Source: Moniliella sp. 'wahieum'
Lineage: Eukaryota
Direction: 5' to 3'
DNA: 64,000 nt
NCBI GenBank assembly: GCA_003971905.1
Contig: RSEE01000047.1
Location: 186,001 to 250,000, forward strand
The notes beneath the pieces were generated by a model that saw only the letters and a list, made by a program, of their open reading frames with translations, did no database searches and was not told the DNA's origin. The first letter of the stretch is position 1; each line of letters starts with the position of its first letter. Below, piece by piece: positions 1 to 64,000 of this stretch. A program made the translations under genes and the position numbers.

Positions 1-854
1 ATGAAGCCCCCCTCTGAACCAGCGGGGTTCTGGAAGGCGCGGATCAACTTGAGATTGTCAAATGCGTAGCGCCCCGGACCTGTCTTGACGGACAACTCGT
101 GACCAAACTGGCCATCCGCCTGGGCCGACTGCTTAGAAGCAAGCTGGGGGCTGGGGATGTCCTTGTTCTTGAACTCATAGTTTTGCAACGCGTACGAAGA
201 AGAGTACTCCATGAAAGGGAAATGACCCAGCTCGGTAGCCAATGCAACCAGAGGCTGCGCAATCGCGGCCGGCAACAGGTCGCGACCCGGTGCATACAGC
301 CCCGTCGCACGGAAAGCCTGATCGGTGGGCTCGAGCAAGTACGCCGAAGTCAGGAAGCACAGATCGCGGAACAGAGCCGAGAGAAGGTGGGTACGATCCA
401 CCCCCGGCACGATGAGCTTGCCGGCAATGACGTCCTGCACCGCCTGCAGTAAAGCAGCGCCATTGGCCGTGCCCTCCGGCCCATCAATCAAGGCCTTGTG
501 CACGGCCGGGCCAAACTCCCCCTTGGCCAGCAGTCCCGATGCGGTCGCATCAGTCTCCCCGGGCTGAACGATGGTCATGCGGTCCAGGAGCGTGCTGAGC
601 ACGTCGAACTCTTTGGGAAGCTGGGCAGCGGGCAGCGGATCCGAACGCGGAAGGAAGCCATGAGCGCGACCAAGAGTGAATTGGGGGAGCTTGGACTGCT
701 CTGAGGCGGGCAGCTCCTCAACGAAGAAAGTGCTGCCCTTGATGGTGTCGCCATTGGCAGCAGCGGCAGTGGCGAGGTGGCGGAGAGCCACCCGGTGGGA
801 ACGCGGGACCCGAAGAAGGGCAGCCCAGCGAGTAGCGTGCGCGATGGTAGACAT
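1..854 (-). CDS. Indoleamine 2,3-dioxygenase, fungal gamma (IDOc)-type; 3' part lies outside the window
   Basis: Manual translation from ATG at 854 is open to the window edge, so the ORF track misses it: MSTIAHATRWAALLRVPRSHRVALRHLATAAAA...HGFLPRSDPL...LLSALFRDLCFLTSAYLLEP...GRDLLPAAIAQPLVALATELGHFPFMEYSSSYALQNY...NLKLIRAFQNPAGSEGGF. These blocks resemble fungal IDO-gamma motifs (GFLPR.DP, ALFRD..FL.SAYLLEP, PFMEY..SYAL.NY, LIRAF). Confidence 0.8.
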   Translation of the reverse strand, partial: MSTIAHATRWAALLRVPRSHRVALRHLATAAAANGDTIKGSTFFVEELPASEQSKLPQFTLGRAHGFLPRSDPLPAAQLPKEFDVLSTLLDRMTIVQPGETDATASGLLAKGEFGPAVHKALIDGPEGTANGAALLQAVQDVIAGKLIVPGVDRTHLLSALFRDLCFLTSAYLLEPTDQAFRATGLYAPGRDLLPAAIAQPLVALATELGHFPFMEYSSSYALQNYEFKNKDIPSPQLASKQSAQADGQFGHELSVKTGPGRYAFDNLKLIRAFQNPAGSEGGF

Positions 855-2080
855 GGTTGTAGAAGTGGCGATGGCGATGAGAGAGAGCAAGTAAGGAGGA
901 GGGGGTGGGGTGGGGGTGTCGTCGAGCGGCAGTCCGGGCAGCATATTTATACCACTTCTTCCATTCCATATCGCTCACCTGTCTGGTCACACTCCACTGG
1001 GACGATAAGAAGAACTAGCACTGGGGCAGTGTCATGGGCTGTATCTCTATCGCTGTGGTGGTCGATCATTGATCGATCAACGCAATTAGTAACCCCAGCC
1101 GGCCATCCACCCCGCTTTCACAGCGCTGCTGCCGCCAAGAACTATAACCGGTAACCCACCTCGCCAGCCCGTGAGCGCAGCGTCGACTACGGTTGAGGCG
1201 CTGCGCCCCGCAACGACGCCGCCACCATCCAGGTCCTCAACGTCCCTACCACCTCCCCAACGCCCATCGCATCCTGCCCATCGGTCCCCGGATATGCGCT
1301 CTGACACGGCCCTTGCTGGCTTGGCCCGCGGAAACGGTGAGAAATTAAACATGCATGGCCGGCGCCGGCCTGCGGCGCCGGCCTCAAGTTAGTTTCATCT
1401 GCGTATATTGAACCTTTTGAATCAAGGGGTTTGATGTAGGTGGCGGGCAACTTCAACTCATTGTCGTCTCTACGCAACATGATATACGACTGAGAGCGCG
1501 GGACCGGCAGTGATGCTGATGCGCGAGAACGAAGTAACGAGTTCAGCGAGATAGCCAGCGCGGGAGCTCGCGCATATAGGCACGTTGTGACGCGTATGCT
1601 GCTGTGTTTGCAGACTAGTAATTGGAACTGTGACTCTCATCGACGATGGGAAGAGAAGAGACGTTGGCGGTGACGATCCGATCAAATAGTACTGACAAAA
1701 CGGTCTGCATAGTAGTATCACGAACGTTGCAGACCCCGCCTTCTACACTGCTGTGACGTTCATGAACACATATCTCCACGAAGCTGGAAGTATAGGGGTG
1801 GTATAAGCTTAGTCCCCACACAGTGGAAATGAGAAGATATATTGATTGGGCTTTCATGGAATCTGTGGGAGAACCCACTGACTACGTGAAAGAGGCCGAA
1901 ACCATAACGGGTGGATTTGTTTGGACAAAACAGAAATGAGAAAGGGCGCGGGAGAGAACCTGATGGTAGGTATATATACCGGCCATAGAAAGTCAAACAT
2001 GATGAAGTGGTCGTCGCAACGATGTATGAATGGCATCGATGACAGTGGACCCAGGGGCAGGAGATTGTGGCTCGACACAT

Positions 2081-3726
2081 TCAAAGAAGCGAACAAAAAT
2101 CAAAGGGGTTGGGAGCATCAATGTTGATCGATACCGCCTTGACCTGAATATAGTTCTCCAAAGCATAGCTCGCGTTTTCGCGACCAATCCCTGAAGCCTT
2201 GTATCCGCCAAAGGGTACTTGAGCTGACAAAGCGTTGTATGTGTTGACCCACACCGACCCCGCCTGGAGCGCGTGGGCAGTCTTGAGCGCCTTGGAGATG
2301 TCGCGAGAGAAAACCCCAGCAGCCAGGCCGTACATCGAATCGTTGGCCTTTCGCAACAGCTCATTGTGGTCGTTGAATTTGTGGACCACCACCACCGGGC
2401 CAAAGATCTCCTCGCGGCTGATCACAGATTCTTCCGAGCAATCGGCAAAGATGGTGGGCTCAATGAACCAACCGTTGGGAGTGCCTTCTCCCACGTATCG
2501 TTCAGGAGGAAGAGGACCCCCACCAGTGACAAGCCTGCCTTCCGTCTTGCCAATCTCAATGTAGTTCAAGATGCGATCGTACTGCGCTTCACTGATTTGG
2601 GGGCCGGCATAGGTTCCCTCCACGAACGGGTCACCCACCTTGAGTTCATCAAACTTGACCTTGAGCGCAGCAAGGAAGGCTCGTAAATGGCCTCATGAAC
2701 ATAGATGCGAGTGCCAGCGCAGCAGTCTGGCCCATGTTGAAGTTGACCCCCATGGTGCACCACGATACAGCCTGTTCCAGGTCTGCATCGTCGAGAACGA
2801 CGGAGGGAGACTTTCCACCGAGTTCCAGCGTGACCTTCTTCAGGTTGGTGTCGGCCGCCGCCTTCATCACGATCCGGCCAACCCGCGTTGATCCCGTAAA
2901 GCAGACCTTGTCCACATCCATGTGTTCGGACAAGGCATTTCCTGCAGACGGGCCCAGACCGGTGACAAGGTTAACCACACCAGGGGGGAATCCAGCTTGG
3001 TGGATCAACTCGAAGAGCTTCAGAGCCGACAGGGCGTGTTTTCGGCTGATTTGAGGATCATTGTGTTGCCTGTAGCCAGAGCAGGGCCCAGCTTCCAAGC
3101 CATCAGCATCAGTGGGTAGTTCCAGGGTACGATCCCACCGCAAACGCCTACCGGCTCAAGACGAGTGTTGGAAAAGGTGCGGGTTCTCTCCCGACAGAAC
3201 TTGGCCCGAGTGCTTGTCTGCCCACCCGGCGAAGTAGCGAATCGCCTCCAAGAGTTGCGCAACATCAAATGCCTTGGAAATGGAGAAAGGCTTTCCATTG
3301 TCGATGGACTCGATAGCGGCCAACTCATCATAGTTGTCCTCAATGAGGCGAGCCAACTTGTTTAGCATAAGCGCGCGGTGAGGACCAGTGGTGTTCAGGC
3401 CCCAGGTAGTCTTGAATGCGCGCCGAGCTGCCTTGACAGCCTTGTCAATGTCGGCCGCATCGCCTTGCGAAATTTCGGCAAGGAGCTCTTTGGTGGCAGG
3501 GTTGTACACCTTCAACAGCTCCCCGCTCACGGCCGGCACCCATTCGCCGCTGGAATTGATAAGGTAATAGGTGAGCATGGGCTGGTTTTCCTATAAAAAG
3601 GGCCAGGGATAGAAGTGTATGGCCCCGAGGGAAGGGAAAGAGAAAAACGTACTCAATGTAGAGACCGCCACTGAAGCTTGAGGTCTGGCCATTGGGGAAC
3701 TGGAGGTTCACTTGAGGAGTGGTCAT
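2081..3726 (-). CDS. NAD(P)-dependent aldehyde dehydrogenase (ALDH1/2-like); one intron at 3550-3652 and several apparent single-base frameshifts
   Basis: Overlapping ORFs join to give [13 protein letters not shown]...LYID|GEWVP...[17 protein letters not shown]...FTGSTRVG...LELGGKSP...GQ.CCAGTR...EEIFGPV...YGLAAGVF...[13 protein letters not shown]. Catalytic Glu and Cys motifs are present. The intron is GTACGT...TTCCAG. Confidence 0.95.
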
Positions 3727-4634
3727 TGCAGAGAGGAGAGGAAGGCGAGGGGCGATGGAGTGGTAGTGGATGTGTGGCTGGATGAGGGGTGGAGGTGGAG
3801 GTGCTTCCTGAAGGAGCTGGTGGTGGCATGCAGGGAAGGAAGAAGATGGTATATATAGCCCCAGAAAGTGCCACAGGTAAAGAAAAAGATGGGAGGGGGG
3901 ATACACTACAATACGTTTTGCCTAGCGCGATGGTGGCTCTCGGGTGCCAAAGCATGCATCTGCCGCAGCCAGCAGCCCAGTATGACACACCGATGCATGG
4001 CGCGACATACTGTATCCCCACACATGCCGCGTGAGACCCTTTCTGGCAGCAGCGTGCTATTCCGTATATGCGCCCCACAACAGTGACTATTTCTAAAGGA
4101 GTTCTATGGCTGGTCGCTTGTGTTTGCGGGGCAAAAATGTTACCGCCGAAGCCCAGAGCCGCAGGGGTAATAGACAGGATGATGATGTTTATTGCGCCAA
4201 CAAAGAGCCGCGAGAGCCGCGATGGGGAGACGGGTGGGGGTTAGGAGGGGTTAGGGCGGAAGGGGTGGCCCCAAAGGCGGCTAGTATGCCATAACAATCC
4301 TGCTACGATGACGCGGGAGAGTTTCGCTGTGGCTGCGGCGAGGGTCGACAGCGACTATCTCTTCACACAGCACGACGACTGTGGTATAATCGGATAGTAG
4401 TAGTCGCGCCTAACAGCGAGAGGAGGCGGGAGAGGTCTCCAACATGTTACCCCCGCCCACTGCGCAGCAGACGGCTCCTGGTGCCAACGGCTCCCGGTGC
4501 TACATACCAACTACTACTGCTGACCGGCTCCGGTTCAATGATCCCGACGGCTCCTGGCGCTTTCTCTTTTGCCCATTCCTTTCACCTTATATTTTCAGGC
4601 ACAGCCCATTTACCCCAGATCAAGCAGGCACTAG

Positions 4635-4676
4635 TCACGCGTCACGCGTCACGCGTCACGCGTCACGCGTCACGCG
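4635..4676. repeat. Heptamer array (TCACGCG)6
   Basis: Six exact copies, preceded in phase by a CTAG core. Lies upstream of the ALDH gene. Confidence 0.97.
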
Positions 4677-5444
4677 CCATCATCGAGGCGGATGGGCTGA
4701 CGGAGCCCACCAACAGGAGCGAGGGAACAGAGAAGATCGTCAGCGCATGTGTCGGCTTATTAGTCCACTGTACTGAGCCCCACACGATCTGCTCTTGACC
4801 AGAACCCGTGGCGGCAATAAGCCAATTCAATCGGCTCCGCCACCGGCTTCTGTTTCTCCAGCACAGCCAAGGCCAGGGGCTTTTCCCTCCTATAACAGAC
4901 AGACGCCTTCTCACCGGCGCCACCCCACATATGCACATTTTTTTTTATTCAGAGGTATCGCAAAACCCTTGCGCAAAATACTTCGAGTACACCACAGCTG
5001 CTTCAGCACTAGCAAGGCCGGGGCAGGGATGAGAGAAACGCGTCGCCTATCCTGATACTGCATAATATACTTAGTTCATCTTTTCTCAGTCCCACCATAC
5101 TAGTTAATTGTTGCTTGTGCGCAATCAACTAGCCAACGTTCAGCAGATACACGGAATCATGTTTTCTGTTATACCGCAATGACCTGGCCGCGGTCGAGGG
5201 AAGAGCTCTATATATTCAATTGACATCACATGAACTGCATGAACGACGCGCTCACACTCTCACGTCCAAAAGTGCGAAGAGGTCAGCAGCTGAGGAGAAA
5301 AGTAACATGTATAAGCGACAAATATATGGGCATATGAAAAGACAGAAACAATACCCCCGTCTTGATGAAGAGAAGGGGGGAGGGCGGGAGCAAAACAAAA
5401 CGACAGGCGGCCATAGTCGGACGGTGGTGTGAACGGTTGGTGTA

Positions 5445-7633
5445 TTAGAAGAAAAAGTCGACAATCTTTTTCCAGAGAGGCAGTTGGCGGTATGCCTCGC
5501 GCTCCGCCTCCAGTTCCTCAAGCGTGGGTGCATCTCGGCGGCCAGTATCAATGTCAATGTCTTCCTGCTTGACCCACGAATGGGACCACCAACGACGCGG
5601 ACCATACCAGACAGGGAAGCGACCGATGTGTTTGACCTCCCAGTGGGAACGGAAGACCGCGTCCCAGTCCATCTCGCCAAAGAAGAGGAAAACAATCACT
5701 ACTGGAAGCGAGGTAAGCTTGGAAGAGAACGTCACGGCACGTTCACTACCCGCCATGCCATCAGCACCAATGGGGGCAATGGCAATGATGGCTTGGAAGA
5801 TAAGCACAAGCACGTTACTGTCCAGAAAAAAGGAGCCGAGTCAGTATCACCTCAACCCAGAAGGAAAGCATGCGCACATCAAGAGACCGTAGACGGCACC
5901 GATAATTCCGACGGGGGAGCGCCAGGGAATGAGTTCAACCGGACGGCCGGCTGCCTTCCAAGCGGCACGGAAGCGAATGTGGCAGATGCAAATAGTGCCT
6001 AAAGAATGGCGGAAGCTGTCAGTATTTGCTGGCATCATCAGCAGCTCAAGAAAGAAACGCACCCCAGGAGAAGATAACGGCCAAGCCACTGAGGGATAGA
6101 AGCCAGTTGAAGACGTCTAATGGATTGCTGAGTATACAAGGAACCCGAGGAAACCACACGCCAGGGACAAGGCCACCGCAGGCATAGGCCGCCCTTCCTT
6201 GTCAACGTAAGCAAACCAACGCGGGGCTTGACCGTTCTGTGCGAGCGCAACAAGTGTACTGGAAAAGGAGAGAGGTCAGGGTATCGGAAGGGAATACAGG
6301 GAAAAAGACCGGAAGTTCACATACCGGCTGGCCCCATATGTCGAAGTGTTGCCCACAGAAAGGGATGAAATCAGAATGACTGCGTTCACGATAGACGGTA
6401 ATGCGTGGATGCGGGCATGCTTAATGACGAGTACAAAGGGGAGAGCTGTTGGGGTCATTGCTGCTACCGCTAACCAGCGCTTTCTCGTGAGGGCTGATGT
6501 TGAGGGTGATAATAAAGAGAGAGCCAACGTAGAAGAGCATGATCCGCATGAAGATTTGACGGGACGCCTTCGGCACCGACTTGCGCGGGTTGATTGTCTC
6601 GGCCGCGGTGATCCCAATCATCTCAGTGCCCGAAAAACTGAATGCGGCGCTGACCAAGACGGAGCAGAAACCCTTGAAGCCGTTAAGGAAGGCACCGTCA
6701 TGGTCCCAGTACCGCAGCCCCACTGCATCATGGTTGGGTGCACCGCCAGCCGAGATGACAATACCGGCCACAATGAAACCCAAGGTCATGCTAACAAAGA
6801 AAGTGCGAGTCAACTGATGGTTCAACGTTCATGATGGAAGAGCAAGACATACATAATCTTGAGGACCGATCCAAACACCTCAAAGTCACCGTAGCCACGG
6901 ACACCAAAAACGTTGATAACAGCAATGATAACCCAGCATATAATGACCCACACGCCGGGCGAGACGTGTTGGTGCGGGTCCCAGAAAGCAATGATAATTG
7001 TAGCCGCGACCATTTCCAGCGGAAGAGTAACGAACCATTCCATCCAGTCTGAACAGGGCCAACTTGTGTAAACATGCGAGAACAGGCGATACTAAAAGAG
7101 AGAAGGAATACATACAGTTCCAGCCCATGGCAAAAGCCCCACGCGGGCGAGATAAAACGGGTCGAGTATGTCGAGAAGGAGCCAGAGACGGGAAAAATAA
7201 CAGCAAGTTCACCTAAGCACATGACGACCAGTATAGCATCGATCCAATCAAGCAGTAGTCGAGAATGAGAAAGCCGGGTCCACCACTGGCATATACTGAG
7301 CCAGAACCAATGTAGAGACCAGTACCGATGCTACCGCGAAAGCGATCATCTGGATGTGGAATTGGTTCAGCTTGCGCTTGAGACCAGGGTCATCTCCGTG
7401 AATGTCCTCGTGGAAGGAGGCAGTGCCAGCGGCCTTCACTATCCCATCAGCCTTTCCGAGGTGCAACGCTTTCATCGAGCGACGTCTTTTCAACAACACG
7501 GTCATCTGAAGTGGTGGCCTTGCTATATCAGGATAGTTACCCGGCTGAGCGTGCGCCGCTGCCGACTCGGGCGTGTCGATCAGAGGCGCTTGGTGCAGCT
7601 TGAAGCTGTCCAGCCATTCTTTGACGATGCCAT
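5445..7633 (-). CDS. APC-superfamily (YAT/Gap1-like) amino-acid permease; multi-exon, with frameshifts; start codon uncertain
   Basis: Fragments include LKRKLNQFHIQMIAF, MCLGELAVIFPVSGSFSTYSTRFISPAWGF, INVFGVRGYGDFE, NGFKGFCSVLVSAAFSFSGTEMIGITAAETINPRKSVPKASRQ, HALPSIVNAVILISSLSVGN, EDIDIDTGRRD and LWKKIVDFFF*. ATG 7633 is a best guess that needs a 1-nt correction to give MASSKEWLDSFK. Confidence 0.88.
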
Positions 7634-8362
7634 GATCGATGGGCCAAATGGTGGCGAGGGATGGTGGGAAGAGAAGGCCGAGAGAAGACTGGGAGTGGAG
7701 GGTCGCGCGATTATACAACGACCGCAACGGGCGATAATCGATAAAGTGAGGTTAGAGACCTTATAGGTAACGAGGAACTTGGCTCTTTCCTCAGGCCCAG
7801 ACTCAAACACAAACTAGCCGTACGGCGGGAGTGTGAATGCCATCGACCGTTCATGTGTTGGCGAGAAGATCAAACAGGCGGCAGCACCAGACATTACTAG
7901 TCACTCTGATAAAGGGAGGAATAAAGAATCGTCGCGGTCCGTCTGTGTTCTGGGACGGACCGAAGCTCACGCGTCACACATCACGCGCTAGTGACTAGTG
8001 CTGTGACCGGTGATGCCTCAGCCTGAGGCTAGCGAGTCTCGGGGCCCAGGAGGTCAAATTAAAGGCCTCAAAGGTCAAGCTTCGAGCTCGAGGATAGTGA
8101 TGCATTCTGGCGTTCACCACGTTCACCCAAGGTCTATTATAGCCTGAAGGACCGCCAGGTAGAGGGGTGGGGTTGAAAATTATAATAGGCAGAAAACGTT
8201 CTTGGATGTTGACGTTGAAGCTTTGAAGCTTGGAAGCTTGACGTCGATGAACATTATCGATGTTTTATCGTTTAAGACGTTTAAGCTTTAGACTCGATGA
8301 TTCATCTTGGCCTTCTCCGCTCGGCCAGCCGCTCAGCTTGAGGCCAATGGGCAGCATATCCG

Positions 8363-8710
8363 TCACTAGTCACTCGCGGCCTAAGATCTAAGAGATCCCA
8401 TGTCACATGTCACAGGCCGCAGTCACTACTCACCGGTCACATGGTCACATGACACTCATCACGTGCTTCTGAATACTCGTACTCGGGCTGTACCAGGCCA
8501 TATGCTGTACCCGTTTCTAAGTTCCGCCCGTCGCCCCTTCCCACACTCAGTTACATGTATATTCATCCACACACCCCATCCCAGACTAGAAGGTACCAGC
8601 GCGGCGCAATCCAATCTCAAAAACAGCCGACACCAGTCACTAGCACTAGTCAAACTAGTCACTAGTCACCGGTCACAGGTCATCGGTATATCATGAATAT
8701 TGAATATTGA
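8363..8710. repeat. Cluster of TCA/TGA + 4-bp-core heptamer arrays (cores CTAG, GATC, CATG, CCGG, ATAT)
   Basis: TCACTAG-TCACCGG-TCACAGG-TCATCGG at 8659-8686; TGAATAT-TGAATAT-TGA at 8694-8710; CATG-TCACATG-TCA near 8400. Confidence 0.85.
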
Positions 8711-9323
8711 ATCCTGCACTCTTGCAATCAGAGGATCATTGAACGGCACGTGCGGACGCAAAACTGGATGAAAGGCAATGGTGTGGGGTTTTTGGTAAAG
8801 GGTGCATGTAGCTGGAGTCGGAGGGTGGACAGAAGGAGCGCAGACCGTGGATGGACCGTGGGTGCAATCTTCTTGCACAGATATACGGTCGTCGAGAGTG
8901 TTGAGCGACACGAGCAGTAAGATGTTGACGCGTTGACGACGCGATGTTGATCGTTTTCAATTTCCAACTCTCGATAGATCAGGCACGAAAGTCTCTTTTG
9001 CGTGCGCGTCACCTGTCCCTCCTCCCACTGTGTTACCATTTACCCCGTCTTTGGCCTGACTCTGGCCTCTCTCGTTTTAACGTTTCGGCCGGAGTGCCAG
9101 GCCCTCGGCCAATTACTGTGGAGATGGAGATATGCCCGGCCGTTTGATGCACCGAGCACAAACCGGTGGCAGTGGCCAATGCGGAGTTGAAATCGAAACA
9201 CGTTGGTTACGTACGCCGCCGCCGCTCTGCTGGCGCCTGCTGGCGCTGAGGCGCTGAGGCTGGGGGAGTACTGGGTGAGCCGATCCGATGAAGAGTGATT
9301 CAAGTGATTGCTGATGCATGTGG

Positions 9324-9398
9324 TGCATGAGCGCATGATGCATGAGCGCATGATGCATGAGCGCATGATGCATGAGCGCATGATGCATGAGCGCATGA
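9324..9398. repeat. 15-bp tandem repeat (TGCATGAGCGCATGA)5
   Basis: Five exact copies ending about 140 bp upstream of the DHODH ATG. Confidence 0.97.
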
Positions 9399-9538
9399 GC
9401 GCATGGGCCTCCGAGGCTGAGGCTCAGCGGAGCGCTTACATAATACACTGAAGCCAGGAGTTCTGGCCTGTTCTGGCTCGCTGGCGGGCCACCTTCTGTT
9501 CTCTTGACAACTCTTGGCCTCTCCCGACGACCTGGGCC

Positions 9539-11298
9539 ATGCTGCGTATCAAGTGCGACACCCGCGTGGTACTCCCCACGGTCCGGGCCGCTACGGCCTC
9601 TCCTTTGCTCCGGACGGCTGTACCGGCTCGCACCCTCTTCACCCGCCGCCACGTGTCGGCTCCTCGCAAGTGGGGCGTGCGGGCCGCCTTGGCTGTCGGC
9701 TCGGTGGTGGGGTTGGCGTACTACTTTGATTCCCGTTCGGCGGTGCACCAGTATGTGTTGACGCCGCTGGTACGCAATCTGTTCGATGCCGAGACGGCAC
9801 ACCGACTCGCGGTGCTTACATTTGCATCGGGCCTTGGATCGCGCGACTTGGTCGCCGACGATCCTGTGCTGGCCACCAGCCTGTTTGGCAAGCCGCTCTC
9901 CAACCCCATTGGCGTTGCGGCCGGGTTTGACAAGAACGCTGAGGCGATCGACGGGTTGTTTAATGTCGGGTTTGGTCTGGTGGAAGTGGGGAGTGTGACG
10001 CCGGTAGCACAGCCGGGCAACCCCAAACCGCGCTTCTTCCGCCTCCCGGCCGATCAGGCGGTTATCAACCGGTATGGATTCAACTCGGATGGCATCCCCC
10101 GGTCCTGGCCCGCCTCGAGGCGCGCGTGCGGGCTTGGCTCCGCCGTACGGCCTCCGCCTCCGACCCCAGCATTGTCGGGACGTTTGACTGGCCAGGCACG
10201 ATTGACAAGGTGGTGCCGGATGCGTCTGGTGCTGCGGCCGCGCTTGTCGATGCGGCCGGGAGCCCCCGCAGCCTGCGCCCTAATCACCTGCTGGCGATCA
10301 ATTTGGGCAAGAACAAGGTGTCGGCTGAGGAGGACGTGAGCGACTACGTGCGTGGTGTCAAGACCCTTGGACCATTTGCCGACTTGGTGGTGATCAATGT
10401 GTCTTCGCCCAACACCCCGGGGCTGCGCAAGTTGCAGCGCAAGGGTGTGCTCAACGACTTACTCAAGCAAGTCGTTGCGGCTCGGGACGAGATGGTGGCT
10501 CAAGCTGGCTTTGCGCCCGCACCTATTGAAACGGCACCAGTGGGCACCGTGCTGGGGCCCAAGGGCATCGTCCCACTCTTGGTTAAGATTGCACCTGACC
10601 TGAGTCGGGACGAGCTGGCGGACGTGGCGGATGCGGCTGTTGAGGCAGGCGTGGATGGGATCATTGTGAGCAATACGACGATCCAGCGCCCTGCGTCGTT
10701 GATCTCCTCTCAGAATGTGGATGAAGTAGGAGGCTTGTCAGGTGCTCCTCTCAAACCGCTCTCTCTCCAGGCCCTGCGCACCGTACGGGAACGTGTGGGC
10801 CCCACCATGACTCTGATTGGTTGCGGAGGGATTCGGACGGGTCAGGATGCGCTGGACTTTGCCCATGCGGGCGCATCGGCGGTGGAGCTCTACACATCGT
10901 TTGGGTACGAGGGCGTGGGCCTACCGCGGCGTGTGAAGGACGAATTGACGGCACTTTTGCACGCACAAAACACCACTTGGGCCGCCGAGGTGGGGCGAAA
11001 TGTGCTTCCGGCCGGTTCCGCTGCCACGACTGCAGAGGGCAAGGACCTGAACGCAGCGGCTATGGAGGATGTGTACCAGAAGAACCAGGCGCAGCTGCAG
11101 CAGGGCATCAAGAAGTTACGCGAGGCCGTGCTTGGCCCCAGTGACAAGGAGGCGATGGCGGTGCGTGAGGCGACGAAGCAGCAAGGAGTGGACGCTCTTG
11201 AGCCGTTCCGGTCCAAGGCGCGTGCCCTTCCGTTTGGGCCGACCGATGGTTCCTACGTCGAGCTTTTGGCCCAGGCAAACCAGGCGATCGCGTCCTAG
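9539..11298 (+). CDS. URA9: Class-2 (quinone, mitochondrial) dihydroorotate dehydrogenase; one apparent frameshift near 10100
   Basis: Presequence and TM segment, then [55 protein letters not shown]. The second frame continues with [47 protein letters not shown] and GASAVELYT. Confidence 0.95.
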
Positions 11299-11659
11299 AA
11301 AGCATAGCAGGAACTTGACTCCGGGATGCGTTTCAAAACAAATGCAAAACGTGCAATGCACAAATCAAGGCCAAATCTATACTTCAACTAATGCTACGTT
11401 GGAGAGGAATCCCGGAGGTGCCTCAAGCTCTTTCTTGGTAGCGGCGTGTTGATGATGCAGATGATGAATTTTAGGGGCAGCGACATGGAGAACATGCAAC
11501 ACAACCGATACCGCTCCTGTGTCCAACTACGTCCGGGCTGGAGCGCAAGATGTGAGAAGTGAGCATGTGAGGTCTGAGATCCTGAGATCCCAAAGGCCGA
11601 ATTATTAATTGCCCAGACGAGCAACACGTTGCGGACTGCCAGCTGCTGGACAAGGCCAG

Positions 11660-11715
11660 ACACTAGACACTGGACACCGATCATCGATCATCGATCATCG
11701 ATCATCAGTCGCTAG
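11660..11715. repeat. Mixed heptamer array including (TCATCGA)3
   Basis: ACACTAG ACACTGG ACACCGA TCATCGA TCATCGA TCATCGA TCATCAG TCGCTAG, all in unbroken 7-bp phase. Confidence 0.9.
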
Positions 11716-12000
11716 CCTCACTGATTTCACCGGTCACTCGGACATCCGTTGTGGAGGACCAACTTTCAAATTGCAAAAGAGAGAATTACAATTGGTCACG
11801 GGGACCCATGCGATGCATGATGCATGATGGGCGACTTTGAAATTTGACCAGATTAGCCGCTGTTCTGTCCACACACACTTGGGTTCAGCAAGTGTTCAGC
11901 CAAGTTGGACCACAAGCGCAGCGGGCAATGCCCAAGTAGGCAGACTCATTCGCAAACATTGCGTGGTCTGCTAATCGAATGTCGGGGTAGTGTTACTTCA

Positions 12001-12047
12001 AAGCTTCAAGCTTCAAGAAATTCAAGCAAGCTTGAAGCTTGAAGCTT
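12001..12047. repeat. AAGCTT heptamer arrays forming a perfect 17-bp inverted repeat
   Basis: AAGCTTCAAGCTTCAAG (12001-12017) is the reverse complement of CTTGAAGCTTGAAGCTT (12031-12047). Confidence 0.92.
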
Positions 12048-12754
12048 GACTTGAAACGCGTCCCATTCCAATTTTCACATGTCACGCATCACGCGCAAAA
12101 TGTCACGCATCATGCAACGTTTAATTAAATTAACGTGTTTTTAACAGACAGTTCACTACGTCCAACCTGGTCCAACCCAACAATAAGCTCATCCGGTTCG
12201 GTCACTCGGCCACCGGGACCGAGGGACCGCCATTCAATATTCATTTCTTCACCCTCTCGGCCATCCAGCTTCCAGTCAGTCCGTCTGGCGAAGCGTTGAC
12301 TCAGTGGCGCGTGGGCGTGTGAGGTCCTGCGATGCTTTGCTGTGCTATCCACAGTTCCAACACAGGTAACCTTTGGTGGCAGCAGGGGTGGCTTGGTTTT
12401 GATTGCGTGAGACCAGGTGGCCCCATCCGCCTGGCCCGACGCTTGTCTTATGTACACGTGCGATTCGATGAACTGAACTCCCGCCAACATGCAGCATCCC
12501 ACCCAAGTACCGCCCCGGGAGTAGGGTGTCCGGTGTGCGGTTGAAGTTGAAGGTTCAACGTTCAACACGTTCAAGTTGAACGTTGTTGAAGCCGCTGCTG
12601 GGAGACGCGGAGCGCCACGATCTCAGAAAGCGCGTCATACACGTCATGCATCCTCGTACGTCCAATGATTTCCAAGCCCTTCCAGCACCCAGTGCCCTTC
12701 TAAGCTCCAAGCCTCGTCTCGGCCGGGGACGGGGAAAGCGGAACCCAGCGAGTG

Positions 12755-12895
12755 TGATGCATGATGAATGATGCATGATACTTGATGAATGATGCATGAT
12801 GCATGATGCATGATGGTGGCCGATGGGTGCAAGCGATGACGTGCATGACGCGTGCCGCGTGACGCGTGACGCGCGTGACGTCTGAATATCTGAAT
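12755..12895. repeat. Heptamer arrays: TGATGCA-type followed by TGACGCG-type
   Basis: Eight in-phase TGA-N4 units at 12755-12810; TGACGCG units at 12846, 12860 and 12867. Confidence 0.92.
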
Positions 12896-13227
12896 AAAGG
12901 CCGCAACCTGGCGCTCAGCTGAGCCGCTGACATATGACACTGCAGCGCCAGTGCCCTGCTGTGCGGTGCCCGGACAGAGGAGGGCGATGCGGAGGCCGCG
13001 GGTGATGGCAATGCAGCGAGTGCGGCGTCGTGCTTCGTCTGAGGTGGGGTGCTGCATGTCATTGATCAGATCGATCATCGATATCCCGGGAGAACCATAG
13101 CGCGTACCGAGTGCCGTTCGCGGTGGCCGTCGCTGCTGGCTGTTGGCCCTCCACCAGCCACTGCCACTCCCGGTGCCACTCCTGTGGAGGTTGCTGTTGC
13201 TGCTGCCTTGCCACCGCCGCTGCAGCC

Positions 13228-13281
13228 GCCACCACCATCACCACCACCACCATCATCACTACCACCACCACCACCACCACC
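13228..13281 (+). repeat. (CAC)n microsatellite upstream of the SRPK start codon
   Basis: Imperfect CACCACCAC.. run of about 50 nt. Confidence 0.85.
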
Positions 13282-13307
13282 GCAACTGATCCGCTTGCGC
13301 ACGCAGG

Positions 13308-15827
13308 ATGCAGGCCCATAACTACGCCCTGCCCTCCGCTGAGGGCCTTGTGCCCACACCCCTCCACGAACCTCCCCACACACTTGCCCCGCCCATCTCC
13401 GCCAGTGCCAGCAGCGCCACCACTTCCACCTCCACTACCGGCAGCGTTCTTACCGAGGAGGAGGAGGACGTAAGTGAGTACTGCAAAGGCGGCTACCACC
13501 CTGTCCACGTCGGCGACCTGTTCAGCGATGGCCGCTACGTCATCGTTCGCAAGTTGGGCTGGGGCCACTTCTCGACTGTCTGGCTTGCCCGGGACCAGCG
13601 CATGGCTCGCCACGTTGCCCTCAAGGTCGTCAAGTCTGCGCCCTGTTATACCGAAACAGCGGTGGACGAAATCAAGCTGCTTCAGCGCCTTGTTTCGTCC
13701 AACCCAGACCACCCGGGCCGCCGCCACGTCGTATCGCTGCTTGACCATTTTCGCCACCGGGGGCCGAATGGCACCCATGTGTGCATGGTCTTTGAAGTGC
13801 TGGGCGAGAACCTTCTGGGCCTGATCAAGCGATATCAACATCTTGGCGTGCCCAAACACATTGTCAAGCAAGTGGCCAAGCAGGTCCTCCTTGGTCTTGA
13901 CTACATGCACCGCGAGTGTGGAATCATCCATACCGATCTTAAGCCCGAGAATGTGCTGATCTGCATTGACGATGTGGAGGCGGTCGTTCAAGCCGAACTC
14001 AATTCCACCCCAGCTGCTGTACCAACCAAACTGGTTGGCGTGCCCCCTAGCCAAGGGCGTGGTATTGCTCATACCCCCGGGAGCCGACCCAGCAGCGCTA
14101 TCTTCATCACCGGATCCCAACCTTTGCCTTCGCCTTCAAGCTCGCTGGCCTCGTCCCCTATGCTGGACAAGTGGGGCTTTGGTATGTCCAAGATTGACTC
14201 GGCTTCGGGCAGCTTCAACCCTTCGTTGAAGTACTCCTCGGCCGCCGCCACCCCGCCCGGCTTTGTCGGGACACCTTCGCAAGATGTGACGGCGGGCATG
14301 CAGCGTCTCACCACCCAGGACACTTCGTTTTCACCTACCAGTTTCAGCAGCCCCACCAAGAACGGAACCACATTTGCCCATCGCACCTTCTCCACTGATT
14401 CAGGAAAGTACGGCCCCTCCCTTTTATCGCAACAGGTGGCTGCAGCGATGCGTCATGACCACGAGGCCCCTGCCCCGGTCCCGCCGCCGCCTCGGTCAGA
14501 CTCGTTTCCAATTGATTCTGTTGAGTCCGAAGCGATGGGCCTGCATCCGCATGACCCCAACCTGTCCAAGTCACCCGGAACCTCCTTGCCCTCGCACGCA
14601 GAACACGACACTTCGAATGGCCGGGAAGCCGCGGTGGTTGAACCGCCATATGATGCCGCTTCCCTGGAACGGATTACAGTCAAGATTGCCGATCTGGGCA
14701 ATGCCTGCTGGGTCAACCACCACTTTACCAACGACATCCAGACCCGCCAGTACCGTTGTCCAGAGGTGATCATTGGCGCACGATGGGGGCCCTCGGCCGA
14801 CATGTGGTCGGCATCGGCCATGATCTTTGAATTGCTTACGGGGGACTATCTCTTTGACCCATCATCTGGAAGTAAATACACCAAGGACGATGATCACATT
14901 GCTCAAGTGATTGAACTGTTGGGCGACTTTCCCAAATCATTGGCGTTTTCGGGCAAGTACAGTTCAGAGATCTTCAATCGACGAGGTATGTGCCAATGAA
15001 CAGCAGACCATCGTGTCCTGATTTCTGTTGACTGCATGAGTATTGACCTTCTGCTTACGCCAGGCGAATTGAGGCACATTCATCGCCTTCGCTACTGGCC
15101 TTTGACCAGTGTCTTGCAAGAGAAGTACCTGCTCAAATTCCCCGAGGCAGAGGAACTGGCTAGCTTCCTGCTCCCTATGCTGCGTCTGCATCCTGAGCGA
15201 CGGGCCATGTCTGATGAAATGCTTCTTCATCCTTGGCTTGCTGGGATTTCGGTTGCGGGCGAGCTGGAAGCGGCCGAACGGATCCAGGCGCGGCTTCATG
15301 CGTCTCTGTCTACTTCGATGCAGGACGCAGCATCGGTGGAGCTGGCGAACGAGCAGGATGCGTTGAAGCCGGTGGGGTCGCTAAGCTCCACTCCGGCAGG
15401 AAGCCTTTCGTCTTCCTTTACGGAGCCCGTGCCGCCGTTGCGACCAGACAGGGGTCCTGACGAGTCATTGCAGCGCGTGTCACTCGACCCCATCACCCCC
15501 CCTGACCCGTCCACTGCCTCGGCATCGCACCATGAAGACTCGTCGTTCTCTTTTTCCACCACTAGCACGCATCATTATCCTCTTAGCCACCATCGCCACA
15601 TCTCCTCCTTTCAACATCCACATCCACACCCGCACCCACATCCGCTGCCTACTTCCGGCCCTTCGCCCGCACAGGTTTCTCATCCAACTGCCACGCCACA
15701 AGTGGCAGCCGCGTTGTCTACGCCGCGTGCGGGGCCAAGCGATCACCGGTCTGGGTCCAGCCGCTCTCGCACCGGGTCTCCGTCCCCCCATGCACTGCCG
15801 CACCCGGTCGCTGCCCCAGTGCAGTGA
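13308..15827 (+). CDS. SKY1: SR protein kinase (SRPK/Sky1/Dsk1); intron at 14986-15063
   Basis: EEEDVSEYCKGGYHPV, RKLGWGHFSTVWL, IIHTDLKPENVL, long spacer, KIADLGNACW, DIQTRQYRCPEV, DDDHIAQVIELLG. Splicing joins FNRRG|ELRHIHRLRYWPL. Confidence 0.96.
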
Positions 15828-16575
15828 CCGAAGCGCCAGAACCAGTCTCTGTTGTCACATGTCATGTTCATTCCCGCGCCTGCATCCCACTCATGCCGAG
15901 TCGTGCTAGTGTGCCACGGTCGATGCAGGTACATTCACTTGGTAGGCGGGTAGTAGGTTAGCTACGGTGGGGGCCTCTGGGGTGGGGATGGGGGGTGCAG
16001 AATGCAGGATGATCGAGATGACCATGGTGATCGCCGGTGAGGAGCTTGATCGGTAGGTCTCCGGTCCGGGCGGATTGCGAATATGAGGGTGTCCAATGTC
16101 CGGCATTGGCCAGACACGCGTCCGCGGCGGACATGCGGACATGGCACGGGCAAAGCAAGCAGCTGCAGCCACTTCTCCAGCATGGCAGCTTGCATATATT
16201 CCACTGGGTTCGCCGACATCATGCATCCTTCACCCGTCGCGCGTCGCGTCTGGGCACTGGGCAGATTTCAATGTTGAACGCATCTGTAGTGCTGTGCCCA
16301 ACTGCGCCTGGCTTTCCGTTCCGACTGCCGGAACAAGCCGGCCGTAATGCCTATAGCGAGAGGCCAGGGAGAAGGGGGTGTTATACGATCCGGTGTATAT
16401 TTTCCCCTGCTTTCCAGTGGTGATCCCGACCGTGCCAGTCCTTTATAAGCCTGGACGTACCGGCCACCTAGTAGAAACCCAAGCACCTTCAGCCGGTTTC
16501 CTATACCCTTTCCAACCTCAATCCTCACCATCGAAACCAATATTTTGCCCTCTCCACTGACGCGGCCTTGCTACC

Positions 16576-17466
16576 ATGTCCAAGTTCATCAAGAAGCTGT
16601 TCCGCAAGTCGAACAAAAACCTGTCAGGCTCCGTCGCAAGTTCTCAGGAGTCCCTCTCTTCGCCCTCTCCTGCGACTAAACCGTCTACCCCCACCTCGGT
16701 TTCTTCTACCGAACCAGAGGCCCGTACTGCGGTGGCCCTCAAAGCTGGGAACCCCGCCAAGATTGCCATTATTGGTCACTCGGTATGTTTTCGGCCCTTC
16801 TCTGATTTGGGTTCGTGTGAAAAAGGTAGCAGACATGCTAACCCGGTTACCTCACTTCTACTTTGTCTCAACATGCTCATTGTAGCTTTGGGGCCACATT
16901 GACACCCTAGTCAAGTCTGCCGCCGAGGGGATCAAGTCGACGGGAGCTACAGTGGAGATTTTCAGTTTTGGCGAAACGCTGCCGGCCGAGGTGCTGGCCA
17001 AAATGCATGCTGCTGAAAAACAACCTTACCCCGCCATCACGCCCCAGGCGCTCAAGGAATTTGATGGCTTCCTCCTGGCTGCTGGCACCCGCTTTGGACG
17101 CTTGCCGGCCCAGGTGGACAACTTTTTTGATGCTACGGGGGGCTTATGGGCATCTGGAGCTCTGGTGGGCAAGTTTGCTGGTCTCATCACCTCCACCAGT
17201 GGACAACACGGTGGCCAAGAAACCACGTTTGTCACGACGCTGCCGTGGTGTTGGTGCACCATGGAATCAACTATGTCCCGATCGGATTCCGATTCGAGGA
17301 GATGCGCAACATGGATGTCGTGCAGGGTGGCACCCCTTGGGGTGCATCCACGTTGTCCAAGCAGGACGGATCGCGCCAGGTCACCTCAAATGAAAAGATG
17401 ATAGCCCAAAAGCAAGGTGTTTACTTTGCTACCATTGTTGGCACCTTTAAGAAGGGCACCGCTTAA
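16576..17466 (+). CDS. Flavodoxin-like NAD(P)H:quinone oxidoreductase (WrbA/Pst2/Ycp4 family); intron at 16783-16885; frameshift near 17250
   Basis: AKIAIIGHS|LWGHI, ETLPAEVLAKMHA, GTRFGRLPAQ, DATGGLWASGALVGK, STSGQHGGQETT, LVHHGINYVPIG, GGTPWGAST, DGSRQ. Confidence 0.93.
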
Positions 17467-17937
17467 TTACCACACCCCTTTGGCCACAAACAATCACAAC
17501 CCCACGGTCTTGCCTGCACCCAGGACGTTGTATTAGCAATGGAACCCTCTCGGGCGGACATGGAAGGGTGTAAAAGAGGGCTGCGTACACCAGCTTTTGG
17601 GCCTGGGTGCCAATTGACTGTATTCAGATATCGATATCACTCCGCGCAAAATATGTCGCGCTTTTGCTTCCCATTCTCCGTTTGTTCTCCGTTTTCCGCT
17701 CCTGTTTCCTGTGTCCCAAAAGTTGCGCCCGGTCTGAGTGGCCTGTTCTGCTTTTGCGTGTTAGCGTCATCTTGGACCTACTCCATATAGTTTCTCCCTC
17801 ATGCCGAGCTAATTAAGTAGTAGCCTATCTTAGGTCCGACTACAACGAAAAAATATGCAAATTGAAAAGCACGAGGCGGGCAAAGCAATGAGGCAGGGGA
17901 TTGTCCCTGAGGGAGTCCGAGAGGTGAGTTGGCCCAA

Positions 17938-18525
17938 TCAAGCTGTGCGGAGGATAACATGGGTACCCGACTCGGTTTGGACCACACCGCTGATGCTCCC
18001 GACGGGCAAGCTGAATGCAGCATCCTCAAATGGCTTCTGCATCTGGCCCCGCTGAAATACGCCCAAATCTCCCCCGGCACGCGCAGAGGAGCAGTCACTG
18101 TAGCAAAAACAAAGACCGGTCGTTTTGTCAGAGGGGCTGGAGACCGCTAGAGAAGGCAGATGTGGACGCAGACGGGAGACATACCTATTTTCCGACGCCA
18201 ACTTGGCAAATAAGGCCGGGTCTGGGGTGGGACCGAGCTGCTGTATAAAGCCTTGAATCGTTGCTTCAGCCTCCTGTGGGGAGCGGGTAATGACTTGTTG
18301 ACGGTGAGATGAAGGCCGACGTGATTGGGCATGTTTGACAAGGAGGTGGGAGGCGCGCACGCTGCTCGGCTGGTGGAGGTATTGGGCAGCGCCAGGGAGG
18401 GCGTTGATGGCTTCGGGCGTGAGACCGGCAGGTTCCTCCCAGCTGCTGACGTGGTTTGCAGCATCATAGAAGTAAGGCATCTGCCGTGTCTTGCTCATTC
18501 GCACTTCCCATAGAGGCGCCGACAT
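17938..18525 (-). CDS. ESS1: Parvulin peptidyl-prolyl isomerase Pin1/Ess1 (WW + PPIase); intron at 18098-18184
   Basis: WW domain [15 protein letters not shown]...SSWEEP. PPIase domain [59 protein letters not shown]. Confidence 0.96.
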
Positions 18526-19527
18526 GGTGGCCGTGGTGGAGGTGGTTGCGGTGGTGCTGGGCTGCCCTAGCAGCCAACGGTGCGCGCACAGACAGAAAAC
18601 ATTTTGGAGTCGGTAGACGTGCTCAAAGTCAGTGCGTACGTAATAGCGTCCAAGTCGCTCTTTCCGTTCCGCACCGTTCCTTCCGCTGTGATGTGGCGCA
18701 ACATGCAACAGCTCGCAGATCTGACGAGCAACCTGTGTGACGCGGGTTAGGATTCCGCTGAAAGGGGATATGCATCGTGGGATAGATCAGACACGTGAGT
18801 TGGTGAAGCAATCATTAACCAGGTGAAGCTTCAAGTCAAGTTCAACGCAGCACGGAGGCACAACAAGGAGGGGCGGAACAGAGGCGGAGCGGGGCCGCTG
18901 CGGCGCACACTACATCCACACCAACCACACCGCAAGCGCTCGGTTGGCCCAGCACACTACATACTTACGTACGTTGCGCAAATTTCAAACACGTTTTGCG
19001 GGTCCGACGCAGATTGTTTGAATGGGGCCTACTGTGGCCTACTGCGGCTTCGCAAGGTCTAGTGACTAGAGGCAGTGATGTCATGCATGTCAGGCTCAGC
19101 GATGCGGGATGGATGATGCATGGCAGCGCTATTTGCTGGCATGAATTGAACGTTGGACGTTGGGCGCTGGGCGCTGGGCAGAGGGGGTGCCGGTTGGGCC
19201 GCGTGTGGGTCTGCCGCCACACGCCGCAACAGGGTGCGACACGGCACTGCCACACGCATACGCGGCACGGCGGAGGGGTCCTAGCGCCTAGCGCCTAGGG
19301 ACCACGGGGTACGGTAGGGCAAGGCAGGGCAAGGCTATGCTGGCTCCATGGCAGTGATCGAGTGATCGATGATCCCACATACAAAGCCTCTGGCCTGCTG
19401 CCCTGGCTGCCCTGGCCCGGCCGAGCGGAGGGGCGGTCGGAATGAGCAAAGGTTAAATCGAGCGGGATTCGTTTGGACCGCATTTTCTTGCCAGACAGAA
19501 AAATGGATGGCATGGAGCTGCGCCGTA

Positions 19528-19580
19528 TTAGCGCTTAGTCTTTCGCTTTTAAGCGTTGCGCTTTAGCGCTTAGCGCTAAG
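19528..19580. repeat. TTA + GCGC heptamer array
   Basis: TTAGCGC-TTA at 19528; TTAGCGC-TTAGCGC-TAA at about 19563-19579. Confidence 0.8.
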
Positions 19581-20169
19581 GCTTAGCAGCGCTGTAGTGC
19601 CCTCCAGTGCGCTGATTCGACGCATCTTCAAGCTGCAGCTTCACATCCCCTGCGCTTGCTGGTTCCGAAGAGCTGTAGGGATTGGCACGTGCTAAGTAGC
19701 CGAAGAGTGCTACCTTCTGCAGTAGTCACTAGTCATCGATCATCCCTCTTGCATCCTCTGCACCATCCTGCCTCCCCGCCATTCCGTCGCCATCACCACC
19801 GCCATCACCATCCCCATCCCCATCACCGTCACCACCCCTCCCCTGCCCCTCCCGTCTCCCGCGTCCGTCTTATCACCGTCACCCCGCCCCCACCTGTCTC
19901 CTGACCGACGTCTTGGTGTATCTGCTGGCGGCCTCTATTGCTGCATCCCAGCTCCGTGCCTGCCTTCCCCCGTCCTCTCCCTCTCACGCGCCCACGCTCA
20001 GACGCCCTGCGACCGTCCGCGGAGCTTGACGTGCGTCCTGGAAACTTGGTCTTGACCAAACTTGGCGCCTTCAGCCACAACCGTGCCGTCTGTCCCGCGC
20101 TCATCCAGTACGAGGATTAGTTGCCGCTGGCTGCTTCCCGCTTCCCGCTCCCCGCCTGTCCCCGCCTCC

Positions 20170-21967
20170 ATGCCCCTCGCTACCCCCGACGCGACGCCGG
20201 CCACAAAGGTGAGTTTTCAGGCTCAGTGCTGGGTGCCAGTGCAGGTGGCACTCCTGCTGCGTCCTTGTGCCCCATCTCCCACCCGTCCCATCTTCTCGCA
20301 TGTCCCAGTCCCTTCTTTATGCGTTACGCGTTACGCGTTACGGCGCGTCCTGTGATTGTGATCTTGCCTGGGCCGATATACTGACCATGTCGTCTTGCTT
20401 TACAGACTGCGACCCCTTCTAGGTTGCCGTCTCGCTCGGTTGCCGATGGTCTTCCTCCCGCCCCCGCTCCTGTCCAGGGCTCCGCTGCCCCACCCGTATT
20501 TTGGGACGACGATGCTCGTCAACAGTCGGTCGCACCACCACAACCCTCCGGCTTGCCCCTCGTCAAGGCCATGGACGCCAGCACCGTCCGGGGCTACCCG
20601 CCCAACTGGCGTTCTGACTTTTCACCGGTACGTTCTACTCTCAGATCGCGTCTCCCCCCTCTCATCTTGATCTACCCTGGCGCCCGTCTTGGCCGCGACA
20701 CCAGGTATGGTGCATTCACGTACAGTGGAAATGCACCTGCCTCGAACTCGTCCTCTGGCCTCATCCTACAGTCTTTCGCAGTCTGCTCGCCCACTGAGCA
20801 GGCCTAGCCAGACTCGGATACCGCTCCTCCCCTCTTCCAAACGGAGCACCGTGCACAGCTCTCTAGCCGAACTCAATCGCACGCCGCACCATGCTGCTTG
20901 GGTAGATCATTGGGGTTCGCTTTGCAATGAGCAATTCAGCTTTAAGTTGTGCATATACGTGATGCTAACCGTTTCCATTTTTTTGTATTTCCCTTGCTTT
21001 GCTTTTCCCTCCTCTTGCTTCATGCTGGTGCACTACCACCTTTTAGTTGATGGAGACCAATATGCTCCCACGAGGACAGGCCCCAGGAGACTGGAGTGCA
21101 TCAAGTTCCCCACGCTACAATATGGCGGCCCCTCCACCAGCGCCTTCGTTCGCTGGAATGGGTGACACCCATGCTGCAACGCAATCGTCCATGGCGCCTC
21201 AGGGCGCGTACGCCAGCTATGGTGCTCACTTTGGTCCTTACTCGCCGTCGTCAACACGACCTCCTCCTTCTCTTTATCCACCCGAGCAGGGCGAGCGGAA
21301 CTTGGCTCTACATCCTAGCCCTTACCTCGCTGGCAGCTATGGTGCGGCCCCTCCTTCTGCCCCCACATCTTCGTATGGCACGTACCCTCCTTCATCTGGG
21401 CCCCTTCCTCGACCGGATCGAAGGGGGGTGCCCGGGCCCGAGGGGCCCGGGGGGCTAGCACCCTTGCATCCATACGGGAGCAACAAGGTGCCCGACCCGC
21501 CTTCCTTTGAAGGTGGATCCTCGCTCGTTATGCCTCCCACGGTGACTCACAAGCGCCCCAAGTCCAAGATTGACGGTAACATGCGCAAGCAGATTTGCCG
21601 CTATGCCGAGCAACACCCCGACTTGCGTCAATCGGACATTGCAGCAGTGTACCAAGTGGAACGATCGACGGTAAGCAAGATCCTGAAGCAAAAGTACAAA
21701 TGGCTTGCTCTTCCGGTGGCGGAGGAAGCACCATTGGTGGCCAACCGTTCCACCACCATGCTTCGATCCAAGATCAAGCATGGTCGCACTTCCTCCGCCT
21801 CGCCCGGCTCCACCACAGGCTCCTCTATGCCCTCCCCGCACCCAGGTGTTCCCGCTTCCTTGCAGTCCACCCGACAGGATGATGTTGCCCCGGCATCGGT
21901 CAGCACGACTGCCTGCCCTGCTGGATCGGGGGAAGCAACGCTAGGTACAGCGGCCCCCTCGTCTTAA
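20170..21967 (+). CDS. Pro/Ser-rich protein with a CENP-B N-terminal (psq-like) helix-turn-helix; upstream exon structure tentative (introns about 20209-20405, 20628-20781, 20902-21046)
   Basis: The last exon 21047-21967 contains KRPKSKIDGNMRKQICRYAEQHPDLRQSDIAAVYQVERSTVSKILKQKYKWL, which is typical of CENP-B/Pdc2/pogo-type HTH domains. The upstream GT-AG junctions keep the frame. Confidence 0.7.
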
Positions 21968-22231
21968 GCAGCGGCACCTCGATAGAATTCTATTCTCTCA
22001 CTTCCTATATTTGACGCACCTCGTGCGACCTCTTGTTCTCTTTTTTGGAGCTGGCTAGTACTAAGTACGACGGCAGCACGTGTGCTATTGGGAACAATCC
22101 TTTATTCTACTTTGATACATGAAGCGCAAGGGTGTGGTTCATTGGGATGCACTGACAAGGCCGATTAGATTCTCTTGTGCACCCCCCTTGATAGACGATA
22201 GTTCTTCAGACCAAATGTGGAATCAACCTCC

Positions 22232-25200
22232 TTAGGTTAGATACTGGTCCATCGGCTCGCCAAGGACCTTTTCGATTGCCTTGACCAAGTCCTGAGTTGC
22301 CTCGACCACCTCGGCGTTGGGGTTGCCCAACAGCTCGGACAAGAACGGTGCTGATTCCGGAACGAGACCCAGCAGATCATCTCCCGTTTCAGTCCAAAGA
22401 TGCTGCAGCACCTCCAGGGCCGCTGCCGCCACTTCGGTCGACGTCGCTCGCCGTGCTTTATCGAGCAAGGCGCGGTTGACAGACTTTTGAACCCCTTCCT
22501 CGGCAACCGCGCTGACGATGCCCGTTAAGGATTGAGCCACCTTGGTTGCCACCTCGGCCGAGGGAATGGAGCCGGCACCGACCAAGTCGAGCGCGTCAGT
22601 CAAGATGGACACGGCGCGTGCGGCGCGGGTAGCGTTCCAGAAGCCCCCCTGGTCGTACTGGGCCGACTTGGCGATCGACGCTTGCACCTCGTTCCACAGC
22701 TCGGGGTCATTCACCGTGCCTTGGCGCTGAGCCTCGAGAATCTCGAGTTTGAGGTCAAGTACCGTAGCGTCGTAGGAGGAGATGAGTTGCTTGAGTGTAT
22801 CCTGCATGCGGTTGTAGAAGCGGAAGAAGGTGAGCAGACGAGCACGTACGCCCTTGTCCAACACGGGCGTCTCGTCCTCGGCCAAGTCCAGCGCGGCCCA
22901 GTCGTAAAAGCGGAGGAAGAGCGGGCGGAAGAGCGTTTCGTTGAGCTTGAGAATGACTTGCAGGAACGCCGCATTCGCCGCATCCTCGATCGCCGCCACC
23001 GCTGCCTTGTCCAGCGCCCCACCGCGCATCACCGCCTTGCGCCGCGTGTCGAAGGCCTCGAGCAACAGACGGAAAACTGGCTTGTAAATCTTCACCACCG
23101 TCTTGCGATCCTTCTTGGCCACCAAGCGACGGACCAGGTCCAGCAACGCCGTCATCCGTCCCGCGTGCGCTCCATCGCCATTCGCCACCTGCGCCGCTGC
23201 GACCGCCACCACGTCCTCAGCAGCAAACTGGTTGATCACTGTGCAGACCAAGAGCGAGGGCGGACCAGCATGGCGCACGGTCAACTCCACTGCCAAGCTC
23301 ACCAAGGTGGCCAAGTGGCTCGCCATGAACGACGGAAGCGAATGGGCCAGCTTGCCCAGCAACGCGATACACGCCTTTTCCGTCTCGGTGGGCACCGTGT
23401 CGATTGCCAAGGTGCTCCGCACCGCCTCCACAATTGGGACAGTGAAAGGGATCATCCGTGGACCCAACGGACCAGCCAGGTTGGCTAGCAAGCCAAACAA
23501 GGCTGCCTGTACCTCGGGGTGAGATGAAGTGGCTTGGATGGTGCCCAGCACCGAGGGGACCGCCGTTGTCCAGGCAACAAGTGCCGTATCGGGCAGGTCG
23601 GTAGCCAAGGTTTGAAGAATGCCCAAACAAGCGGGGGCCAGGTCGGCGGTGGGGCCGGCGGGCACGGTGGCCGGGATCAAAGCGGGAAGGAACAGCTCGG
23701 CATACCGGCCCAAAGCTTCGCCTCGCCCCTGGCGTGCCTGCAGCTGGCGGACCGACAAGGCAAAGTGCGACTTGAGATTGGCCGAGACAAACGCAACAAA
23801 CTCGTCCGTTGGCATCCGCTCAGCCGCCGCGTCGACGACCTGAGCAGCATGCATCGACACGGCTGGGGCCGAGTAGGCGAGCGCGCGCACAGCCAGCGGC
23901 GTCAGCCCCCGCTGAACTCCGCTGGGCAAGCTTTGAATCGAGGCGGCGATGAATGCGAGTAGGGCACTGGCCTGCTTGGGGGCGTCATCCGTTGAGGTCG
24001 AGTGTTCGTCACTGCTCTCGGCCAAGCGGTCGAGGAAGATGTGCGAGGAGGCTGCCACGGCATCCATGGGGCCAACCGACAGCAGCCGATCCACCTCATC
24101 CAGTGTCTGGAAGAGCGCGGTAAGATGGGCAGGCTCATTGACAAACTGCCCCACACACTGAGGGGCAAGTCAAGGATTGAGGAAACCGAGGCCACGGGCT
24201 TGGCCACTTTTTTGAATTGGTGATCGACAAACAGCATGCAGACCGGACCAAGGAATTGATCCGCACCCAAGACCCGCACCAACAGCTTGAAGAACGAGAC
24301 ACGTCGGTACTTGGGCATGTACTTGGCCGCGCCAGTGAAGATACGAAGGAGGTCGCGGCAGCGTAGTAGAAGAGCAAACTCATCACCTTCGGGAGCCTGA
24401 GCCTTGTAATCCGTCACCAAAGCCGGAACAATATCCCGAATGACCATCTCGACCATAGAGAGGAGCCACGGTCGTCACGGGACAAGAACGAGGATCCGAC
24501 AAAGGTGAAGATGGGCATGATGTTGTGCACCACCGTCTCTGGTGCCACTTGGGCCACTTGGGCCAACAGCTGCAGAACAGAGTGGATGGAAGACACACTG
24601 AGGGGAAGCTTGATGATGCTCAGCAGTACGTCAACCCTGAAGTGAGTCCACAGCAGCGCATCCTTGCGACCCTGAGAGGCAGTGTGGGACAGAGTCTGCA
24701 CGGCGTACTTGATCACCAATTCCGTGTTAAACAGCCCCGACGAACGGAGGTCATTGACCAACTTCATCACGTCAAAGTACTCGGCCACCAGGTCAACAGA
24801 CAACGCCATATTGCGAGCATGGGCCGCACCCAAGAGGATGGTGAGCGCCCCTGCCTGGACCATCTTGTCGTCAGAGCCAGGCTCAGTGCGCCGACTGCGC
24901 TTCGAGGCAGGGGGAACGACCTCCGAGCTTCCCTCGGTCCCAGACTCGAGGCTGGTGCGCAACTCGTCCAGAGCAGACAAGAAGTCTGGTCGCCAATCCG
25001 AAGGGCATGCAACGCATCTACATTCTGACGAGCATGCTCGTCGTTCGCTGTGGCCCCACTGGTGGCAAGCTTGAGGACCAACTCAAGCTGCATGGGGGAC
25101 TGGATGACACGGAAGATGCGAACGGCAGCTTTGCACGCATCCTGACGCACACGACCTAGACGCATACTAGGTTAGTATACTGGCTCCTAAACGGAAACGA

Positions 25201-28200
25201 ACGAAACATACCAGAGGAACTACTCAGCCCCATCTTCAAGACCCGCCATGGTTCAGACGAGCTAGTCATCTTGTCGGACGAGGCAGTGTCATACGAAGCG
25301 AACATGAGGTCGACCACTCGTTCCACCTGCGCCGTTTCTTTCTCGTCGGAAGAGGGGACAGCAAGCGATTCGAGTAGGTCACCCAGAGCCGGAGCGAGAC
25401 GCTGCACCTTACGGCTGGACTGAGCGGCAGCGAACACGGCCAAGAGATCAGCCGTACCTTGCCACGAGGGCCAGGCTACCGCATGAGACAGGAGGTTCTC
25501 TAGAGCCGAATGCTTAAAGTGCACCACCTTCTTCGAGTCCTTCTCGTCGCCTTTGCGGACGACAGTCAAGACCTGACCCAAATGTTGCACGATGTTCTGC
25601 GCCCCAGCCACAATCGCGCCGGCATGTTCGACCAAGCGCGCTACGAGGGACGCAGCATCCTCCACTTGGAGATAGAGGATTTGCTTCGACCGCTCCGCGC
25701 CATAAACAGCGTCGAATGCAAAAATCCCCTCCACTTCCTTGCGCACCGCGTACAGGCTGGCAACGGCTTGCAGAGCACCTGTACCCGCCAGCCGCACGCT
25801 CTCCTCCTTGTCCGCCAGAGGAATGAGCAGGGCAGGCAGGAGGGTTTGCATGTCGAGCTTTTTGCCCTTGGCAGTGTTGCCATGAAGAGAGCACTGGCGT
25901 GTTGCAGTGCCAAAGCGCGGGTGGGGCAGCAACGGAGACGTCCGTCCAGACCCCAGCCAACACGGTGGCTAGGGCGGGACCCAAGGCCTCCATCAGTTGG
26001 AGGAGCAGCTTCTTGGCCCCGGGGGCTCCAAGCACGCCCGAAGCCAGGTTAAGATACACGGTCCGAGCTAGCTTAGATGCATGCGAGGCATCGCCAATGA
26101 AATACTGCTTGCCAATCGTCCTTTCCGACCCGCGCGGCACGGCCCCCCCGCAGCTTGGAACACAGCCGAGGCAAGTTCAGCGGTAACGAGAGGAGACGGG
26201 CCCTTGGATTGCAACGCCTGGGCCGCATGGGAGAGGCCGACGGCCTTGTCCAACGCAGGAAGAGCGAGCAGCAGTTCAGAACTGGACTGCACAATGGCCT
26301 CCCAGCGAGCCCAAACCGATTGGCTCGTCAGCTTGTTCTGGTCCACGTATGCGCCCAGGACCAGCAGCGCGAGACCATTCGATGGCGAGGGCGAATGCCG
26401 TGCTTGCGTGGCGGCAGAAAGAAGGAAGGAGAAGACGGCCTCCGTCTCAGGAGCGGCATCGTGCTGAATGAGGAAGGCAGCAATGGCTTTGGGCACCTCA
26501 ACCGCATCGTTCCCACCCTTCTGGCATGCCCGTAGGAGGGAAGACCAGTACTTCCCCTTACCGAACTGGGCCTTAGCTAGTTCTTTGCGCAGTGCAGTAG
26601 CCACCGCTTTCGTTTCAGGCGTCGGGACCAGGTAAGGGAAGAGGACGGTGGTGAACACGCTTTGCCGCAGAGTCTCCTGCTCCAAGGGCAGCAGAGGCAG
26701 GGCACTGTTGAAGAGGAAGGCGGCATGGAGGCTAGCGGCGGTGGCCTGGGCGCTGGTGAACTGCTGCTGGGCAAAGATGGCAACAATGGACGAGATAACC
26801 TCCTCGGCCTTGGCCAGACGAAGAAGAACGCCATCTTTTCCCCCTTCGTACACCACCTCTAGAACCTCGGGGGCATGGTCGACCAACGCCGACAGGAGGA
26901 GCTCTTTGACGGCGCTAGGTTCGTCCGACGATTGAACCAACTCCTTTAGAGCCAACACTCGTTCCGAGACTTGGTCCGAGTGGGCAGCAAGCCACAAGTG
27001 ATCGTCTGTCGACGCGCCGTGGAGCACAAAGGAAGACTGGGCAATGAGTGCGGTAAGCAGAGACGACGTCTCCTTCGATTGCTGAGAAAGCTGCTTTTGG
27101 TGCTCCAGCGCCTGAGCAAAAGGGGACGGATGCAGCTGGCGCACCTTGGCCAATACATCGACAAGAGCCCGCTGAGCCGAGAAGAGACGGTCCTTTCCGC
27201 CAACCAGGACACCGATCGACGTGTTGACAGTTTCTTGACGGCTCGTCTCGGGAAGACTAGGGGAGAGCAGTAGCAACTCGAGTGCAGTCTCTGCGTTGGG
27301 GCCATGCGTGGCGGGGTCAAACTCGGCCCAGTTAAGAACGATTGTGGTCATCAAGTAAGTAAGGAAAACCGAGATGTCCGAAACGGCCATAGTCGCCTGC
27401 ATAGAGCTGACAGCGCCCGGGAGAGAGAGAAGGGCGCGCACATGGGCAACAGAGAGGACGCGCGATTTCGGGTTGTAAGGGGCGTTGGCCGAGAGAGAGT
27501 AGCAAGCGAGAAGCACAGCCCCCATGGTCTGCTCACCAAGTTTTTGGGGAATGGGCTCCTCGAGCAAACTGTCAAAAGAAGCCGAGATGGCCTGAGAAGT
27601 GAGGTCAAAGCAACCTGCGATGGTAGAAAATAGAATCGAGGCAGTCATCAGGGCATCCTTCCACCCGGAGAGCGTGGACTTGGATCCGCCCTTTTCGAGG
27701 CGACGCTTCGACTGACCGGCCAATGCTGAGGCAGCAGGCAAGAGCAACCGAAAGGTAGGTTGCATCTTTGGGAGCCAGCGTTGCAGTCACCTTGGCCCCC
27801 CGGGACTGAAGCGAAGAGAGAGAGTCGCTGGGCTGGTTTGAGCAAAGGACGCTAAAATGGACCAATGTCGAGAGCCAAAAGCTGGCCAGGGGGCGGTGGG
27901 GAGGAAGACCAGCCAGCGACTTGTCCACCGACAGCACTGTTGAGGAAGGATGGATGAGCGATGCGATCCAGCGCAACAGTTGGACGGCATGCGTAGTCTC
28001 GGTGGCGCTGCTGAGGCTGGAGATCAGCGAAGCAAGAGGGAAGGCACGCGTTTCTGAAGCACCCAGACCGCCAGTGGACGTAGATGACTGAATCTGGCGC
28101 TGGTATGGCTTGAGGAAAAATGCCATGAGCGGAGCCTTGTCCAAGTTGGAGATTTGGACAATGCGGGCGAAATGGGGGGTTTCATGGAAGGGAATGAATG

Positions 28201-28641
28201 TAGCGATGAGGGTCTGAACGTTGAACTCGTGCACTCGGAAGCGGCGGACAAGCCATTCCACCACCTTGGCTACGTGGCGATCTGTGATCAGGTGCGCAAG
28301 ACGCAGAAACCACACATCGAGGTAGGCGTCAAGTTGCCGGTTGTCCTCGACGGAGAGTTGGGTGCGGTCGCGGGCAAGACTACTGTTGCCAAGGAGGTAA
28401 GAAACAACGGGGGCACCTGTTTCTGACTCGGCCCAGTCTGCTAGTCGGGGTGCTCGAGGCAGACTTCATCCCAGCCATTGGCAGCGATGGAGTGGACGGT
28501 GCGCAAGTCTTGGAAGCCGGCCTCGCGGGCCGAGTAGAGGTACGAGGTGACGACGTGAGCGTACTTGTCCTGGGCAGAGGTGGCGAGACGCTGCGCGTTG
28601 AGCGAGCGCAGGTTGGACAGCTGCGACGCCAACGACGACAT
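22232..28641 (-). CDS. UTP10: U3 snoRNA-associated HEAT-repeat protein Utp10/HEATR1; intron near 25158-25210 and multiple frameshifts
   Basis: N-terminus MSSLASQLSNLRS...SYLYSAREA; KVVEWLVRRFRVHEFN..LIATFIPFHETPHFARIVQI; PETVVHNIMPIFTFVGSS..SRDD; C-terminal BP28CT-like KLNETLFRPLFLRFYDWA and PESAPFLSELL...IEKVLGEPMDQYLT*. Confidence 0.95.
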
Positions 28642-29219
28642 GGCGGAAGCAATGCCTGTGCCGTGGGGGAGGGGGGGGGGGGGAAGGGGGGAAGGGGGTG
28701 TGGCTGGTGAGGGACTGCGGGGAGGGACACCGCGAAAGTATACGCCAAGGTCGAAAAAAAAGAGGGGGCGGAATCAGGTGACGAAATGTCGCATATTCCG
28801 CTCCTACCGCAACTGCCCCCTACCGCCCCCCCGTGGCATCGAGGATTGAATATTGAATGGCGATTGCCGCCAAAGAGCCCTATCGTGCCGGATCCTGCCG
28901 CATTTGGTACACTATACGGTCCCTTCTTCGATTCGATCTACTCAGCATATGGCCCCGCGATAGTTGTGTGCACCAAGTTACCAGCACACCGTCATCTGTC
29001 CTGGTTTCCATCTTGAACACGACCACCTTCTTGTACTCATCGTTGCTAGGTGCTATTGGCCAGAGGGTGAGAACGTGCTTACGTTCCGCCGACTTGTTTC
29101 AAAATTCCCATCGTAATCCTCCCAGGGCCTCCAGCCGCCCGCCAGCCACAACAGAGCTGTAGATCAGATCAATCAGAGGCTGTTGTGGTCCCACCAACTT
29201 CATCTTACGCCTTCGCGTT

Positions 29220-30373
29220 ATGGCCGGACCCCTAACTCTGCAAACAGCAATCCCCCTGTCCGATGGGCATGCCATACCTCAACTTGGGCTCGGTGTCTAC
29301 CTGAGCCGAGGCAGCGATGGTGTGGAATCGGTGAAACGCGCTTTGGGCCTCGGCGTTCGCCATATCGACACGGCCGTGTGGTATGGGAACGAAGCGACGG
29401 TGGGCGAAGGGCTGCACAGTTTTCTCAGCGATCCAAACAAGAATACACAGGGCCTCAAGCGTGAGGACGTATTCATCACGTCTAAGATTTGGGACGACCA
29501 GCATGAAGGTGCACTCGAAGCGGTTAAGGAGAGCGTGGCAAAGATTGGCTCCTACCTGGATCTCATGCTCATTCACAGTCCCAACCCTGGGAAGAAGCGC
29601 GGCTCAAGGCGTGGGCCGGATTGATGGAGGCCAAGAAGCAAGGTTTGGTCAAGTCCATTGGTGTGTCGTACGTTAGCTCTCTGCATTGACCATGCTGATG
29701 CACCCAGCCGACCTCGTCAGGATGACGAAGCTGACGATTTTTTGCAGCAACTATGGTGTGCATCACCTCGAAGAACTGGTTGCTGCTTATCCAAACGAGT
29801 GAGTCTGGGGTCCTCTTGTGTTTGAATGTTCGAGCTCACCTAAATATCGTCTAGTCCTCCTGTTGTCAACCAGATCGAGGTGTCTCCCTTTTTCCAGCGC
29901 AAGGATATCATTTCGTCCGCCGTCGTGGCCAAGTACAAGATTGTCATCGAGGCGTACTCTCCTCTTGGGAAGGGAAAGCATATCGAAGCCCCTGAGATCC
30001 ATGCTGTGGGACGGGTACGTTGATCCTGTTACTGTAACCCATACCCCACTTACTAATCCTTGCATTCTGCCTCTCTTTGTGCTGGCGAGCAGAAGCTGGG
30101 AAAGACTCCGGCTCAAGTGCTAATTCGCTGGTCGCTCCAAAAGGGCTACGTGGTCATTCCCAAGGGAACCGGGCAGCATGTTGATGAGAATGCAAATGTG
30201 TTTGATTTTGCTCTGAGCCCGGATGACATGCGTTTCCTCGATACTCTGGAGACGGGCGAAGGCGTAACCTGGAATCGTATGTATCGCTGAGAGCGTGTGG
30301 GTGTGATTTTGGCCTTGGTGCCCCTTACTGACACGTTTGTTTTGCCTTGGACCTAGCTTGCCTTGTCCCTTAG
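29220..30373 (+). CDS. Aldo-keto reductase (AKR5/2,5-DKG reductase-like); introns about 29668-29747, 29799-29854, 30015-30092 and 30277-30356; one frameshift near 29595
   Basis: IPQLGLGVY, GVRHIDTAVWYGNE, KREDVFITSKIW, YLDLMLIHSP, VKSIGVS|NYG, PVVNQIEVSP, EAYSPLG, KTPAQVLIRWSLQKG.VVIPK, ENANVFDFAL. The last micro-exon gives WNPCLVP*. Confidence 0.93.
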
Positions 30374-30867
30374 GATGGTCCTCTGGGGGATGGCGCCGCT
30401 TCGGCGGCTGTATGGGCAGGGTGGAGGAGGTCGAGTACCTTGTCCAAGGTTCCACCCGTCATCACCTGCGCCGTGGATGGGCGAGGTGGAGACAAGAGGG
30501 ATCCATCGTTTATCGATTATCTCCCACCTGCGGTCAACCAATCTACGCTGGTCGATGATGATTATCGAGATTATCTATCCCTCTGCTGTGCCATTGCCGA
30601 ATGCATCATGCCGCTATTATGATTATCGCCGAGCTAAGGCGCTCAGCGAGCACTCATCGAGACCACAGGGTCATGGTTATTCTGTTATCGCTCGCTCGCT
30701 CGAACAACCACTGGCTGCGGCCTTGGTGCTGCGTATAAGGCTGTGGAAGACGAGCGTGTCGTCGGAGTTGCGACAGACCCGATTGAGGTGGCGGAAAGTG
30801 GCTGTGACCCAGGCGACTACGCAGCGAACACATCGGCTGTCTGTCCGCAGCTCAAAGCAGTGTAGGA

Positions 30868-31304
30868 TGATGCATGATAGATGATGAGTGATGTGTGATC
30901 GATTGTTGATCGATGTACGAGCTGTTCTTCTGTGTCCAGATGTGACATGTGACGTCGACATGTGACAGGCGGGAAGCTGCCTTGTACGGCCTGGACCAGC
31001 AAGCCTGCTGCAGCTAGGCTACGCTTGGCAGGCCTGGTTCGGCCCTGGGCACTAGGCACTAACCGGTAACCGGCAACCTGTCAGGCCTTAGGCTAAGGCC
31101 TTAGGCCTCCCGCGGGCCAAGCCGCGCGTCACGCGCGTCACCGGCCATGCATCATGCATCGGCTAGGGCCCAGATGCCACCTGCCCAGTGTGGCCCAGCC
31201 TGGCAGCACAGCCAGGTACAGCAGACACAGCCCCACCAGGTGCTGTATGGTGCACTGCTGCGGGTCGTCGGAGGCAGACATGATGCATGATGCATGACGC
31301 GTGA
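30868..31304. repeat. Cluster of heptamer arrays upstream of the annexin gene (cores TGCA, TCGA, CATG, CCGG, GGCC, CGCG)
   Basis: TAACCGG TAACCGG CAACCTG TCAGGCC TTAGGC TAAGGCC TTAGGCC at 31060-31107; TGATGCA TGATGCA TGACGCG TGA at 31281-31304. Confidence 0.88.
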
Positions 31305-31416
31305 CGACGTTCGCGGCGCGTGCATCGCAATACTTAAGTCGCGCCGCCCCGCCCCTCTCGCGCCTGCTCCTCCCCACCCCCACCCCCACCCCCACGCGCC
31401 CCTGCACCTATCTACC

Positions 31417-33042
31417 ATGTCTGCAAACCCCGGCGGCTACCCCCCCCAGGGCCCGCCCTACCCCAACTCCGGCTATCCGTCCCAGGCCCCGTCCTACCCC
31501 CCGGCCGGCTATCCGTCTCAGGCCCCCGCCTACCCCCAGTCTGGCTACCCCCAACAGGGCGCCAACCACGGCTTTGCGCCCCCTTCTGGCCTTCCTCCCC
31601 CTAACCACCAAGCCGGCGGTTACGGCGGTGGCTACCCCTCTGGTCCTCCTCAACAGGGATATGGAGCTCCTCCCGGTCCTCCTCAACAGGGATATGGAGC
31701 ACCCCCCGGTCCTCCTCAACAGGGATATGGAGCTCCTCCTGGTCGTCCTCAACAGGGATATGGAGCTCCTCCTGGTCCTCCCCCTCAGCAAGGATATGGG
31801 GCTCCCTCGGGTCCTCCACATCATCAAGGATACGGGGCTCCCCCTGGTCCTCCTCAACATGGATACGGAGCACCCTCCGGTCCTCCTCAACAAGGGTACG
31901 GTGCGCCCCATGGCCCTCCGCCTCAGCAAGGATACGGCGCGCCCCCTGGCCCTCCGCATGGGCACCCTGGTAGCTATGGTCCAGGGCAAGGCGCTGCCCC
32001 TGCCCATGGCCACGCAGCTGGTGGAACTGGATACACGTACCTCGGGATTTCAGTGCCGCCTCCGCCGCCGCACCAAGGGCTGCCCCCTGCGCCAGCAATG
32101 GATGTGTCGGGCAAGGTGGAGCGGATCTACAAGGCGATGAAAGGGTTCGGTACGGACGACAAGACGCTCATCCGCGAACTCTGCTCCCAGCATGATCCCT
32201 TTGTCATTGATGCAGTGCGAACAGGTTACAAGCAGTACAAGGGTAAAGATTTGATGAAGGCGGTGGAGGGGGATGTGAGCGGATGGTATGAGGCGGTGCT
32301 GCGCTGGCAAGTGTATGGCCCAGTGATGGGCGATGTGGTGGCGCTGAAGCGGGCAATGAAGGGAGCTGGGACGGACGAGTCGGTGCTGACCGAGATTCTT
32401 TTGGGGCGGTCCAACTCGGATATGCACTTGCTCAAATCGGCTTACCAAGCCACGTACAGCAAGCGTCTTGAGGATGACGTGTCGGGCGAGCTGTCGTTCA
32501 AGACCAATCGCATGTTTGCCCAGGCGTTGGCCGGGGCACGGGAGGAACACGCGCCTGTTGACCCTCAACGCGTTGAGGCAGATGTGCGCCAACTGTACAC
32601 GGCGATGCGCGGAGCAGGCACCGACGAGGATGCTATCACTTCCATCCTGCTCTCCCGCAGTGATGCCCAATTGGTCGCGATCGCTCAGCGTTACAGGCAA
32701 GTCCACAACAAGGCCCTTTCGTCCGCCTTGGAGGGTGACTTTAGTGGGCACATGAAGGAAGGCATTCTCTACATTGTCACTGGGGCCGAAGACCCTGCAG
32801 GAGTGCAAGGCTATGGGATCCAGCGCGATGCCAACCTCATCTTCAAAGCGTTTGATGGTGCTGGCACCAAGGACCGCGACCTGGTTCGACGTGTGTGTCG
32901 TGCGTCGTGGAACCGGGCGCGGTTCCAGGCTGTCAAGCAGGCGTACCGTCGACTGCACAAGCACGATATCTCGGTTCGCATCAAGCGCGAGACGTCTGGC
33001 AACTACGAGCAAGCTCTTGTCACTGTTGTTGATACGGCTTGA
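31417..33042 (+). CDS. Annexin (ANXA7/fungal annexin-like) with a long G/P/Y/Q-rich N-terminal tail
   Basis: Four annexin repeats: [40 protein letters not shown]. Ends with [11 protein letters not shown]. Confidence 0.96.
31642..31950 (+). repeat. Coding tandem repeat, about 33-bp unit ([11 protein letters not shown]), in the annexin N-terminus
   Basis: GGTCCTCCTCAACAGGGATATGGAGC... recurs at 31642, 31675, 31708 and 31741, followed by diverged copies. Confidence 0.9.
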
Positions 33043-33996
33043 AGCTGGAGCTCACGATTTTTCCTCTTTGCTATTTCGTCTGAATGATGTTGATTCATGG
33101 AGTGGGCTACCTAGAACTCATCCTGATGGGAGTGTGCCTCGTCCTGTACCGGATACTGTGAGATATGATGGATCGATTCCCAGACAGGAGCCCGTCGGGA
33201 ACAGAACAGGGAGAGTCGTGATAGGATGGCACGGAAGGTAATGTGCAAGTAGCTGCATGCATCGCGGCGTTGATATGCTGTGGCTCACATGTGTCACATC
33301 AGCGCACCAGCGTTTCAGCATATCGCGAGTGGATGCTTTTCATGTCAGCTGCAGATAGATTGGTGCTGCAGGACAGAGTGATGTTGACAAACTTAAAGTT
33401 TCTTATGAAGGGTCCATCCTGTGTGCGTCCAGCCTAGTCGCTCGTGTATTCTCAAGCGCTCGCACCAGGGCAATCTCAGGTGGGGCCGGTGGTGAATAAT
33501 TCGGGAGGTGCTAGTGGCGCTGGCGGTATACTGGTCCCAAGCGACAGGCGGAATGCGTTGTGTTAGGGATGGGAGCCAGCTGGCTCGCAGCATCATGCTT
33601 GAGGCTTGAAGCGGAAGGCCACTGGAAGACTGGCCAACACACCCACTCGTGAAAGTCAAAGCTTTGTGTGGACGACAGTTTGCGTTGGGGTGTGGCGTTC
33701 GGCGCGTCCTGCATGCATGCATGTATGCCGCTGCTGGGACGGCGTGGGGCGTCGGAGCATCCCAAGCACCCGCCTCTGTCACTCGCATCCCCCCACCAGT
33801 CACTACACCCGACACATCCACACCAGCGCATGTGCGGCCCGTGCTGAGGCAAGACTTCTCTCACACCCCCAAGCAGCCAGCTGAGTACACTGAGTACTAG
33901 TCAGGCTGCCAGGCCTCTAAGATCGAAGCCCCAAGCTCCCGCCTCCCCTCATTTACACGCACACAGACACCACCATCCCCACCCCGCACTTGACCC

Positions 33997-35026
33997 ATGC
34001 CTGAATTCACCCTTATGGTCCAGCGCCGCTTCGGCTCCAAAAAGCCCGGCATCACCAACCTCAAGCCCTCCAAGTTCCCCTGCTACTTTACCTTTGCTAC
34101 CGCACCCACTGTGGGCGAGCTCAAGGCGGCCATTGCCCAACGCACCCGCCGATCCGTCTCGCGCCAACGTCTTTGCACCTCCAACCTGGAGGCCATCCCA
34201 CTGCTCGATGACAGTGCCAAGCTCGACGAATACATCCCCAACGGTGGATGCCTCGACATTGAGGACCTGGGTCCGCAGGTCGCCTGGCGCACCGTCTTCC
34301 TCACTGAATATGCTGGTCCTCTTTTCATTCACCCGGCCCTCTACCTCGGCGCCACGCGCCTCTGGCACACCGAGTTCCAGCATGGCCAAATGCAGCGCCT
34401 CGCACTGGGGCTCGTAACGGGCCACTATGCCAAGCGCATATTGGAAACCGTTCTTGTCCACCGTTTTTCTAATGCTACAATGCCCCGCTTTGCTTTGCTC
34501 AAAAACTCAGCACATTACTGGCTTCTTTCTGGCGTCCTCCTTGCCCTTGGTGTGTACGGCCCTGGGAAAGGGCAAGTGGCGCAGCAAGATGGCCTGCGCG
34601 CGGACGGATCCAACTGGAACACCTTTTGGGCTTCGGCCATGGTGGTGGCAGAACTGGGCAACCTGGTGTGCCATGTGATGCTCTCCAAGTTGCGTCCGTC
34701 CGGTACGCGCGTGCGCAAGATCCCTCGCGGGTTTATGTTTGATCTAGTTAGCTGCCCGCACTACTTGTTCGAGGTATGGACCATCTCCTCTTCTTTTTGA
34801 GTTTGCAGCATACTTACCCCCCTCCCTCCCTCCTCCTCCGTGCCTGTTCCAGACTCTTTCATGGACCTGCTTCACTTTCTTGACAGGCGCGCCCATCGCC
34901 TTGCTCTTCACCGCCGTCTCAACTGCGCAGATGGTATCGTCGGCTCTCAAGAGACACGATGCCTATCGCAACGAGTTCAAGGAGTACCCTCCCAAGCGCA
35001 AGGCCATCTTCCCCTTCGTTCTCTAA
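33997..35026 (+). CDS. TSC13: Very-long-chain enoyl-CoA reductase; intron at 34774-34852
   Basis: Ubiquitin-like N-terminus, EDLGPQVAWRTVFLTEYAGPL, HYAKRILETVLVHRFSNATMP, KNSAHYW, IPRGFMFDLVSCPHYLFE|TLSW, and the end YRNEFKEYPPKRKAIFPFVL*. Confidence 0.95.
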
Positions 35027-35709
35027 CTCGGCAGAGTTCGTTGGGCCCCGGGAATAAGTGGCGTGCACAGCGCCATCAGTGCAGCAATGATGAGACAAGG
35101 TTAAACCTCTTACTCTCCAATTGTGGCGACAGGAGCGATGTCGGCGACAATTGTAGGCTCAGTGATGGATGTAGCAAGCAGGCTATATCTGTAGAAAGGA
35201 GGGTTGATCATGGGCAATTGCTCTGTGCTGCACTTTGCCCGGTGGGACCAGGTGCGCCACGCCGGCAACATCGCCCCGCGCCGCCAAACACGAGAAGTCC
35301 CACAAGGGTCGCGTTCCCGCCCATATTGGCGGATCGATCAAGAGTACTCCAACCGGTGTGAAGGTTGTGTACCTTGGCAGTGGTGCTGGCGCCCCCCCAA
35401 ACGGCTTTTGTTGCGCGACTTGCCAAGCAACGCGCCAAGAACGATGAAGATTGCGTTATCATGTAAACCAGGTTGATCATCCGGTATAGTATAGTAGGCA
35501 GCAGGCAGTGTCGTATACATGTTATCTCCCGCTATGGTATTTGCCTAACCTTTCGCCTGGGCTACGTGAGAGGGATAGGGTCTTGCAGTTCATACTGTAC
35601 ATTATCTCTTCGCTCGCCTCCGCACGGGCGGCCCACCTGCTTCGAATGGCACCGGCAGTCCATTTCAGATCCCCAGGCTCCAACAACAGCTTGGAAGTAT
35701 TTGGACAGC

Positions 35710-38700
35710 TCACGATTCGACTGGCGACTGGCCGTCATCTTGGCTGCCAATCAGGCCGGCAAACGAGGGGTCTTGCACCACCTTGTCCCATTCCGTATCC
35801 CACGCCTTTTGCAGCTGCGCCGCGTCTTCCCACACCCAACTTCCCTCTTCGTTGTAGGTCTGCGCATTGCGGCACATGAGATGCACATCGTTCTTGGCTT
35901 CGAGCAGAGTAAGGTACGTTGCCCGTTCAATCCGTCGTTTGATCTGGCGCATGCTGATCGGCTGCTGAATGATGGTGCGGTAGTCGGGGTAAAGCTTCGC
36001 GCTAGGGAGATCCAGAAACAGGTCGGCCCTTGCCCGGCCCTTTGCATCCTTGCACGCTTCGAGTGCCGCATAACAGACTCGCAGCGCCCCACGCACTTTA
36101 GCTCGTTCCGAAAAGAGCCCGCGATCCGGCTGGGTCGCAGGTTTGATCCGCTTCGTGGCATGTTCAGACCCATCGCTCGCTTCGTACGCCTCCTCCTCAT
36201 CCCCGCCCTCCGTCGCAGCTCGTTTCCTCTTGGAATGCACAGCGCGAGAGGACGTAGAGCGGCGCGAACGAGAGTGTTTTCCATTCAGCACCACGGTATC
36301 ATCCGCATTTTCGGTACTCTCATCGTCCCCGGCTTCCTCCTCTTCCTCCTCCTCAACCGAAACAAACTTCTTGGACTTTTTACGCTCTCCCCGCGCGCGT
36401 AAGGCAAGCGCCACCTCACTTGGATCTTGATCGTTTTCAAGCGCGGCAATGAACTGAGCCTCGGTCAATTCGTCATTGTACCGCACGGGCGCCGTCCGAC
36501 GGCGACGAGGGAGAGTACTGTCATCGGCAGTATGGTTGGCCTTGGCCTCCTCCATAGCCACATACTTGTCCTCATACGACTGCTGAAATTGCTCGGGAGT
36601 TCTGCCTCGGTAATGAGCCGTGGAGGTGCAGGGCCTTCTTTTCCGGACGCTTCCCAATCAGCTTGATCTCGTGCTGGACGTTGCTCGTCCATCTCACCGA
36701 AATAGTTTTCTTCCTCGGGGGTGCGGGCAAGGATCGCGTTGATCTCCTCATCAGTCATGTCGCCTTGCTCTGTTGCGTCCTCGTCGACGTTTTCAAGCAT
36801 CGCGCGCAGAAGATTGTCTCGCTCCTCATTCGTCGCCGATTCATGAAAGCGACCCGCCTGGATGACCTTGCCGTCCATATCGAGCTTGCGATGGGCAATC
36901 TCGAGGATTTTTTCCTCAACTGACTTTTCTGTCACAAGCCGGAAGATGCGCACCTCCATCTTTTGGCCAATACGATGGGCACGGTCTTGGGCTTGCAAGT
37001 CTTGGTGGGGATTAAAGTCCGAATCAAAGATAATCACCGTGTCGGCGGTTTGAAGGTTTAGGCCCAGCCCACCGGCGCGGGTAGAGAGGATAAACATAAA
37101 GTAAGGAGAGTCGGGTTTGTTGAACTCATGTAGCATCTGGCCGCGGTCGTCTTGCTTAGTCGCGCCGTCAAGACGGAGGTAAGCGAGGTCACGGTACCGA
37201 AGATAATCCTCCATAATGTCCATGATGTGCGTCATCTGGAAAAACATGAGCACCCGATGCCCCGTCGCCTTGAGTTTGGGAAGGATGCGATCCAACAGCT
37301 CGAATTTGCCTGACACACGGTACAAGTCGGGCCCGGTTGCCTTGGTCGGATTAACCACTGCCTCGACCTCTTCAAACACGTAGGGATGCTGGCAGATTTT
37401 GCGCAGCTGCATCAGCATATTCTGCAATCCGCGCAGTCCCCCCGTCTGAACCACATTGGTCGTTCCCCCCAATTCGTTTCCGGTGAAGATTGTCTTGTAC
37501 TTGGTCATCTGCCCGTACATCTTTGCCTGCAGCGCCGACTTGGCGCACTTGATCACCTTCTCCACCTTGTCCGGTAGCTCAGACTCAACGTCTTTCTTGA
37601 GCCTACGCAGCAAGAAGGGACGGAGGACCTTGTGCAAACGTTTGATAATCAAGAGCTGTTCTTCTTCGTTGAGCTGCATCGTCGCATCGCCTCCACCGGC
37701 ATTGGCAAAAGGGGTATTGAACCACTCGTCAAAACTTTGGGCCGAGTTGAACACCTTGGGCAGCACGAAGTTAAGCAGGGCCCAGAGCTCGGGTAGGTTG
37801 TTTTGCAGCGGCGTTCCCGTCAGCAAAAGGCGGTATTGGCTGTAGTAAAATTGTGTCAGGGTGAGCGAGAGCTTAGACTCCGCATTTTTCATCCGGTGGC
37901 CCTCGTCAATGATCATGTGCACCCATTTGACCTTGCTCAATACATGCTTGTCTTTGATGATGAACTCGTAGGTCGTTAACAAAACTTGCCAGTTGCCGGC
38001 ACGCACCCGCAATGCCAAATCCTTGCGCTCGTTGGGCCCGCCCTTGTACACTAGCACGCTGACGCTTGGTGCCCACTTGTGGAACTCGTTAACCCAGTTT
38101 TGGAGCGTCGAGAGCGGGACAATAACCAGGTAAGGAGACCGTTGGCGTTTCTTCTCGATCAAATAGGTGATCAAGCTGATGGTTTGGATCGTTTTCCCCA
38201 AGCCCATCTCATCAGCCAAGATTCCATTGAGATGGTTGTTGTAGAGCGACACCATCCACTGAAGGCCCTTGATCTGGTAGTCCTTCAGCTTGCCGCCTAC
38301 CAAGAGTGATGATTGTGCTTCCACAGTCTCGTGAATACGATGGGCAATGCTGTAGTAGTCGGCCTTGCCTTTGTCCTCTTCCTCCCCATCTTGGCGGGAA
38401 GCACCAAATGCGGATTCGTCCACTTGGCGGGGAGGGAAAGAATGGTCGTTCTGCTGCTCCCGCACGGCAAGGGCCAAGTTGTCCAGGTATTTGTCCGTTT
38501 GTGCCAAAAGATGGGCAATACGGGTATCCTTAGCAGTATCAATCAGTTTCAGGTAGGCCTCTTCATCGTCAGCCTTGAGCGCATTGAGACGCTCCTTGGC
38601 CAGCCGTTCAATCCGCTTCGCCTCCTCCCGCTCGGCCTCTGCATGAAAGCGGGTTAAATTACGAGCCAAACGAGCGGCTGTATCGCGCACCCCTGCCTGT

Positions 38701-39615
38701 CCTTGGATGAGGCGCTTGGTTTGGCTGAATATGGCCGAAATGTGACCCCAATGGCGTTGCCGCTCCTTGGTTTGCGTGTCGTCTCGCTGTTTGCGCGCCA
38801 GCGCCTCGGTGGCGCGAATGGGGATCACCGCACTTTTCTTAGCCTTTCGCAGTGCCATCCGATCCACTTCGGGTTGGAGCGTTGAGGCCTGCCCATTCTC
38901 AGCAACGTATTGCCGATACGCGCGTTGACGGGGCAAGAGTTGAAGCGACCGCAGTTCCACCAACGCGTCCAACTTGGGATTCGTGCTAGGCTGCGGCGGA
39001 CGAAGCCAGCTGGGCACTTGGGGGGAGGAGGAAGCGGAAGCTCCTTGGGAAAGGTTAGCAGGGAGAGACTCGAGTTCAGCCATGCGCTGATTGATACGGG
39101 CTTGGATGTAACGGTCCCGCTCTTCCTCTGCCAAGAGCAGATCGCCCTCAGCCGGTACCAGGCTCGGGGACCGCGACAAGGCGGACACGGGCGGATTAAG
39201 GTACTGGTATGGGTCATCAATGGCCGGTTGGAGGCGAGACGGGACAGGCTGTCCCAACGCAAGGGCGCGGTAGGCCTCGGTCTGGGCCTGCAGCAGACGC
39301 ATTTGACCCTGCGGCACGATCGGGCCAGGAGCGGAGGGCGGGTGGAGGTGGAGGTACTGGAGAGTGGCGAGCGCCGCCTGCAGTTGGCTGTGTTCCTGCG
39401 ATCCCGTCTGTCCGGTTTCCTGGAGGTGCGAAAACCGCTGGAAAAACACGTGCGTCAGCAACAAGCCAGCACATGCATCCTTCGTTGGCAGGGATGGGAC
39501 GTACGCGCACCATGAGGCGCACCTCGTCTGCGGACCAGCATTCGGCGATCCGCAGCAAATGCGCCGCGGGCGGGGGCGGCGGGGGCGGCAGGGTGGCAGC
39601 AGAGGCGGCCGGCAT
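35710..39615 (-). CDS. Snf2/Sth1-type chromatin-remodelling ATPase (QLQ, HSA, ATPase, SnAC, bromodomain); intron at 39438-39504; frameshift near 36595
   Basis: QLQ GQMRLLQAQTEAYRALALGQPVP; HSA ERLAKERLNALKADDEEAYLKLID; NGILADEMGLGKTIQTI; MIIDEGHRMKN; LSTRAGGLGLNLQTADTV; QAQDRAHRIGQ; bromodomain LFLDLPSAKLYPDYRTIIQQPISM...NAQTYNEEGS. Confidence 0.96.
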
Positions 39616-40106
39616 GCGATCCAATCGCGTCTTCGCGCAGCGACGAGGAGAGACGGGGATGGTGGCGGAGGCGGTGGCGGCGGCCGAAGACGATGGATGC
39701 GCCTGGGCGACGCAGCTTCCATCGCCGCCGCCCGCGTGTCGACGGCGACGCGTGCCGGACGCACCAGCAACCCGAGGGTCGCCACAGGACACTGCCCCCG
39801 TGCGCAACGCCGCAACCCTAGTGCGCGCTCGTGCCTCGCTTCCAGTCGCGCCCGCGGCCGACGCTTGCAATTAATAAGGCCCTGCGGCTGACCGACGATC
39901 TATACAGCTCTGGCAAAACAGTGGGCATCCGTCGCATTCGGCCCCTTCGCAGGAGGCTCCCTGCCGTGTCCACCCCCACACGGCTTCGGCCTGATACATA
40001 TGCTCGTCTATGACAAGCCAAGAGCGCCTGCTCCCCCATACTCACACCGCAAGTGCAGCAACATACATTGCGTGTGCTGCTGATCAGCAACCGCGGCCGG
40101 CAGTCG

Positions 40107-43013
40107 TTATGAGTCGGGGTCAGGGATGGGGATCCACTGGGCACCCTGACGGGTCTGAAGGAAGATCTCGGCGTTCTCGTCTGGTCCACGCCACGATCCC
40201 GGTGCCGATGGGTGGACATTCGAAACGAGGAAGCAGGCACCAACACGCAGAGAATTGAGCTGTCCAGCATCCCAGACAGTCATTTGGGCCGTACGTGGGG
40301 TGGAGCGAGCCTTGATCGCTTGGGATACCAACAAGCCAGGTCGGCCCGGCGGTGCATGGGGTGGAACGGGGGGGATGGCGTCTTCGCACCTGACGACTCG
40401 GAACGCTCGCACACGGCGTGGCGGTACCCGCTCGTCTAGCTCGGCCTCCATTTCGTGCTGGGCTTCTTGTAGAAATGCATCGTGGCGTTCGCGAGCGCCT
40501 TGGACAAAAGCAGCGGTTATCCCTTGACCGCCAGGGCAAATATGAGCAAGAGCCGTGCCCGGATCGGGGGCTTCAAATAGCTGATCTAGCTTGTCGGCCA
40601 TCGCTGCCTCTCCGTCCTCCTCCGTTCCTCCCTCCAGCTCTGAAGCTGCGACGGAGCCCATCGTGTCAACAACTGCCTGCAGCGCCTGCTGGGCCCGGAT
40701 CAGGTTCACTCCATTCTTGCTCCAATTGATCCCGTGCATCGCTCCGATCCTTCTCCCACTGCGATTGCAGCTCCGCCTCCTCGGGTGCAGAGTGAACCGA
40801 GCCGCGCTCTTGTGCATTGCCATCCAGGTACCCCAGGTCAAATGTTTGAGTAATTCGGATCCGAACCAGCCCCACTTTACCCCCCCAGGGCTGAGCGAGC
40901 GTAGAGAGCTGACCCATGGCGAAGGGCGGAAGCCGAGCTTGACGTCCCATGGCGCGAGCTGTGTTCCGTTCGCATGGAGAGTGAGAGTGATTGTGCTGAA
41001 GCCCTCGAGCGCTTCAACGGGTCCACCTTCACACTGGTAACAAAAATCAGATTAGCTCTCCAACTGCCATGATACAAAGCGAACGAAAACATACCTTGGC
41101 ACCCAGGATGCACAACTTGTTTCCTACGCGAATCCTGCCGCGATGTAGCGCATCAAAGAGCGTGTCGTCCAACCGGGCTCGGACAGTGTACCATCCATCG
41201 GTGAGGACAATGATTGGTTGAAGTAGGGATTCATGCCCGCTGGCGGTATGCTTGTCCTGATCATGCACCTCATTTCCTTCTTCCGGACCCCACTCAAGCT
41301 GGTAGACACATAAAACCATTGGTTGACTTGGCGGTGAATCATGCTGTTTGATGCGGTTGATTGCGGACCGCTGCCCAGCATTGACCTCCCGTTCGTAACG
41401 ATAACGCAACTGCCGGATCACCTGGTCCCAAGACCACCACTCTTCTGCACGTTCGGGCTGGTGCCGTGACATGGCAGCCAACTTCCAAAGGATCATCCCC
41501 CAGTGATGCCGGACCCATTTTAGGCTTAGATGGGATGCCCCCAGCTGCTGAAGCACCCGCAAAGCTTCTTCGGGACCATTGGTCGTATTGGAAGGCATGA
41601 GAAATTCAAAATTCTCGCCCATCCAAGGAGCATTAAGCACCGTAATTGCCTCTTTGGGGCACCCCCGCTTGATCGCCTCAGAATGCGAGACAGACTCGGG
41701 TCGGATCCGGGATTGAAGCAATGTGTGACGAGGTGGCGCGCGATTTGGATTCAAGTCAAACAGAGAAGGGCGTGACAGAGGTTGTGGAGGGATGGCACCA
41801 CGTGAGGGATGTCTCGATGCGCGGCTTGGTGTCCCCAACGACACATCGCCAGGGTGGGAAAAGCGAACGGGAGAGACAGAGGCTGCTTGAATAGTCACTG
41901 GTGTATGGGAGAATTTCGGTCCCGGCGTCACTGCGGGGCGTGGGGTAGATTTGAAGGGGGTTTTGAACGCTTTCCTCCTCGTGATTGGCTTGGCGGAACT
42001 AGTTGGGCGCACGCCCAACGAACGGCGGGACATACTGGAATTAGTACCGGACGCGCCATTGGCAGGCGTGTTGGACGCTGGCGTCTGACCCGTAGCGCGC
42101 GAACGCGAGCGCAAAGCAGGGGGAGTTACAACTTCCCCTTCAGGTGCTTGGCGCTTGTGCCGCGTGGTGAAAGAACTACTGAGCGCGCGGGCCGGGGAAG
42201 CAAACCCTGTCGTAATGGCTGGTACCAACGTAGACGAGTGGTTCGGAGCGGAGACAGAGCGTTGTGAAGGACCCGTGAGCGTGGAGGCATGTAGAGGGGT
42301 GGGTAAACGAGCCGCAGGAGAGAAGCAGCGGGTGAGCATGGGAGACATATCACTTCTTCGTTTTCTTGGCGGCAAGATGGCAGGGAGGTCGATGCAGAAT
42401 TGCCGTTCGAAGCGCTGGCCGCACGCTGATCGTCTTGCTCCCAAGCGTCCATCTTGGCTTTGGCTGCCTTCAGTGCCTCATCACTCAAGGCTGGGAGAGA
42501 ATGCCCCTTGGCCGTTACAAACGTGCCCAACGGTAAAGTATCAAGAAATGGTGGGGGCGATGGTGCACGAGACGTGTCCTCCTCCAAGGAGAAGGGGCTG
42601 TGGTCTTGACGCGCAGCGTTAGCCGAACCCGGACCCGCTGTCCCGCCCTCTATTGTTGATGACAGTGGCAAGGGCTGCGTCGAAGGATTGCACTCTTGGG
42701 TGAGATCCGCTTGGGCAAGGAGAAAATCTTCCTCGCAAAGCTGGTCCAGGAAGCTGTCGCCGAACTCGTCATCATCAAAGGCGTCGTCCCTGTCGCTCGC
42801 TGGGAGCACTCGGGACGAGGAGGCTGGTTTGGAATAGGCATCGTGCTTGTCGCATCCGGGAGGGGTGGGGATGCTCGATGAGCGATCGATGCCGGGCATG
42901 GCAAGAACAGGGGTAGATGGGAGGGGCTGGGCATGAGGATGGGTATATGCTGGGCGGGCGAAGCCGGCCGCGGTGTCGGCTGGGAGCGTGGCTTGTGGAG
43001 CGGCGCGGTGCAT
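40107..43013 (-). CDS. BRH2: BRCA2 homolog (Brh2-like): BRC motif, helical domain, OB1, OB2/tower; intron at 41034-41094; frameshifts; start at 43013 or 42899
   Basis: BRC-like FVTAKGHSLPALSDEALKAAKAKM; WVRHHWGMILWKLAAM; LRYRYEREVNAGQRSAINRI; PMVLCV; LTDGWYTVRARLD; IRVGNKLCILGA; LHANGTQLAPWDVKLGF; AQMTVWD...LRVGACFLVSNV. Confidence 0.92.
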
Positions 43014-43406
43014 TGATCGGCCAGCGGCGCTGCCGATGGGGCGGAGGAGGAGGGGCGCATGAGAGCGGGGCCAGATGTGGGCGCAGGCGCGAGAGCAGCG
43101 AGACGGCGCGCCTGGGCACGGGTGGGGGCGGGGCGAGGGGGGCGAGGGGGGCGAGGAGGCGGAGCGGTGGCGGCGGGCATCCAGCAAGCTTCAAGGGGTT
43201 GGACCCAAGGCGGCGCGCCCCGCCCCAGCAGCCGCGAGCGTGCCACGGGGCACCGCGGTCAGCCTCAAAGTACGCGTGTTGATTTCAATTGGGCAGAAAT
43301 GCATCCGACGATTCTGCGTTGTTTCAATTGCCAAGCTTCAATTGCACCAGCCGCTCCCATCGCAATTCCTACCACCAGCCCCTCCTTCATCTGCACATTT
43401 CGACTC

Positions 43407-44486
43407 ATGTGGGCCGCTAATTCTCGCCGCATACTGCCCTGGGCTGCATCTTCAACTCACCTCCGCCCCCTCCCGCTCCTCCGCTGCTTTACCACTGCGC
43501 CCCCGACTGGCCAAACAGTCCCTCTTGCGTTTGACCACTACCCCCCTGCCTCTGGCGATGGCCCATCCACGGTCCGGGACGCTGGCGTGGGTTCGGTTGT
43601 CCTAGCACATGGCCTCTTTGGGTCTAAACAAAATTGGCGGAGCGTGGCGCGTGACATGGCCAAGCGCTTTGGCGTGCCAATCTACGCGGTCGACCTGCGC
43701 AACCATGGCCAGAGCCCTGTGATCGATGGCATGAACTATGCCGACATGGCGTCAGATCTTGTTCGCTTTTTTGAAGAACGTTCGCTGGAGCAGGTACTGT
43801 TGGTGGGCCACTCAATGGGGGGTAAAGCCGCCTTGTCCACTGCCTTGAGCCCTCGTCTCTCTACTGGTGTCCTTTCGGGGCTGGTCAGCGTCGACATGGC
43901 TCCTTCCCGAGGAACTCTCAGCAACGACTTCGTGGTACGTGCGCTGTGGTCATTTACTTCTTGTCTGACTCTCTATTCCTGCCCAGGCGTATCTGGACGC
44001 TATGATCACTATCCGCGATGCCAAAGTGTCCACTCGCAAGCAAGCGGACGAGATTTTGGCCAAAACCGAATCGGCGGTAGGTATCCGCCAATTCCTCCTG
44101 ACAAACCTGGAACGCAACCCGCCTGATTCCCAGCATTGGTCCTTCCGCATTCCCTTGGACATTCTCAAGCGTCATTTGGATCAAATTGGTGATTTCCCAT
44201 ATGAGCCTGGCAAGGTTTCGCCCTCACAAGGGCGAACTCTGTTCATCAAAGGGGAACGAAGCAAGTACGTTGTCTGTTATTGCTCCCATTGGCCCTTGAC
44301 CACTTATGCCATACTCACCTTTCTGTGCACAGCTATATCAACAAGAACAACGTCCCTGTTTGCAACGCTCTCTTCCCACACAACAGCATTACTACTCTAC
44401 CCACCGGCCACTGGGTTCACGCCGAACAACCGCGCGCGTTTATCGATACCGTTGAGGCCTTCGCACTGGGGAAACCATCTATCTGA
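43407..44486 (+). CDS. Alpha/beta hydrolase of the ABHD11/YbfF family, probably mitochondrial; introns at 43935-43986 and 44265-44332
   Basis: Presequence-like N-terminus; LAHGLFGSKQNWRS, DLRNHGQSP, GHSMGGK, VDMAP, IRQFLLTNL, TLFIKGERS, TGHWVHAEQP. Confidence 0.93.
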
Positions 44487-44720
44487 CCCCATCTTCACTC
44501 GATTAATCTAATCTTGCATCGCTTCCACGTTGACAGCCCCGAGTCAAGTCACGCAGACAACTAGCTCTCTTTGTTGGTGGGGGGGAGGAGTGCGCCAGTA
44601 GCAAGTAAAAGTAAATGGGGCGCAGGCCTAGCGCGCCTAGCACCACCCATACTCTTCGATTGCGCGCAGTAGAGATGGCAGGCCTGCAATCGCTCAGCCT
44701 GAGAGCTTGAATCAACACGT

Positions 44721-44751
44721 TCAATGTTCAATGTTCAATTTTCAATGTTCA
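44721..44751. repeat. (TCAATGT)-type heptamer array upstream of YOS1
   Basis: TCAATGT TCAATGT TCAATTT TCAATGT TCA, preceded in phase by an ACGT core. Confidence 0.85.
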
Positions 44752-44950
44752 CTATCCCATGGCGCCTGTACGTTACGTAACATGGCCAGCTCCACAGCCA
44801 TGAGCTGGTGGCCGCGAGCCTCACATGCTCCAGGGCGTCAGATCGAGAGAGCAGGTAGAGCGGCCGCCAGGCAAGGTAACCTGCCAGTGCCGCCACCACC
44901 ACCGGCTCCGCCCCTTGGGTCTCCTACAACACTCCTTGGGAGGTCCTGCC

Positions 44951-45336
44951 ATGTCTATCCTCGAGTTTTTCGGTGATATCTTTACCATTGGCGTCCTGCT
45001 CGTCAATTCGATTGCCATCCTCAACGAGGAACGCTTCCTCGTCCCAGGTGCGTCCCCCAAGTCTCCCACACACGGTCACTGACTTTCTGTCTCGGCTTCT
45101 CCAGTTGGCTGGTCTGCTACGAGCCAGAACCAAATGTACAGTGAAGCATACGGTCAGCAGCAAGAAGAGTCCGTAAAAGTCCGCCTTATCCACCTGATCA
45201 GTGCGGTGCGCATGCTGCTTCGAGGTATGTTAACTCTCTGCCTAATGGGCTTCGGCACTGACATGTCTGCGTCTTGATCTCAGTGCCACTCATTGCGGTC
45301 AATGCTCTTCTCGTCGCCAAGTTAATCATCTTCTGA
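44951..45336 (+). CDS. YOS1: Yos1/IER3IP1 ER-Golgi transport membrane protein; introns at 45048-45104 and 45225-45283
   Basis: Spliced product MSILEFFGDIFTIGVLLVNSIAILNEERFLVP|VGWS...SVKVRLIHLISAVRMLLR|VPLIAVNALLVAKLIIF*, which carries the Yos1 signature LL.NAIAIL.EERFL. Confidence 0.92.
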
Positions 45337-47467
45337 GCCAAAGCGGATCAAACTTGCTCGCACGCATGCCAGAGCTGAGCGCTGGCTCTTAATGGTTGTG
45401 GTGCACCCTGTAAAACCCAACCAGAGGCCCCCCAATGGCGCTCGAAAATGCTGAAATGACATGGCACGAGAGGCAAGCGAAGAGTGTGCAGGGCGTGGGA
45501 AAGGGACATTACCTATTCCCTGGCAAATCCTTCTATCGATGTCAATGTGCCGGGGGTATTGGTGTGGCGTGTCAGACGCTCGGCCAGGGAAACATCATTC
45601 ATGGCACATCAGGATATGAAGATGATATGCATGCCATCGCGATTCCAACGATATATCCCCATTCAGCGAAAGAGGTAATGGTTGTGGAATGAGCTTGCCG
45701 TCTCGGTTGTCAGTGATACAGCTCCGATCCCATCCTGCACCCCATGCCCGGCTCACACACCACTACCAGAACTGCACAAGCGGCGGGCGTGCCCCCCCTT
45801 CTACACTAATAGACGCTTTCTTGCCTCAGGGCGTCATAATTCTTCCTGAGTTAAAGCAACATGGCATCATGCCTTTTTTCTGGACAGTCGATCTGAAAAC
45901 AGTATCCCCTTACTCTGGTGAGGATAGTATCGGATCTAGAATCCAATGACCGGCCTGACCGCCAATCCAGCGTAGTTGGAGGAATAACATAACGCTCCTC
46001 ATATCATGCAGATGTAATCGTGACCGGCATTATCACCATCTTCCCTACAGGTGGTGTGCACATGCATCCCCAACAGTCCATGGCAAGGCTTTGTAAGACC
46101 GGAGGAACCTAAGGATTTGGGTAGAGAACCTCTGGGAATGTAGAGCAACGCAATCGCGGTGGTGGTGGTCAAGGTCTAAGCCTTAGGCCTTATGCCACAC
46201 CTAGAGGAGACAGGGGTTCCAACAAGCCAGAGTATACACGTGGAGGCTTCAGAAGTGAAATAAGGGGCAAAGGGTGTGATAAGACAGGCGCCTTGGCCTA
46301 TGTAAGGGACCGCCGGTCCCGACAGGCTTGTGCCTCCGCAAGAATGCCCGCACAGCCTCTGCCATGTCGAAAACTCAAGCAGCAACATGTAACAGCGATC
46401 CTGCCTGGCACCGCTCGCAAGGCGCTCAGGATGTTGGAGCTTGAGCTGCAAGTGAGCCTACAACATCCCGACTACGCAACCGTTTTCGGAGTGCAAAATA
46501 AAAGCATGACCATGATTCCAATACGAATTGTGTCGGGCGCCGGCGCCTTCCGACCTGATGGAAATCCACAGGCCAGAAGTCACAAGGAAGATGCACCAGC
46601 AGGAAGAACATCACTCTAGGTCTCCGCGAGCGCCTGCGACCGCCACTGAAGGGAGGGCAAGTGACTCTAAAGCAGAGACCGTATTCAGTAGGGAAAAGAG
46701 TCAAGCTCGAATGGGCTGCACCGCCCGCTTTTATACCATGGCGGAAAGGGGAACATCCAAACTCGGCGCAATATAACCGCAGTAACCCTATTGGTTTACA
46801 TTACACCATAAGCATAACCCTACTTTTAACCCCGCTTGGCGTCCACAGGCTTGATGGTGGCGGTGACCCAGCAAGCCGCGAGCCTGTAAGTGCGGTGGCG
46901 GTGTAAAAAAAAACTGTCGTTTAACCCCCCACGGTATCTCCCTCCCCCCGGCGTGGCTAGGCGCTCATCTCACCTCCCTCGTCGTTTGTCGCCCCCGTCC
47001 GGCTGCCACTGCGCCCTTCCTAAGCACTCTCACCTTTCCCCTTGGCCTGGTGCGCCCCCGTCATGCACATCTAAGTTCTCCGGCAACCACGGTCTCAAGT
47101 TTTTGTCTGCAGTATATTGGTCTTTGCGTTTTTGGTTTCTCTCGGTTCTGGCTAGGCCTGCTTTTTGTTTACACCCAAACTTTGAGTCAGCCCTTCCTGC
47201 CTCTACATCTCTTCATCCGTTCGATTCGCTTCGACACGGTTAGTAGTACGGCGGTTCGTTTTCTCAGCTTGGCTTGCAAGAGCACCTTTAACATCCCCTC
47301 TCCTCGGTACCGCTTGCACCTGCCGTCTCACCGACTGGCGTGTATCTTCCATATATTCTACCGCACCAGTTTGCACTCGGTTCGTGCATCTCGGTGTATC
47401 CCTGCTTTGGTCCGGTCCATCTGTTGTCGACGGTTGGATTTGGGCTCTCCTTAATACTTCTTTCAGC

Positions 47468-49180
47468 ATGACTGCTGTTGCGACGACCGTGTCAGCATTA
47501 CCTTCGCTACACCTGGTCTCTTCTCCTCTTTCTATCCCCAAATCATCTTCGTCGCCCTCATTGGCTGGATCGCCTACCGACTCTGCTCAGTGTGATGATG
47601 ATGGCGGCGCAGGTCAAAAGACTCGCGTCTCGGCCTTCGTCCGTAAGCTACGGAGGTAAGTCAAACTAGTCCGTTTTTGGTCGTTGGGAAGGTTTGTTAA
47701 CATGATCTCCGTTATCAGCATGATTGACAACGATACTATCCACAACATTCACTGGACACCAGACGGTGAAGCGTTTCGTGTCCTTGATTCGGTCAACTTC
47801 TCGCGTGATGTGTTGCCCAAGTGTGCGTCTTCTTCCGTGTTCGTTAACGAAACGAAGCGACTGACTGATGTCATTTCTCAGATTTTAAGCACAACAACTG
47901 GCAATCCTTCATCCGTCAACTCAACATATACGGCTTCGTCAAACTGACCGAAACTCCTGCCCAATCCCACACCACTGGCTCCCCATCCCCTCCCACACCC
48001 CAGTTGGAATGGTCATTCAAACCCCCTCTTTCTTCGTAATGCGCCTGATGCTATGGAAGAAATCAAGCGGAGGACACCCAAGACCAGCAAATCAACTGAA
48101 ATGGACGATGCTGTTGGGAACAAAAGGCCAAGGCTGGAGCCCCCGGACGGGTCCCAAACCTCCCTCGCCTCAAAAGCAAATCGACAAAGCCCGGTTGTCT
48201 TCCAATCCATGCCCGGCCACATACTGCCAATCCGCGTGGTCTTCCCCTGTTCCCCTCCGGCATGCCCTTTCATGGTGTGAACATGCCCAACAATATGGCT
48301 ACTGCCGCCGCCGCTGCCGCCATTGCCGCTGGGATGAATCCTGCCGCAGCCGTTGCAGCCCTGGGCCTCTCTGGTCAAGCGGGTCGTCCACCCGTGACGG
48401 CATCGCCAGCTGGGACCAACCCCAATCTGCCACTGAAGCCCTCTGCCAACAATGCTTCCATGGTACCTCCTATGGTGCCTCCTGTGGCCCCATCTTTCCC
48501 AGGTTGTATGATGATTCCTTCGCCCCCTGTCCCCACTCCAAGCACAGCCTTGGCCAAACCAAGTTCGAACACAGGCGCCTCTTCCTCCAAGACCAAGGTC
48601 CATTCTGCTCCTGTTCGTTCTACTGCCTCATCAGCCAGCTCAAGTTCTAGTGGGACAACGTTGGCCGAAAAAATCTCAGACGAGTCAGAGGCGGTGCGAC
48701 TACGGTCAGAGATGTCTGCATTGCAAACCCGGCTGGAGGCGTTACGGCGCGCCACATGCAGGACATGGACGATATCCAAGCCCGGGCCATGTCGCACATG
48801 ATGCAAGTTTTGTCCACGCAGGCTCGGAACGATTGTCCCCTCTCCACGGTGACTGAGCTGCAAGACTGTTTGGATACGTGGCGCCACATGTCGGAGGTCA
48901 CGGCCTCCCTCCTTCCCGCGGAGGCCGCTTGCAACGATAGTGAGGCGCCCACAGCCGATGACTCCTTGCCTGACTGGGATGCCCACTCGACCAACCCCCT
49001 TTTCCCTGATGCTGGAGTGGAACCGGCCATGCTTCTTCTCTCGGTCCTAGTCTCATCGACGCGTCGCCGATCGATGCGGTGCACGACTATGATATGTCGT
49101 TTGACGACTCGGCCACGCTGAGCGGAGCAGACGAGAGGACACTCGATGGTCCTCCTGCTAAGCGCCGTCGCAGCAATTAG
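47468..49180 (+). CDS. HSF-type DNA-binding domain transcription factor; introns at 47656-47718 and 47823-47881; frameshifts in the C-terminal half; end approximate
   Basis: SAFVRKLR|SMIDNDTIHNIHWTPDGEAFRVLDSVNFSRDVLPK|YFKHNNWQSFIRQLNIYGFVK...WSFKPLFLR..IKRR. A coiled coil follows (EAVRLRSEMSALQTRLEALRR), and the likely end is PPAKRRRSN*. Confidence 0.88.
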
Positions 49181-50039
49181 GGTGTCTCTTACCCCCCATC
49201 CCCGCGCCTACGGTTACAGGTTTGCGTTGGCCTTTGCACCGCGCTGTAAATCAGTGCCCATCCGCCGCGTTGCCCCTGTAGATAGACTGCGTTTTGTTCG
49301 CCTTCTGTTTCGTGAACGCCACCTGTATGCTCTATTGCTCCATTTGCTCGGGCTCGGTCGCCCTCGATGTCCTTTCGCTTTGAACACCCATATCCGCAAC
49401 GCACCCCTTGTGCGCGGTAAGACCCAAAACATGTACACTATTCTTCGCTGCATGTAGATTGCTTGCCCATGTACGTCATTTGCCGTGCCCCGAGACGAGT
49501 GTGGGATTGATAGCAGTAGGGGACGCCGCCGGGCCGAGGCCAAGCATGCTGGATTGAGCACGACGCGCATGGCGACGGAGAAGCGAGTGGAAGCGGAGGC
49601 ATGAGGAGGCATCGCCTTCGGCGATTGATATTTGAAACCACGCCCACACCGCTTGGCCGGCTGCCCGTGGTTGGCGCCCAGGCACAGGGGGAGAGAAAGA
49701 GATAGGCACAGTGGCGTGCTGCCAGGGCCTGCTGCTGGCCAGTGTACTGCGAGCAGCGGGCCAGTGCCACGTGGTCTGGCAGCCTGCCAACCCTAGCATA
49801 CTGGCTCCACTGCAGGCTGCAGCCTACTGCAGCCCTGTTGGCTGGCAAGCGGACCGGGCTCTGACGATAGCAGCCCGGACAGTTGAGTTTGTGCGACCAC
49901 CTGCCCACCAGCGCGCCTTGTCTCTGCTCCGGCCCTCCGCCTGTTCTCCGTTCTGCTCCACTCAGCCGCCTTCCCTTCTCGTCGCTTCTGCCAACCCCCC
50001 CCCCCGTTGCCCGTGTCTTCTCTCACTTCCCCCTTCATC

Positions 50040-51356
<1,317 letters not shown>

Positions 51357-51663
51357 TAGTCCCCTCCCCGATAGGCCTGATGGGATCTGCCGGCGAAGGT
51401 GGTTGGGCGCTGGCTGCTCTGCCAAGTAGGAATAAGGTTGCTAGGGGCCTAGCGCCTGTTCACCAGTGGTGATCGAATGGCCGAATCACATTCATCACAG
51501 TGCCTATACCGAGCGGCTGGCGAGGGACGCGTGGACCACGGAGTATCAGACTGCGTGTACTGATGATCTGCGCGCCTGGCCGGCTCAACCAGCGCAGACT
51601 GCGCTGCCAGGGGCCGGAGAACTGGCGCAAGCGCACTAGGGTTGGGGCATCATGCGTCTGGTG

Positions 51664-51719
51664 TCACACATCACGCGTCACTAGACACTGGCGACTGGCC
51701 ACCGGCCACCGGTCACCGG
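51664..51719. repeat. Mixed heptamer array upstream of the VAP gene
   Basis: TCACACA TCACGCG TCACTAG ACACTGG CGACTGG CCACCGG CCACCGG TCACCGG. Confidence 0.88.
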
Positions 51720-52068
51720 CAGCTGCCTCCTGGGCGAGAGGCGAGTCATGCACGCGAGTTGCTACAACCCTACCACACGTCCGGGTCATGCGTCACGCGT
51801 CACGCTCACGCTTGCCGAGTCCCGACAGTCAGCTAGTTCTGGGGCACGTTGCATCGGGGCCCGAGGCGGAAACCCGAGGCACGGCGCCGCTGTGCCGCCC
51901 CATCGTCTGAAAAGCTGGCCAGCGGCCCACACGCCCCAGCGAGGAGCCAGCCGGCTGCAGCGTGAAGCACACCGCGCAACGTCATCCTCCCCACATCCAC
52001 CACCGTTCCCTCAGCCTTGCTCCCCGCCTCCGCCTCCTGCTCTCCAAGCCGTCTCCCAATCCATCAGC

Positions 52069-52771
52069 ATGTCTGTCGAGTACGCCCCTCCCCTGCCGCA
52101 GCAACCTCATTCCTCCTTGCCTCCCGCTCTAACTCCCCCTCCCCCCCGCTCCCCTCTGGCCAGCCTCAACCCGCACGTCCAGCTCGGCTTTCCCCGCCCA
52201 TTAACCGAGCTGGTCACCCGCCCGCTCACAATCAGCAACCCCAACAAGCACCCCGTCGCCTTCAAGATCAAGACCACGGCCCCCAAGCAATACTGTGTCA
52301 AGCCCAACGCTGGCTTCATCCCCGCTGGCCAGCGGACCGAGGTGCAGATCATGCTCCAGCCCATGCATGAGGAGCCCCCGCTGACGGCCAAGTGCCGGGA
52401 CAAGTTCTTGGTCCAGAGTGCCATCGTGCCTTCTCATCTCGTTTCGGCAAGTACAACCGAATTTTGGGCTGAACTGACCAAGACGGACAAGGATGCGATC
52501 AACGAACAGAAGCTGCGTGTCGCCTACTTGCCGCCCAAGTCCGCCGCCGTGCCGGAGGAAGACGAGGAAGGCTCAACCAAGGAGGCGTCGGGCCCCTCAC
52601 CCCGGCCCAACTGGAAGCGGAGAACGCAAAGCTGCGCGCTCAGATCCAGGGAAATGCTTCGAAGATGCCCAAGGTGCCCTGCCCATAGTCGCCCTGTTGC
52701 TCGCCGTTGTTGCGGCCGCTGCGGCGGCAGGGACGTGGTACGTGATCACAAACGACCTGATCAAACTGTGA
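52069..52771 (+). CDS. VAP/Scs2-like MSP-domain ER membrane protein; apparent frameshifts near 52600-52670
   Basis: MSP domain LTISNPNKHPVAFKIKTTAPKQYCVKPNAG...CRDKFLVQS...EQKLRVAYLP. A short coiled coil (LEAENAKLRAQ) and a C-terminal TM (ALPIVALLLAVVAAAAAAGTWYVI) lie in neighbouring frames. Confidence 0.9.
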
Positions 52772-53390
52772 GGGGCCATATCTACCTGCCGACTGGGTCT
52801 TGTTCTACTCCGATTGTGCAGCGCGTTTGGCTTTGCCATAGGCGTGAATATCCCTCCTTGTTGCAAGAGGTGGTCCTCTTGCTTTCCCCCCAATTCTTGC
52901 TCCCCCTTATTTTGAAGTTCTTGAGAGGAAGCGATGCCCTCGGCCCACCTCTTCCGTCTGTTCTCGCCCTCTCGTTTCTGCTCTCCTCATTCGCTAGGCT
53001 GTCTCAGCGAGTGTTTGTCCCACCTATCTTTGACCTCCTGTCTACCTCCGTTTGGTATCCCCCTGTTCCCCCGGCGTGAGTGCATTTCCATTTAGTCCAA
53101 CCCAACCCTGTCTGCCGTATCTCTCCGTCTGCCTTGTCTTATCACTTCCAACAGCCACGCTCGCCTCTCCCCTTACACACCACCGCTTTTGCTGGGGTCC
53201 GGCAAACTTATTTTTCTTGTCTTTCCTTAGTAACGGACTCCATTTCGGTTTAAGTTCATTACTAGTGTTGGCCCTTGCCTGTCCCAACACCCGGAAAGGC
53301 GAGAAAAGAAAGGATGAGGAGGGAAAGGGTGGGGGTCATGACGAAACATCGGGCGAATGCAGGGGAAGCAGCGAAGGCGACAAGGGCATC

Positions 53391-54002
53391 TCAGTACCAG
53401 TTATGCCATAGGCGGAGGGTGGGAAATCGAACCAGGCAACCGGAACATGCTGCGAAGCATATTACGAGCCCTAACTTGGCCGTCACATAGCCCAGACCCA
53501 AAACGAAAAACAAAGCACCCGAAACGCACTGGGAGACGACCTGGTTGACAAAAACCTTGGATATCAGCGCGCCCCTGCATGCCCGAGGAACAATTGGAGT
53601 CAGCGGTAACTCCCATCTCAAAGGAGCAGCGAGCACGTACCATTCAATCTTGACATTCTTGGCCAGCCACCACTGAGAGCCAGGAGCAGGGATCTGGCCT
53701 TCGGATGAGGGTGCCTTTTCGTCGGCTTGAGAGTCGCCATCGGGATAGACCTTGATGCAGGACCGGATGGAGGAAAGAAATGACTGCTCGTACCTCAGAT
53801 CTGGAATGGGGAGGTTGGGCGTGTGCAGGGTGGGATGGCGGCGCTGCTTGAGCTTGCGGGAGGGCTGCCGTGCTCCTTGCTGGTGCTCGGACCAGGGAGC
53901 TAGATGAGGCACGTCGGCTGCACTGGGCTCAAGGAGGGGCGAAGTGGGCGCAGTAACAGGCGCATCGGAAGGCGAGAATGGGCTGACAAGGTCCGAGGCC
54001 AT
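53391..54002 (-). CDS. Small fungal membrane protein, DUF1770-like; intron at 53575-53640
   Basis: Motif LPIPDLRYEQSFLSSI, then W|GALISKVFVNQVVSQCVSGALFFVLGLG, resembling the PDLRFEQSYL...DQV..P..QG pattern of DUF1770. Confidence 0.65.
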   Translation of the reverse strand: MASDLVSPFSPSDAPVTAPTSPLLEPSAADVPHLAPWSEHQQGARQPSRKLKQRRHPTLHTPNLPIPDLRYEQSFLSSIRSCIKVYPDGDSQADEKAPSSEGQIPAPGSQWWLAKNVKIEWYVLAAPLRWELPLTPIVPRACRGALISKVFVNQVVSQCVSGALFFVLGLGYVTAKLGLVICFAACSGCLVRFPTLRLWHNWY

Positions 54003-55817
54003 GACGAGCAAACGGAGGGGAAAGCTGGGGATGGGGGCACAGCCTCGATGGGAAGACGGCAAGAGCAATCGAGGAGCGCTGCGGACAAAGCCAGCAGTTG
54101 ATTCGCCTCCAAACGCCCCTCCAGCACCGTCGCCCACATCTGCTAAGTGCAGCAGAACATTGAACATTGAAGTTCGTTTTGTCCCAAGAAGGGCCATCAC
54201 ATGGAGTACGAATCGTGTGGGTATTACTCTTGTGCCGCGCCTTGGACTGAAAGTGGTGGGCAACGGGGTAACGAGCAACCGTACTCAATCAACCATGTTG
54301 TCCACAATCGCCTGCTGTGGGTGTCGCCTCGTCGTCGTAGGGCCAAAAGAGTACTCGTTATTGTATGCGAGTAGAGAGATCGGCCCGACCAAAGAAACAT
54401 CAACAATCAACAGTATCGAGCGCGCCGAACAAGGCCGAGCATGGAGCATCGAACATCGATCAAGTAAGCGCACACGTCTACCTCGGGGTGTTTCTCCATC
54501 TTTGTGAGCACACGGAAGTATAACACTTTTCCTTCAGCAAATACGGGACAAGAAAAAAATAGGTTCTCACAGGGGGCGGGGGCTGAGGCTGTTGAGGCGC
54601 TGAGACGCGGAGAGGGAGCTGCCAGGGGTTGCCCAGGGGTTACCGTCACCCAGGGGCCTGCAAAAAAGCTTTTAGATCCGCTTCGAAGGGTCATCGATCA
54701 TCCTGCCTAGTCTCTTTTGAAAATCGAGGGCCCAAGGCGCATATAATATCGATCGGCTCCCGGGGGGATCACCGGGATCACCGAAATCGCCTCGAAAGAA
54801 ACGATGAATAAGGATTGTGGTCAAGCTAAAGTAACGTTAAAGCTGAGAAACCCCCTCTAAAGACTCGCGATCGAAAGAGACTTAAGCTTCTTCTGTACGC
54901 ATACCATTGACAGAGCTTAAGATTTAAGGCTGGGACAGGGAAGCGCTACGCCTAAACCGACCCGCTCATCTTGTGCTGCTTGAAGGCCTAGTATCTATAT
55001 ACACTCTTATTACTTACTGTTGACCACCAGCGGTCTAAAGCCCTTCGGCCTTCAGTGACACCTGGCCCGATGTACACAACAGTGCATCGAGGCAGTGCGT
55101 CCCGGACCTTCCACGAGCTTCCACCGGCCTCCGAGCCCAAAGCCTATCATATATCACGACCCATAGGCCTATCGCTCCTTAGCCCTCTGGGCTACCATTT
55201 CCATTCCCCATATCGTCAGCATCGTTAGCTAGACCCGCGACACTTCAGTACCTCTAAAAGGCTATATTTACTCGTTACTCGCGCGATTTTGGTCCCAGTA
55301 AAGACCCAGCTCTCTAAGGATATCTATCTATCGTCTATGTCGCCAAAATGGGTGACTGCAAGCTGGTAAACTTCAGCGTTCAGTTGAACGTTTTGATGTT
55401 GAACGTTGAACTAGTCCAACGACATGGGAGCAGGGGATACAAAAAGCTGATGGTACCGTGATCGTGATCCCTTGGGCCAGCCTGATGGAGATCAGGGTGG
55501 CCCCTCGGGCTCAGGCCGTTTCAGAAACGAAGATGCTGTGGGCCTCAATGGCCTCAATGATGCAGATATGGATGATGTCGATGATGCATGCATGGTGTGA
55601 GCTAGGAAAAAAATCGACATGTCGATTGGCATGGACAAGCGAAAATGAGGCCAATGATCTAATCGATTAATGAGTTAATGGGGTCGAATAGGGCGAGATG
55701 GCACCTGTGACATCGTGTGACGCCGACGGCGCAATTAAGAGCTGGCAGCTTCAGATGGCTTGAGGCAGCACGGAATTTCGGGTGCTCACCGTGAAAGACC
55801 GCTGCACCAAAAGGCGC

Positions 55818-55845
55818 TCATCGATATCGATCATCGATCATCGAT
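55818..55845. repeat. TCATCGA heptamer array
   Basis: TCATCGA TATCGA TCATCGA TCATCGA T. Confidence 0.88.
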
Positions 55846-56253
55846 CTCACCACCAGCAACAGGCGGAGGTAAGCCGATGCGGATCGGGTCGAGTGGATAC
55901 ATCGCGTACCACATCGGGTGACCATGTCCACCTTCGTAACCCCGATCGTTCCGGCACTGCCCGCCAGCGGGACGGTGGTCGCAGGCGGATCTGACAGACA
56001 CCAGCTGGTCGGTTCGGGCGATGTGGCAGGGGTTTCCGACACAGGCGCTGTGCCTCGTGCATCGTTTAATTAAACTGGGCTGTTCCGCGCCAACAGCAGG
56101 TGTATCAAATTTTGCCCCCCCATCTCCTCCCGGCCTCTTCCGTTGCGAGGGGTGGGCGCAGATGCGCCAGATGCCCCTATAAGCTACCGCGTCCTCCGAC
56201 CCTGTCGCCACCACCTGGTTCCCTTGGCCGTCTGCGTACCCCCATCCGTTGCT

Positions 56254-57379
56254 ATGCCCTTGCGTCCCGTCTTGCCCGCCGCCACTCTGCTCAAGGGCGT
56301 GCCGCCCCCTCCTGCGCCGCACCCGCTCCAGGAAAAACTCGCGCCTTCTCTCTCTGACACTCGTACCCCCCCGACCGGCTCTCCCGTCGCATCATCGCCC
56401 CAGGTGGGCGGCGCAAAAGTACCGCCGCGCCCGTCTCTACGCAACACCTACTCCGCCCTCCCCCGTGTTGAGGCCCGCAGAAGGGGAAACACCGTCTCCA
56501 GCGCCTCTTCCAGCCGCATCTCGCCCTATCTTCCTCGCACGCGGCGGGGCTCCTTCCCTACCAGGCCCAGCCCACCGTCTTCTTGGGCCGTGGTGTTGGT
56601 ATGGGGGCTGCAACTCAACGCCCTCGGCAGGTAAACATGCCCAGCTCTGATTTTCCCGACCTTGCTCAAGAGTTGATGCGCCCTTTTGGCGCGGCCGCAG
56701 CCTCAGCCTCCCCGTCGACCTACACTCCACCGCCTTCGCGCTCTCCCAGCCTTCCCTCTACACCCAAAGATGGTGCGGCTGTTCCTCCTGCGCCATTTCA
56801 ACCGTTCGAAGTGCCGGTGCCGCCTCTGCCTCCCGGAGAAGACATGTATCGTGTTCTCCAGCGAATCGAAACTATCACTCGTCCGGTGGAACTCACGATC
56901 CAAACGCTCCTCTTCCGCATCTTCCGCACGCTCCAAGTTGACTTTTTAAGGTACCCTCCCGTCTCTGGGCCAGCAGCAACCAGTGGCTACATGTGCTTGC
57001 TCTTTTGGGCCATGTGCCGCCCCAGAATGGGTGGGATGCGGCTTGGCTAGGGATGGTGCACAGTCGCCTGCGCTTGGTCTACTCTGCCTCCTCTCCTTCT
57101 AATTCTGGAGCAGCACCCGAGAGCGCTAGCGATGCACAATCCACGCAACGGGACATGAGCGATCTTTTTCAGATGCTGCGTGTCCTCGTGGGTTGCATCC
57201 AACGTGTGTCCGACGTCATGGTCCGCAGTGGCGTCTGGCGAAACGATGCTTCGCCGCCTCTCACATCGAATGCGGAAATGCCAAGCGAGCAGCAGTCTTC
57301 CAAGCGACGGAAGCTGAGCTCAGCTCAGGAACCTCCTACGTTGTCCAACTTGCTCTTTCCGTCGGCTTCATCGACCTAA
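56254..57379 (+). CDS. Hypothetical protein (Pro/Ser-rich N-terminus, helical core, NLS-like KRRK); two apparent frameshifts
   Basis: Three overlapping + ORFs (56143-56634, 56583-57050, 56993-57379) read as one continuous protein-like sequence. No family was recognised. Confidence 0.55.
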
Positions 57380-58877
57380 CGGAAGGCAGGCGACTCCCCC
57401 CTATTCACTCCTCCCTCTCGGCGTGACCACCTAGCTTCTGATGGACATTTCATCGCCCTTTCTCCCCTTGTGGGAACGAAAGCAGCTGACCCGTCAGGAA
57501 GACCGGAATGTGCAGCCATTGCACTTATCTCTGTCATCTGGCCTTTTCTCCTCCCAACTGCGTGGAGGGGGATATCAAAGGCGTTACGACCTTCACTGTA
57601 GCTTCACTTCTCTTGCATCATGCGATGACATCATACACCCTGTTTCTCCACTCTTCATCTTCTCGATCATCATTCCCTCATGTTTTGTACGAGACAACCC
57701 CGCCGCGCGTGCTGTAGTTTTGGTGAGCGGCTTGATATGCATTCGATTAGACGACCCCGTATCATACGGCAGAACATGGAACGGTGCAGATCCCATTGTA
57801 GATCGTGTGTGCAAGCCGAAGGCCCGGAAATCGGGGAAACTGACTGTTGAACGTTCGTTGAAGCTTGAAGAGAGACCATATCCTCTCATCCTCTTGCCCC
57901 ACTACTACATCTCCATGGCATGTCAGTTCCCCATATAGATTGGCGTGTCCGCGTCTGGTTACATGTTATCAACAATCGATTGCGTCCTATGAGAGTGTAG
58001 AAGGAGCAGCTTCATCATTTGTATATTTCTGTGGACACGACGACGGAGTTAGCAGCACATAGTATACGTCTGAATTCCCTACCACACATGTTACTAATAA
58101 CAGCCTCAAACGCAAGACTGTATGTGCGTACTCCCGTGGGAATCAATAGCATATGCGGATTACTGCCAGGAACACGGTTTCTACTTTCCGTTTCCCCGTT
58201 TTGACCATCTTCTTTCACCCCATATGTCGGAGGGCCGAGCGCTGATGATGAGTTACATGCAAAACAATTCATTGGTCACTGCAAAACACTTCTTATGTCG
58301 ACACAGGGCATTTCGATCCATTGTCCATCTCTCTTTCCCAGTTGGCGTTCCTATGCGCTCTACCGCCACCCAACAAGGTATTTCTTCACATCCCGTATCC
58401 CTATTACATCTCCGTGTCGGGATCCCGGGATTGGATTCGTGAGGAAGAATCCCACTTCTTTATCCATCGGCCTCAAGGGAGAATCGCAGGTAACTCGGTC
58501 GGGGGCCCACCTGGAACAGATTCCATCACCAATATTATCTTCTTCCGCTTTCTCCATTGTGTCTATGCAATGATCTCATCCGTTTCAAAACCTGCGTCTC
58601 CTAATACAGTCCCGTCCGTACCAGTCCCCTCTGTTGGTAAGGAAACGAGTGCCTTCCTCTTCCGGTTCCTCATCCGAAATCCAGAGAGCCCAATGCCTTC
58701 GCTTTTCTACTAATCGCCACTGGTAGGGGGAGGGGGCATGGGAGGAGGGAGGACCGAGGACCCTCCTCCGTTGAATACGTTGAATATTGAATGCAGATGT
58801 GTGCAAAACGCATTTTATTCGCGTCTCCTCTTGTACCTTCCGTCTTCTCCACTTCTACCGTAGGATTACATTGACAC

Positions 58878-59153
58878 TGAGTACTTGAGTACTGAGTGTA
58901 GTACTGATCGATGAGATCGATGATCGTCCAGCCATCGTCACATGCATGTTACGTGCCATGTGTCATACACATCACAGCGGTCACATGTCGATCACACATG
59001 TGACACGCGTAGATATCGAAGGATGCCAGTAGTCGAGTCTGATACAACCTGGTACAACTTACAACCGCAAGGATGCTGGGGTGGTGGATGCATGGTGGGC
59101 AGTGGTACTAGCGATGTGAAAGAGCGGGCGTGTGCATCATGCATCATGCATCA
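58878..59153. repeat. Cluster of heptamer arrays (cores GTAC, TCGA, CATG, TGCA)
   Basis: TGAGTAC.TGAGTAC.TGA, TGATCGA.TGA, TCACATG, and (TGCATCA)3 at 59133-59153. Confidence 0.85.
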
Positions 59154-60573
59154 CACGTCAGTTGTAATGCATGTAAACGTTGCTCTGTGCCTAGGATGGG
59201 GTGGAGGGTGCAGCAGGGTGCAGTGGTCCTGTGTCCCTAAGCGCGAGCGCAGGCGGGTAGGGCGAGGAGGGCGGAGGGCGCAAGGCGTAGAGCACGGAGC
59301 GTTGGGGACGTTGGGACGCAGGACGCTGCAGGTGCTGCTGGACAAGTGCGCGTGGCATTATCGATTCGATTCAGGTCGCAGAGCAGGCACAGGCAGCCAG
59401 CGTCACATGTCACACGTCAAGCGGTATGCGTGACGCGTCACTAGCACGAATTGCTGGTTCCTCCTCGGCTGCGCGGAGGGGCACTGTTGCACGCGGCAGG
59501 CGCACTGGCTCGATGCAGCCCATTTTCAATCTGCCGCGTCGAGCATCCCTGGCATGCCGGCCGTCGGCCCAGCCAGTGCAGACACGGCCAGTGCTCCACC
59601 GCTCAGCCACAGCGACAACAGCAGCCGCAGGGAGCAAATGGCCGACCGGCCCGAGGGCATTCCTTGCAGCTGGAGAGTGTGCCGCGTAACTGAGTAGGGG
59701 AGTACTCGGTCTGAGATCTGAGGACCCCTGCATTGCGCATGGCCATGCAGCATGGCAGTGGCAGCATGCTGCACGCATTGCATAATCCAGCGTTCGAACC
59801 TCGCACCTGCGGGCATCACATCACTTGTCATCCATCGCGGTCACCGATGCATCGCCTGCGGGCGCCAGGGCAGCCTAGGAGCCATGGGCCCCTGCAGCGC
59901 TCGCGCCTACCCCTGCTTTAGCGCTGGGCGCTTGGCGCCCAGCGCGTCGCCTCGGTGTTTGTGGCCCGTCGGACGCCCTGCCGTCGCAGCACCTGGCGCC
60001 TGCCTGCCACCTTCTTGCGCTCACGCCTCACGCCAGGCGTCTCCTCTCGACAAGCACGCACCCCCTCCGCCCGCTGGCGATGGCATTCGTCCTGCTCGCC
60101 CCCGCGCCCTCTTCGTCCTGAGCGCGTCCCCCCCGCGCTGCCATCGCCTTATTGCCGCGCTGATGCTTGCCCGCCCCCCCCCGCCGCGTCCCGGCCTCCC
60201 TCGCGCCCGCGAATCTGGCCCTGACTTGCTTGGGTTTGCCTGGCCTCCCCAGCCTTCGCCCCACAACCCGCCGGCGCCATCGCCATCCCCGTCTCCGACG
60301 TCCCTTTGCCCTCCTCCCCGTCTTCGTCCTCCGCTGTCCACACCCCCGCCCCCGCCCCCGCCCCAGCGGCCGCTCCAGCGGCAGCGGCAATCCCGCTGCC
60401 CCGCCCTGAATCTCCATCATCCTTCCCTCCTGGCTCCCGCTCTGGCAGCCCATCGTTCTCCGCATCCCCCGCCCCCTCAGCAGCACAAGACGCCTTCCTT
60501 GTCGTCACCCCAGCAGCAATTTTCCCCCCAAACAGTCCGTGCATCCGACCCACGCCACCCGTCCCTCCTCGCC

Positions 60574-63071
60574 ATGCCCTCCAGCGCTTCCTTCTCACCC
60601 ACCAGCACCCATCGACACTCGAGCATGTTCAGCAGCACCCTACCTGCTCCTGCTCATCGCTCGACGGCGGCCAGTTTTGCTGCCAACTCCCTTTCCAGCC
60701 TGGCCGTGGCCGCTGCGGGCGACACCCTCCGCCCTGCTGTGCTCTCTGAGAGTGCTTTATCGCCAGCCGAATATGCATCTTACCTTCCTGCCTCTTAGAG
60801 CTCAAGAAGTCTCCATCGGGCCTCGAGGGACTGTACGACGAACTGAGTGCACTGCACTATCTTCGTGAGAAATGCAAACTGCAACTCAAGGACGAGGCGT
60901 TGATCCTTTCCCTTTTTGAGCGCACCCCATTGGGAATCAAGCCAGGACATTTTTATGCCTGGCTCCGCCTCGTCTCTTGGGTCCAACAGGGACAAAAACC
61001 GAGCAAGAAGCTCCTCTTTACTCAGAGTATGTGCTTTCTGTATCTTATTTTTCCAGTCTAACCTTTTCCCGCAGCTGTGCCAGTCCGCACTTTCATTGGT
61101 GCCGGATCCGGTTCAGGTCCGAGACATGAACGGTCTGCGACACACACTTACAACGCTCCGACACAGCGGGGACACATTCATCCTGACGGTTCCCAGCAGG
61201 TGCCTGACACCGCACAAGCGTCCCATGCCACTGCCAGCCGGCATGCCTCGGTGCCTCTGGCACTGGCATCCTCGGGCCGCCACGCTGGTGTAACAGCAAC
61301 AACACTCATCAAGCCGAAGGCAAGGATGGCTTCGCGCTCCCAGTTGGGACTAGGGATGCCGTCTTCGTTACCGAAAGTTCCGGACTTGCCGTATGTGCCG
61401 AGTAACCCAAAAAACCCTTTCCACGATCCCGCCCGACTGTATTTACCTCCTCCTGTTGCACCGCCGACTACACGCGCGGCATTCCCTTCTTATCCTGGCC
61501 CTGCGCCGCTTATGCAAGGGGTACCTACTCATCAATCGAGAGCATCACCGTGATCAAAGGGAAAAGGAACACCATCACCGTGATCGGGAAAAGGAAAGAG
61601 GAAAGGAGCACCCGCCTCGTGGGGAAGCGGCAAAAGCCTCGCAACCAATCGTTCTCCATCATGCGGCCCCGGCTCTACCTGCTCCCGCACCGCCGCCACC
61701 ACCCCGGCCTGGGAAGCTACCACTCGACGCGCTGATTGGCTTCAACCCAGCTCCCAACCCTTTCAAACAGACCAAGCCCGTCTTGTGCGTCCCACTCCCG
61801 TGGTTGCGACAAGTGCGGCGGCACAGCGTCCCACCATCCAAGTGTCGCAATTCTTCGATGCTAAAGACCAGGGACGGGAGGAGGACGGGCGGGAGGATGC
61901 GACTTCGGTCGAGACAGCCTCATGCCAGTCAACCGTACCCAGTGGTCTTCCTCTTGATGAGTCGCATATGCTGTATGGGTTCAAGCAAGGAGTGCTGGAT
62001 CGGTTGGGCGCCCCCTCCCCACCCGGGCTCCAATCAGTCCGCTCATCCAAGCCGGTCTCAATGCCGCTAGCGAGGTGCACAAGGCCAAGCAAGCTCTCCC
62101 ACCAAAACCTACATGACAATTCAGCGCAGCACCAAGAAGCCCAAGTCGCTGAGGAGCAAGCATGGTGCTCGTTCCGATACCAGGCCCGAGCCTGGATCAG
62201 GACCAGGTCCCACTTCCAGTGTTGGGGGTGGTACTTCCATCTCCAACGCTGGTCCACCCATTTTGGTGGCCCCACAGCCGCGACATGCCACTGCTGGGAA
62301 TGATCTCACGTCTTCGCTCTACAAAAAGAAAGCAGAGGAAGATGGGATCAAGAGCCATGAGAGCGTTCGCTCAACATACACGGGACGGAGCAAACAATCA
62401 TCTCATCGGTTAAACGAGCGCTTCTCCGAGCCGCCTGTCGGGAGGGGTGGCCATGGAGGGGCTGCTGGGTTCGCATCTTGCCACCCTGGGTGCTGGCGGT
62501 CGACCGAAATCGCGAGTTTCGACCCGGGCTGCTCGCTACGCCCTTCTTCGTTCCATCCTGAGACTCGTGGCGGGTCTCACAAGAGTCGTGCCGCCGGAAC
62601 AAATACGAGTACGGGTACGGACACAGGTCCGGCGCGGGGTTCCCGAGGAGCATCTGTTGGCCCTGTACCCAATGGCTGCAGGACCAGGATGCGATCCAAC
62701 CTCCGTTGGGACAGCACCTGGCGCCTAGCCAGTCGATGAGCAGTATCGGTAGCTCCCACAATCTCCTATCCCCTCGCATACAAGGGATGATGATTCCTGG
62801 CTGGGCAGCGTTGCCCCAGGCGCCTCTGATGATAGGATCGGTGGCGCCGAGTAGCGTGGAGGTGCCATTGGGTGCAAGAGCAGAGCGAGGCACGCGACGT
62901 GTCTGTTACCTCTCACAGCTCGGGCGTGCCTTCCCAGTTTCTTCTGCTTGCTGCGCCTACTCGCATCTCAGGCTGGTGTCTGTGCTCGGGGAACGGCGCC
63001 GGATCCTTTCCCAATTTCCACTAAGTACACATGAGGACACGGAATTAAATGGTCTCCTCGATCCTGGGTAA
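60574..63071 (+). CDS. Putative endocytic adaptor: divergent EH-like domain plus a Pro-rich tail with NPF motifs; intron at 61027-61074; several frameshifts; end approximate
   Basis: With a 1-nt correction near 60792: LSPAEYASYLPALLELKKS...ALHYLREKCKLQLKDEALILSLFERTPLGIKPGHFYAWLRLVSWVQQGQ. Downstream are PKNPFHD, PAPNPFKQ and PPPPPRP. Confidence 0.6.
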
Positions 63072-63290
63072 TTTTTCGTGCCTTCTGTGTCTTTCTTCCT
63101 GCGTTTGCTCGGCATTCCATCCTATTTGGCAAGAGCGTGGCGCACAACGCTCTGTTCTACCAAAAACCAACGCTGCCCTATATTTTCGACCCGCTTTGGG
63201 TATCTAACTTTTGTGCCCCTACCCCTTTGTACCCCCTATGTTTCTCCCCATCTATCCCACACTGCGCACGCGTGGAGTTGTCCGGTCTTG

Positions 63291-63320
63291 TGCTGTTGCT
63301 GTTGCTGCTGTTGCTGTTGC
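63291..63320 (+). repeat. (TGY)n microsatellite
   Basis: TGCTGTTGCTGTTGCTGCTGTTGCTGTTGC. Confidence 0.8.
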
Positions 63321-63464
63321 GCTCTGTACTCTTTATCGTCTCCTTTGCGGGAGCCCATGTTCCGTGCCCACTGAAGGGCAGACGCAGTCCCTAATGATGT
63401 GCTTGCCCCAAGCCGTCCTGTTGGCTGTTGGTGTTGCAGGAGAAGTAGTGTAGCCCGCGTACCT

Positions 63465-63544
63465 TGATGCTTGAAGCTTGAAGCTTGACGTGTGACGTGT
63501 GACGCTTGATGCATGACGCTTGATGCATGATGCTTGATGCATGA
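63465..63544. repeat. Eleven-unit TGA-N4 heptamer array with variable cores
   Basis: Cores in order: TGCT, AGCT, AGCT, CGTG, CGTG, CGCT, TGCA, CGCT, TGCA, TGCT, TGCA. TGA is invariant at every 7th base. Confidence 0.95.
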
Positions 63545-64000
63545 TGGTTCCATGGCAAAGAGGAGGCAGGCAAGTCGTGCGACCCAGAAGCAGTCCTCTT
63601 GCTGACACTTCTGTCTGACGTAAGGCGCACATCACGTGACCGGGGCCGCACCTTGGCTGCTGCTTGCTCTGCCGACTGCGGGCGACCGTCTCTGCGGCCG
63701 TCATTGCGGACAATGCAAGGCCAGCCCGGCCGGTACAGGCCGTGGCGAGTCGCGCGTCGGAGCAGCGGCTGCGATGCCGGCGGGTGTGGGAGGTGGTGTC
63801 GCATCCGGATCCAGCATCGGTGCTGGCACCACCAGCACCAGCGCCGCGCGGCTGCCCCCCGCTCTGCCGCTCGCTCGCAAACCCGCGCTCGCCGACGAGC
63901 TTGGGGGGAGCGCGAGCCAGGTGTTGTTCCCAAGGCAGCCGAGGTGCATCCGCCAAGCATGTGGGCGCCCGTCGCACCTGGCGTGTCCGATGGAGCTATG

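Follow-up and report, generated by a model that had tools for sequence, protein, structure and literature searches.

What generates tandem repeats that share a rule when they do not share a sequence? The question arises in a 64-kb stretch of DNA (the window, from which all counts reported here come) of Moniliella sp. 'wahieum', a smut-related fungus, for which an earlier note had described 7-bp-period arrays with a T-N-A frame and a symmetric core of nearly any sequence, and had attributed them either to a factor that reads TGA/TCA half-sites or to a base-pairing-driven process. We find the rule to be real and stronger than first claimed: 7-base tandem words with a T-N-A centre, near-identical on both strands, are scattered through the non-coding DNA. 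We describe the grammar of these arrays, redefine the unit that is duplicated and weigh how the arrays may have arisen.

Heptamer arrays that share a rule

Autocorrelation at a lag of 7 bases, the check proposed for the half-site triplets, reached 4.4 times expectation for TGA and 3.9 times for TCA, and the signal recurred at lags 14 and 21. We counted 24 exact period-7 runs of 16 bp or longer against 0.1 in 20 dinucleotide shuffles, the same run count giving 13 for period 6 and 3 for period 8, and 39 of the 123 TRF rows had a period of 7 (manual count). TSA-N4-TSA, with the same S on both sides, occurred 123 times versus 33.5 ± 6.5 in 100 shuffles, and 68 of these enclosed a palindromic core where 2.2 were expected. 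Across spacers of 0–12 bases, no other length matched the excess at N4; counts were also high at N11 (70), which equals two periods, and at N12 (63), and mildly high at N0 (58) and N6 (64). Compared with shuffled DNA and with these other spacers, palindromic fillers were enriched at the 4-base spacer only.

When all 64 triplets were tested for palindromic cores, only TGA (37 matches versus 1.15 expected), TCA (31 versus 1.08), TTA (8 versus 0.22) and TAA (4 versus 0.18) stood out; ATC and ATG gave nine matches each because the same arrays are read in other frames. A palindromic tetramer between two T-N-A triplets with the same N was found 80 times in 48 clusters (60 dinucleotide shuffles: mean 2.6, maximum 7). 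Fifteen of the 16 palindromic tetramers served as cores, one more than first counted, with TTAA alone absent and a mean of 2.3 (maximum 6) per shuffle. Cluster sizes have a long tail: 34 clusters hold a single match, five hold two, and three each hold three, four and five. With 7-bp units duplicated exactly in tandem 46 times and arrays of up to 12 units, this is microsatellite DNA in the sense of a head-to-tail unit of a few bases. The arrays are listed below, without strand assignment.

4634..4676: (TCA CGCG) x 6.1, perfect; predicted as single-stranded DNA to form a hairpin (-18.7 kcal/mol), tipped by TCA and carrying a single C-C mismatch in every unit
8363..8455: TCA-framed cluster with cores CTAG, CATG and CCGG and one period-8 variant
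8631..8712: (ACTAGT C)n adjoining (ACCGGT C)n, then (TGA ATAT) x 2.7
9324..9398: perfect compound array of 5 x 15 bp, each a TGA+TGCA 7-mer and a TGA+GCGCA 8-mer
11678..11706: (TCA TCGA) x 4.1
11812..11829: (TGA TGCA) x 2.6
11996..12052: inverted pair, (TCA AGCT)n then (TGA AGCT)n; predicted perfect 17-bp stem (-18.2 kcal/mol, z -4.5)
12540..12585: GTTGAAC and GTTCAAC units, centre base mixed
12755..12815: (TGA TGCA) x 8.7, cores variant, nine of nine TGA triplets intact
12837..12896: (TGA CGCG)n with period-9 GCGT-G-ACGC and period-8 TGA ATAT C
19563..19577: (TTA GCGC) x 2.1
19726..19745: TCA CTAG TCA TCGA TCA, one frame with two different palindromic cores
20317..20342: (TTA CGCG) x 3.7, in what is probably a first intron (GTGAGT near 20208)
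28845..28858: (ATTGAAT) x 2.0, a symmetric word duplicated exactly in phase
30866..30967: TGA-framed chain with variable cores, plus (TGA CATG) units
31060..31160: (TAA CCGG) x 2, (AGGCCT T)n, period-9 GCGT-C-ACGC and (TCA TGCA) x 2
31279..31306: (TGA TGCA) x 2 then TGA CGCG TGA, adjoining the start of an annexin ORF
44719..44751: (GTTCAAT) x 4.7, near-symmetric unit with one arm mismatch; no hairpin in fold prediction
51664..51812: units in a TCA frame, core CGCG or a variant of it, upstream of an MSP-domain gene
55398..55411: (GTTGAAC) x 2.0, exact in-phase duplication
55818..55846: (TCA TCGA) x 4.3
58876..58923: TGA GTAC units (periods 8 and 7), TGA TCGA and GATCGA units
59133..59153: (TCA TGCA) x 3.0
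59401..59440: TCA CATG TCA CACG TCA, then TGA CGCG TCA
63463..63546: 12 TGA units in succession (cores TGCT, AGCT, CGTG, CGCT and TGCA), with higher-order periodicity at 14 bp

Nearly all of the positions reported earlier proved correct; the array at 58878 is partly of period 8, and that at 31081 is an AGGCCT+T array in a TTA frame, one unit of which is a variant; the strict GGCC match lies at 46183.

The duplicated unit

The repeat unit is better described as a 7-bp word, occasionally 8–9 bp, with reverse-complement symmetry about T-N-A, and what has taken place in the non-coding DNA is the exact head-to-tail duplication of such words. Duplication needs the T..A inner pair as well as arms that are perfectly complementary. 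In the spacers, perfect T.A-centred 7-bp odd palindromes were duplicated in phase in 15 of 118 cases, against 1 of 710 imperfect T-N-A-centred words (1/302 with one arm mismatch, 0/408 with two) and 0 of 216 perfect words with other centres (A.T 0/59, C.G 0/77, G.C 0/80). Among the 46 exact tandem duplications, 24 were reverse-complement symmetric and 23 of these were T-N-A-centred; about 11% would be symmetric by chance, and a metagenome control of 586 kb gave 23/215 (10.7%). The grammar was absent from unrelated viral and metagenomic DNA (120 metagenome loci). Three period-8 arrays and both of the symmetric arrays of period 9 show T..A-centred symmetry as well; at periods 5 and 6 it is not enriched.

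The tetramer is palindromic, as first described, and is the joint of two word copies, not an independent module. Array ends fall mid-tetramer, and in 47 single matches the two bases next to the match agree with the core in 31/47 and 26/47 cases on the left and 31/47 and 25/47 on the right, dropping to 10–18/47 further out. Start phase 5 (oriented) was used by 8/23 arrays, and 3/5 exact two-copy arrays were in phase, a real if moderate preference. Palindromic cores lay between TCA and TCA 31 times and between TGA and TGA 37 times, versus 0 for TCA..TGA and 3 for TGA..TCA, and perfect 10-bp TCA...TGA palindromes showed no enrichment. Mismatches by phase within arrays (2, 0 and 2 across T-N-A versus 8, 4, 10 and 8 across the core) show the centre base to be constant; since adjacent units share it, direct duplication, not palindrome formation, comes first.

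Genomic setting

About 64 of the 80 matches lie in hand-delimited spacers totalling 16,963 bp (shuffles 0.85 ± 1.05), and 3 of 80 lie inside Pfam-supported ORFs (21.4 kb), each at an ORF edge. The arrays occupy promoters, UTR-like DNA and one intron, and almost never coding DNA. Their distribution is patchy and promoter-side: four convergent spacers (1,483 bp) held no match where 3.6 clusters were expected (P ~0.03), some promoter-side spacers had none either, and several arrays sit 50–600 bp upstream of ORF starts. TCA versus TGA orientation bore no consistent relation to the downstream gene.

Origin of the arrays

The origin of the arrays is probably mutational in a general sense. Tentatively, we regard them as a special class of microsatellite, a by-product of the lineage's DNA copying or repair and not a protein-binding code. 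The version we favour, also with reservation, is that words are duplicated exactly, in a way that depends on base pairing, and that ordinary slippage follows. The birth of an array would pass through a base-paired intermediate in which a newly made or displaced copy of the word folds on itself, with a stem of 2–3 bp and T-N-A at the tip; were the folded copy retained and not removed, exactly one unit would be gained. Arm sequence is unrestricted provided that the two arms are complementary, and any centre base is allowed. Later growth and shrinkage may have proceeded by ordinary slippage or unequal exchange, possibly aided by array hairpins in which each unit contributes six pairs and a single N-N mismatch. 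Predicted single-strand folds carry T-S-A at the hairpin tip and consist of 5–6-bp blocks with 1x1 mismatches between them. The cluster-size tail and the perfect 15-bp and the 14-bp higher-order arrays support ordinary repeat dynamics.

Several observations count against fold-back duplication. The T..A requirement is not explained by hairpin thermodynamics, as G-C beside the mismatch would be more stable, and words whose 2-bp stem would be unstable A-T pairs (ATTGAAT) are duplicated nonetheless. Arm G+C has no effect, being equal in duplicated and single-copy words (6/36/16 versus 15/40/25). G is the first arm base at 6/58 duplicated loci versus 23/80 single copies, a bias that resembles protein read-out, and the conservation of T-N-A far above the core could mean constraint. 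Two different palindromic cores stand side by side in three chains (8659, 19726 and 31281), which simple duplication of a pre-existing word does not predict; the patchy, promoter-side distribution with empty convergent spacers also sits poorly with fold-back, and all of the evidence for the preferred explanation comes from a single 64-kb window.

A somewhat unlikely alternative treats the arrays as empty target-site duplications, in which a two-fold symmetric, transposase-like or dimeric nuclease would nick 7 bp apart (sometimes 8–9) around a T-N-A target in accessible chromatin, and fill-in and rejoining, or insertion then excision, would leave an exact duplication; every new copy would be a fresh target, so arrays would grow. 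Fixed T and A at ±1 around a centre base of any kind, together with a bias at ±2, are typical of symmetric DNA enzymes, units tend to end sharply and at equal distances on either side of T-N-A, one centre serves units of 7 to 9 bp, and the location is promoter-side, but a protein could not demand arms that are complementary yet of any sequence (15/16 cores; 15/118 versus 1/710). The window contains no terminal-inverted-repeat element flanked by matching T-N-A and no dispersed repeat carrying arrays, and a transposase domain was found in 0 of the 91 window ORFs scanned with Pfam. A eukaryotic superfamily that combines a 7-bp duplication with a T-N-A-centred target of this kind is not known to us. 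Precedents can be drawn from passages on IS10 (PMC4574204) and mPing (PMC4561436), although PIF/Harbinger, as described in the latter source, duplicates 3 bp and usually excises precisely.

Selection for cis-regulatory or chromatin elements, through a factor reading T-S-A at 7-bp spacing or through A-N4-T hexamers forming homotypic clusters for various dimeric transcription factors, is a clearly unlikely origin. It would account for the better conservation of T-N-A than of the core, for the concentration of matches in promoter-containing spacers with none in the four convergent ones, and for the arrays 50–600 bp upstream of ORF starts, and some array hexamers resemble known fungal site types. 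It does not account for one frame with fifteen different cores, orientation unrelated to the downstream gene, an intronic array or empty promoter-side spacers; dimers could not fill all units 7 bp apart simultaneously, and strict, sequence-independent arm complementarity is no property of protein recognition. A homotypic cluster of sites for one transcription factor would need a single shared recognition sequence, and fifteen cores were found instead. Of the two proposals in the earlier note, the base-pairing-driven process fits better, because arm complementarity is required whatever the sequence, because there are 15 different cores and one intronic array, and because the 14- and 15-bp higher-order periods and copy-number tail resemble ordinary repeat dynamics. 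The half-site factor gains no direct support, given the mixed orientation to genes and the lack of enrichment of 10-bp TCA...TGA palindromes; T-N-A conservation and the favoured promoter-side spacers are compatible with it. That ordinary heptamer arrays came first and were made palindromic afterwards, by intrastrand pairing with mismatch correction or by template switching, is very unlikely: adjacent cores do differ by two symmetric substitutions at a time (CTAG to CCGG; TGCA to CGCG) and arrays are predicted to self-fold, yet 34 of 48 clusters are single matches whose one or two units are too short to fold and are already symmetric, and the supposed precursors, non-symmetric T-N-A-centred duplications, are nearly absent (1/710). 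Chance, base composition or an assembly artefact is hardly credible with a 30- to 75-fold excess over dinucleotide shuffles, no over-representation of TCA/TGA outside arrays (ratio 1.08) and short (14–84 bp), diverse, often imperfect arrays, unlike collapsed or polished repeats.

Relation to known repeats and targets

Fungal repeat surveys usually stop at 6-base units. In hairpin-forming expandable repeats such as CNG triplets, the repeat strand pairs with itself with one mismatch per unit, a structure believed to protect slipped-out units against repair and thereby to drive expansion. The fungal arrays share with these a self-complementary strand with periodic mismatches, as seen in the predicted folds, and differ in their 7-base unit with six pairs per mismatch, in requiring a fixed T..A pair beside the mismatch, in a selectivity present from one copy to two and in the irrelevance of arm G+C. 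Duplication propensity does not scale with hairpin stability: arm G+C is equal, and TGCA and TCGA arrays are predicted to fold no better than their own shuffles. Inverted arrays bracketing a spacer or small gene, as in paired-array hairpin cassettes, do not describe the window either, where only two inverted pairs occur (11996-12052; 31136-31160 with 31282-31306), neither enclosing a gene, and most arrays are single. Unlike one-word heptamer hairpin arrays, every fungal unit is itself symmetric and most arrays are unpaired.

Among transposon targets, passages on IS10 give a preferred target of 5'-NGCTNAGCN-3' with a 9-bp duplication (PMC4574204), and passages on mPing (PIF/Pong/Harbinger) a T-N-A target triplet with a free middle base, TCA and TGA having been tested (PMC4561436). 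As described there, both share with the fungal words a T-N-A-centred odd palindrome, an unread centre base and an exact duplication, with ends symmetric about the centre or, in the fungal words, tending to be so; in the window, unlike in those accounts, no element separates the copies, 7 bp are duplicated and not 9 or 3, the arms are sequence-free but complementary, and neither a transposase nor a matching element is present. A PIF/Harbinger insertion or excision site does not fit the period of 7, the identity beyond the triplet and the lack in the window of an inverted-end element flanked by matching T-N-A. Excision footprints of Tc1/mariner and Stowaway, as outlined in the same source (PMC4561436), consist of the target in duplicate and a few bases left by each of the inverted ends, and resemble the arrays in having a short direct target repeat around a short filler that is symmetric from the inverted ends. 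A 3-bp T-N-A target with a 4-base filler predicts arbitrary flanks, and period-7 identity instead runs two bases further on each side and then stops; a 4-bp target with a T-S-A filler predicts array ends on whole cores, which were not seen.

Heptanucleotide simple-sequence repeats are noted for prokaryotes in PMC4692102 and PMC4679880. These and microsatellites at large have in common with the fungal arrays a head-to-tail 7-base unit, a mostly intergenic location, many loci per genome and the kind of spread in copy number and higher-order periodicity that slippage typically leaves. Prokaryotic heptamer families, in the accounts given there, have a sequence in common (such as a single fixed heptamer in a given genome), whereas the fungal arrays share a rule, and do so in a eukaryote. 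The earlier note knew of no described element with such a grammar, and our literature search likewise found no published account of such a repeat class. Together, the arrays point to an undescribed, rule-based way of generating microsatellites in the non-coding DNA of this fungus.

Results

The window comes from the nuclear genome of a fungus in the smut/Malassezia subphylum; the genes are compact and the G+C content is approximately 58%. The domains found in its open reading frames (ORFs) are ordinary eukaryotic ones: aldehyde dehydrogenase, amino-acid permease, dihydroorotate dehydrogenase, SRPK/Sky1-like kinase, UTP10, annexin, Snf2/Sth1-type ATPase, BRCA2/Brh2, Arf and a VAP-like MSP protein. 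The best Ustilaginomycotina relatives of the SRPK/Sky1-like kinase, at 59–65% identity, are found in Sympodiomycopsis, Melanopsichium, Violaceomyces and Ustilago, with one further match at 74% identity. Beside or within these genes lie (forward-strand coordinates):

13229–13281, a (CCA) × 17.7 run directly upstream of the start of the SRPK/Sky1-like kinase ORF
28665–28698, upstream of the UTP10 gene, a G-rich, GGGGAAGG-like run about 34 nt long, which from its sequence might form a quadruplex
31434–31955, coding repeats of 33/36 bp towards the N terminus of the annexin ORF, with many Pro, Gly, Gln and Tyr residues

All array results come from this single 64-kb window and its controls, with 20–50 loci underlying several sub-analyses. 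An ORF-free mask and a codon-usage score were too crude as a coding map, so we used Pfam-supported ORFs together with spacers delimited by hand from Pfam hits and ORFs.

The earlier note had read in the intergenic DNA tandem heptamers that share a T-N-A triplet and a palindromic tetramer (the core) rather than a sequence, and this period-7 grammar is real. Autocorrelation at lag 7 reaches 3.9 times the expected value for TCA and 4.4 times for TGA, and it returns at lags 14 and 21. The window has 24 exact period-7 runs that are 16 bp or longer, where dinucleotide shuffles have 0.1 (13, 3 and 5 exact runs at periods 6, 8 and 9, respectively). TSA-N4-TSA with the same S (C or G) on both sides occurs 123 times against 33.5 ± 6.5 expected, and its filler is palindromic in 68 cases where 2.2 are expected. 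No other spacer length from 0 to 12 comes near 123 or shows an excess of palindromic fillers; counts are high for N11, which equals two periods, and for N12, and slightly raised for N0 and N6. When all 64 triplets are examined as XYZ-N4-XYZ, palindromic fillers are gathered by TGA (37 versus 1.15 expected), TCA (31 versus 1.08), TTA (8 versus 0.22) and TAA (4 versus 0.18) only, the nine each at ATC and ATG being other frames of the same T-N-A arrays. With any T-N-A, the window holds 80 hits in 48 clusters that use 15 of the 16 palindromic tetramers, a diversity first put at 14, while 60 shuffles average 2.6 hits and 2.3 cores and never exceed 7 hits or 6 cores. Two period-7 arrays break the rule, each holding a 4-bp palindrome without a T-N-A centre:

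19161–19179, forward-strand coordinates, unit TGGGCGC
19280–19298, forward-strand coordinates, unit CCTAGCG

Among 124 loci of viral contigs with five TCA at 7-bp spacing, cores are palindromic in 42 of 1,284 cases (3.3%). A metagenome control of at least 120 loci (586 kb, L125–L244), picked by the pattern (TSA TGCA)x3+TSA, gave a 6-bp palindrome in 23 of 215 other 7-bp duplications (10.7%), the chance rate, and T-N-A + palindrome + T-N-A at 0.085 per kb among the matches listed, versus 0.97 per kb in the window. None of these listed matches (120 loci, 586 kb) showed the multi-core grammar; L164, L157 and L160 have a few extra hits, not significant allowing for 120 loci. Outside arrays TCA/TGA are not over-represented (ratio 1.08), which rejects base composition as the cause. 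The grammar is therefore general neither to heptamer repeats nor to base composition. Arrays of ATGCAT plus C or G are themselves common in environmental contigs with G+C of 0.33–0.64 (at least 120 loci, L125–L244, some with 11–22 units), so this symmetric heptamer by itself may be a microsatellite with a wide distribution, also in DNA that lacks the general grammar.

The same circular word can be read in three rotations: as T-N-A followed by a palindromic tetramer, as an A-N4-T hexamer with one extra base, or as a 7-bp odd palindrome with T-N-A at its centre. Three results make the last the best description. At the 47 hits without neighbours, agreement with the core extends to the two bases beside each outer T-N-A (left, 31 and 26 cases; right, 31 and 25) and falls close to chance over the next two (10–18 of 47). 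Eight of 23 arrays (oriented with TGA or TAA on the strand read) start exactly at the tetramer centre, and three of the five exact two-copy arrays have this phase. In a census of the spacers, an identical copy directly follows a perfect T.A-centred word, that is, one with complementary arms, in 15 of 118 cases. A single arm mismatch lowers this to 1 of 302 and a second to 0 of 408 (1 of 710 overall), and perfect words with other centres give 0 of 216 (A.T 0 of 59, C.G 0 of 77, G.C 0 of 80). The rule in the earlier note stands; its symmetric core is thus the junction at which two copies of one symmetric word meet. Two footprint models, a 3-bp T-N-A target with two bases per inverted end and a 4-bp palindromic target with a T-S-A filler, are rejected by the array ends and flanks.

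Direct repetition is the primary operation. Perfect 10-bp palindromes, which need TCA...TGA, are not enriched in the window (0 and 3, versus 31 and 37), and adjacent units share the same centre base, which varies within no array. The centre base is unread, with S:W of 47:11 at duplicated loci versus 62:18 in single-copy words; arm G+C is likewise without effect (6/36/16 versus 15/40/25), and G at the first arm base is depleted in duplicated loci (6 of 58 versus 23 of 80). Beyond period 7, the two symmetric arrays of period 9 both read GCGT-S-ACGC, and in three arrays of period 8 a T-(2 nt)-A centre is flanked by 3-bp arms, with no such symmetry at periods 5 and 6 in the window.

Births are frequent and cluster sizes have a long tail (34 of one hit, 5 of two, and 3 each of three, four and five); higher-order arrays are perfect at 15 bp and imperfect at 14 bp. 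Such tails and higher-order arrays are usual for slippage or unequal exchange. Mismatches in twelve hand-selected imperfect arrays, where higher-order repeats make the events partly dependent, fall at phases T, N, A and c1–c4 in 2, 0, 2, 8, 4, 10 and 8 cases. Single strands of the arrays are predicted to fold into stems of 5–6 pairs broken by N-N mismatches, with a T-S-A tip, and folding is predicted to be strong in G+C-rich arrays only. Individual arrays include (forward-strand coordinates):

9324–9398, a perfect array of 5 × 15 bp, approximately 60–140 bp upstream of the dihydroorotate dehydrogenase ORF, whose unit fuses a 7-mer (TGA+TGCA) with an 8-mer (TGA+GCGCA) and whose perfection suggests recent expansion
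11996–12052, an array followed by its mirror array (centre base C to G), predicted to form a hairpin with a 17-bp perfect stem
31136–31160 with 31282–31306, a second mirror pair (C to G), bracketing 121 nt immediately upstream of the annexin ORF
11661–11673 and 51679–51691, an identical 13-base word, CACTAGACACTGG, ahead of heptamer arrays in two different spacers, perhaps by chance, perhaps as a small dispersed motif

About 64 of the 80 hits lie inside the 16,963 bp of hand-delimited spacers, where spacer shuffles give 0.85 ± 1.05; the Pfam-supported ORFs (21.4 kb) hold three, all at ORF edges, and the array at 20317–20342 is inside a likely first intron. The hits are patchily spread, two spacers holding 15 and 18 and three promoter-side spacers none. 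Four convergent 3'–3' spacers (1,483 bp) have no hits against 3.6 clusters expected, a suggestive lack (P ~0.03). The orientation of TGA/TCA is unrelated to gene direction, which rejects both three-frame stop codons (7 is not a multiple of 3) and an initiator-like TCA.

Discussion

The requirements for complementarity and for T..A act jointly and pull the interpretation two ways. The need for complementary arms, whatever their sequence and with a roughly hundred-fold penalty if imperfect, calls for base pairing rather than protein read-out, whereas the fixed inner T..A pair, the bias at the next base outward and the unread centre resemble a two-fold symmetric enzyme. The arrays are probably of mutational origin and, within that reading, we favour a fold-back intermediate, although the fold-back itself and whatever underlies the T..A preference are tentative inferences. 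A new or displaced copy of the word would pair with itself in a 2–3-bp stem with T-N-A at its tip, evade removal and so be fixed as one additional unit, and the array would later change by slippage. Even very small loops in DNA can be closed by a 5'-T...A-3' pair, and the classic DNA mini-hairpins are 7 nt long.

The main rival, which we consider rather unlikely, is a staggered cut by a transposase-like dimer. IS10 prefers the target 5'-NGCTNAGCN-3' with a 9-bp duplication (PMC4574204), and mPing a T-N-A target with a free middle base, a 3-bp duplication and precise excision (PMC4561436). These are precedents for such a cut, but it cannot account for the need for complementary arms, and the window contains no inverted-end element flanked by matching T-N-A, no dispersed repeat bearing the arrays and, among the 91 ORFs scanned, no transposase domain. 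Selection for binding arrays would account for the conserved T-N-A and the bias to the promoter side; it fits poorly with 15 cores, mixed orientation and a copy in an intron, and we hold it to be very unlikely. It is also unlikely that a dedicated activity in promoter-side chromatin reads symmetry rather than sequence and duplicates exactly any T-N-A-centred self-complementary word of 7–9 bp. Were it so, new palindromic hexamers, the usual site shape for dimeric transcription factors, would arise continually beside genes, giving the lineage a built-in supply of material for regulatory change through a novel form of site-selective mutagenesis.

A microsatellite family is ordinarily recognised by its common sequence; here dozens of loci have only a rule in common. 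The arrays resemble microsatellites and hairpin-prone expandable repeats in behaviour, and T-N-A-centred transposase targets in the geometry of the target. The prokaryotic heptamer repeats of PMC4692102 and PMC4679880 share a sequence and not a rule. The accessible part of a Daphnia tandem-repeat survey covers neither this fungal group nor the rule (PMC3152781). Supplementary files aside, we found no description of the grammar in the literature, six literal 14-base arrays included, and the arrays belong to no described family found there.

Although the birth of a tandem repeat is usually rare and unobservable, the sharpness of the rule (15/118 versus 1/710 and 0/216) makes this step visible and testable. 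The pattern suggests that replication, flap or loop processing, or a nuclease has an unrecognised feature in a fungal group that includes crop smuts and skin yeasts. The arrays would serve as hypervariable markers, missed by standard surveys restricted to units of 1–6 bases, and a process that plants palindromic hexamers in promoter regions could feed regulatory evolution.
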